64,000 bases of DNA from assembly GCA_964016885.1 (NCBI GenBank), contig OZ024740.1, positions 9,486,001 to 9,550,000 on the forward strand, read 5' to 3'. The notes under the pieces were generated by a model that saw only the letters and a list, made by a program, of their open reading frames with translations, ran no database searches and was not told the DNA's origin. This stretch comes from Eledone cirrhosa. Lineage: Eukaryota. Within the stretch, counting starts at the first letter, position 1; every line of letters starts with the position of its first letter. The position numbers and the translations under genes were made by a program. Of this stretch, positions 1 to 64,000 are shown piece by piece.

Positions 1-3000
1 CGATTGGTATATCAGTTTCGATTGGTGTGTCAGTTTCGATTGGTATGTCAGTTTCTATTGGTATGTCAGCTTCTATTGGTATAGCAATTTCGATTGCTAT
101 GTTAGTTTCGATGGTTATATCAGTTTCGATTTTTATTTCAGTTTCGATTGGTATGTCAGTTTCTATGCGTATATCAGTTTCCATTGGTATGTCAGTTTTG
201 ATTGGTATGTCAGTTTCTATTGGTATATCAGTTTCGATTGGTATATCAGTTTCTATTGGTATATCAGTTTCGATTGGTATATCACATTCTATTGGTATGT
301 CAGTTTCTGTTGGTATGTCAGTTTCTATTGGTATGTCAGTTTCAATTGGTATATCAGTTTCGATTCGTATGTCAGTTTCGATCGTTATGTCAGTTTCTAT
401 TGGTATATCAGTTTTGATTGGTATATCAGTTTAGATTGGTATGTCAGTTTCGATTAGTATATCAGTTTCGATTAGTATGTAACTTTCTATTGGTATGTCA
501 GTTACGATTAGTATATCAGTTTCGATTGGTATATCAGTTTCGATTGGTGTGTCAGTTTCGATTGGTATGTCAGTTTCTATTGGTATATGAGTTTCGATTG
601 GTAGATCAGTTTCGATTGGTATATCAGTTTCGATTGGTATGTAGGTTTCGATTGGTATGTCAGTTTCTATTGGTGTGTTAGTTTCGATTAGTATATCAGT
701 TTCTATTGGTATATCAGTTTCAATTGGTATGTCAGTTTCTATTGGAATATCAGTTTCTATTGGTATGTCAGTTTCTATTGGTATGTCAGTTTCAATTGGT
801 ATATCAGTTTCGATTCGTATGTCAGTTTCGATTGTTATGTCATTTTCTTTTGGTATATCAGTATCGATTGGTATGTCAGTTTCGATTAGTATATCAATTT
901 CTATGTGTATGTCAGATTCAATTGGTATATCGGTTTCGATTGGTATGTCAGTTTCGATTGTTATGTCAGTTTTGATTGTATATCAGTTTCGAATGGTATG
1001 TCAGTTTTGATTGGTATATCTGTTTCGATTGGTATGTCAGTTTCGATTGGTATGTCAGTTTCGATTGGTATATCAGTTTCGATTAGTATGTCAGTTTCTA
1101 TTGGTATATCAGTTTCGATTGGTATGTCAGTTTCTATTGGTATATCAGTTTCGATTGGTATGTCAGTTTCGATTAGTATATCAGTTTCTATTGGTATATC
1201 AGTTTCGATTGACATATCAGTTTCGATTAGTATGTCAGTTTCTATTGGTATGTCAGTTTCTATTGGTATATCAGTTTCGATTAGTATGTCAGTTTCTATT
1301 GGTATATCGGTTTCCATTGGTATATCAGTTTCGATTGGTATGTCAGTTTCTATTGGTATGTCGGTTTCTATTGGTATATCAGTTTCTATTTCTATGTCAG
1401 TTTCTATTGGTATGTCAGTTTCTATTGGTATATCAGGTTCGATTGGTATGTCAGTTTCGATTAGTATATCAGTTTCTATTGGTATGTCAGCTTGTATTGG
1501 TATATCAATTTTGATTGGTATGTCAGTTTCCATGGGTATATCAGTTTCGATTTTTATATCAGTTTCGATTGGTATGTCAGTTTCGATTAGTATTTCAGTT
1601 TCAATGTGTATATCAGTTTCTATTGGTATGTCAGTTTTGATTGGTATGTCAGTTTCTATTGGTATATCAGTTTCGATTGGTATATCATTTTCTATTGATA
1701 TATCAGTTTCGATTAGTATATCAGTTTCTATTTGTATGTCAGTTCCTATTGGTATATAAATTTCGATTGGTATGTCAGTTTCTATGGGTATATCATTTTT
1801 GATTGGTATGTTAGTTTCTATTGGTATGTCAGTTTCGATTTGTATATCAGTTTCTATTGGTATGTCAGTTTCGATTGGTATGTTCGTCCTCGATTTGTAT
1901 GTCAGTTTCTATTGGTATATCAATTTCGATTGGTATGTCAGTTTCTATTGGTATATCGGTTTCCATTGGTATATCAGTTTCGATTGGTATGTCAGTTTCT
2001 ATTGGTATGTCAGTTTCTATTGATATATCAGCTTCGATTTGTATGTCAGTTTCGATTGGTATGTCAGTTTCTATTGGTATATCAGTTTCGATTGGTATGT
2101 GAGTTTCTATTGGTATGTCAGTTTCGATTGGTATGTCAGTTTCGATTGGTATGTTAGTTTCTATTGGTATGTCAGTTTCGATTGGTATGTCAGTTTCGAT
2201 TGGTATGTCAGTTTCTATTGGTATACCAGTTTCGATTGATATGTGAGTTTCTATTGGTATGTCAGTTTCTAATGATATATCAGCTTCGATTTGTATGTCA
2301 GTTTCGATTGGTATGTCAGTTTCTATTGGTATATCAGTTTCGATTGGTTATCAGTTTCGATTGGTATGTAGGTTTCGATTGGTATGTCAGTTTCGATTGG
2401 TATATCAGTTTCGATTGTTATGTCAGTTTCTATTCGTGTGTTAGTTTCTATTGGTATATCAGTTTCGATTAGTATATCAGTTTCTATTGGTATGTCAGCT
2501 TCTATTGGTATAGCAATTTCGATTGGTATGTTAGTTTCGATGGTTATATCAGTTTCGGTTTTTATTTCAGTTTCGATTGGTATGTCAGTTTCTATGCGTA
2601 TATCAGTTTCTATTGGTATGTCAGTTTTGATTGGTATGTCAGTTTCTATTGGTATATCAGTTTCAATTGGTATATCAGTTCTTATTTGTATATCAGTTTC
2701 GATTGGTATGTCAGTTTCGATTAGTATATCAGTTTCGATTAGTATGTAACTTTCTATTGGTATGTCAGTTACGATTAGTATATCAGTTTCGATTGGTGTG
2801 TCAGTTTCGATTGGTATGTCAGTTTCTATTGGTATATGAGTTTCGATTGGTATATCAGTTTCGATTGGTTATCAGTTTCGATTGGTATGTAGGTTTCGAT
2901 TGGTATGTCATTTTCTATTGGTATGTTAGTTTCGATTGGTATATAAGTTTCTATTGGTATATCAGTTTCAAGTGGTATGTCAGTTTCTATTGGAATATCA

Positions 3001-6000
3001 GTTTCTATTGGTATGTCAGTTTCTATTGGTATGCCAGTTTCAATTGGTATATCAGTTTCGATTCGTATGTCAGTTTCGATTGTTATGTCATTTTCTTTTG
3101 GTATATCAGTATCGATTGGTATGTCAGTTTCGATTAGTATATCAATTTCTATGTGTATGTCAGTTTGTATTGGTATATCAGTTTCGATTGGTATATCAGT
3201 TTCGACTGGTATGTCAATTTTGATTGGTATGTCAGTTTCAATTGGTATATCGGTTTCGATTGGTATGTCAGTTTCGATTGTTATGTCAGTTTTGATTGTA
3301 TATCAGTTTCGAATGTTATGTCAGTTTTGATTGGTATATCTGTTTCGATTGGTATGTCAGTTTCGATTGGTATGTCAGTTTCGATTGGTATATCAGTTTC
3401 GATTAGTATGTCAGTTTCTATTGGTATATCAGTTTCGATTGGTATGTCAGTTTCTATTGGTATGTCAGTTTCGATTAGTATATCAGTTTCTATTGGTATG
3501 TCAGTTTCTATTGGTATATCGGTTTCCATTGGTATATCAGTTTCGATTGGTATGTCAGTTTCTATTGGTATATCAGTTTTGATTGGTATGTTAGTTTCTA
3601 TAGGTATGTCAGTTTCGATTTGTATATCAGTTTCGATTCGTATGTTAGTCCTCGATTTGTATGTCAGTTTGTATTGGTATAGCAATTTCGATTGGTATGT
3701 CAGTTTCTATTGGTATGTTGGTTTCTATTGGTATATCAGTTTCTATTTCTATGTCAGTTTCTATTGGTATGTCAGTTTTATTGGTATGGCAATTTCGATT
3801 GGAATGTCACTTTCGATTGGTATATCAGTTTCGAATGCTATATCTGTTTCGATTGCTATGTCAGTTTCTATTGGTATATCAGTTTCGATTGTTATGTCAG
3901 TTTTGATTGTATATCAGTTTCGAATGGTATGTCAGTTTTGATTGGTATATCTGTTTCGATTGGTATGTCAGTTTCGCTTGGTATGTCAGTTTCGATTGGT
4001 ATATCAGTTTCGATTAGTATGTCAGTTTCTATTGGTATATCAGTTTCGATTGGTATGTCAGTTTCTATTGGTATATCAGTTTCGATTGGTATGTCAGTTT
4101 CGATTAGTATATCAGTTTCTATTGGTATATCAGTTTCGATTGACATATCAGTTTCGATTAGTATGTCAGTTTCTATTGGTATGTCAGTTTCGATTAGTAT
4201 ATGAGGTTTCTATTGGTATGTCAGTTTCGATTGGTATGTCACTTTCTATTGGTATGTCAGTTTCGATTAGTATATCAGTGTCTATTGGTATGTCAGTTTC
4301 TATTGGTATGTCAGTTTCAATTGGTATATCAGTTTCGATTCGTATGTCAGTTTCGATTGTTATGTCAGTTTCTATTGGTATATCAGTTTCGATTAGTATG
4401 TCAGTTTCTATTGGTATATCGGTTTCCATTGGTATATCAGTTTCGATTGGTATGTCAGTTTCTATTGGTATATCAGTTTTGATTGGTATGTTAGTTTCTA
4501 TAGGTATGTCAGTTTCGATTTGTATATCAGTTTCGATTCGTATGTTAGTCCTCGATTTGTATGTCAGTTTCTATTGGTATATCAATTTCGATTGGTATGT
4601 CAGTTTCTATTGGTATGTCGGTTTCTATTGGTATATCAGTTTCTATTTCTGCGTCAGTTTCTATTGGTATGTCAGTTTCTATTGGTATATCAGGTTCGAT
4701 TGGTATGTCAGTTTCGATTAGTATATCAGTTTCTATTGGTATGTCAGCTTCTATTGGTATATCAATTTTGATTGGTATGTCAGTTTCGATGGGTATATCA
4801 GTTTCGATTTTTATGTCAGTTTCGATTGGTATGTCAGTTTCGATTAGTATTTCAGTTTCAATGTGTATATCAGTTTCTATTGGTATGTCAGTTTTGATTG
4901 GTATGTCAGTTTCCATTGGTATATCAATTTCGATTGGTATATCAGTTTCTATTGATATATCAGTTTCGATTAGTATATCAGTTTTTTATTGTATGTCAGT
5001 TCCTATTGGTATATCAATTTCGATTGGTATGTCAGTTTCTATGGGTATATCATTTTTGATTGGTATGTTAGTTTCTATTGGTATGTCAGTTTCGATTTGT
5101 ATATCAGTTTCTGTTGGTATGTCAGTTTCGATTGGTATGTTAGTCCTCGATTTGTATGTCAGTTTCGATTGGCATGTCAGTTTCTATTGGTATATCAGTT
5201 TCGATTGGTATGTGAGTTTCTATTGGTATGTCAGTTTCGATTGGTATGTCAGTTTCGATTGGTATGTCAGTTTCTATTGGTATACCAGTTTCGATTGGTA
5301 TGTGAGTTTCTATTGGTATGTCAGTTTCCATTGGTATATCAGTTTCGATTGGTATATCAGTTTCGATTGGTATGTCAGTTTCGATTGGTATGTCAATTTC
5401 GATTGGTATATCAGTTTCGATTGTTATGTCACTTTCTAATGGTACATAAGTTTCGAATGGTATGTTAGTTTCTATTGGTATGTCGGTTTCGATTGTATAT
5501 CAGTTTCTATTGGTATGTCAGTTTCGATTTGTATGTTAGTCCTCGATTTGTATATCAGTTTCGATTGGTATGTCAGTTTCGATTCGTATGTCAGTTTCTA
5601 TTGGTATATCAGTTTCGATTGGTATATCAGTTTCGATTAGTAAATCAGTTTCTATTGGTATGTCAGCTTCTATTGGTATAGCAATTTCGATTGGTATGTT
5701 AGTTTCGATGGTTATATCACTTTCGGTTTTTATTTCAGTTTCTATTGGTATGTCAGTTTCTATGCGTATATCAGTTTCTATTGGTATGTCAGTTTTGATT
5801 GGTATGTCAGTTTCTATTGGTATATCAGATTCTATTGGTATGTCAGTTTCTATTGGTATGTCAGTTTCAATTGATATATCAGTTTCGATTCGTATGTCAG
5901 TTTCGATCAATATGTCAGTTTCGATTGGTATGTCAGTTTCGATTAGTATATCAGTTCGATTAGTATGTAACTTTCTATTGGTATGTCAGTTACGATTAGT

Positions 6001-9000
6001 ATATCAGTTTCGATTGGTATATCAGTTTCGATTGGTGTGTCAGTTTCGATTGGTATGTCAGTTTCTATTGGTATATGAGTTTCGATTGGTATATCAGTTT
6101 CGATTGTTATATCAGTTTCGATTGGTATGTAGGTTTCGATTGGTATGTCAGTTTCTATTGGTATGTTAGTTTCGATTAGTATATCAGTTTCTATTTGTAT
6201 ATCAGTTTCAATTGGTATGTCAGTTTCTATTGGAATATCAGTTTCTATTGTTATGTCAGTTTCTATTGGTATGTCAGTTTCAATTGGTATATCAGTTTCG
6301 ATTCGTATGTCAGTTTCGATTGTTATGTCATTTTCTTTTGGTATATCAGTATCGATTGGTATGTCAGTTTCGATTAGTATATCAATTTCTATGTTTATGT
6401 CAGTTTGTATTGGTATATCAGTTTCGATTGGTATATCAGTTTCGACTGGTATGTAAATTTTGATTGGTATGTCAGTTTCAATTGGTATATCGGTTTCGAT
6501 TGGTATGTCAGTTTCGATTGTTATGTCAGTTTTGATTGTATATCAGTTTCGAATGGTATGTCAGTTTTGATTGGTATATCTGTTTCGATTGGTATGTCAG
6601 TTTCGATTGGTATGTCAGTTTCGATTGGTATATCAGTTTCGATTAGTATGTCAGTTTCTATTGGTATATCAGTTTCGATTGGTATGTCAGTTTCTATTGG
6701 TATGTCAGTTTCGATTAGTATATCAGTTTCTATTGGTATGTCAGTTTCTATTGGTATGTCAGTTTCAATTGGTATATCAGTTTCGATTCGTATGTCAGTT
6801 TCGATTGTTATGTCAGTTTCTATTGGTATATCAGTTTCGATTAGTATGTCAGTTTCTATTGGTATATCGGTTTCCATTGGTATATCAGTTTCGATTGGTA
6901 TGTCAGTTTCTATTGGTATATCAGTTTTGATTGGTATGTTAGTTTCTATAGGTATGTCAGTTTCGATTTGTATATCAGTTTCGATTCGTATGTTAGTCCT
7001 CGATTTGTATGTCAGTTTCTATTGGTATAGCAATTTCGATTGGTATGTCAGTTTCTATTGGTATGTTGGTTTCTATTGGTATATCAGTTTCTATTTCTAT
7101 GTCAGTTTCGATTGGTATATCAGTTTAAAATGCTATATCTGTTTCGATTGCTATGTCAGTTTCTATTGGTATATCAGTTTCCGTTGGTATATCCATGTCG
7201 ATTGGTATATCAGTTTCGATTTGTATGTCAGTTTTATTGGTATGTTAATTTCGATTGGTATTTCAGTTTCGGTTGGAATGTCAGTTTCGATTGGTATGTC
7301 AGTTTCTATTGGTATATCAGTTTCGATTGGTATATCAGTTTCTATTGGTATGTCAGTTTTCATTGGTATGTAAATTTCGATTGGTATGTCAATTTCGATT
7401 GGTATATCAGTTTCGAATGGTATGTCTGTTTCGATTGGTGTGTCAGTTTCGATTGGTATATCAGTTTCCATTGGTATATCAGTTTCGATTGCTATGTCAG
7501 TTTTTATTGGTATATCAGTTTCTATTGGTATCTCAATTTCTATTGGTATATCAGTTTTGATTGTTATATCAGTTACGATTTGTATGTCAGTTTCGATTGG
7601 TATATCAGTTTCGATTGGTATGTCACTCTCAATTGGTATGTCAATTTCGATTGGTTTATCAGATTCGATTAGTATGTCAATTTCTATCGGTATATCAGTT
7701 TCCATTTGTATATCAGTTTCAAATGGTATGTCAGTCTCGATTAGTATGTCCGTTTCGATTGGCATATCAGTTTCGATTCCTGTGTCAGTTTCTATTGGTA
7801 TATCAGTTTCCATTGGTATATCAGTTTCGATTTGTATATCAGTTTCACTATGTATGTCAGTTTCTATTGGTATGTCAGTTTCAATTCGTATATCAGTTTC
7901 GATTGGTAAGTCAGTTTTATTGGTATGTCACTTTCGATTGGTATATCAGTTTCGAATGGTATGTCAGTTTCGATTGGTGTGTCAGTTTCGATTGGTATAT
8001 CAGTTTCTATTGGTATGTCAGTTTCGATTGGTATGTCAATTTCGATTGGTATGTCACTTTCGATTGGTATATCAGTTTCGAATGGTATGTCAGTTTTGAT
8101 TGGTATGTCAGTTTCCATTGGTATATCAATTTCCATTGGTATATCAGTTTTGATTGGAATGTCAGTTTCTATTGGTATATCAGTTTCTATTGGTATGTCA
8201 GTTTCTATTGGTACATCAGTTTTGATTGGTATATCAGTTTCGATTGGTATGTATGTTGCGATTGTTATATCAGTTTCGATTAGTATGTCAGTTTCTATTG
8301 GTATATCAGTTTCGATTGGTATATCAGTTTCGATTGGTATGTCAGTTTCAAATGGTATATCAATTTCGATTGGTATATCAGTTTCGGTTGGAATGTCAGT
8401 TTCGATTGGTATGTCAGTTTCTATTGGTATATCAGTTTCGATTGGTATATCAGTTTCTATTGGTATGTCAGTTTTGATTGCTATGCAAATTTCGATTGGT
8501 ATGTCATTTTCGATTGGTGTGTCAGTTTCGATTGGTATATCAATTCCATTGATATATCAGTTTCGATTGCTATGTCAGTGTCTATTGGTATATCAGTTTC
8601 TATTGGTATGTCAATTTCTATTGGTATATCAGTTTTGATTGGTATATCAGTTTCGATTCGTATGTCAGTTTCGATTGGTATATCAGTTTCTATTGGTATG
8701 TCAGTTTCTATTGGTATGTTAGTTTCGATTAGTATATCAGTTTCTATTGGTATATCAGTTTCGATTGGTATATCAGTTTCGATTGGTTTATCAGTTTCGA
8801 TTGGTATGTCAATTTCTATCGGTATATCAGTTTCCATTTATATATCAGTTTCGATTGGTATGTCAGTTTCGATTGGTATATCAGTTTCGAATGGTATGTC
8901 AGTTTCGATTGGTATGTCTGTTTTGATTGGTATATCAGTTTCAAATGGTATGTCAGTCTCGATTAGTATGTCCGTTTCGATTGGCATATCAGTTTCGATT

Positions 9001-12000
9001 CGTATGTCAGTTTCTATTGGTATATCAGTTTCCATTGGTATATCAGCTTCGATTTGTATATCAGTTTCGATTTGTATGTCAGTTTCTATTGGTATGTCAG
9101 TTTCAATTCGTATATCAGTTTCGATTGGTATGTCAGTTTTATTGGTATGTCAATTTCGATTGGTAATTCAGTTTCGGCTGGAATGTCAGTTCCGATTGGT
9201 ATATCAGTTTCTGTTGGTATGTCAGTTTTGATTGGTATGTCAATTTCGATTGGTATGTCACTTTCGATTGGTATATCAGTTTCGAATGGTATGTCAGTTT
9301 CGATTGGTATGTCAGTTTCCATTGGTATATCAATTTCCATTGGTATATCAGTTTCGAGTGCTATGTCAGTTTCTATTGGTATATCAATTTCTATTGGTAT
9401 GTCAGTTTCTATTGGTATATCAGTTTTGATTGGTATATCAGTTTCGATTGGTATGTCAGTTGCGATTGTTATATCAGTTTCGATTATTATGTCTGTTTCG
9501 ATTGGTATATCAGTTTCTATTGGTATGTCAGCTTCTATTGGTATATCAATTTTGATTGGTATGTCAGTTTCGATGGGTATATCATTTTCAATTTTTATGT
9601 CAGTTTCGATTGTTATGTCAGTTTCGATTAGTATGTCACTTTCAATGTGTATATCAGTTTCTATTGGTATGTCAGTTTTGATTGGTATGTCAGTTTCTAT
9701 TGGTATATCAGTTTCGATTGGTATATCAGTTTCTATTGATATATCAGTTTCGATTAGTATATCAGTTTCTATTTGTATGTCAGTTCCTATTGGTATATCA
9801 ATTTCGATTGGTATGTCAGTTTCGATTGGTATATCAGTTTGTATTGGTATGTCAGTTTCTATTGGTATGTCAGTTTCTATTGGTATATCAGTTACTATTG
9901 GTATGTCAGTTTCGATTGGTATGTCAGTTTCGATTGGTATGTCAGTTTCTATTGGTATATTAGTTTCGATTGGTATGTCAGTTTCGATTAGTATATCAGT
10001 TTCTATTGGTATGTCAGTTTATATTGGTACATCAGTTTCTATTGGTATGACAGTTTTGATTGGTATGTAAATTTCGATTGGTATGTCACTTTCGATTGGT
10101 ATATCAGTTTCGAATGGTATGTCTGTTTCGATTGGTGTGTCAGTTTCTATTGGTATCTCAATTTCTATTGGTATATCAGTTTTGATTGTTATATCAGTTA
10201 CGATTTGTATGTCAGTTTCGATTGGTATATCAGTTTCGATTGGTTTATCAGTTTCGATTGTTATGTCAGTTTTGATTGTATATCAGTTTTGAATGGTATG
10301 TCAGTTTTGATTGGTATATCTGTTTCAATTGGTATGTCAGTTTCGATTGGTATGTCAGTTTCGATTGTTATATCAGTTTCGATTAGTATGTCAGTTTCTA
10401 TTGGTATATCGGTTTCCATTGGTATATCAGTTTCGATTGGTATGTCAGTTTCTATTGGTATATCAGTTTCGATTGGTATGTCAGTTTCGATTAGTATATC
10501 AGTTTCTATTGGCATATCAGTTTCGATTGGTATATCAGTTCCTATTGGTATGTCAGTTTCGATTGGTATGTCAGTTTCAATTGGTATATCAGGTTCGAAT
10601 GGTATGTCAGTTTCGATTGGTATGTCAGTTTGGATTGGTATATCAGTTTGGATTAGTATGTCAATTTCTATTGGTATATCGGTTTCCATTGGTATATCAG
10701 TTTTGATTGGTATATCAGTTTCGATTCGTATGTCAGTTTCGACTGGTATATCAGTTTCGATTGGTTTATCAGTTTCGATTGGTATGTCAGTCTCAATTGG
10801 TATGTCAATTTCGATTGGTTTATCAGATTCGATTAGTATGTCAATTTCTATCGGTATATCAGTTTCCATTTATATATCAGTTTCGATTGGTATGTCAGTT
10901 TCGATTGGTATATCAGTTTCGAATGGTATGTCAGTTTCGATTGGTATGTCTGTTTTGATTGGTATAACAGTTTCAAATGGTATGTCAGTCTCGATTAGTA
11001 TGTCCGTTTCGATTGGCATATCAGTTTCGATTGGTATGTCAGTTTCGATTGGTATATCAGTTTCTATCGGTATGTCAGTTTCGATTGGTAATTCAATTTC
11101 CGTTGGTATCACACTTTCGACTGGTATATCAGTTTCTATTGGTATGTCAGTTTTGATTGGTATGTAAATTTCGATTGGTATGTCACTTTCGATTGGTATA
11201 TCAGTTTCGAATGGTATGTCAGTTTCGATTGGTGTGTCAGTTTCGATTGGTATATCAGTTTCTATTGGTATGTCAGTTTCGATTGGTATGTCAATTTCGA
11301 TTGGTATGTCACTTTCGATTGGTATATCAGTTTCGAATGGTATGTCAGTTTTGATTGGTATGTCAGTTTCCATTGGTATATCAATTTCCATTGGTATATC
11401 AGTTTTGATTGCAATGTCAGTTTCTATTGGTATATCAGTTTCTATTGGTATGTCAGTTCCTATTGGTACATCAGTTTTGATTGGTATATCAGTTTCGATT
11501 GGTATGTATGTTGCGATTGTTATATCAGTTTCGATTAGTATGTCAGTTTCTATTGGTATATCAGTTTCGATTGGTATATCAGTTTCCATTGGTATATCAG
11601 TTTCGATTTGTATATCAGTTTCGATTTGTATGTCAGTTTCTATTGGTATGTCAGTTTCAATTCGTATATCAGTTTCGATTGGTATGTCAGTTTTATTGGT
11701 ATGTCAATTTCGATTGGTATATCAGTTTCGCCTGGAATGTCAGTTCCGATTGGTATATCAGTTTCTGTTGGTATGTCAGTTTTGATTGGTATGTCAATTT
11801 CGATTGGTATGTCACTTTCGATTGGTATATCAGTTTCGAATGGTATGTCAGTTTCGATTGGTATGTCAGTTTCCATTGGTATATAAATTTCCATTGGTAT
11901 ATCAGTTTCTATTGGTATGTCAGCTTCTATTGGTATATCAATTTTGATTGGTATGTCAGTTTCGATGGGTATATCATTTTCAATTTTTATGTCAGTTTCG

Positions 12001-12343
12001 ATTGTTATGTCAGTTTCGATTAGTATGTCACTTTCAATGTGTATATCAGTTTCTATTGGTATGTCAGTTTTGATTGGTATGTCAGTTTCTATTGGTATGT
12101 CAGTTTCTATTGATATATCAGTTTCGATTAGTATATCAGTTTCTATTTGTATGTCAGTTCCTATTGGTATATCAATTTCGATTGGTATGTCAGTTTCGAT
12201 TGGTATATCAGTTTGTATTGGTATGTCAGTTTCTATTGGTATGTCAGTTTCTATTGGTATATCAGTTTCGATTGTTATGTCAGTTTCGATTGGTATATCA
12301 GTTTCTATTGATATATATGTTTCGATTAGTATATCAGTTTCTA
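1..12343. repeat. 18-bp tandem satellite, block 1
   Basis: Head-to-tail TCAGTTTC[G/T]ATTGGTAT[G/A] monomers from base 1 to ...ATCAGTTTCTA at 12343, with occasional 17/19-bp variants. Confidence 0.98.
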
Positions 12344-12603
12344 AACATTCATAACCTTCCAGCTTATCCTCCAATTCCCTAATTCTATCGTATTCTCAAA
12401 CAAAAAAAAAAAACAAAAAACAACAAAATCCTTTCCATTCTACTTCTTATAATTTACTTTAAATATATATATCATGCTACCTCGAAAGTCAAAAATCCCG
12501 CTCATACACCCCTCACCCACCATTTTCTTCACGAGGGGTTGCGGTCAGCCACTCTCTCTCTCTCTCTCTCCCCCTTCCCACTCTCTCTCTCTCTCTCTTA
12601 GCT

Positions 12604-12634
<31 letters not shown>

Positions 12635-12910
12635 AGATAAATTCCCGTTCATGTTTATTCACTTTCGCCAAACAATTGCTGCTTCAACTACCCCTACTAC
12701 GGTGTAACCATGTAATCGTAACGTTCACGTTTTTCCTATCTCCTCCACACACCACAATTTCGTACAAACATCCAATCCCGCAAAATCCGAAATCTGTATT
12801 TTTTGTTATTTATTAAGGTTTAAATACGGTGTTTTTGTCGTATTGAACAGAACAAATCTTGCAGTTTTGCTTTTTGTTACTCGCTGGTAAACATTCATAA
12901 CCTTCCAGCT
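12342..12910 (+). repeat. 23-bp direct repeat at the 5' terminus and 546 bp downstream
   Basis: TAAACATTCATAACCTTCCAGCT at 12342-12364 and 12888-12910. Confidence 0.9.
12398..12633 (+). repeat. Microsatellite cluster in the RTE 5' region
   Basis: A-rich run ~12398-12428, (CT)n ~12552-12570 and ~12582-12598, (AC)n ~12604-12623, (AT)n ~12624-12633. Confidence 0.9.
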
Positions 12911-12956
12911 AGCTACCCCACATCCCTCCCACCCGCCCCCACACACCACCATTCTT

Positions 12957-13087
12957 AATACGTGGACCAATCATAAGCCAGAGACCCCCCCCCCCACACG
13001 CATCACCATTATTACTATAAGCCAGAGACCCCCCCCCCCACACGCATCACCATTATTATTATTACGCGGACCAATCATAAGCCAGAG
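12957..13087 (+). repeat. 44-bp tandem repeat (2 units plus degenerate flanks) in the 5' UTR
   Basis: ATAAGCCAGAGA-C11-ACACGCATCACCATTATTA[C/T]T at 12973-13016 and 13017-13060. GGACCAATCATAAGCCAGAG recurs at ~12964 and ~13068. Confidence 0.88.
12964..13076 (+). promoter_or_regulatory. Two CCAAT-box-like motifs (GGACCAATCA), possible internal promoter
   Basis: CCAAT at 12967-12971 and 13071-13075 in an NF-Y-like context just upstream of the ORF. Function is inferred only. Confidence 0.3.
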
Positions 13088-13122
13088 GCCTATACTATCG
13101 CTTGCACGGTTGCCTTCGATAT

Positions 13123-16100
13123 ATGATGGATGGATGGACGGACTGCGGAATCCTGGAGAGTGGAGGGGAGAGAAAAATCTGGACGCTCAGAGCGAAAATG
13201 CCAATGCTAAAGTCAAATTCACCTCGTGGACGAGAATGCGAGCACTCTTCTTTGTTTCGCCCGCGGATGGCTAACATAACCCCATCTCCCCCCGCCACAC
13301 ACCACCCCCACCCTCCAAACGCGATCCAAAACTTCAGAGTTGGTACCATAAATGTAGGCACCCTAAAGGGGCGCGCTAACGAGGTTGTAGAAATGCTTGA
13401 ACGTAAGGAGGTCGATGTTTGTTGTATTCAAGAGACCAGGTGGAGGGGTGGGTCTGCTAGATTCATTGAGGGTAAAAAACGATGTTATAAGCTTTTCTGG
13501 GTGGGAAACGACGATGGGCTGGGTGGAGTAGGAATCATGGTAGCAGAAAAGTGGGCGGATAAGATAATAGACGTAAATAGAGTGAACGACAGAATAATTA
13601 AAATACGACTTGTCCTCAATAGAACTACGGTGACAGTAATATCTGCGTATGCACCCCAATCCGGACTGCCCGGCACTATAAAAGACAGATTCTATGAGAC
13701 ACTGATGCTCACTACCTCCCAAATATCTGACAGTGACTATATAATTATTGCAGGCGACCTAAATGGTCACGTTGGGCAACATTGTGACGGCTACGACGAA
13801 ATCCATGGAGGCTATGGGTTTGGTACTAGAAATGAGGAAGGCTCCAGAATCCTGGAATTCTGTGATGCAAATAACCTAACTATCTGTAACACTAACTTCA
13901 AAAAACGTGACAATCACCTGATCACCTATAGATCCGGGGAACACACAAGCCAGGTAGATTATATCCTTACCAGAAGACGTGACAGAGTGTCTGTTGTAAA
14001 CACTAAATCCCTCCCCCATGAAGAATGCACCTCCCAACATAGACTGATAATTAGCGACCTCATAGTCAGGTCGAGACGTACTCGACAGCAGAAGAGGACT
14101 ATCCTCAGGAGAAAAATATGGAAGCTAAAGGACCCCACAGCCAAAAATAAATTTCAAAACATATTACTTGATGCTTTCGACAGTAAGGAAGAACACTTAG
14201 AGTCGGACAATATAGAGGGACAGTGGGAATTTCTGAAAGCAAACCTGCTGTTGGCCACAGACAAAGTCTGTGGCTGGAGCAGGCCTGTAGGCAGGAGGAG
14301 AGTAACATGGTGGTGGAACAGTAAGGTGGAGGAGTCAATTAAGGCCAAAAAGCAGGCTTGGAAAGTATGGCGGGATGGGGGAAGTAGAGTAGACTATCAA
14401 GTGGCCAGGAGGGAAGCTAGGAGAGAAGTGTACTTAGCAAGAAGGGAAGCTGAGGAAAGAAAGTTCAAGCATGTCCTACAACGCGATGACCAAAAACGTG
14501 AGGTGTTCAGGATTGCTAGGCAATGCGTCAAGGAAAACCGTGATATTGTCGGGGAGAAGTGTGTACTTAACGATGATGGCATACTTGCCATCACTGACAC
14601 TGATAAGAAGGCAGCTTGGAAGTGTCACTATGAAAGGCTACTAAATGAGGAGAATAAATGGGAGAAAGACAGTCTCCCCCATGTCGACCCAATAGAGGGA
14701 CCAGCAGTGTTAGTCGAGGGGAGTATAATAAGTAAGGCAATCAAGGATATGAAGACAGGTAAGGCGGCTGGGCCTTCGGAAATAGTTGCTGAGATGCTGA
14801 AGGCATCTGGCACGGTGGGACACACCATGGTCACCCGCATAGTTAACCAAGTCGTACAGAATGGGGCTGTTCCGAAGGACTGGCATAGCAGCATCATCGT
14901 TAACTGTTATAAGGGTAAAGGAGACGCCCTAGATAGGAGTAACTATAGAGGCATTAAATTAATCGACCAGGTCATGAAGGTCACAGAAAAAGTAATAGCG
15001 CAACTAATCAGAGAGAGAATTGACCTAGATGAAATGCAGTTCGGGTTTGTGTCAGGCAAAAGTACCACAGACGCTCTTTTCATAGTACGACAACTACAGG
15101 AGAAGTACCTAGCTAAAGGTAAACCCCTCTACTTAGCTTTTGTCGACTTGGAGAAAGCCTTCGACAGAGTCCCCCGCTCCATTATCTGGTGGGCTCTTAG
15201 AAAACTAGGCGTTGACGAATGGCTTGTGAGGGCTATACAAGCCATGTATAAAGAAACAGTCAGCAAGGTTAGAATTAACAACGAATATAGTGAAGAGTTT
15301 AGCGTAAAAGTTGGCGTCCATCAGGGCTCTGTTCTCAGCCCCCTACTATTTATTATTGCCCTTCAGGCTATAACAGAGGAGTTCAAGACAGGCTGCCCAT
15401 GGGAACTCCTATACGCAGACGACCTGACACTCATAGCGGAATCAATGGCCGAGCTAGAGAAGAAATTCCAAACATGGAAGCACGGCCTAGAGTCAAAAGG
15501 ACTTAAAATTAACCTGGCTAAGACCAAAGTTCTAGTTTGTAGGAAAGAAAACAAGGCGGCGGTCCCTTCTGGGAAATGGTCGTGCTCGGTGTGTAGGAAA
15601 GGCGTAGGTAGAAACTCCATTTTGTGTCCTAAATGCAAAGTATGGGTGCATAAAAGATGTAGTGGGATCACAGGTAAGCTAACTAAGAACATAGATTTTA
15701 CATGTGGCCGGTGTTCTGGTGCAATAAGTAGCAGCAAGTGCCCACACAATACTAGCTCTTTCAATTGCGCAGAGGGTTCTATAGCAATAGTGGACAGCTT
15801 CCGTTACCTGGGCGATAAAATCAGCAGTGGGGGAGGGTGCTCTGAAAGTACTGTAGCTAGAGTCAGAACTGGTTGGAAAAAGTTCAGAGAGCTTATACCA
15901 CTATTAGCTGCTAAAGGGTTCTCCCTAAAAATGAAAGGCAGGTTGTACGATGCCTGCATACGAACAGCAATGTTGCATGGCAGTGAGACCTGGGCATTGT
16001 GTGCAGAGGATATACGCAGACTAGAGAGGAACGAAGCTTGTATGCTCCGCTGGATGTGTAACAGTAATATACGTGAACGGCAAAGCATAAACGAACTAAG

Positions 16101-16380
16101 GAAAAAATTAGAGATAAGAGGGATCAGATGTTGTTTACTCGAGAGAAGGCTACGTTGGTATGGACACGTGATGCGCATGAAAGTCGATAGCTGTATAACA
16201 AAGTGCAGGGCAATAAAGATAGACGGTAGCCACGGAATAGGCAGACCTAGAAAAACCTGGGACGAGCTGATAAACTCCGACCTCACACACTTACACCTCT
16301 CCAAGACAATGTCACTGGACCGAGACCTTTGGCGGTACTCAGTAACAGAGAAGACCCGCCTTGCCAGTAGGCATCTCTAA
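13123..16380 (+). CDS. RTE polyprotein: AP-like endonuclease + reverse transcriptase + embedded PHD-type zinc finger
   Basis: Uninterrupted ORF. The track starts at TTG 13102; the first ATG is 13123, with alternatives at 13198 and 13267. EN motifs ~13333-14060: TINVGTL, CIQETRW, SAYAPQ, GDLNGH, VDYIL, SQH. RT motifs: KAAGP, NYRGIKL, QFGF, FVDLEKAFD, GVHQGSVLSPLLF, YADD (15412-15423), KTK, FRYLG. Confidence 0.93.
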   Translation: MMDGWTDCGILESGGERKIWTLRAKMPMLKSNSPRGRECEHSSLFRPRMANITPSPPATHHPHPPNAIQNFRVGTINVGTLKGRANEVVEMLERKEVDVCCIQETRWRGGSARFIEGKKRCYKLFWVGNDDGLGGVGIMVAEKWADKIIDVNRVNDRIIKIRLVLNRTTVTVISAYAPQSGLPGTIKDRFYETLMLTTSQISDSDYIIIAGDLNGHVGQHCDGYDEIHGGYGFGTRNEEGSRILEFCDANNLTICNTNFKKRDNHLITYRSGEHTSQVDYILTRRRDRVSVVNTKSLPHEECTSQHRLIISDLIVRSRRTRQQKRTILRRKIWKLKDPTAKNKFQNILLDAFDSKEEHLESDNIEGQWEFLKANLLLATDKVCGWSRPVGRRRVTWWWNSKVEESIKAKKQAWKVWRDGGSRVDYQVARREARREVYLARREAEERKFKHVLQRDDQKREVFRIARQCVKENRDIVGEKCVLNDDGILAITDTDKKAAWKCHYERLLNEENKWEKDSLPHVDPIEGPAVLVEGSIISKAIKDMKTGKAAGPSEIVAEMLKASGTVGHTMVTRIVNQVVQNGAVPKDWHSSIIVNCYKGKGDALDRSNYRGIKLIDQVMKVTEKVIAQLIRERIDLDEMQFGFVSGKSTTDALFIVRQLQEKYLAKGKPLYLAFVDLEKAFDRVPRSIIWWALRKLGVDEWLVRAIQAMYKETVSKVRINNEYSEEFSVKVGVHQGSVLSPLLFIIALQAITEEFKTGCPWELLYADDLTLIAESMAELEKKFQTWKHGLESKGLKINLAKTKVLVCRKENKAAVPSGKWSCSVCRKGVGRNSILCPKCKVWVHKRCSGITGKLTKNIDFTCGRCSGAISSSKCPHNTSSFNCAEGSIAIVDSFRYLGDKISSGGGCSESTVARVRTGWKKFRELIPLLAAKGFSLKMKGRLYDACIRTAMLHGSETWALCAEDIRRLERNEACMLRWMCNSNIRERQSINELRKKLEIRGIRCCLLERRLRWYGHVMRMKVDSCITKCRAIKIDGSHGIGRPRKTWDELINSDLTHLHLSKTMSLDRDLWRYSVTEKTRLASRHL
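15583..15714 (+). other. PHD-type (C4HC3) zinc finger coding segment
   Basis: CSVCRKGVGRNSILCPKCKVWVHKRCSGITGKLTKNIDFTCGRC = C-x2-C-x10-C-x2-C-x4-H-x2-C-x14-C-x2-C, with W-x-H and F-x-C. It lies between RT KTK and FRYLG. Confidence 0.85.
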
Positions 16381-16718
16381 CAAAATACACCCCGTCCCAC
16401 CACCACCACCCCCACCCCATCCACACCACCCCGTCCTATGTAAAGTTATGTTGGTGCCGCGCCATCCGGGCCGAAACAAATGAGATCGTGTAGGTGTCAC
16501 GACAAAAAAACACACAGTCCACGCAGTAATGTGGCCGTGTAGGCAACACGGTAAAAACCTCCCAGACCCACACTGTAAATGTGGTTGGTGTTAGGAAGGG
16601 CATCCAACTGTAGAAAACCTGCCAGACAGTCCTATGCGAGCAAGACAATCACTCTTGCCTCAAGTGGGACTACCCCCGTCCAAACCCATGCAAGCGTGGA
16701 ACACGGACGTTAAACGTT
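16381..16718 (+). other. Structured RTE 3' UTR (C-rich tract, tandem hairpin modules, terminal stem-loop)
   Basis: CCA/C tract ~16390-16432. Stems TCGTG/CACGA, CCAC/GTGG, CCGTGT/ACACGG, CCACA/TGTGG at 16486-16584. CGTCC..CCATGC-AA-GCGTGG..GGACG at 16677-16709. Confidence 0.7.
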
Positions 16719-16740
16719 GATGATGATGATGATGATGATG
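16719..16740 (+). repeat. (GAT)7G 3' tail of copy 1
   Basis: Read directly; the last ATG is shared with the satellite ATGTCAG. Confidence 0.95.
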
Positions 16741-19700
16741 TCAGTTCCTATTGGTATATCAATTTCGATTGGTATGTCAGTTTCGATTAGTATATCAGTT
16801 TGTATTGGTATGTCAGTTTCTATTGGTATGTCAGTTTCTATTGGTATATCAGTTACTATTGGTATGTCAGTTTCGATTGGTATGTCAGTTTCGATTGTTA
16901 TGTAAATTTCGATTGGTATGTCACTTTCGATTGGTATATCAGTTTCGAATGGTATGTCTGTTTCGATTGGTGTGTCAGTTTCTATTGGTATCTCAATTTC
17001 TATTGGTATATCAGTTTTGATTGTTATATCAGTTACGATTTGTATGTCAGTTTCGATTGGTATATCAGTTTCGATGGTTATGTCAGTTTTGATTGTATAT
17101 CAGTTTCGAATGGTATGTCAGTTTTGATTGGTATATCTGTTTCAATTGGTCTGTCAGTTTCGATTGGTATGTCAGTTTCTATTGGTATATCAGTTTCGAT
17201 TGGTATGTCAGTTTCGATTAGTATATCAGTTTCTGTTGGCATATCAGTTTCGATTGGTATATCAGTTCCTATTGGTATGTCAGTTTCGATTGGTATGTCA
17301 GTTTCAATTGGTATGTCAGTTTCTATTGGTATGTCAGTTTCGATTGTTATGTGAGTTTCTATTGGTATATCAGTTTCGATTGAATATCAGTTTCGATTAG
17401 TATGGCAGTTTCTATTGGTATGTCAGTCTCGATTAGTATATCAGTTTCTATTGGTATGTCAGTTTCTATTGGTATATCAGTTTCGATTGGTATATCAGTT
17501 TCGATTGGTATATCAGTTTCGATTGGTACGTCAGTTTCTATTGGTATATCAGTTTCGGTTGGAATGTCAGTTTCGATTGGTATGTCAATTTCGATTGGTA
17601 TGTCACTTTCGATTGGTATATCAGTTTCTATTGGTATGTCAGTTTCTATTAGTATGTCAGTTTCTAATGGTATGTCAGTTTCGACTGGTATGTTAGTCCT
17701 CGATACGTATGTCAGTTTCGATTGGTATGTCAGTTTCGATTGGTATATCAGTTTCGAATGGTATGTCAGTTTCGATTGGTATGTCTGTTTTGATTAGTAT
17801 ATCAGTTTCAAATGGTATGTCAGTCTCGATTAGTATGTCCGTTTCGATTGGCATATCAGTTTCGATTCGTATGTCAGTTTCTATTGGTATATCAGTTTCC
17901 ATTGGTATATCAGTTTCGATTTGTATATCAGTTTCGATTTGTATGTCAGTTTCTATTGGTATGTCAGTTTCAATTCGTATATCAGTTTCGATTGGTATGT
18001 CAGTTTTATTGGTATGTCAATTTCGATTGGTATATCAGTTTCGCCTGGAATGTCAGTTCCGATTGGTATATCAGTTTCTGTTGGTATGTCAGTTTTGATT
18101 GGTATGTCAATTTCGATTGGTATGTCACTTTCGATTGGTATATCAGTTTCGAATGGTATGTCAGTTTCGATTGGTATGTCAGTTTCCATTGGTATATAAA
18201 TTTCCATTGGTATATCAGTTTCTATTGGTATGTCAGCTTCTATTGGTATATCAATTTTGATTGGTATGTCAGTTTCGATGGGTATATCATTTTCAATTTT
18301 TATGTCAGTTTCGATTGTTATGTCAGTTTCGATTAGTATGTCACTTTCAATGTGTATATCAGTTTCTATTGGTATGTCAGTTTTGATTGGTATGTCAGTT
18401 TCTATTGGTATGTCAGTTTCTATTGATATATCAGTTTCGATTAGTATATCAGTTTCTATTTGTATGTCAGTTCCTATTGGTATATCAATTTCGATTGGTA
18501 TGTCAGTTTCGATTGGTATATCAGTTTGTATTGGTATGTCAGTTTCTATTGGTATGTCAGTTTCTATTGGTATATCAGTTTCGATTGTTATGTCAGTTTC
18601 GATTGGTATATCAGTTTCTATTGATATATATGTTTCGATTAGTATATCAGTTTCTATTTATATGTCAGTTCCTATTGGTATATCAATTTCGATTGGTATG
18701 TCAGTTTCGATTGGTATATCAGTTTGTATTGGTATGTCAGTTTCTATTGGTATGTCAGTTTCTATTGGTATATCAGTTACTATTGGTATGTCAGTTTCGA
18801 TTGGTATGTCAGTTTCGATTGTTATGTAAATTTCGATTGGTATGTCACTTTCGATTGGTATATCAGTTTCGAATGGTATGTCTGTTTCGATTGGTGTGTC
18901 AGTTTCTATTGGTATCTCAATTTCTATTGGTATATCAGTTTTGATTGTTATATCAGTTACGATTTGTATGTCAGTTTCGATTGGTATATCAGTTTCGATT
19001 GTTATGTCAGTTTTGATTGTATATCAGTTTCGAATGGTATGTCAGTTTTGATTGGTATATCTGTTTCAATTGGTATGTCAGTTTCGATTGGTATGTCAGT
19101 TTCGATTGTTATATCAGTTTCGATTGGTATGTCAGTTTCTATTGGTATATCAGTTTCGATTGGTATGTCAGTTTCGATTAGTATATCAGTTTCTGTTGGC
19201 ATATCAGTTTCGATTGGTATATCAGTTCCTATTGGTATGTCAGTTTCGATTGGTATGTCAGTTTCAATTGGTATGTCAGTTTCTATTGGTATGTCAGTTT
19301 CGATTGTTATGTGAGTTTCTATTGGTATATCAGTTTCGATTGAATATCAGTTTCGATTAGTATGGCAGTTTCTATTGGTATGTCAGTCTCGATTAGTATA
19401 TCAGTTTCTATTGGTATGTCAGTTTCTATTGGTATATCAGTTTCGATTGGTATATCAGTTTCGATTGGTATATCAGTTTCGATGGGTACGTCAGTTTCTA
19501 TTGGTATATCAGTTTCGGTTGGAATGTCAGTTTCGATTGGTATGTCAATTTCTATTGGTATGTCACTTTCGATTGGTATATCAGTTTCTATTGGTATGTC
19601 AGTTTCTATTAGTATGTCAGTTTCTAATGGTATGTCAGTTTCGACTGGTATGTTAGTCCTCGATACGTATGTCAGTTTCTATTGGTATATCAGTTTCGAT

Positions 19701-20349
19701 TGGTATGTCAGATTCGATTGGTATGTCAGTTTCTATTGGTATATCAGTTTCTATTGGTATGTCAGTTTCTACTGGTATGTCAGTTTCGATTGGTAAGTCA
19801 GTTTCGATTGGTATATCAATTTCAATTCGTATGTCAGTTTCGATTGGTATATCAGTTTCTATTTGTATGTCAGTTTCGATTGGTATCTCAGTTTTGCTTG
19901 GTATATCAGTTTCTATTGGTTTGTCTGTTTATATTGGTATATCAGTTTCTATTGGTAAGTCAGTTTATATTGGTATATCAGTTTCTATTGGTATGTCAGT
20001 TTCTATTGGAATGTTAGTCCTCGATTTGCATGTCAGTTTCTGTTGGTATATCAGTTTCAATTGGTATGTCAGTTTTGATTAGCATATCAGTTTCTATTTG
20101 TATGTCAGTTTCTATTGGTATATCAGTTTCCATTGGTATATCAGTTTAGATTGGTATGTCAGTTTCTATTGGTACATCAGTTTCGATTAGTATGTTAGTT
20201 TCTATTGGTATGTCAGTTTCAAATTAGTATATCTGTTTCTATTGGTATGTCATTTTCGATTGGTATTTTAGTCCTTGATTTGTATGTCAGTTTCTATTGG
20301 TATATAAGTTTCGATTGGTATGCCAGTTTCGATTGGTATGTCAGTTTCT

Positions 20350-22550
20350 ATTGGTATATCAGTTTCTATTGGTATGTCAGTTTTTATTGGTATGTCAGTT
20401 TCGATTGGTATATCAGACTCGATTAGTATGTCAGTTTCTATTGGTATATCAGTTTCCATTGGTATATCAGTTTCGACTGGTATATCAGTTTCTATTGGTA
20501 TATCAGTTTCTATTGGTATGTCAGTTTCTATTCGTATGTCAGTTTCTATTGGTATATCAGTTTCGATTGGTATGTCAGTTTCGATTGGTATGTCAGTTTC
20601 GATTGGTATATCAGTTACGATTGTTATGTTAGTTTCTATTGGTATGTCAGTTTCTATTGGTATATCAGTTTCAATTGGTGTATCAGTTTCGATTGGTATG
20701 TCAGTTTCAATTTGTATATCAGTTTCGATTGGTATGTCAGTTTTATTGGTATGTCAATTTCGATTGGTATATCAGTTTTGGTTGGTATGTGAGTTTCAAT
20801 TGGTATGTGTAGTTTCTATTGGCATACGAGTTTCGATTGGTATGTCAGTTTCTATTGGTATGTCAGTTTCGATTAGTATATCAGTTTCTATTGGTATGTC
20901 AGTTTCGATTGGTATGTTAGTCCTTGATTCGTATGTCAGTTTCTATTGGTATATTAGTATCGATTGGTATGTCAGTTTCGATTAGTATATCATTTTCTGT
21001 TTGTATGTCAGTTTCTATTGGTATATCAGTTTCTATTGGTATATCAGTTTCGATTGATATGTCAGTTTCGATTGGTTTGTCAGTTTCGATTAGTATATCA
21101 GTTTCGAATGGTATGTCAGTTTGGATTGGTATATCAGTTTAGATTAGTATATCAGTCTCGATTGGTATGTCAGTTTCGATTGGCATATCAGTTTTGATTC
21201 GTATGTCAGTTTCTATTGGTATATCAGTTTCCATTAGTATATCAGTTTCGATTAGAATGTCAGTTTCTATTGGTATGTCAGCTTCGATTAGTATGTTAGT
21301 CCTCGATTGGTATGTCAGTTTCAAATGGTATATCAGTTTCGACTGGTATATCAGTTTCTATTGGTATATCAGTTTCTATTGGTATGTCAGTTACTATTGG
21401 TATGTCAGTTTCGATTGGTATATCAGATTCGATTAATATGTCAGTTTCTATTGGATTATCAGTTTCCATTGGTATATCAGTTTCGACTGGTATATCAGTT
21501 TCTATTGATATATCAGTTTCTATTGGTATGTCAGTTTCTATTCGGATGTCAGTTTCTATTGGTATATCAGTTTCGATTGGTATGTCAGTTTCGATTGGTA
21601 TGTCAGTTTCGATTGGTATATCAGTTACGATTGTTATTTTAGTTTCTATCGGTATGTCAGTTTCTATTGGTATATCAGTTTCAATTGGTGTATCAGTTTC
21701 GATTGGTATGTCAGTTTCAATTTATATATCAGTTTCGATTGGTATGTCAGTTTTATTGGTATGTCAATTTCGATTGGTATATCAGTTTCGGTTGGTATGT
21801 GAGTTTCAATTGGTACGTGTAGTTTCTATTTGTATACGAGTTTCGATTGGTATGTCAGTTTCTATTGGTATGTCAGTTTCGATTGGTATATCAGTTTCTA
21901 TTGGTATGTCAGTTTCGATTGGTATGTTAGTCCTTGATTCGTATGTCAGTTTCTATTGGTATATTAGTATCGATTGGTATGTCAGTTTCGATTAGTATAT
22001 CAGTTTCTGTTTGTATGTCAGTTTCTATTGGTATATCAGTTTCCATTGGTATATCAGTTTCGATTGATATGTCAGTTTCGATTGGTATGTCAGTTTCGAT
22101 TAGTATATCAGTTTCGAATGGTATGTCAGTTTGGATTGGTATATCAGTTTAGATTAGTATATCAGTCTCGATTGGTATGTCAGTTTCGATTGGCATATCG
22201 GTTTTGATTCGTATGTCAGTTTCTATTAGTATATCAGTTTCCATTAGTATATCAGTTTCGATTAGAATGTCAGTTTCTATTGGTATGTCAGCTTCGATTA
22301 GTATGTTAGTCCTCGATTTGTATGTCAGTTTCAAATGGTATATCAGTTTCGACTGGTATATCAGTTTCTATTGGTATATCAGTTTCTATTGGTATGTCAG
22401 TTTCTATTGGTATGTCAGTTTCGATTGGTATATCAGATTCGATTAATATGTCAGTTGCTATTGGTATATCAGTTTCCATTGGTATATCAGTTTCGACTGG
22501 TATATCAGTTTCTATTGGTATATCAGTTTCTATTGGTATGTCAGTTTCTA
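20350..22550. repeat. 1010-bp higher-order tandem repeat (~2.2 units; ends approximate)
   Basis: Variant strings recur at offset 1010 (20924/21934, 21139/22149, 21167/22177). Confidence 0.82.
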
Positions 22551-25500
22551 TTGGTATGTCAGTTTATATTGGTATATCAGTTTCGATTGGTATATCAGTT
22601 TCGATTAGTATGTCAGCTTCTATTGGTATGTCAGTTTCGATTGGTATGTTATTCCTCGATTTGTATGTCAGTTTCTGTTGGTATATAAGTTTCGATTGTT
22701 ATGTCAATTTCGATTGGTATATCAGTTTCTATTGGTATATCAGTTTCGATTGGTATGTCAGTTTTGATTGGTATGTCAGTTTCTATTGGTATATCAGTTT
22801 CCATTGGTATATCAGTTTCGATTGTTATGTCAATTTCGATTGGTATGTCAGTTTCTATTGGTATATCAGTTTCCATTGGTATATCAGTTTAGATCGGTAT
22901 GTCAGTTTCTATTGGTATATCCGTTTCGATTAGTATGTTAGTTTCTATTGGTATGTCAGTTTCGATTAGTATATCAGTTTCTATTGGTATGTCAGTTTCG
23001 ATTGGTATGTTAGTTCTCGATTTGTATGTCAGTTTCTATTGGTATATCAGTTTCCATTGGTATATCAGTTTTGACTGGTATATCAGTTTCTATTGGTATA
23101 TTAGTTTCTATTGGTATGTCAGTTTCTATTCGTATCTCAGTTTCTATTGGTATATCAGTTTCGATTGGTATGTCAGTTTCGATTGGTATGTCAGTTTCGA
23201 TTGGTATATCAGTTTCGATTGTTATGTTAGTTTCTATTGGTATGTCAGTTTCTATTGGTATATCAGTTTCAATTGGTGTATCAGTTTCGATTGGTATGTC
23301 AGTTTCAATTTGTATCTCAGTTTCGATTGGTATGTCAGTTTTATTGTTATGTCAATTTCGATTGGTATATGAGTTTCGGTTGGTATGTCAGTTTCAATTG
23401 ATATGTGTAGTTTCTATTGGTATACGAGTTTCGATAGGTATGTCAGTTTCTATTGGTATGTCAGTTTCGATTAGTATATCAGTTTCTATTGGTATGTCAG
23501 TTTCGATTGGTATGTTAGTACTCGATTTGTATGTTAGTTTGTATTGGTATATTAGAATCGATTGGTATGTCAGTTTCGATTAGTATATCAGTTTCTATTT
23601 GTATGTCAGTGTCTATTGGTATATCAATTTCTATTGGTATATCAGTTTCGATTGATATGTCAGTTTCGATTGGTATCTCAGTTTCGATTAGTATATCAGT
23701 TTCGAATGGTATGTCAGTTTGGATTGGTATATCAGTTTCGAATAGTATATCAGTCTCGATTGGTATGTCAGCTTCGATTAGTATGATAGTCCTCGATTTG
23801 TATGTCAGTTTCAAATGGTATATCAGTTTCAACTGGTATATCAGTTTCTAATGGTATATCAGTTTCTATTGGTAAGTCAGTTTCTATTGGTATGTCAGTT
23901 TCGATTGGTATATCAGATTCGATTAATATGTCAGTTTCTATTTGTATATCAGTTTCCATTGGTATATCAGTTTCGACTGGTATATCAGTTTCTATTGGTA
24001 TATCAGTTTCAATTGGTATATCAGTTTCGATTAGTATGTCTGTTTATATTGGTATGTCAGTTTCGATTGGTATATCAGTTTCGATTGTTATGTCAATTTC
24101 GATTGGTATATCAGTTTCCATTGGTATATCAGTTTAGATTTGTATGTCAGTTTCTATTGGTATAAATGTTTCGATTAGTATCTCAGTTTCTATTTGTATC
24201 TCAGTTTCGATTAGTATGTCAGTTTCTATTGGTATAAATGTTTCGATTAGCATGTTAGTTTCTATTGGTATGTCAGTTTCGTTTATTATATCAGTTTCTA
24301 ATGGTATGTCAGTTTCGATTGGTATGTTAGTCCTCGATTTGTATGTCAGTTTCTATTGGTAAATCAGTTTCGATTGGTATGTCAGTTTCGATTAGTATGT
24401 CAGTTTCTATTGGTATGTCAGTTTCTATTGGTATATCAGTTTTGATTGGTATATAAGTTTCTATTGGTATGTCAGTTTTGATTGGTATGTCACTTTCGAT
24501 TGGTATATCAGTTTCGATTGTTATGTTAGTTTCTATTGGTATGTCAGTTTCTATTGGTATATCAGTTTCAATTGGTGTATCAGTTTCGATTGGTATGTCA
24601 ATTTCAATTTGTATATCAGTTTCGATTGGTATGTCAGTTCTATTGGTATGTCAATTTCGATTGGTATATCAGTTTAGGTTGGTATGTCAGTTTCGATTGG
24701 TATGTCAGTTTCTATTGGTATACGAGTTTCGATTGGTATATCAGTTTTGATTGGTATGTCAGTTTTGATTGGTATGTCAGATTCGATTGGTATATCAGTT
24801 ACTATTGATATGTCAGTTTAGATTGGGATGTCAGTTTCGATTGGTATTTCAGCTTCTATTGGTAAATCAGTTTCGATTGGTATGTCAGTTTCGATTAGTA
24901 TATCAGTTTCTACTGGTATGTGAGTTTCTATTGGTAAATCAGTTTCGATTGGTATAACAGTTTCGATTGGAAAGTCAGTTTTGATTGGTATGTAAATTTC
25001 GATTTGTATGTCAGTTTGGATTGGTATATCAGTTTCAATTGGTATGTCAGTTTCGATTGGTATATCAGTTTCCATTGATATATCAGTTTCGATTGGTATG
25101 TCAGTTTGTATTGGTATATCAGTTTCTATTGGTATGTCAGTTTCTATTGGTATATCAGTTTCGATTGGTATATCAGTTTCGATTGGCATGTCAGTTTCGA
25201 TTGGTAAGTCAGTTTCGATTGGTATAACAATTTCGATTGTTATATCAGTTTCTATTGGTATATCAGTTTCGATTCATATATCAGTTTTCGATTAGTATGT
25301 CAGTGTCTATTGGTATGTCAGTTTTGACTGGTACATTAGTCCTCGATTTGTATGTCAGTTTCTATTGGTATATCAGTATTGATTGGTATGTCAGTTTCGA
25401 TTAGTATATCAGTTTCATAAGGTATGTCAGTTTTGATTGTTATGTCAGTTTGGATTGGTATATCAGTTTCGATTAGTATGTCAGTTTCTATTGGTATATC

Positions 25501-28500
25501 GGTTTCCATTCGTATATTAGTTTCAATTGGTATGTCAGTTTCTATTGGTATATCAGTTTCTATTGGTATGTCATTTTCGATTGGTATATCAGTTTCGATT
25601 GATATATCAGTTTCGATTAGTATGTCCGTTTCTATTGGTATGTCAGTTTCGATTAGTATATCAGTTTTGATTGGTATGTCAGTTTGGATTGGTATATCAG
25701 TTTGGATTAGTATGTCAATTTCTATTGGTATATCGGTTAACATTGGTATATCAGTTTTGCTTGGTATGTCAGTTTCGATTGGTATGTCAATTTCTATTGA
25801 TATATCAGTTTAGATTGGTAGGTCAGTTTCTAGGGGTATGTCAGTTTCAATTAGTATATCAGTTTCTATTGGTATGTCAGTTTCGATTGGTATGTCAGTT
25901 TCTATTGGTATGTCAGTTTCAATTGGTATATCAGGTTTGAATGGTATGTCAGTGTCGATTGGTATGTCAGTTTGGATTGGTATATCAGTTTGGATTAGTA
26001 TGTCAATTTCTATTGGTATATCGGTTTCCATTGGTTAATCAGTTTTTATTGGTATGTCAGTTTCTATTGGTATGTCAGTTTCTATTGTTATGTGAGTTTC
26101 TATTTGTATATCAGTTTCGATTGATATATCAGTTTTGATTAGTATGGCAGTTTCTATTGGTATGTCAATTTCGATTAGTATATCAGTTTCTATTGCTATG
26201 TCAGTTTCTATTGGTATATCATTTTCGATTGGTATATCAGTTTCGATTGGTATGTCAGTTTGGATTGGTATATCAGTTTAGATTAGTATATCAGTCTCGA
26301 TTGGTATGTCAGTTTGGATTGGTATATCAGTTTAGATTAGTATATCAGTTTCGATTGGTATGTCAGTTTCGATTGGCATATCAGTTTTGATTTGTATGTC
26401 AGTTTCTATTAGTATATCAGTTTCCATTAGTATATCAGTTTCGATTAGAATGTCAGTTTCTATTGGTATGTCAGCTTCGATTAGTATGTTAGTCCTCGAT
26501 TTGTATGTCAGTTTCAAATGGTATATCAGTTTCGACTGGTATATCAGTTTCTATTGGTATATCAGTTTCTATTGGTATGTCAGTTTCGATTGGTATATCA
26601 GATTCGATTAATATGTCAGTTGCTATTGGTATATCAGTTTCCATTGGTATATCAGTTTCGACTGGTATATCAGTTTCTATTGGTATATCAGTTTCTATTG
26701 GTATGTCAGTTTCTATTGGTATGTCAGTTTATATTGGTATATCAGTTTCGATTGGTATATCAGTTTCGATTAGTATGTCAGCTTCTATTGGTATGTCAGT
26801 TTCGATTGGTATGTTATTCCTCGATTTGTATGTCAGTTTCTGTTGGTATATCAGTTTCGATTGTTATGTCAATTTCGATTGGTATATCAGTTTCTATTGG
26901 TATATCAGTTTCGATTGATATGTCAGTTTTGATTGGTATGTCAGTTTCTATTGGTATATCAATTTCGATTGGTATATCAGTTTCGATTGTTATGTCAATT
27001 TCGATTGGTATGTCAGTTTCTATTGGTATATCAGTTTCCATTGGTATATCAGTTTAGATCGGTATGTCAGTTTCTATTGTTATATCAGTTTCGATTAGTA
27101 TGTTAGTTTCTATTGGTATGTCAGTTTCGATTAGTATATCAGTTTCTATTGGTATGTCAGTTTCGATTGGTATGTTAGTTCTTGATTTGTATGTCAGTTT
27201 CTATTGGTATATCAGTTTCCATTGGTATATCAGTTTCGACTGGTATATCAGTTTCTATTGGTATATCAGTTTCTATTGGTATGTCAGTTTCTATTCGTAT
27301 GTCAGTTTCTATTGGTATATCAGTTTCGATTGGTATGTCAGTTTCGATTGGTATGTCAGTTTCGATTGGTATATCAGTTTCGATTGTTATGTTAGTTTCT
27401 ATTGGTATGTCAGTTTCTATTGGTATATCAGTTTCAATTGGTGTATCAGTTTCGATTGGTATGTCAGTTTCAATTTGCATCTCAGTTTCGATTGGTATGT
27501 CAGTTTTATTGTTATGTCAATTTCGATTGGTATATCAGTTTCGGTTGGTATGACAGTTTCAATTGATATGTGTAGTTTCTATTGGTATACGAGTTTCGAT
27601 TGGTATGTCAGTTTCTATTGGTATGTCAGTTTCGATTAGTATATCAGTTTCTATTGGTATGTCAGTTTCGATTGGTATGTTAGTACTCGATTTGTATGTT
27701 AGTTTGTATTGGTATATTAGAATCGATTGGTATGTCAGTTTCGATTAGTATATCAGTTTCTATTTGTATGTCAGTGTCTATTGGTATATCAGTTTCTATT
27801 GGTATATCAGTTTCGATTGATATGTCAGTTTCGATTGGTATCTCAGTTTCGATTAGTATATCAGTTTCGAATGGTATGTCAGTTTGGATTGGTATATCAG
27901 TTTCAAATAGTATATCAGTCTCGATTGGTATGTCAGCTTCGATTAGTATGTTAGTCCTCGATTTGTATGTCAGTTTCAAATGGTATATCAGTTTCAACTG
28001 GTATATCAGTTTCTAATGGTATCTCAGTTTCTATTGGTAAGTCAGTTTCTATTGGTATGTCAGTTTCGATTGGTATATCAGATTCGATTAATATGTCAGT
28101 TTCTATTTGTATATCAGTTTCCATTGGTATATCAGTTTCGACTGGTATATCAGTTTCTATTGGTATATCAGTTTCAATTGGTATATCAGTTTCGATTCGT
28201 ATGTCTGTTTATATTGGTATGTCAGTTTCGATTGGTATATCAGTTTCCATTGGTATATCAGTTTAGATTTGTATGTCAGTTTCTATTGGTATAAATGTTT
28301 CGATTAGTATGTCAGTTTCTATTTGTATCTCAGTTTCGATTAGTATGTCAGTTTCTATTGGTATAAATGTTTCGATTAGTATGTTAGTTTCTATTGGTAT
28401 GTCAGTTTCGTTTATTATATCAGTTTCTAATGGTATGTCAGTTTCTATTGGTATGTTAGTCCTCGATTTGTATGTCAGTTTCTATTGGTAAATCAGTTTC

Positions 28501-30090
28501 GATTGGTATGTCAGTTTCGATTGGTATGTCAGTTTCTATTGGTATGTCAGTTTCTATTGGTATATCAGTTTTGATTTGTATATAAGTTTCTATTGGTATG
28601 TCAGTTTTGATTGGTATGTCACTTTCGATTGGTATATTAGTTTCGATTGTTATGTTAGTTTCTATTGGTATGTCAGTTTCTATTGGTATATCAGTTTCAA
28701 TTGGTGTATCAGTTTCGATTGGTATGTCAATTTCAATTTGTATATCAGTTTCGATTGGTATGTCAGTTCTATTGGTATGTCAGTTTCGATTGGTATGTCA
28801 GTTTCTATTGGTATACGAGTTTCGAATGGTATATCAGTTTTGATTGGTATGTCAGTTTTGATTGGTATGTCAGATTCGATTGGTATATCAGTTACTATTG
28901 ATATGTCAGTTTCGATTGGGATGTCAGTTTCGATTGGTATGTCAGCTTCTATTGGTATATCAGTTTCGATTGGTATGTCAGTTTCGATTAGTATATCAGT
29001 TTCTACTCGTATGTGAGTTTCTATTGGTAAATCAGTTTCGATTGGTATAACAGTTTCGATTGGAAAGTCAGTTTTGATTGGTATGTAAATTTCGATTTGT
29101 ATGTCAGTTTGGATTGGTATATCAGTTTCAATTGGTATGTCAGTTTGTATTGGTATATCAGTTTCTATTGGTATGTCAGTTTCTATTGGTATATCAGTTT
29201 CGATTGGTATATCAGTTTCGATTGGTATGTCAGTTTCGATTGGTATGTCAGTTTCGATTGGTATAACAGTTTCGATTGTTATATCAGTTTCTATTGGCAT
29301 ATCAGTTTCGATTCATATATCAGTTTTCGATTAGTATGTCAGTTTCTATTGGTATGTCAGTTTTGACTGGTACATTAGTCCTCGATTTGTATGTCAGTTT
29401 CTATTGGTATATCAGTATTGATTGGTATGTCAGTTTCGATTAGTATATCAGTTTCATAAGGTATGTCAGTTTTGATTGTTATGTCAGTTTGGATTGGTAT
29501 ATCAGTTTCGATTAGTATGTAAGTTTCTATTGGTATATCGGTTTCCATTCGTATATTAGTTTCAATTGGTATGTCAGTTTCTATTGGTATATCAGTTTCT
29601 ATTGGTATGTCATTTTCGATTGGTATATCAGTTTCGATTGATATATCAGTTTCGATTAGTATGTCCGTTTCTATTGGTATGTCAGTTTCGATTAGTATAT
29701 CAGTTTTGATTGGTATGTCAGTTTGGATTAGTATGTCAATTTCTATTGGTATATCGGATTCCATTGGTTAATCAGTTTTTATTGGTATGTCAGTTTCTAT
29801 TGGTATGTCAGTTTCTATTGGTATGTGAGTTTCGATTGTTATGTGAGTTTCTATTGGTATGTCAGTTTCTATTGGTATATCAGTTTCTATTTGTATGTCA
29901 GTTTCGATTGGTATGTCAGTTTCAAATGGTATATCAGGTTTGAATGGTATGTCAGTGTCGATTGGTATGTCAGTTTGGATTGGTATATCAGTTTGGATTA
30001 GTATGTCAATTTCTATTGGTATATCGGTTTCCATTGGTTAATCAGTTTTTATTGGTATGTCAGTTTCTATTGGTATGTCAGTTTCTATTG
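22120..30090. repeat. ~4.0-4.2-kb higher-order duplication (ends approximate)
   Basis: Offsets 4183, 4165, 4129, 4093, 4039, 4003 between matching landmarks (22149/26332, 23515/27680, 24144/28273, 24769/28862, 25336/29375, 25941/29944). Confidence 0.85.
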
Positions 30091-32362
30091 GTATGTGAGT
30101 TTCGATTGTTATGTGAGTTTCTATTGGTATGTCAGTTTCTATTGGTATATCAGTTTCTATTTGTATGTCAGTTTCGATTGGTATGTCAGTTTCTATTGGT
30201 TTATTTGTTTCGATTGGTATGTTAGTTTCTATTGGTATATCAGTTTCGATTGGTATGTCAGTTTCGATTAGTATATCAGTTTCTATTGGTATGTCAGTTT
30301 CTATTGGTATATCATTTTCGATTGGTATATCAGTTTCGATTGGTATATCAGTTTCGATTGGTATGTCAGTTTCTATTGGTATATCAGTTTCTATTTGTAT
30401 GTCAGTTTCGATTGGTATGTCAGTTTCTATTGGTTTATTTGTTTCGATTGGTATGTTAGTTTCTATTGGTATATCAGTTTCGATTGGTATGTCAGTTTCG
30501 ATTAATATATCAGTTTCTATTGGTATGTCAGTTTCTATTGGTATGTCAGTTTCTATTGGTATGTCAGTTTCGACTGGTATGTTAGTTCTCGATTTGTATG
30601 TCAGTTTCTATTGGTATATCAGTTTCAATTGGTATGTCAGATTCGATTGGTATGTCAGTTTCTATTGGTATATCAGTTTCGATTGGTATGTCAGTTTCGA
30701 TTAGTATATCAGTTTCTATTGGTATGTCAGTTTCTATTGGTATGTCAGTTTCGATTGGTATGTCAGTTTCGATTGGTATATCAATTTCAATTCGTATGTC
30801 AGTTTCGATTGGTATATCAGCTTCTATTTGTATGTCAGTTTCGATTGGTATGTCAATTTCGCTTGGTATATCAGTTTCTATTGGTATATCAGTTTCTATT
30901 GGTAGGTCAGTTTATATTGGTATATCAGTTTCGATTGGTATGTCAGTTTTGATTAGCATATCAGTTTATATTTGAATGTCAGTTTCTATTGGTATATCAG
31001 TTTCGATTGGTATATCAGTTTCGATTGTTATGTCAATTTCGATTGGTATGTCAGTTTCTATTGGTATATCAGTTTCCATTGGTATATCAGTTTAGATTGG
31101 TATGTCAGTTTCTATTGGTATATCAGTTTCTATTTGTATCTCAGTTTCGATTTGTATGTCAGTTTCTATTGGTATATCAGTTTCTATTGGTATAGCAGTT
31201 TCGATTACTATGTTAGTTTCTATTGGTATATCAGTTTCTATTTGTATCTCAGTTTCGATTAGTATATCAGTTTCTATTGGTATGTCAGTTTCTATTGGTA
31301 TGTCAGTTTCGAATGGTATGTTAGTCCTCGATTTGTATGTCACTTTCTATTGGTATATCAGTTTCGATTGGTATGTCAGTTTCGATTGGTATGTCAGTTT
31401 CTATTGGTATTTCAGTTTCTATTGGTATGTCAGTTTCTATTGGTATGTCAGTTTCGATTGGTATATCAGATTTGATTAGTATGTCAAATTCTATTGGTAT
31501 ATCTGTTTCCATTGGTATATCAGTTTCGATTGGTATATCAGTTTCTATTGGTATATCAGTTTCTATTGGTATGTCAGTTTCTATTGGTATGTCAGTTTCT
31601 ATTGGTATATCAGTTTCTATTGGTATATCAGTTTCGATTGGTATGTCAGTTTCGATTTGTATGTCAGTTTCTGTTGGTATATCAGTTTCAATTGGTATGT
31701 CAGTTTTGATTAGCATATCAGTTTCTATTTGTATCTCTGTTTCTATTGGTATATCAGTTAGAATTGGTATATCAGTTTCGATTGTTATGTCAGTTTCGAT
31801 TGGTATGTCAGTTTCTATTGGTATATCAGTTTCCATTGGTATATCAGTTTAGATTGGTATCTCAGTTTCTATTGATATATCAGTTTCTGTTCGTATCTCA
31901 GTTTCGATTGGTATGTCAGTTTCTATTGGTATATCAGTTTTGATTATTATGTTAGTTTCTATTGGTATGTCAGTTTCGATTAGTATATCAGTTTCTATTG
32001 GTATGTCAGTTTCGATTGGTATGTTAGTCCTCGATTTGTATGTCAGTTTCTATTGGTATATCAGTTTCGATTGGTATGTCAGTTTCGATTGGTATGTCAG
32101 TTTCTATTCGTATATCAGTTTCTATTGTTATGTCAGTTTCTATTGGTATGTCAGTTTCTATTGGTATATCAGTTTCTATTGGTATATCAGTTTCGATTGG
32201 TATGTCAGTTTTGATCGGTATGTCAGTTTCAATTGGTATATTAGTTTCGATTGTTATGTTAGTTTCTATTGTTATGTCACTTTCTATTGGTATATCAGTT
32301 TCAATTGGTGTATCAGTTTCGATTGGTATGTCAGTTTCAATTTGTATATCAGTTTCGATTGT

Positions 32363-35175
32363 TTATATCCTTACCAGAAGACGTGACAGAGTGTCTGTTG
32401 TTAACACTAAATCCCTCCCCCATGAAGAATGCACCTCCCAACATAGACTGATAATTAGCGACCTCATAGTCAGGACGAGACGTACTCGACAACAGAAGAG
32501 GACTATCCTCAGGAGGAAAATATGGAAGCTAAAGGACCCCACAGCCAGGAATAAATTTCAAAGCATATTACTTGATGCTTTCGACAGTAAGGAAGAACAT
32601 TTAGAGTCGGACAATATAGAGGGAGAGTGGGAATTTCTGAAAGCAAACCTGCTGTTGGCGACAGACGAGGTCTGTGGCTGGAGCAGGCCTGTAGGCAGGA
32701 GGAGAGTAACATGGTGGTGGAACAGTAAGGTGGAGGGGTCAATTAAGGCCAAAAAGCAGGCTTGGAAAGTATGGCGGGATGGGGGAAGTAGAGAGGACTA
32801 TCAAGTGGCCAGGAGGGAAGCTAGGAGACAAGTGTACTTAGCAAGAAGGGAAGCTGAGGAAAGAAAGTTCAAGCATGTTCTACAACGCGATGACCAAAAA
32901 CGTGAGGTGTTCAGGATTGCTAGGCAATGCGTCAAGGAAAACCGTGATATTGTCGGGGAGAAGTGTGTACTAAACGACGATGGCACACTTGCCATCACCG
33001 ACGCTGATAAGAAGGTAGCTTGGAAGTGTCACTATGAAAGGCTTCTAAATGAGGAGAATAATTGGGAGAAAGGCAGTCTCCCCCATATCGACCCAATAGA
33101 GGGACCAGCAGTGTTAGTCGAGGGGAGTATAATAAGTAAGGCAATCAAGGATATGAAGACTGGTAAGGCGGCTGGGCCTTCGGAAATAGTTGCTGAGATG
33201 CTGAAGGCATCTGGCACGGTGGGACACACCATGGTCACCCGCATAGTTAACCAAGTCGTACAGAATGGGGTTGTTCCGAAGGACTGGCATAGCAGCATCA
33301 TCGTTAAATGTTATAAGGGTAAAGGAGACGCCCTAGATAGGAGTAACTATAGAGGCATTAAATTAATCGACCAGGTCATGAAGGTCACGGAAAGAGTAAT
33401 AGCGCAACTAATCAGAGAGAGAATTGACCTAGATGAAATGCAGTTCGGGTTTGTGTCAGGCAAAAGTACCACAGACGCTCTTTTCATAGTACGACAACTA
33501 CAGGAGAAGTACCTAGCTAAAGGTAAACCCCTCTACTTAGCTTTTGTCGACTTGGAGAAAGCCTTCGACAGAGTCCCCCGCTCCATTATCTGGTGGGCTC
33601 TTAGAAAACTAGGCGTTGACGAATGGCTTGTGAGGGCTATACAAGCCATGTATAAAGAAACAGTCAGCAAGGTTAGAATTAACAACGAATATAGTGAAGA
33701 GTTTAGCGTAAAAGTTGGCGTCCATCAGGGCTCTGTTCTCAGTCCACTACTATTTATTATTGCCCTTCAGGCTATAACAGAGGAGTTCAAGACAGGCTGC
33801 CCATGGGAACTCCTATACGCCGACGACCTGACACTCATAGCGGAATCAATGGCCGAGCTAGAGAAGAAATTCCAAACATGGAAGCACGGCCTAGAGTCAA
33901 AAGGACTTAAAATTAACCTGGCTAAGACCAAAGTACTAGTTTGTAGGAAAGAAAACAAGGCGGCGGTCCCTTCTGGGAAATGGTCGTGCTCGGTGTGTAG
34001 GAAAGGCGTAGGTAGAAACTCCATTTTATGTCCTAAATGCAAAGTATGGGTGCATAAAAGATGTAGTGGGATCACAGGTAAGCTAACTAAGAACATAGAT
34101 TTTACATGTGGCCGGTGCTCTGGTGCAATAAGTAGCAGCAAGTGCCCACAAACTACTAGCTCTTTCAATTGCGCAGAGGGTTCTATAGAAATAGTGGACA
34201 GCTTCCGTTACCTGGGCGATAAAATCAGCAGTGGGGGAGGGTGCTCTGAAAGTACTGTAGCTAGAGTCAGAACTGGTTGGAAAAAGTTCAGAGAGCTTAT
34301 ACCACTATTAGCTGCTAAAGGGTTCTCACTAAAAATGAAAGGCAGGTTGTACGATGCCTGCATACGAACATCAATGCTGCATGGCAGTGAGACCTGGGCA
34401 TTGTGTGCAGAGGATATACGCAGACTAGAGAGGAACGAAGCTTGCATGCTCCGCTGGATGTGTAACAGTAATATACGTGAACGGCAAAGCATAAACGAAC
34501 TAAGGAAAAAATTAGAGATAAGAGGGATCAGATGTTGTTTACTCGAGAGAAGGCTACGTTGGTATGGACACGTGATGCGCATGAAAGTCGATAGCTGTAT
34601 AACAAAGTGCAGGGCAATAAAGATAGACGGTAGTCACGGAATAGGCAGACCTAGAAAAACCTGGGACGAGCTGATAAACTCCGACATCACACACTTACAC
34701 CTCTCCAAGACAATGTTACTGGACCGAGACCTTTGGCGGTACTCAGTAACAGAGAAGACCCGCCTTACCTAAATATATAGTAAAACCTACTCCAGCCAGT
34801 AGGCATCTCTAACAAAATACACCCCGTCCCACCACCACCACCCCCACCCGATCCACACCACCCCGTTCTATGTAAAGTTATGTTGGTGCCGCGCCATCGA
34901 GGCCGAAACAAATGAGATCGTGTAGGTGTCACGACAAAAAAACACACAGTCCACGCTGTAATGTGGCCGTGTAGGCAACACGGTAAAAACCTCCCAGACC
35001 CACACTGTAAATGTGGTTGGTGTTAGGAAGGGCATCCAACTGTAGAAAACCTGCCAGACAGTCCTATGCGAGCAAGACAATCACTCTTGCCTCAAGTGGG
35101 ACTACCCCCGTCCAAACCCATGCAAGCGTGGAACACGGACGTTAAACGTTGATGATGATGATGATGATGATGATG
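32363..35175 (+). mobile_element. 5'-truncated RTE (copy 2)
   Basis: Colinear with copy 1 from 13959 (offset 18404; 18432 after a 28-bp indel at the ORF end). Ends in (GAT)8G at 35151-35175. Confidence 0.95.
32364..34772 (+). pseudogene. 5'-truncated RTE ORF: EN mostly missing, RT and PHD intact and stop-free
   Basis: Begins at YILTRR (end of EN), keeps YADD and the PHD, ends RLT*. The N-terminal ~108 aa of track ORF 32040-34772 is satellite translation. Confidence 0.85.
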
Positions 35176-38100
35176 TTAGTTTCGATTGGTATGTCAGTTT
35201 CAATTTGTATATCAGTTTCGATTGGTATGTCAGTTTTATTGGTATGTCAATTTCGATTGGTATATCAGTTTCGGTTGGTATGTCAGTTTCAATTGGTATG
35301 TGTAGTTTCTATTGGCATACGAGTTTCGATTCGTATGTCAGTTTATATTGGTATGTCAGTTTCGATTAGTATATCAGTTTCTATTGGTATGTCAGTTTCG
35401 ATTGGTATGTTAGTCCTCGATTTGTATGTCAGTTTCTATTGGTATATTAGTATCGATTGGTATGTCAGTTTCGATTAGTATATCAGTTTCTACTTGTATG
35501 TCAGTTTCTGTTGGTATATCAGTTTCTATTGGTATATCAGTTTCGATTGATATGTCAGTTTCGATTGGTATGTCAGTTTCAAATAGTATATCAGTTTCGA
35601 ATGGTATGGCAGTTTGGATTGGTATATCAGTTTCGATTGGTATGTCAGTTTCGATTTGTATGTCAGTTTCTGTTGGTATATCAGTTTCAATTGGTATGTC
35701 AGTTTTGATTAGCATATCAGTTTCTATTTGTATGTCAGTTTCTATTGGTATATCAGTTTCCATTGGTATGTCAGTTTCTATTGGTATATCAGTTTCGATT
35801 AGTATGTTAGTTGCTATTGTTATGTCAGTTTCGATTAGTATATCAGTTACTATTGGTATGTCAGTTTCGATTGGTATGTTAGTCCTCGATTTGTATGTCA
35901 GTTTCTATTGGTATATCAGTTTCGATTGGTATGTCAGTTTCGATTGGTATGTCAGTTTCTATTGGTATATCAGTTTCTATTGGTATGTCAGTTTCTATTG
36001 GTATGTCAGTTTCGATTGTTATATCAGATTCGATTAGTATGTCAGTTTCTATTGGTATATCAGTTTCCATTGGTATATCAGTTTCGATTGGTATATCAGT
36101 TTCTATTGGTATATCAGTTTCTATTGGTATGTCAGTTTCTATTGGTATGTCAGTTTCTATTGGTATATCAGTTTCGATTGGTATATCAGTTTCGATTGGT
36201 ATGTCAGTTTTGATCGGTATGTCAGTTTCGATTGGTATGTCAGTTTCGATTGTTATGTTAGTTTCTATTGGTATGTCAGTTTCAATTGGTGTATCAGTTT
36301 CGATTGGTATGTCAGTTTCAATTTGTATATCAGTTTCGATTGGTATGTCAGTTTCTATTGGTATGTCAGCTTCTATTGGTATGTTAGTCCTCGATTTGTA
36401 TGTCAGTTTCTGTTGGTATATCAGTTTCAATTGGTATGTCAGTTTTGATGAGCATATCAGTTTCTATTTGTATGTCAGTTTCTATTGGTATATCAGTTTC
36501 GATTGGTATATCAGTTTCGATTGTTATGTCAATTTCGATTGGTGTGTCAGTTTCTATTGGTATATCAGTTTCCATTGGTATAGCAGTTTAGATTGGTATG
36601 TCAGTTTCTATTGGTATATCAGTTTCTATTTGTATCTCAGTTTCGATTGGTATGTCAGTGTCGATTGGTATGTCAGTTTCTATTGGTATGTCAGTTTCTA
36701 TTGGTATGTCAGTTTAGATTGGTATATCAGATTCGATTAGTATATCAGTTTCTATTGGTATATCAGTTTGCATTGGTATATCAGTTTCGATTGGCATATC
36801 AGTTTCTATTGGTATATCAGTTTCTATTGGTATATCAGTTTCTATTGGTATGTCAGTTTCGATTGGTATGTCAGTTTCGATTGGTATGTCAGTTTTATTG
36901 GTATGTCAATTTCGATTGGTATATCAGTTTCAATTTGTATATCAGTTTCGATTGGTATGTCAGTTTTAATTGGTATGTGTAGTTTCTATTGGTATACAAG
37001 TTTCGATTGGTATGTCAGTTTCTATTGGTATGTCAGTTTCGATTAGTATATCAGTTTCTATTGGTATGTCAGTTTCAATTAGTATGTTAGTCCTCGATTT
37101 GTATGTCAGTTTCTATTGGTATATTAGTATCGATTGGTACATCAGTTTCGATTAGTATGTCAGTTTCAATTTGTATATCAGTTTCGATTGGTATGTCAGT
37201 TTTATTGTTATGTCAATTTCAATTGGTATATCAGTTTCGGTTGGTATGTCAGTTTCAATTGGTATGTGTAGTTTCTATTGGTATACGAGTTTCGATTGGT
37301 ATGTCAGTTTCTATTGGTATGTCAGTTTCGATTAGTATATCAGTTTCTATTGGTATGTCAGTTTCGATTAGTATGTTAGTCCTCGATTTGTATGTCAGTT
37401 TCTATTGGTATATTAGTATCGATTGGTACGTCAGTTTCGATTAGTATGTCAGTTTCAATTTTTATATCAGTTTCGATTGGTATGTCAGTTTTATTGGTAT
37501 GTCAATTTCGATTGGTATGTCAATTTCTATTGGTATGTCAGTTTCGATTAGTATATCAGTTTCGATTGGTATATCAGTTTCGATCGTTATGTCAATGTCG
37601 ATTGGTATGTCAGTTTCTATTGGTATATCAGTTTCCATTGGTATATCAGTTTAGATTGGTATGTCAGTTTCTATTGGTATATCAGTTTCTATTTGTATCT
37701 CAGTTTCGATTTGTATGTCAGTTTCTATTGGTATGTCAGTTTCGAATGGTATGTCAGTTTCGATTGGTATGTCAGTTTCTATTGGTATTTCAGTTTCTAT
37801 TGGTATGTCAGTTTCTATTGGTATGTCAGTTTCGATTGGTATATCAGATTCGATTAGTATGTCAATTTCTATTGGTATATCTGTTACATTGGTATATCAG
37901 TTTCGATTGGTATATCAGTTTCTATTGGTATATCAGTTTCTATTGGTATGTCAGTTTCTATTGGTATGTCAGTTTCTATTGGTATGCTAGTTTCGATTGG
38001 TATGTCAGTTTCGATTGGTATGTCAGTTTCGATTGGTATATCAGTTTCGAGTGTCATGTTAGTTTCGATTGGTATGTCAGTTTCAATTTGTATATCAGTT

Positions 38101-39212
38101 TCGATTGGTATGTCAGTTTTATTGGTATGTGTAGTTTCTATTGGCATACGAGTTTCGATTGGTATGTCAGTTTCTATTGGTATGTCAGTTTCGATTAGTA
38201 TATCAGTTTCTATTGGTATGACAGTTTCGATTGGTATGTTAGTCCTCGATTTGTATTTCAGTTTCTATTGGTATATTAGTATCGATTGTTATGTCAGTTT
38301 CGATTAGTATATCAGTTTCTAGTTGTATGTCGGTTTCTATTGGTATATCAGTTTCTATTGGTATATCAGTTTCGATTGATATGTCAGTTTCGATTGGTAT
38401 GTCAGTTCCGATTATTATATCAGTTTCGAATGGTATGTCAGTTTGGATTGGTATATCCGTTTCGATTGGTATGTCAGTTTTGATTTGTATGTCAGTTTCT
38501 GTTGGTATATCAGTTTCAATTGGTATGTCAGTTTTGATTAGCATATCAGTTTCTATTTGTATGTCAGTTTCTATTGGTATATCAGTTTCCATTGGTATAT
38601 CAGTTTAGATTGGTATGTCAGTTTCTATTAGTATGTCAGTTTCTGTTCGTATCTCAATTTCGATTGGTATGTCAGTTTCTATTGGTATATCAGTTTCGAT
38701 TAGTATGTTAGTTCCTATTGGTATGTCAGTTTCAATTAGTATATCAGTTACTATTGGTATGTCAGTTTCGATTGGTATGTTAGTCCTCGATTTGTATGTC
38801 AGTTTCTATTGGTATATCAGTTTCGATTGGTATGTCAGTTTCGATTGGTATGTCAGTTTCTATTGGTATATCAGTTTCTATTGGTATGTCAGTTTCTATT
38901 GGTATGTCAGTTTCGATTGTTATATCAGATTCGATTAGTATGTCAGTTTCTATTGGTATATCAGTTGCAATTGGTGTATCAGTTTCGATTGGTACGTCAG
39001 TTTCAATTTGTATATCAGTTTTGATTGGTATGTCAGTATTATTGGTATGTCAATTTCGATTGGTATATCAGTTTCGATGGGTATATTAGTTTCTATTGGT
39101 ATGTCAGTTTCTATTGGTATATCAGTTTCGATTGGTATATCAGATTCGATTAGTACGTCAGTTTCTATTGGTATATCAGTTTCCATTGGTATATCAGTTT
39201 CGATTGGTATAT
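35173..39212. repeat. 18-bp tandem satellite, block 3
   Basis: Same monomer and orientation. Confidence 0.98.
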
Positions 39213-40369
39213 TAAATGCAAAGTATGGGTGCATAAAAGTATGGGTGCATAAAAGATGTAGTGGGATCACAGGTAAGCTAACTAAGAACATAGATTTTAC
39301 ATGTGGCCGGTGCTCTGGTGCAATAAGTAGCAGCAAGTGCCCACAAACTACTAGCTCTTTCAATTGCGCAGAGGGTTCTATAGAAATAGTGGACAGCTTC
39401 CGTTACCTGGGCGATAAAATCAGCAGTGGGGGAGGGTGCTCTGAAAGTACTGTAGCTAGAGTCAGAACTGGTTGGAAAAAGTTCAGAGAGCTTATACCAC
39501 TATTAGCTGCTAAAGCGTTCTCACTAAAAATGAAAGGCAGGTTGTACGATGCCTGCATACGAACAGCAATGCTGCACGGCAGTGAGACCTGGGCATTGTG
39601 TGCAGAGGATATACGCAGACTAGAGAGGAACGAAGCTTGCATGCTCCGCTGGATGTGTAACAGTAATATACGTGAACGGCAAAGCATAAACGAACTAAGG
39701 AAAAAATTAGAGATAAGAGGGATCAGATGTTGTTTACTCGAGAGAAGGCTACGTTGGTATGGACACGTGATGCGCATGAAAGTCGATAGCTGTATAACAA
39801 AGTGCAGGGCAATAAAGATAGACGGTAGTCACGGAATAGGCAGACCTAGGAAAACCTGGGACGAGCTGATAAACTCCGACATCACACACTTACACCTCTC
39901 CAAGACAATGTCACTGGACCGAGACCTTTGGCGGTACTCAGTAACAGAGAAGACCCGCCTTACCTAAATATATAGTAAAACCTACTCCAGCCAGTAGGCA
40001 TCTCTAACAAAATACACCCCGTCCCACCACCCCCGCCCCCACCCCATCCACACCACCCCGTTCTATGTAAAGTTATGTTGGTGCCGCGCCATCGAGGCCG
40101 AAACAAATGAGATCGTGTAGGTGTCACGACAAAAAAACACACAGTCCACGCTGTAATGTGGCCGTGTAGGCAACACGGTAAAAACCTGCCAGACCCACAC
40201 TGTAAATGTGGTTGGATTTAGGAAGGGCATCCAACTGTAGAAAACCTGCCAGACAGTCCTATGCGAGCAAGACAATCACTCTTGCCTCAAGTGGGACTAC
40301 CCCCGTCCAAACCCATGCAAGCGTGGAACACGGACGTTAAACGTTGATGATGATGATGATGATGATGAT
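39213..40369 (+). mobile_element. Severely 5'-truncated RTE (copy 3)
   Basis: Starts inside the PHD finger (equivalent to 15630 of copy 1), has a 16-bp duplication near its 5' end, a full 3' UTR and (GAT)8 at 40346-40369. Confidence 0.95.
39236..39967 (+). pseudogene. C-terminal RTE ORF fragment (half PHD + thumb/C-terminus)
   Basis: KVWVHKRC...FRYLG...GSETWAL...RLRWYGHV...RLT*, nearly identical to copy 2. Confidence 0.85.
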
Positions 40370-43300
40370 ATCAGTTTCTATTGGTATATCAGTTTCTATT
40401 GGTATGTCAGTTTCTATTCGTATGTCAGTTTCTATTGGTATATCAGTTTCGATTGTTATGTTAGTTTCTATTGGTATGTCAGTTTCTATTGGTATATCGG
40501 TTTCAATTGGTGTATCAGTTTCGATTGGTATGTCAGTTTCAATTTGTATATCAGTTTCGATTGGTATGGCAGTTTCTATTGGTATGTCAGTTTCTATTGG
40601 TATGTTAGTCCTCGATTTGTATGTCAGTTTCTGTTGGTATATCAGTTTCTATTTGTATGTCAGTTTCTATTGGTATATCAGTTTCGATTGGTATATCAGA
40701 TTCGATTGGTATATCAGTTTCGATTGGTATATCAGTTTCGATTGTTATGTCAATTTCGATTGGTATGTCAGTTTCTATTGGTTTATCAGTTTCCATTGGT
40801 ATATCAGTTTAGATTGGTATGTCAGTTTCTATTGGTATATCAGTTTCTATTTGTATCTCAGTTTCAATTGCTATGTCAGTTTCCATTGGTATATCAATTT
40901 CTATTGGTATGTCAGTTTCTATTGGCATGTCAGTTTCGATTGGTATATCAGATTCGATTAGTATATCAGTTTCTATTGGTATATCAGTTTGCATTGATAT
41001 ATCAGTTTCGATTGGTATGTCAGTTTTGATTAGCATATCATTTTCTATTTGTATGTCTGTTTCTATTGGTATATCAGTTTCAATTGGTATATCAGTTTCG
41101 ATTGTTATTTCAATTTCGATTGGTATGTCAGTTTCTATTGGTATAACAGTTTCCATTGGTATATCAGTTTCTATTGGTATGTCAGTTTCTATTGGTATAT
41201 CAGTTTCTGTTCGCATCTCAGTTTCGATTGACATGTCACTTTCTATTGGTATATCAGTTTCGATTAGTATGTTAGTTTCTATTGGTATGTCAGTTTCGAT
41301 TAGTATATCAGTTTCTATTGGTATGTCAGTTTCGATTGGTATGTTAGTCCTCGATTTGTATGTCAGTTTCTATTGGTATGTCAGGTTCGATTGGTATGTG
41401 AGTTTCTATTCGTATATCAGTTTCTATTGGTATGTCAGTTTCTATTGGTATGTCAGTTTCTATTGGTATATCAGTTTCGATTGGTATATCAGTTTCGATT
41501 GGTATGTCAGTTTTGATCGGTATGTCAGTTTCGATTGGTATATTAGTTTCGATTGGTATGTCAGTTTCTATTGGTATATCAGTTTCCATTGGTATATCAG
41601 TTTAGATTGGTATGTCAGTTTCTATTGGTATATTAGTTTCTATTGGTATGTCAGTTTCTATTGGTATATCAGTTTCAATTGGTGTATCAGTTTCGATTGG
41701 TATGTCAGTTTCAATTTGTATATCAGTTTCGATTGGTATGTCAGTTTCTATTGGTATGCCAGTTTCTATTGGTATGTTAGTCCTCGATTTGTATGTCGGT
41801 TTCTGTTGGTATATCAGTTTCAATTGGTATGTCAGTTTTGATCAGCATATCAGTTTCTATTTGTATGTCAGTTTCTATTGGTATATCAGTTTCGATTGGT
41901 ATATCAGTTTCGATTGTTATGTCAATTTCGATTGGTATGTCAGTTTCTATTGGTATATCAGTTTCCAATTGTATATCAGTTTAGATTGGTATGTCAGTTT
42001 CTATTGGTATATCAGTTTCTATTTGTATCTCAGTTTCGATTGGTATGTCAGTTTCGATTGGTATATCAGTTTCGGTTGGTATGTCAGTTTCGATTGGTAT
42101 ATCAGTTTGCATTGGTATATCAGTTTCGATTGGTATATCAGTTTCGGTTGGTATGTCAGTTTCGATTGGTATGTCAGTTTCGATTGGCATATCAGTTTCG
42201 ATTGTTATGTTAGTTTCGATTGGTATGTCAGTTTCAATTTGTATATCAGTTTCGATTGGTATGTCAGTTTTATTGGTATGTCAATTTTGATTGGTATATC
42301 AGTTTCGATTGGTATGTCAGTTTCTATTGGTATGTCAGTTTCGATTACTATATCAGTTTCTATTGGTATGTCAGTTTCGATTGGTATGTTAGTCCTCGAT
42401 TTGTATGTCAGTTTCTATTAGTATATCAGTTTCGATTGATATGTCAGTTTCGATTGGTATGTCAGTTTCGATTAGTATATCAGTTTCGAATGGTATGTCA
42501 GTTTGGATTGGTATATCAGTTTCGATTGGTATGTCAGTTTCGATTTGTATGTCAGTTTCTGTTGGTATATCAGTTTCAATTGGTATGTCAGTTTTGATTA
42601 GCATATCAGTTTCTATTTTTATGTCTGTTTCAATTGGTATATCAGTTTCGATTGTTATGTCAATTTCGATTGGTATGTTAGTTTCTATTGGTATATCAGT
42701 TTCCATTGGTATATCAGTTTAGATTGGTATGTCAGTTTCTATTGGTATATCCGTTTCTGTTCGTATCTCAGTTTCGATTGTTATGTCAGTTTCTATTGGT
42801 ATATCAGTTTCGATTAGTATGTTAGTTTCTATTGGTATGTCAGTTTCGATTAGTATATCAGTTTCTATTGGTATGTCAGTTTCGATTGGTATGTTAGTCC
42901 TCGATTTGTATGTCAGTTTCCATTGGTATATCAGTTTCGATTGGTATGTCAGTTTCTATTGGTATGTCAGTTTCTATTGGTATATCAGTTTCGATTGGTA
43001 TATCAGTTTCGATTGGTATGTCAGTTTTGATCGGTATGTCCGTTTCGATTGGTATATTAGTTTCGATTGGTATGTCAGTTTCTATTGGTATATCAGTTTC
43101 CATTGGTATATCATTTTAGATTGGTATGTCAGTTTCTATTGGTATATCAGTTTCTATTTGTATCTCAGTTTCGATTGGTATGTCAGTTTCTATTGGTATA
43201 TCAATTTCTATTTGTATGTCAGTTTCTATTGGTATGTCAGTTTCGATTGGTATATCAGATTCGATTAGTATATCAGTTTCTATTGGTATATCAGTTTGCA

Positions 43301-46300
43301 TTGGTATATCAGTTTCGATTGGTATATCAGTTTCTATTGGTATATCAGTTTCTATTGGTATGTCAGTTTCTATTGGTATGTCAGTTTCAATTGGTATATC
43401 AGATTCGATTAGTATGTCATTTTCTATTGGTATATCAGTTTCCATTGGTATATCAGTTTCGAGTGGTATATCAGTTTCTATTGGTATAGCAGTTTCTATT
43501 GGTATGTCAGTTTCTATTGGTATGTCAGTTTCTATTGGTATATCAGTTTCGATTGGTATATCAGTTTCGATTGGTATGTCAGTTTTATCGGTATGTCAAT
43601 TTTGATTGGTATATCAGTTTCGGTTGGTATGTCAGTTTCAATTGGTATCTGTAGTTTCTATTGGTATACCAGTTTCGATTGGTATGTCAGTTTCTATTGG
43701 TATGTCAGTTTCGATTAGTATATCAGTTTCTATTGGTGTGTCAGTTTCGATTGGTATGTTAGTCCTCGATTTGTATGTCAGTTTCTATTGGTATATTAGT
43801 ATCGATTGGTACGTCAGTTTCAATTAGTATGTCAGTTTCAATTTCTATATCAGTTTCGATTGGTATGTCAGTTTTATTGGTATGTCAATTTCGATTGGTA
43901 TATCAGTTTCGGTTGGTATATCAGTTTCAATTGGTATGTGTAGTTTCTATTGATATACGAGTTTCGATTGGTATGTCAGTTTCTATTGGTATGTCAGTTT
44001 CGATTAGTATATCAGTTTCTATTGGTATGTCAGTTTTATTGGTATGTCAATTTCGATTGGTATATCAGTTTTGTTTGGTATGTCAGTTTCAATTGGTATG
44101 TGTAGTTTCTATTGATATACGAGTTTCGAATGGTATGTCAGTTTCTATTGGTATGTCAGTTTCGATTAGTATGTCAGTTTCAATTTGTATATAAGTTTCG
44201 ATTGGTATGTCAGTTTTATTGGTATGTCAATTTCGATTGGTATATCAGTTTCAATTGGTATGTCAGTTTCGATTTGTATGTCAGTTTCTGTTGGTATATC
44301 AGTTTCAATTGGTATGTCAGTTTTGATTAGCATATCAGTTTCTATTTGTATGTCAATTTCGATTGGTATGTTAGTTTCTATTGGTATATCAGTTTCGATT
44401 GGTATATCAGTTTAGATTGGTATGTCAGTTTCTATTGTTATATCAGTTTCTGTTCGTATCTCAGTTTCGATTGGTATGTCAGTTTCTATTGGTATATCAG
44501 TTTCGATTAGTATGTTAGTTTCTATTGGTATGTCAGTTTCGATTAGTATATCAGTTTCTATTGGTATGTCAGTTTCGATTGGTACGTTAGTCCACGATTT
44601 TTATGTCAGTTTCCATTGGTATATGAGTTTCGATTGGTATGTCAGTTTCTATTGGTATGTCAGTTTCTATTGGTATATCAGTTTTGATTGGTATATCAGT
44701 TTCGATTGGTATGTCAGTTTTGATCGGTATGTCCATTTCGATTGGTATATTAGTTTCGATTGGTATGTCAGTTTCTACTGGTATATCAGTTTCCATTGGT
44801 ATGTCAGTTTTGATTGGTATATCAGTTTCTATTGGTATATCAGTTTCTATTGGTATGTCAGTTTCAATTGGTATATCAGATCCGATTAGTATGTCATTTT
44901 CTATTGGTATATCAGTTTCCATTGGTATATCAGTTTCGAGTGGTATGTCAATTTCTATTGGTATGTCAGTTTCTATTGGTATATCAGTTTCTATCGGTAT
45001 ATCAGTTTCTATTGGTATGTCAGTTTCTATTGGTATGTCAGTTTCTATTGGTATATCAGTTTCGATTGGTATATCAGTTTCGATTGGTATGTCAGTTTCA
45101 ATTGGTATGTGTAGTTTCTATTGTTATACGAGTTTCGATTGGTATGTCAGTTTCTATTGGTATGTCAGTTTTGATTAGTATATCAGTTTCTATTGGTATG
45201 TCAGTTTCTATTTGTATATAAGTTTCGATTGGCATGTCAGTTTTATTGGTATGTCAGTTTCGATTGGTATGTCAGTTTCTATTGGTATACGAGTTTCGAT
45301 TGGTATATCAGTTTCGATTGGTATGTCAGTTTTGATTGGTATGTCAGTTTCGATTGGTATATCAGATACTATTGATATGTCAGTTTCGATTGGGATGTCA
45401 GTTTCGATTGGTATGTCAGTTTCTATTGGTATATCAGTTTCGATTAGTATGTTAGTTTCTATTGGTATGTCAGTTTCGATTAGTATATCAGTTTCTATTG
45501 GTATGTTAGTTTCGACTGGTATGTTAGTCCTCGATTTGTATGTCAGTTTCCATTGGTATATTAGTTTTGATTGGTATGTTGTTTCGATTGGTATGTCAAT
45601 TTCTATTGGTATATCAGTTTCTATTGGTATGTCAGTTTCTATTGGTATGGCAGTTTCGATTGGTATATCAGATTCGATTAGTATGTCAGTTTCTATTGGT
45701 ATATCAGTTTCCATTGGTATATCAGTTTCGATTGGTATATCAGTTTCTATTGGTATATCAGTTTCTATTGGTATGTCAGTTTCTATTGGTATGTCAGTCT
45801 CTATTGTTATATCAGTTTCGATTGGTATATCAGTTTCGATTGGTATGTCAGTTTTGATCGCAATGTCAGTTTCGATTGGTATATCAGTTTCCATTGTTAT
45901 GTTAGTTTCTATTGGTATGTCAGTTTCTATTGGTATATCAGTTTCAATTGGTGTATCAGTTTCGATTGGTATGTCAGTTTCAATTTGTATATCAGTTTCG
46001 ATTGGTATGTCAGTTTCTATTGGTATGTCAGTTTCTATTGGTATGTTAGTCCTCGATTTGTATGTCAGTTTCTGTTGGTATATCAGTTTCAATTGGTATG
46101 TCAGTTTTGATTAGCATATCAGTTTCTATTTGTATGTCAGTTTCTATTGGTATATCAGTTTCGATTGGTATATCAGTTTCCAATGGTATATCAGTTTAGA
46201 TTGGTATGTCAGTTTCTATTGGTATATCAGTTTCCAATGGTATATCAGTTTAGATTGGTATGTCAGTTTCTATTGGTATATCAGTTTCTATTTGTATCTC

Positions 46301-48893
46301 AGTTTCGATTGGTATGTCAGTTTCTATTGGTATATCAATTTCTATTGGTATGTCAGTTTCTACTGGTATGTCAGTTTCGATTTGTATATCAGATTCGATT
46401 AGTATATCAGTTTCTATTGGTATATCAGTTTGCATTGGTATATCAGTTTCGATTGGTATATCAGTTTCGATTGGTATGTCAGTTTCGATTGGTATGTCAG
46501 TTTCGATTGGCATATCAGTTTCGATTGTCATGTTAGTTTCGATTGGTATGTCAGTTTCAATTTGTATATCAGTTTCGATTGGTATGTGTAGTTTCTATTG
46601 GTATACGAGTTTCGATTGGTATGTCAGTTTCTATTGGTATGTCAGTTTCGATTAGTATATCAGTTTCTATTGGTATGTCAGTTTCGATTGGTATGTTAGT
46701 CCTCGATTTGTATGTCAGTTTCTATTGGTATATTAGTATCGATTGGTACGTCAGTTTCAATTAGTATGTCAGTTTCAATTTGTATATCAGTTTCGATTGG
46801 TATGTCAGTTTTATTGGTATGTCAGTTTTGATTGGTATATCAGTTTCGGTTGGTATGTCAGTTTCAATTGGTATGTGTAGTTTCTATTGGTATACGAGTT
46901 TCGATTGGTATGTCAGTTTCTATTGGTATATCAGTTTCGATTAGTATATCAGTTTCTATTGGTATGTCAGTTTCGATTGGTATGTTAGTCCTCGATTTGT
47001 ATGTCAGTTTCCATTGGTATATGAGTTTCGATTGGTATGTCAGTTTCTATTGGTATGTCAGTTTCTATTGGTATATCAGTTTTGATTGGTATATCAGTTT
47101 CGATTGGTATGTCAGTTTTGATCGGTATGTCCATTTCGATTGGTATATTAGTTTCGATTGGTATGTCAGTTTCTATTGGTATATCAGTTTCCATTGGTAT
47201 GTCAGTTTTGATTGGTATATCAGTTTCTATTGGTATATCAGTTTCTATTGGTATGTCAGTTTCAATTGGTATATCAGATCCGATTAGTATGTCATTTTCT
47301 ATTGGTATATCAGTTTCCATTGGTATATCAGTTTCGAGTGGTATGTCAATTTCTATTGGTATGTCAGTTTCTATTGGTATATCAGTTTCTATCGGTATAT
47401 CAGTTTCTATTGGTATGTCAGTTTCTATTGGTATGTCAGTTTCTATTGGTATATCAGTTTCGATTGGTATATCAGTTTCGATTGGTATGTCAGTTTCAAT
47501 TGGTATGTGTAGTTTCTATTGTTATACGAGTTTCGATTGGTATGTCAGTTTCTATTGGTATGTCAGTTTTGATTAGTATATCAGTTTCTATTGGTATGTC
47601 AGTTTCTATTTGTATATAAGTTTCGATTGGCATGTCAGTTTTATTGGTATGTCAGTTTCGATTGGTATGTCAGTTTCTATTGGTATACGAGTTTCGATTG
47701 GTATATCAGTTTCGATTGGTATGTCAGTTTTGATTGGTATGTCAGTTTCGATTGGTATATCAGATACTATTGATATGTCAGTTTCGATTGGGATGTCAGT
47801 TTCGATTGGTATGTCAGTTTCTATTGGTATATCAGTTTCGATTAGTATGTTAGTTTCTATTGGTATGTCAGTTTCGATTAGTATATCAGTTTCTATTGGT
47901 ATGTTAGTTTCGACTGGTATGTTAGTCCTCGATTTGTATGTCAATTTCCATTGGTATATTAGTTTTGATTGGTATGTTGTTTCGATTGGTATGTCAATTT
48001 CTATTGGTATATCAGTTTCTATTGGTATGTCAGTTTCTATTGGTATGGCAGTTTCGATTGGTATATCAGATTCGATTAGTATGTCAGTTTCTATTGGTAT
48101 ATCAGTTTCCATTGGTATATCAGTTTCGATTGGTATATCAGTTTCTATTGGTATATCAGTTTCTATTGGTATGTCAGTTTCTATTGGTATGTCAGTTTCT
48201 ATTGTTATATCAGTTTCGATTGGTATATCAGTTTCGATTGGTATGTCAGTTTTGATCGCTATGTCAGTTTCGATTGGTATATCAGTTTCAATTGGTGTAT
48301 CAGTTTCGATTGGTATGTCAGTTTCAATTTGTATATCAGTTTCGATTGGTATGTCAGTTTCTATTGGTATGTCAGTTTCTATTGGTATGTTAGTCCTCGA
48401 TTTGTATGTCAGTTTCTGTTGGTATATCAGTTTCAATTGGTATGTCAGTTTTGATTAGCATATCAGTTTCTATTTGTATGTCAGTTTCTATTGGTATATC
48501 AGTTTCGATTGGCATATCAGTTTCCAATGGTATATCAGTTTAGATTGGTATGTCAGTTTCTATTGGTATATCAGTTTCCAATGGTATATCAGTTTAGATT
48601 GGTATGTCAGTTTCTATTGGTATATCAGTTTCTATTTGTATCTCAGTTTCGATTGGTATGTCAGTTTCTATTGGTATATCAATTTCTATTGGTATGTCAG
48701 TTTCTACTGGTATGTCTGTTTCGATTGGTATATCAGATTCGATTAGTATATCAGTTTCTATTGGTATATCAGTTTGCATTGGTATATCAGTTTCGATTGG
48801 TATATCAGTTTCGATTGGTATGTCAGTTTCGATTGGTATGTCAGTTTCGATTGGCATATCAGTTTCGATTGTTATGTTAGTTTCGATTGGTAT
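40368..48893. repeat. 18-bp tandem satellite, block 4
   Basis: Same monomer and orientation. Confidence 0.98.
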
Positions 48894-49682
48894 CATCATC
48901 ATCATCATCATCACCGTTTTACGTCCGTTCTTCCACGCTAGCATGGGTTAGACGGGTTGTCCTGTTGTTGGCAGTGTCTGGTCGGCTGACCATGCCTTGC
49001 TCATACAGGAACTGATCTGGCTTGATTTCTACAGCTGGATGCCCTTCCTAACACCAACCTCATTTACAGTGAGTGCTGGGTGCTTTTTCGTGGCGCCTAC
49101 ACGTCCACTTTACAGTGTGGGCTGGGTGCTTTTTTGCCGTGGCACCTCCACGACCACCTTGCGGTGGGGGGGGGGGGGGCATATTGTTTATATACTTCAG
49201 CATGTACCCATGGGAGGTCGGGTACCCTGTATTACTGCGTGACGCCAGAAGTCACGGTCGTGTGTCATTGACTTTGAGAGGTGTAGTTGGGTAAGGTCGG
49301 CTTTTATCACCTCATCCCAAGTCATCTTGGGTCTCCCCACTCCGCGGTTTCCATCAACTTCTAGTGCTCTGCACCTTTTTATGCAGCTGTCATCCTTCAT
49401 ACGCATCACATGTCCATACCAGCGTAACCGCCTCTCCTGCACGCAGCATTTGATTCCTCTTATGCTCAGTCTCTCTCTCAATTCATTTATGCTTTGTCGT
49501 TCACGTATATTACTGTTACACATCCATCGGAGCATGCAGGCTTCGTTTCTCTCTAATCTACGTAGGTCTTCCACCTTCAGCGCCCAGGTCTCACTACCAT
49601 GCAACATCGCTGTTCGGATACACGCATCATACAGTCTGCCTTTCATTCTGAGGGAGAAGCCTTTTGCAGCTAGCAGTGGTAT
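48892..49682 (-). mobile_element. 5'-truncated RTE of a second, diverged subfamily (copy 4), antisense to the others
   Basis: (ATC)7 at 48892-48912 is a (GAT)7 tail on the minus strand. Homologous 3' UTR (GGTTGGTGTTAGGAAGGGCATCC; CCCATGCTAGCGTGG..CGGACGT). TGGTAT at both ends (48888-48893, 49677-49682). Confidence 0.93.
49197..49682 (-). pseudogene. C-terminal RTE ORF fragment, subfamily 2
   Basis: MKGRLYDACIRTAMLHGSETWALKVEDLRRLERNEACMLRWMC...RRLRWYGHVMRM...GRPKMTWDE. Clearly homologous to copies 1-3 but diverged; stop-free. Confidence 0.85.
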
Positions 49683-52600
49683 GTCAGTTTCAATTTGTAT
49701 ATCAGTTTCGATTGGTATGTGTAGTTTCTATTGGTATACGAGTTTCGATTGGTATATCAGTTTCTATTGGTATGTCAGTTTCGATTAGTATATCAGTTTC
49801 TATTGGTATGTCAGTTTCGATTGGTATGTTAGTCCTCGATTTGTATGTCAGTTTCTATTGGTATATTAGTATCGATTGGTACGTCAGTTTCAATTAGTAT
49901 GTCAGTTTCAATTTGTATATCAATTTCGATTGGTATGTCAGTTTTATTGGTATGTCAGTTTTGATTGGTATATCAGTTTCGGTTGGTATGTCAGTTTCAA
50001 TTGGTATGTGTAGTTTCTATTGGTATACGAGTTTCGATTAGTATGTCAGTTTCTATTGGTATATCAGTTTCGATTAGTATATCAGTTTCTATTGGTATGT
50101 CAGTTTCGATTGGTATGTTAGTCCTCGATTTGTATGTCAGTTTCTATTGGTATATTAGTATCGATTGGTACGTCAGTTTCAATTAGTATGTCAGTTTCAA
50201 TTTGTATATCAGTTTCAATTGGTATGTCAGTTTTATTGGTATGTCAATTTCGATTGGTATATCAGTTTCGGTTGGTATATCAGTTTCGATTGGTATGTCA
50301 GTTTTGATCGCTATGTCAGTTTCGATTGGTATATCAGTTTCCATTGTTATGTTAGTTTCTATTGGTATGTCAGTTTCTATTGGTATATCAGTTTCAATTG
50401 GTGTATCAGTTTCGATTGGTATGTCAGTTTCTATTGGTATGTCAGTTTCTATTGGTATGTTAGTCCTCGATTTGTATGTCAGTTTCTGTTGGTATATCAG
50501 TTTCAATTGGTATGTCAGTTTTGATTAGCATATCAGTTTCTATTTGTATGTCAGTTTCAATTTGTATATCAGTTTCGATTGGTATGTCAGTTTTATTGGT
50601 ATGTCAATTTCGATTGGTATATCAGTTTCGGTTGGTATGTCAGTTTCAATTGGTATGTGTAGTTTCTATTGGTATACGAGTTTCGATTGGTATGTCAGTT
50701 TCTATTGGTATGTCAGTTTCGATTAGTATATCAGTTTCTATTGGTATGTCAGTTTCGATTGGTATGTTAGTCCTCGATTTGTATGTCAGTTTCTATTGGT
50801 ATATCAGTTTCGATTGATATGTCAGTTTCGATTGGTATGTCAGTTTCGATTAGTATATCAGTTTCAAATGGTATGTCAGTTTGGATTGGTATATCAGTTT
50901 CGATTGGTATGTCAGTTTCGATTTGTATGTCAGTTTCTGTTGGTATATCAGTTGCAATTGGTATGTCAGTTTTGATTAGCATATCAGTTTCTATTTGTAT
51001 GTCTGTTTCTTTGGTATATCAGTTTCAATTGGTATATCAGTTTCGATTGTTATGTCAATTTCGATTGGTATGTTAATTTCTATTGGTATATCAGTCTCTG
51101 TTCGTATCTCAGTTTCGATTAGTATATCAGTTTCTATTGGTATGTCAGTTTCGATTGGTATGTTAGTCCTCGATTTGTATGTCAGTTTCCATTGGTATAT
51201 CAGTTTCGATTGGTATGTCAGTTTCTATTGGTATGTCAGTTTCTATTTATATATCAGTTTCGATTGGTATATCAGTTTCGATTGGTATGTCAGTTTTGAT
51301 CGGTATGTCCGTTTCGATTGGTATATTAGTTTCGATTGGTATGTCAGTTTCTATTGGTATATCAGTTTCCATTGGTATATCAGTTTAGATTGGTATGTCA
51401 GTTTCTATTGGTATATCAATTTCTATTGGTATGTCAGTTTCTATTGGTATGTCAGTTTCGATTGGTATATCAGATTCGATTAGTATATCAGTTTCTATTG
51501 GTATATCAGTTTGCATTGTTATATCAGTTTCGATTGGTATATCAGTTTCTATTGGAATATAAGTTTCTATGGGTATGTCAGTTTCAATTGGTATATCAGA
51601 TTCGATTATTATGTCATTTTCTATTGGTATATCAGTTTCCATTGGTATATCAGTTTCGAGTGGTATATCAGTTTCTATTGGTATATCAGTTTATATTGGT
51701 ATGTCACTTTCTATTGGTATGTCAGTTTCTATTGGTATATCAGTTTCGATTCGTATATCAGTTTCGATTGGTATGTCAGTTTTATTGGTATGTCAATTTT
51801 GATTGGTATATCAGTTTCGGTTGGTATGTCAGTTTCAATTGGTATGTGTAGTTTCTATTGGTATACGAGTTTCGATTGGTATGTCAGTTTCTATTGGTAT
51901 GTCAGTTTCGATTAGTATAGCAGTTTCTATTGGTGTGTCAGTTTCGATTGGTATGTTAGTCCTCGATTTGTTTGTCAGTTTCTATTGGTATATTAGTATC
52001 GATTGGTACGTCAGTTTCAATTAGTATGTCAGTTTCAATTTGTATATCAGTTTCGATTGGTATGTCAGTTTTATTGGTATGTCAATTTCGATTGGTATAT
52101 CAGTTTCGGTTGGTATGTCAGTTTTATTGGTATGTCAATTTCGATTGGTATATCAGTTTTGTTTGGTATGTCAGTTTCAATTGGTATGTGTAGTTTCTAT
52201 TGTTATACGAGTTTCGATTGATATGTCAGTTTCTATTGGTATGTCAGTTTCGATTAGTATATCAGTTTCTATTGGTATGTCAGTTTTATTGGTATGTCAA
52301 TTTCGATTGGTATATCAGTTTTGTTTGGTATGTCAGTTTCAATTGGTATGTGTAGTTTCTATTGATATACGAGTTTCGATTGGTATATCAGTTTCTATTG
52401 GTATGTCAGTTTGGATTAGTATGTCAGTTTCAATTTGTATAAAAGTTTCGATTGGTATGTCAGTTTTATTGGTATGTCAATTTCGATTGGTATATCAGTT
52501 TAGGTTGGTATGTCAGTTTCGATTGGTATGTCAGTTTCTATTGGTATACGAGTTTCGATTGGTATATCAGTTTCGATTGGTATGTCAGTTTTGATTGGTA

Positions 52601-55600
52601 TGTCAGTTTCGATTGGTATATCAGTTACTATTGATATGTCAGTTTCGATTGGGATGTCAGTTTCGATTGGTATGTCAGTTTCTATTGGTATATCAGTTTC
52701 GATTAGTATGTTAGTTTCTATTGGTATGTCAGTTTCGATTAGTATATCAGTTTCTATTGGTATGTTAGTTTCGACTTGTATGTCAGTCCTCGATTTGTAT
52801 GTCAGTTTCCATTGGTATATTAGTTTTGATTGGTATGTCAGTCTCGATTGGTATGTCAATTTCTATTGGTATATCAGTTTCTATTGGTATGTCAGTTTCT
52901 ATTGGTATGGCAGTTTCGATTGGTATATCAGATTCGATTAGTTTTTCAGTTTCTATTGGTATATCAGTTTACATTGGTATATCAGTTTCGATTGGGATAT
53001 CAGTTTCTATTGGTATATCAGTTTCTATTGGTATGTCAGTTTCTATTGGTATGTCAGTTTCTATTGTTATATCAGTTTCGATTGGTATATCAGTTTCGAT
53101 TGGTATGTCAGTTTTGATCGGTATGTCAGTTTCGATTGGTATATCAGTTTCCATTGTTATGTTAGTTTCTATTGGTATGTCAGTTTCAATTTGTATATCA
53201 GTTTCGATTGGTATGTCAGTTTTATTGGTATGTCAATTTTGATTGGTATACGAGTTTCGATTGGTATGTCAGTTTCTATTGGCATGTCAGTTTCGATTAG
53301 TATATCAGTTTCTATTGGTATGTCAGTTTCGATTGGTATGTTAGTCCTCGATTTGTATGTCAGTTCTATTGGTATATTAGTATCGATTGGTACGTCAGTT
53401 TCAATTAGTATGTCAGTTTCAATTTGTATATCAGTCTCGATTAGTATGTCAGTTTTATTGGTATGTCAATTTCGATTGGTATATCAGTTTCGGTTGGTAT
53501 GTAAGTTTCAATTGGTATGTGTAGTTTCTATTGGTATACGAGTTTCGATTAGTATATCAGTTTCGAATGGTATGTCAGTTTGGATTGGTATATCAGTTTC
53601 GATTGGTATGTCAGTTTCGATTTGTATGTCAGTTTCTGTTGGTATATCAGTTTCAATTGGTATGTCAGGTTTGATTAGCATATCAGTTTCTATTTGTATG
53701 TCTGTTTCTATTGGTATATCTGTTTCAATTGGTATATCAGTTTCGATTGTTATGTCAATTTCGATTGGTATGTTAGTTTCTATTGGTATATCAGTTTCCA
53801 TTGGTATATTAGTTTAGATTGGTATGTCAGTTTCTGTTGGTATATCAGTTTCTGTTCGTATCTCAGTTTCGATTGGTATGTCAGTTTCTATTGGTATATC
53901 AGTTTCGATTAGTATGTTAGTTTCTATTGGTATGTCAGTTTCGATTAGTATATCAGTTTCTATTGGTATGTCAGTTTCGATTGGTATGTCAGTTTCTATT
54001 GGTATGTCAGTTTCTATTGGTATATCAGTTTCGATTGGTATATCAGTTTTGATTGGTATGTCAGTTTTGATCGGTATGTCCGTTTCGATTGGTATATTAG
54101 TTTCGATTGGTATGTCAGTTTCTATTGGTATATCAGTTTCCATTGGTATATCAGTTTAGATTGGTATGTCAGTTTCTATTGGTATATCAGTTTCTATTTG
54201 TAACTCAGTTTCGATTGTTATGTCAGTTTCTATTGGTATATCAATATCTATTGGTATGTCAGTTTCTATTGGTATGTCAGTTTCGATTGGTATATCAGAT
54301 TCGATTAGTATATCAGTTTCTATTGGTATATCAGTTTGCATTGGTATATCAGTTTCGATTGGTATATCAGTTTCTATTGGTATATCAGTTTCTATTGGTA
54401 TGTCAGTTTCTATTGGTATGTCAGTTTCAATTGGTATATCAGATTCGATTAGTATGTCATTTTCTATTGGTATATCAGTTTCCATTGGTATATCAGTTTC
54501 GATTGGTATATCAGGTTCTATTGGTATGTCAGTTTCTATTGGTATATCAGTTTCGATTGGTATATCAGTTTCGATTGGTATGTCAGTTTTATTGGTATGT
54601 CAATTTTGATTGGTATGTTACTCCTCGATTTGTATGTCAGTTTCTATTGGTATATTAGTATCGATTGGAACGTCAGTTTCAATTAGTATGTCAGTTTCAA
54701 TTCGTATATCAGTTTCGATTGGTATGTCAGTTTTATTGGTATGTCAATTTCGATTGGTATATCAGTTTCGGTTGGTATATCAGTTTCAATTGGTATGTGT
54801 AGTTTCTATTGGTATACGAGTTTCGATTGGTATGTCAGTTTCGATTAGTATATCAGTTTCTATTGGTATGTCAGTTTCGATTGGTATGTTAGTCCTCGAT
54901 TTGTATGTCAGTTTCTATTGGTATATCAGTTTCGATTGGTATGTCAGTTTCGACTGGTATGTCAGTTTCGATTAGTATATCAGTTTCGAATGGTATGTCA
55001 GTTTGGATTGGTATATCAGTTTCGATTGGTATGTCAGTTTCGATTTGTATGTCAGTTTCTGTTGGTATATCAGTTTCAATTGGTATGTCAGTTTTGATTA
55101 GCATATCAGTTTCTATTTGTATGTCTGTTTCTATTGGTATATCAGTTTCAATTGGTATATCAGTTTCGATTGTTATGTCAATTTCGATTGGTATGTCAGT
55201 TTCTATTGGTATATCAGTTTCCATTGGTATATCAGTTTAGATTGGTATGTCAGTTTCTATTGGTATATCAGTTTCTGTTCGTATCTCAGTTTCGATTTGT
55301 ATGTCAGTTTCTATTGGTATATCAGTTTCGATTAGTATGTTAGTTTCTATTGGTATGTCAGTTTCGATTATTATATCAGTTTCTATTGGTATGTCAGTTT
55401 CGATTGGTATGTTAGTCCTCGATTTGTATGTCAGTTTCTATTGGTATATCAGTTTCGATTGGTATGTCAGTTTCGATTGGTATGTCAGTTTCTATTCGTA
55501 TATCAGTTTCTATTGGTATGTCAGTTTCTATTGGTATGTCAGTTTCTATTGGTATATCAGTTTCAATTGGTGTATCAGTTTCGATTAGTATGTCAGTTTC

Positions 55601-58600
55601 AATTTGTATATCAGTTTCGATTGGTATGTCAGTTTCGATTGGTATATCAGTTACTATTGATATGTCAGTTTCGATTGGGATGTCAGTTTCGATTGGTATG
55701 TCAGTTTCTATTGGTATGTCAGTTTCGATTAGTATATCAGTTTCTATTGGTATGTTAGTTTTGATTGGTATGTTAGTCCTCGATTTGTATGTCAGTTTCT
55801 ATTGGTATATCAGTTTCGATTGGCATGTCAGTTTCGATTGGTATGTCAGTTTCTATTGGTATATCAGTTTCTATTGGTATGTCAGTTTCTATTGTTATGT
55901 CAGTTTCAATTGGTATATCAGATTCGATTAGTATATCATTTTCTATTGGTATATCAGTTTCCATTGGTATATCAGTTTCGATTGGTATATCAGTTTCTAT
56001 TGGTATATCAGTTTCTATTGGTATGTCAGTTTCTATTGGTATGTCAGTTTCTATTGGTATATCAGTTTCGATTGGTATATCAGTTTCGATTGGTGTGTCA
56101 GTTTTGATCGGTATGTCAGTTTCGATTGGTATATCAGTTTCGATTGTTATGTTTGTTTCTATTGGTATGTCAGTTTCTATTGGTTCATCAGTTTCAATTG
56201 GTGTATCAGTTTCGATTGGTATGTCAGTTTCAATTTGTATATTAGTTTCGATTGGTATGTCTGTTTTATTGGTATGTCAATTTCGATTGGTATATCAGTT
56301 TAGGTTGGTATGTCAGTTTCGATTGGTATGTCAGTTTCGATTGGTATATCAGTTACTATTAATATGTCAGTTTCGATTGGGATGTCTGTTTCGATTGGTA
56401 TGTCAGTTTCTATTGGTATATCAGTTTCGATTAGTATGTTAGTTTCTATTGGTATGTCAGTTTCGATTAGTATATCAGTTTCTATTGGTAATGTTAGTTT
56501 CGACGGGTATGTTAGTCCTCGATTTGTATGTCAGTTTCCATTGGTATGTCAGTTTCTATTGGTATATCAGTTTCTATTGGTATGTCAGTTTCTATTGGTA
56601 TGTCAGTTTCGATTGGTATATCAGATTCGATTAGTATGTCAGTTTCTATTGGTATATCAGTTTCCATTGGTATATCAGTTTCGATTGGTATATCAGTTTC
56701 TATTGGTAAATCAATTTCTATTGGTATGTCAGTTTCTATTGGTATGTCAGTTTCTATTGGTATATCAGTTTCGATTGGTATATCAGTTTCGATTGGTATG
56801 TCAGTTTTGATCGGTATGTCAGTTTCTAATTGTATATCAATTTCAATTGTTATGTTAGTTTCTATTGGTATGTTAGTTTCTATTGGTATATCAGTTTCAA
56901 TTGGTGTATCAGTTTCGATTGGTATATCAGTTTCGATTGGTATGTCAGTTTTGATCGGCATGTCAGTTTCGATTGGTATATAAGTTTCGATTGTTATGTT
57001 AGTTTCTATTGGTATGTCAGTTTCTATTGGTATATCAGTTTCGATTGGTATATCAGTTTCGATTGGTATGTCAGTTTTGATCGGTATGTCAGTTTCTATT
57101 TGTATATCAGTTTCGATTGTTATGTTAGTTTCTATTGGTATATCAATATCTATTGGTATGTCAGTTTCTATTGGTATGTCAGTTTCGATTGGTATATCAG
57201 ATTCGATTAGTATATCAGTTTCTATTGGTATATCAGTTTGCATTGGTATATCAGTTTCGATTGGTATATCAGTTTCTATTGGTATATCAGTTTCTATTGG
57301 TATGTCAGTTTCTATTGGTATGTCAGTTTCAATTGGTATATCAGATTCGATTAGTATGTCATTTTCTATTGGTATATCAGTTTCCATTGGTATATCAGTT
57401 TTGATTGGTATATCAGGTTCTATTGGTATGTCAGTTTCTATTGGTATATCAGTTTCGATTGGTATATCATTTTCGATTGGTATGTCAGTTTTATTGGTAT
57501 GTCAATTTTGATTGGTATGTTACTCCTCGATTTGTATGTCAGTTTCTATTGGTATATTAGTATCGATTGGAACGTCAGTTTCAATTAGTATGTCAGTTTC
57601 AATTCGTATATCAGTTTCGATTGGTATGTCAGTTTCATTGGTATGTCAATTTCGATTGGTATATCAGTTTCGGTTGGTATATCAGTTTCAATTGGTATGT
57701 GTAGTTTCTATTGGTATACGAGTTTCGATTGGTATGTCAGTTTCGATTAGTATATCAGTTTCTATTGGTATGTCAGTTTCGATTGGTATGTTAGTCCTCG
57801 ATTTGTATGTCAGTTTCTATTGGTATATCAGTTTCGATTGGTATGTCAGTTTCGACTGGTATGTCAGTTTCGATTTGTATGTCAGTTTCTGTTGGTATAT
57901 CAGTTTCAATTGGTATGTCAGTTTTGATTAGCATATCAGTTTCTATTTGTATGTCTGTTTCTATTGGTATATCAGTTTCAATTGGTATATCAGTTTCGAT
58001 TGTTATGTCAATTTCGATTGGTATGTCAGTTTCTATTGGTATATCAGTTTCCATTGGTATATCAGTTTAGATTGGTATGTCAGTTTCTATTGGTATATCA
58101 GTTTTGATCGGTATGTCAGTTTCTATTTGTATATCAGTTTCGATTGTTATGTTAGTTTCTATTGGTATGTCAGTTTCTATTGGTATATCAGTTTCAATTG
58201 GTGTATCAGTTTCGATTGGTATATCAGTTTCGATTGGTATGTCAGTTTTGATCGGTATGTCTGTTTTGATCGGTATGTCAGTTTCGATTGGAATATCAGT
58301 TTCGATTGTTAGGTTAGTTTCTATTGGTATATCAGTTTCAATTGGTGTATCAGTTTCGATTGGTATGTCAGTTTCAATTTGTATATCAGTTTCGAATGGT
58401 ATGTCAGTTTCGATTGGTATATCAGTTTCGATTGGTATGTCAGTTTCGATTTGTATGTCAGTTTCTGTTGGTATATCAGTTTCAATTGGTATGTCAGTTT
58501 TGATTAGCATATCAGTTTCTATTTGTATGTCTGTTTCTATTGGTATATCAGTTTCAATTGGTATATCAGTTTCGATTGTTATGTCAATTTCGATTGGTAT

Positions 58601-61600
58601 GTTAGTTTCTATTGGTATATCAGTTTCCATTGGTATATCAGTTTAGATTGGTATGTCAGTTTCTATTGGTATATCAGTTTCTGTTCGTATCTCAGTTTCG
58701 ATTGGTATGTCAGTTTCTATTGGTATATCAGTTTTGATTAGTATGTTAGTTTCTATTGGTATGTCAGTTTCGATTAGTATATCAGTTTCTATTGGTATGT
58801 CAGTTTCGATTGGTATGTTAGTCCTCGATTTGTATGTCAGTTTCCATTGGTATATCAGTTTCCATTGGTATGTCAGTTTCCATTGGTGTGTCAGTTTCTA
58901 TTGGTATATCAGTTTCGATAGGTATATCAGTTTCGATTGGTATGTCAGTTTTGATCGGTATGTCCATTTCGATTGGTATATTAGTTTCGATTGGTATGTC
59001 AGTTTCTATTGGTATATCAGTTTCCATTGGTATATCAGGTTAGATTGGTATGTCAGTTTCTATTGGTATATCAGTTTCTATTTGTATCTCAGTTTCGATT
59101 GGTATGTCAGTTTCTATTGGTATATCAATTTCTATTGGTATGTCAGTTTCTATTGGTATGTCAGTTTCGATTGGTATATCAGATTCGATTCGTATATCAG
59201 TTTCTATTGGTATATCAGTTTGCATTGGTATATCAGTTTCTATTGGTATATCAGTTTCTATTGGTATGTCAGTTTCTATTGGTATGTCAGTTTCAAATGG
59301 TATATCAGATTCGATTAGTATGTCATTTTCTATTGGTATATCAGTTTCCATTAGTATATCAGTTTCGAGTGGTATATCAGTTTCTATCGGTATATCAGTT
59401 TCTATTGGTATGTCAGTTTCTATTGGTATGTCAGTTTCTATTGGTATATCAGTTTCGATTGGTATATGAGTTTCGATTGGTATGTCAGTTTTATTGGTAT
59501 GTCAATTTTGATTGGTATATCAGTTTCGGTTGGTATGTCAGTTTCAATTGGTATGTGTAGTTTCTATTGGTATACGAGTTTCGATTAGTATATCAGTTTC
59601 TATTGGTGTGTCAGTTTCGATTGGTATGTTAGTCCTCGATTTGTATGTCAGTTTCTATAGGTATATTAGTATCGATTGGTATATCAGTTTCGATTGTTAT
59701 GTCAGTTTTGATTGGTATGTCAGTTTCGATTGGTATATCAGTTACTATTGATATGTCAGTTTCGATTGGGATGTTAGTTTCGATTGGTATGTCAGTTTCT
59801 ATTGGTATATCAGTTTCGATTAGTATGTTAGTTTCTATTGGTATGTCAGTTTCGATTAGTATATCAGTTTCTATTGGTATGTTAGTTTCGACTGGTATAT
59901 TAGTCCTCGATTTGTATGTCAGTTTCCATTGGTATATTAGTTTCGATTGGTATGTCAGTCTCGATTGGTATGTCAATTTCTATTGGTATATCAGTTTCTA
60001 TTGGTATGTCAGTTTCTATTAGTTTGTCAGTTTCTATTGTTATATCAGTTTCGATTGGTATATCAGTTTCGATTGGTATGTCAGTTTTGATCGGTATGTC
60101 AGTTTCGATTGGTATATCAGTTTCCATTGTAATGTTAGTTTCTATTGGTATGTCAGTTTCTATTGGTATATCAGTTTCAATTGGTGTATCAGTTTCGATT
60201 TGTATGTCAGTTTCAATTTGTATATCAGTTTCGATTGGTATGTCAGTTTCTATTGGTATGTCAGTTTCTATTGGTATGCTAGTCCTCGATTTGTATGTCA
60301 GTTTCTGTTGGTATATCAGTTTCAATTCGTATGTCAGTTTTGATTAGCATATCAGTTTCTATTTGTATGTCAGTTTCTATTGGTATATCAGTTTCGATTG
60401 GTATATCAGTTTCCAATGGTATATCAGTTTAGATTGGTATGTCAGTTTCGATTGGTATGTCAGTTTCTATTGGTATATCAATTTCTATTTGTATGTCAGT
60501 TTCTACTGGTATGACAGTTTCGATTGGTATATCAGATTCGATTAGTATATCAGTTTCTATTGGTATATCAGTTTGCATTGGTATATCAGTTTCGATTGGT
60601 ATATCAGTTTCGATTGGTATGTCTGTTTTGATTGGTATGTCAGTTTCGATTGGCATATCAGTTTCGATTGTTATGTTAGTTTCGATTGGTATGTCAGTTT
60701 CAATTTGTATATCAGTTTCGATTGGTATGTCAGTTTTATTGGTATGTCAATTTTGATTGGTATATCAGTTTCGGTTGGTATGTCAGTTTCAATTGGTATG
60801 TGTAGTTTCTATTGGTATACGAGTTTCGATTGGTATGTCAGTTTCTATTTGTATATCAGTTTCGATTAGTATATCAGTTTCTATTGGTATATCAGTTTCT
60901 ATTGGTATGTCAGTTTCTATTGGTATATCAGTTTCGATTAGTATGTTAGTTTCTATTGGTATGTCAGTTTCGATTATTATATCAGTTTCTATTGGTATGT
61001 CAGTTTCGATTGGTATGTTAGTCCTCGATTTGTATGTCAGTTTCTATTGGTATATCAGTTTCGATTGGTATGTCAGTTTCGATTGGTATGTCAGTTTCTA
61101 TTCGTATATCAGTTTCTATTGGTATGTCAGTTTCTATTGGTATGTCAGTTTCTATTGGTATATCAGTTTCAATTGGTGTATCAGTTTCGATTAGTATGTC
61201 AGTTTCAATTTGTATATCAGTTTCGATTGGTATGTCAGTTTCGATTGGTATATCAGTTACTATTGATATGTCAGTTTCGATTGGGATGTCAGTTTCGATT
61301 GGTATGTCAGTTTCTATTGGTATGTCAGTTTCGATTAGTATATCAGTTTCTATTGGTATGTTAGTTTTGATTGGTATGTTAGTCCTCGATTTGTATGTCA
61401 GTTTCTATTGGTATATCAGTTTCGATTGGCATGTCAGTTTCGATTGGTATGTCAGTTTCTATTGGTATATCAGTTTCTATTGGTATGTCAGTTTCTATTG
61501 TTATGTCAGTTTCAATTGGTATATCAGATTCGATTAGTATATCATTTTCTATTGGTATATCAGTTTCCATTGGTATATCAGTTTCGATTGGTATATCAGT

Positions 61601-64000
61601 TTCTATTGGTATATCAGTTTCTATTGGTATGTCAGTTTCTATTGGTATGTCAGTTTCTATTGGTATATCAGTTTCGATTGGTATATCAGTTTCGATTGGT
61701 GTGTCAGTTTTGATCGGTATGTCAGTTTCGATTGGTATATCAGTTTCGATTGTTATGTTTGTTTCTATTGGTATGTCAGTTTCTATTGGTTCATCAGTTT
61801 CAATTGGTGTATCAGTTTCGATTGGTATGTCAGTTTCAATTTGTATATTAGTTTCGATTGGTATGTCTGTTTTATTGGTATGTCAATTTCGATTGGTATA
61901 TCAGTTTAGGTTGGTATGTCAGTTTCGATTGGTATGTCAGTTTCGATTGGTATATCAGTTACTATTAATATGTCAGTTTCGATTGGGATGTCTGTTTCGA
62001 TTGGTATGTCAGTTTCTATTGGTATATCAGTTTCGATTAGTATGTTAGTTTCTATTGGTATGTCAGTTTCGATTAGTATATCAGTTTCTATTGGTAATGT
62101 TAGTTTCGACGGGTATGTTAGTCCTCGATTTGTATGTCAGTTTCCATTGGTATGTCAGTTTCTATTGGTATATCAGTTTCTATTGGTATGTCAGTTTCTA
62201 TTGGTATGTCAGTTTCGATTGGTATATCAGATTCGATTAGTATGTCAGTTTCTATTGGTATATCAGTTTCCATTGGTATATCAGTTTCGATTGGTATATC
62301 AGTTTCTATTGGTAAATCAATTTCTATTGGTATGTCAGTTTCTATTGGTATGTCAGTTTCTATTGGTATATCAGTTTCGATTGGTATATCAGTTTCGATT
62401 GGTATGTCAGTTTTGATCGGTATGTCAGTTTCTAATTGTATATCAATTTCAATTGTTATGTTAGTTTCTATTGGTATGTTAGTTTCTATTGGTATATCAG
62501 TTTCAATTGGTGTATCAGTTTCGATTGGTATATCAGTTTCGATTGGTATGTCAGTTTTGATCGGCATGTCAGTTTCGATTGGTATATAAGTTTCGATTGT
62601 TATGTTAGTTTCTATTGGTATGTCAGTTTCTATTGGTATATCAGTTTCGATTGGTATATCAGTTTCGATTGGTATGTCAGTTTTGATCGGTATGTCAGTT
62701 TCTATTTGTATATCAGTTTCGATTGTTATGTTAGTTTCTATTGGTATATCAATATCTATTGGTATGTCAGTTTCTATTGGTATGTCAGTTTCGATTGGTA
62801 TATCAGATTCGATTAGTATATCAGTTTCTATTGGTATATCAGTTTGCATTGGTATATCAGTTTCGATTGGTATATCAGTTTCTATTGGTATATCAGTTTC
62901 TATTGGTATGTCAGTTTCTATTGGTATGTCAGTTTCAATTGGTATATCAGATTCGATTAGTATGTCATTTTCTATTGGTATATCAGTTTCCATTGGTATA
63001 TCAGTTTTGATTGGTATATCAGGTTCTATTGGTATGTCAGTTTCTATTGGTATATCAGTTTCGATTGGTATATCATTTTCGATTGGTATGTCAGTTTTAT
63101 TGGTATGTCAATTTTGATTGGTATGTTACTCCTCGATTTGTATGTCAGTTTCTATTGGTATATTAGTATCGATTGGAACGTCAGTTTCAATTAGTATGTC
63201 AGTTTCAATTCGTATATCAGTTTCGATTGGTATGTCAGTTTTATTGGTATGTCAATTTCGATTGGTATATCAGTTTCGGTTGGTATATCAGTTTCAATTG
63301 GTATGTGTAGTTTCTATTGGTATACGAGTTTCGATTGGTATGTCAGTTTCGATTAGTATATCAGTTTCTATTGGTATGTCAGTTTCGATTGGTATGTTAG
63401 TCCTCGATTTGTATGTCAGTTTCTATTGGTATATCAGTTTCGATTGGTATGTCAGTTTCGACTGGTATGTCAGTTTCGATTTGTATGTCAGTTTCTGTTG
63501 GTATATCAGTTTCAATTGGTATGTCAGTTTTGATTAGCATATCAGTTTCTATTTGTATGTCTGTTTCTATTGGTATATCAGTTTCAATTGGTATATCAGT
63601 TTCGATTGTTATGTCAATTTCGATTGGTATGTCAGTTTCTATTGGTATATCAGTTTCCATTGGTATATCAGTTTAGATTGGTATGTCAGTTTCTATTGGT
63701 ATATCAGTTTTGATCGGTATGTCAGTTTCTATTTGTATATCAGTTTCGATTGTTATGTTAGTTTCTATTGGTATGTCAGTTTCTATTGGTATATCAGTTT
63801 CAATTGGTGTATCAGTTTCGATTGGTATATCAGTTTCGATTGGTATGTCAGTTTTGATCGGTATGTCTGTTTTGATCGGTATGTCAGTTTCGATTGGAAT
63901 ATCAGTTTCGATTGTTAGGTTAGTTTCTATTGGTATATCAGTTTCAATTGGTGTATCAGTTTCGATTGGTATGTCAGTTTCAATTTGTATATCAGTTTCG
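49677..64000. repeat. 18-bp tandem satellite, block 5 (runs off the window)
   Basis: Same monomer and orientation. Confidence 0.98.
55300..64000. repeat. 5606-bp higher-order tandem duplication, near-identical
   Basis: ~55300-58394 matches ~60906-64000 at constant offset 5606 (55428/61034, 56512/62118, 57947/63553). Confidence 0.92.

Follow-up and report, generated by a model that had tools for sequence, protein, structure and literature searches.

Four RTE-like LINE copies join an 18-bp satellite at one monomer phase, which may reflect a weak Tn-TA target preference

RTE retrotransposons leave a recognizable signature at their target sites, namely a T run that precedes the first duplicated base by approximately 10 nt; in its Bov-B form, 'Tn-TA', the first duplicated base is an A that is preceded by T (Nishiyama and Ohshima 2018, PMC6007223; Nakatsuka and Ohshima 2026, PMC13295347). 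The target-site passages of these two papers cover plant RTEs and reptile Bov-B; they ascribe to the tail an influence on nicking or priming, and leave the separate roles of T run, TpA step and tail pairing open. In its section on the endonuclease, PMC6007223 further describes a D229Q exchange and a beta-hairpin shorter by two residues in plant RTEs, with aspartate in animal RTEs. RTE insertion as such is characterized in the corresponding part of PMC2887409 as not sequence-specific, with duplications of 6-12 bp, and the supplementary listing of PMC5786205 includes RTE families ending in (GAT)n; the eight files searched from the supplement of PMC9115989 held no matching motifs. Here, we describe four RTE-like LINE insertions, E1 to E4, within a window of 64 kb (the whole stretch of DNA that was analysed), all of which join the surrounding satellite at the same phase of its monomer.

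As in the published Tn-TA elements, the first target base is an A after T with a T run about 10 nt upstream at E1-E3 and at one relative, L009, and the first target base matches the microsatellite tail. Unlike those elements, which were profiled on duplications of at least 10 bp, E1-E4 show target changes of -5 to +6 bp, carry a (GAT)n tail and sit in a satellite, and E4 fits the signature loosely. With the An-RTEs of flowering plants (RTE-1_GM, AdLINE3) and their animal sister group, as portrayed in the pertinent part of PMC5850137, our elements share a single APE-RT frame, a short tandem-repeat tail, D229Q and the hairpin shortened by two residues. E1 differs from them by a PHD-like finger after the reverse transcriptase (RT), by much shorter duplications and by a host that, judging from the type of element, is probably an animal, whereas the endonuclease section of PMC6007223 places D229Q in plant RTEs only. 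The zebrafish L2-clade elements ZfL2-1 and ZfL2-2 resemble E1-E4, in the junction passages of PMC2666801 and PMC4245944, by microhomology at 3' tail and 5' end and by insertions that are blunt, duplicate few target bases or delete a short piece of the target; they belong to another clade, have the two-ORF layout typical of LINEs outside RTE, and are not reported in those passages to follow Tn-TA. Sequence-specific APE LINEs such as TRAS1, R1Bm and Tx1 likewise keep to one phase of the tandem repeat into which they insert, but E1-E4 tolerate varying flanking bases (two of the four sites carry variants), use both strands (two families), have dispersed relatives with varied flanks and possess a hairpin shorter than that of L1. 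Microsatellite-specific families also exist among the sequence-specific APE LINEs, and target-specific LINEs as a class are marked by a long conserved target, a single orientation and copies that stay within that target. Neither this satellite nor RTE insertion locked to one phase turned up in searches of the open-access literature.

The entire window (1..64000, + strand) is one 18-bp satellite with the consensus CGATTGGTATGTCAGTTT, interrupted by the four inserts and structured by kilobase-scale higher-order duplications. We delineated the array with TRF and a phase table that assigned a monomer phase to each satellite base, yielding 2870 full monomers, and took the empty-site bases across each nick from insertion-free sibling repeats that the higher-order duplications provide.

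E1 (12344..16740, + strand) is a long copy with a 5' region of about 850 bp, one open frame, a 3' UTR and a (GAT)7 tail (16719..16740), the final ATG of which is common to the tail and to satellite phase 9-11. Its insertion removed 5 bp and duplicated none; the empty sibling at +6313 shows 774 identical bases to the left and 179 of 180 across the site. E2 (32364..35175, + strand), a 5'-truncated copy with 96.8% identity to E1 and a (GAT)8 tail at 35151-35174, is most simply explained by blunt joining within the variant monomer CGATTGTT^ATGTTAGTTT, which such a join restores and which is present 17 times in the array. In the comparison with its sibling, a 54-bp overlap scores 176/180 and the blunt join 169/180; a 54-bp duplication was set aside, albeit not fully, because it leaves four mismatches whereas the blunt join rebuilds an existing variant monomer. 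E3 (39213..40369, + strand), again 5'-truncated, is 98.6% identical to E2, ends in (GAT)8 at 40346-40369 and is flanked by a 4-bp duplication, ATAT, 2 bp of which are common to the tail (sibling match 176/180). E4 (48892..49676, - strand; tail 48892-48912), the fourth and also 5'-truncated copy, is 77% identical to E1 and has a duplication of up to 6 bp, TGGTAT (48888-48893 and 49677-49682; sibling 178/180), which is also identical to the element sequence at the 5' junction. E1-E3 thus form one family on the + strand and E4 represents a second on the - strand, all with (GAT)7-8 in place of poly(A). Descent of the four inserts from a single insertion was rejected, as their 5' ends and flanks differ and their identity ranges from 77 to 98.6%.

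Several smaller features accompany these copies. The first 23 bases of E1 (12342-12364) recur about 546 bp further in (12888-12910), and the stretch between the repeats, with A, CT, AC and AT runs, may be 5' UTR or captured DNA. Around 16367-16380, E1 lacks 28 bp of E2/E3 that include their stop codon, so that its frame ends a few codons later. Tandem stutters mark the 5' junctions of E3 (16 bp, 39220-39255) and of the relative L022 (about 12 bp), and likely arose by RT slippage during joining.

The open frame of E1 (13081..16380, + strand; 1099 codons stop to stop) comprises an APE endonuclease (about 13345-13998), a reverse transcriptase (about 14935-15537) and, directly after the RT core, a PHD-like C4HC3 finger (about 15583-15714), which is retained in 117 of 121 proteins; a search of the open-access literature yielded no paper evidently about such a finger in this position. 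On the element's own strand, the 5' region contains no second frame of at least 150 codons, that is, no ORF1. A structural model of the endonuclease (pLDDT 80) found its best fold match in the L1 endonuclease 1vyb. Read from a profile alignment to L1 ORF2, the segment spanning the beta-hairpin (YRSGEHT) and the SQH motif (13927..14040) shows both features of the plant-type RTE endonuclease, a hairpin two residues shorter than in L1 and the change of the L1 SDH to SQH (D229Q). Glutamine occupies position 229 in all 114 matched proteins and the seven-residue loop is present in 112 of them, while 7 of the 121 proteins remained unmatched. Among 8000 candidates scored, 1047 protein relatives reached an E value of 1e-50 or better, many with the same three domains, and the APE-RT-finger layout is common in unrelated genomes.

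Layout (a single APE endonuclease and RT frame without ORF1), the short tandem-repeat tail and the endonuclease residues, rather than a tree, point to RTE-like LINEs, and the RT and C-terminal motifs of E1 are ones we take to resemble those of RTEs. The target duplications do not follow RTE habit: E1-E4 show -5, 0, +4 and at most +6 bp against a reported 7-15 bp with a peak at 10-12 bp, and relatives have 7, 6, about 3 bp or none. As these values lie below the RTE range and the assignment draws on layout, tail and endonuclease residues, we use the term 'RTE-like'.

Directly before the tail of E1 lies a stem-loop (16677..16709, + strand) with a fold z of only -1.0 but with compensatory changes in both arms of the stem across 24 3' ends; it may serve as a recognition element for the RT. 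An end composed of this stem-loop, CGGACG-TWAAA and (GAT)n is common to many distant elements (L001-L039). In one run, 19,898 contigs matched the 3' UTR of E1, some of them through related repeats; the 3' UTR is highly multi-copy in the best-matching organism and belongs to a very large, diverse family. Relatives were collected through the shared 3' end, which gave 39 loci. After discarding 13 of these (10 without the upstream 3' motif, two duplicates and one without flank), we kept 26 loci with 27 junctions. Ten of the 26 also match the E1 protein, with a protein identity mostly of 35-58% where it is present.

Rereading the sequence confirmed the four junctions quoted in the original prediction, at 16740, 35175, 40369 and 48893, and the phase table placed the last AT of all four tails at monomer phase 9-10. 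The empty siblings likewise bore out the proposed nick contexts, with bottom-strand CAT^A at E1 and E2 and TAT^A at E3, as well as the replacement of the flanking GG by TA at site 1 and GT at site 2. The probability that all four junctions fall on the AT at phase 9-10 is 3e-5 for uniform insertion, 0.0018 if pairing of at least 2 nt is required, and 0.024 for any AT or 0.045 if agreement on either AT is counted. The phase agreement is real; of the two outcomes named as fatal to it, the phases are not uniform, and they go beyond AT frequency alone only at the borderline (0.024-0.045). The sample of four stands as a count of junctions, yet is effectively three plus one, because E4 belongs to another family.

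It had also been claimed that the GAT within CGATTGG is never used. This is true of the sites but not significant (0/3, p about 0.2). Among 3-nt tail matches on the + strand, GAT at phase 2-4 holds 41% and ATG at phase 9-11 holds 45%, so the former is no better a match than the latter, both being 3 nt long; the G at phase 2 is present in 52% of monomers, and phase 2-4 offers no GAT match to the - strand copy E4. Two readings suit the nick at E4: AT^G with 2 nt paired to the tail, or T^A, which lies at the same TpA step and involves no pairing. Target choice purely by longest pairing was rejected, as pairing of at least 3 nt puts 1.4% of - strand sites at the E4 position. Only 7.4% of monomers lack G at position 7, and the E1 and E2 sites both lie in such rare monomers (two of four sites, p 0.03 post hoc), a hint that insertion may be aided by an A/T-rich P-2.

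On balance, and with some reservation, we favour the explanation that the phase agreement displays the known weak Tn-TA preference of RTEs on a uniform target rather than a satellite-specific enzyme. The + strand of the monomer reads TTT-CGATTGG-T^A and offers this arrangement once per 18 bp, so that a weak genome-wide preference would collapse onto one phase. Tn-TA sites number 2696 on the + strand of the satellite, where phase 9 accounts for 97%, against 12 on the - strand; an upstream TTT accompanies the used AT in 92% of monomers and the unused AT at phase 3 in 0.5%. At E1-E3, TTT occupies P-11 to P-9, T lies at P-1 and A at P1. The T run about 10 nt upstream is thus present in three of the four copies, all three from one satellite context, and A at P1 with T at P-1 is seen directly in the same proportion, with E4 conforming only under the no-pairing reading. 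E4 misses the strict form: read one way, P-1 is a C and the T run shrinks to a TT at P-11 and P-10, which 6.7% of such sites share; read the other way, T^A is in place without a T run. The D229Q exchange and shortened hairpin of E1 and nearly all matched homologs also speak for an RTE preference of this kind, and the duplications, falling short of the reported 7-15 bp, speak against it.

We computed likelihood ratios over an AT-only model, allowing 10-25% of events to be off-motif. For Tn-TA these amounted to 64-98 on E1-E3 and, in the strict form, to 10-16 on all four sites, with the T-run window of P-12 to P-8 chosen with the satellite in view, the papers saying only 'approximately ten'. A relaxed rule, TT at P-11 and P-10 followed by AT, reached 142-242 on all four, but was formulated post hoc. 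Eight relatives had both flanks in view, of which one was a clear case, three fitted loosely and four did not fit or were ambiguous. The clear case, L009, has a 7-bp duplication that starts with A, is preceded by T and has TTTT at P-11 to P-8 (background at most 1.4%). For L003, L010 and L022, one ambiguous reading is a nearly blunt join at AT that a T run precedes by 6-13 nt, while L001, L012, L034 and L038 showed no fit to Tn-TA or were ambiguous. A blind search for duplications of at least 7 bp in L001-L031 returned mostly chance matches and missed L009.

Starting from the observed junctions, phases, empty sites, domain layout and endonuclease residues, insertion can be pictured as target-primed, with a weak bipartite nick preference. 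The element protein would bind the 3' stem-loop of its RNA, and the endonuclease would nick across from T^A on the other strand, at a distance of one turn from a T run that it may recognize. The freed end, CAT-3' or AT-3', would form 0-3 base pairs with the RNA's (GAU)n tail and prime cDNA synthesis. The second strand would be cut or trimmed nearby, giving rise to the target changes listed above, and the 5' end would be joined with 1-6 nt of microhomology. E4, from the other family, may have used the same TpA step with a looser match. LINEs with short-repeat tails are known to join bluntly, to use microhomology at the 3' end and to delete small parts of the target, as the junction data in PMC2666801 illustrate.

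In another account, nothing matters beyond a generic nick at TpA, tail pairing at AT, or both, and the four sites agree partly by luck, the monomer being poor in TA and AT steps. Its consensus has a single TA, at phase 8/9, and all four sites can be read as cuts of this TpA on either strand; agreement by chance would have a probability of 0.08 for any T^A and 0.16 for T^AT, next to the 0.024-0.045 for AT only. The steps CT^ATT (phase 2/3) and AT^AT (phase 10/11) account for 40% of TA sites on the + strand. E1-E3 favour Tn-TA about 9-10-fold over T^AT and 40-50-fold over T^A, and the T run recurs at L009, so we regard a generic nick as unlikely, if a serious contender.

The original prediction had instead derived a consensus, RYAT^R, and the related proposal that the endonuclease reads this short, near-palindromic motif (Y^ATRY in element sense), once per strand at the same AT, strikes us as doubtful. 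It fits all four sites, covers E4 without a second rule, places 99% of its sites at the used AT on both strands and attains likelihood ratios of 9-12 on E1-E3 and 21-31 on all four. The fit arises, however, because the motif was fitted to those same sites: in a homogeneous satellite the bases around one phase are confounded, so the four sites amount to two independent contexts, one per strand, and RYAT^R is the overlap of the + strand context (three sites) with that of E4. Among the (GAT)n-tailed relatives, AT-R-Y occurred at 8 of 27 junctions against a null mean of 8.0 (P 0.58), tails stopped about equally often at each of the three phases (12/9/6, p 0.37), and the clear duplication at L009 starts ATTT rather than ATRY. 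As the relatives are distant families, this null speaks against a lineage-wide RYAT^R and not against a family-specific one. The consensus in the form given thus found no support, while the broader suggestion of a short nick preference that is not satellite-specific, combined with a few bases of primer/tail pairing, was supported.

We consider quite improbable a bolder synthesis, a satellite-tropic LINE with a bipartite target read by structure. In it, an animal RTE lineage with a PHD finger would seek out satellite chromatin and cut the two strands at what is essentially a single TpA, fixed by a T run at a distance of one turn, so that near-blunt insertions arise in phase and in either orientation. 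Satellite tropism proper, with chromatin (for example, via the PHD-like finger), a bound protein or DNA shape exposing one phase, would accommodate the finding that about 55 kb of satellite contain four young insertions from two families, as well as the widely kept C4HC3 finger of E1, but is very improbable given the size and diversity of the family revealed by its 3' UTR matches, the protein layout shared with unrelated genomes, the mostly ordinary AT-rich flanks of relatives and the two sites in non-GG variants, the rarity of which argues, post hoc, against adaptation to the consensus.

Should the Tn-TA explanation be correct, the signature would also apply to an RTE-like lineage that is widespread, ends in (GAT)n and makes almost no duplications, so that surveys requiring duplications of at least 10 bp would miss it, and the D229Q/short-hairpin endonuclease would probably not be confined to plants. 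A fixed satellite phase need not mean a satellite-specific enzyme. The 18-mer and its natural variants, in turn, form a ready substrate for separating the contributions of T run, TpA step and tail pairing.

Searches beyond these relatives gave a single chance match to E1 in Rfam, generic endonuclease clusters only in an atlas search and no match in a plasmid collection. In a viral collection, two of three sequence patterns returned no locus and the other returned two, neither of which has the 3' motif; a protein profile returned none that was confirmed. Four element ends (L034, L036, L038 and L039) lie on contigs of prokaryotic genome bins, which are probably contaminated with animal DNA; a search of four contaminated bins gave no additional copies. 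Within the window itself, a near-perfect satellite duplication occupies 55299-64000 (offset 5606, 2856 shared 120-mers) and further ones occur at offsets 2398 and 6313, reflecting either recent array expansion or a feature of the assembly.
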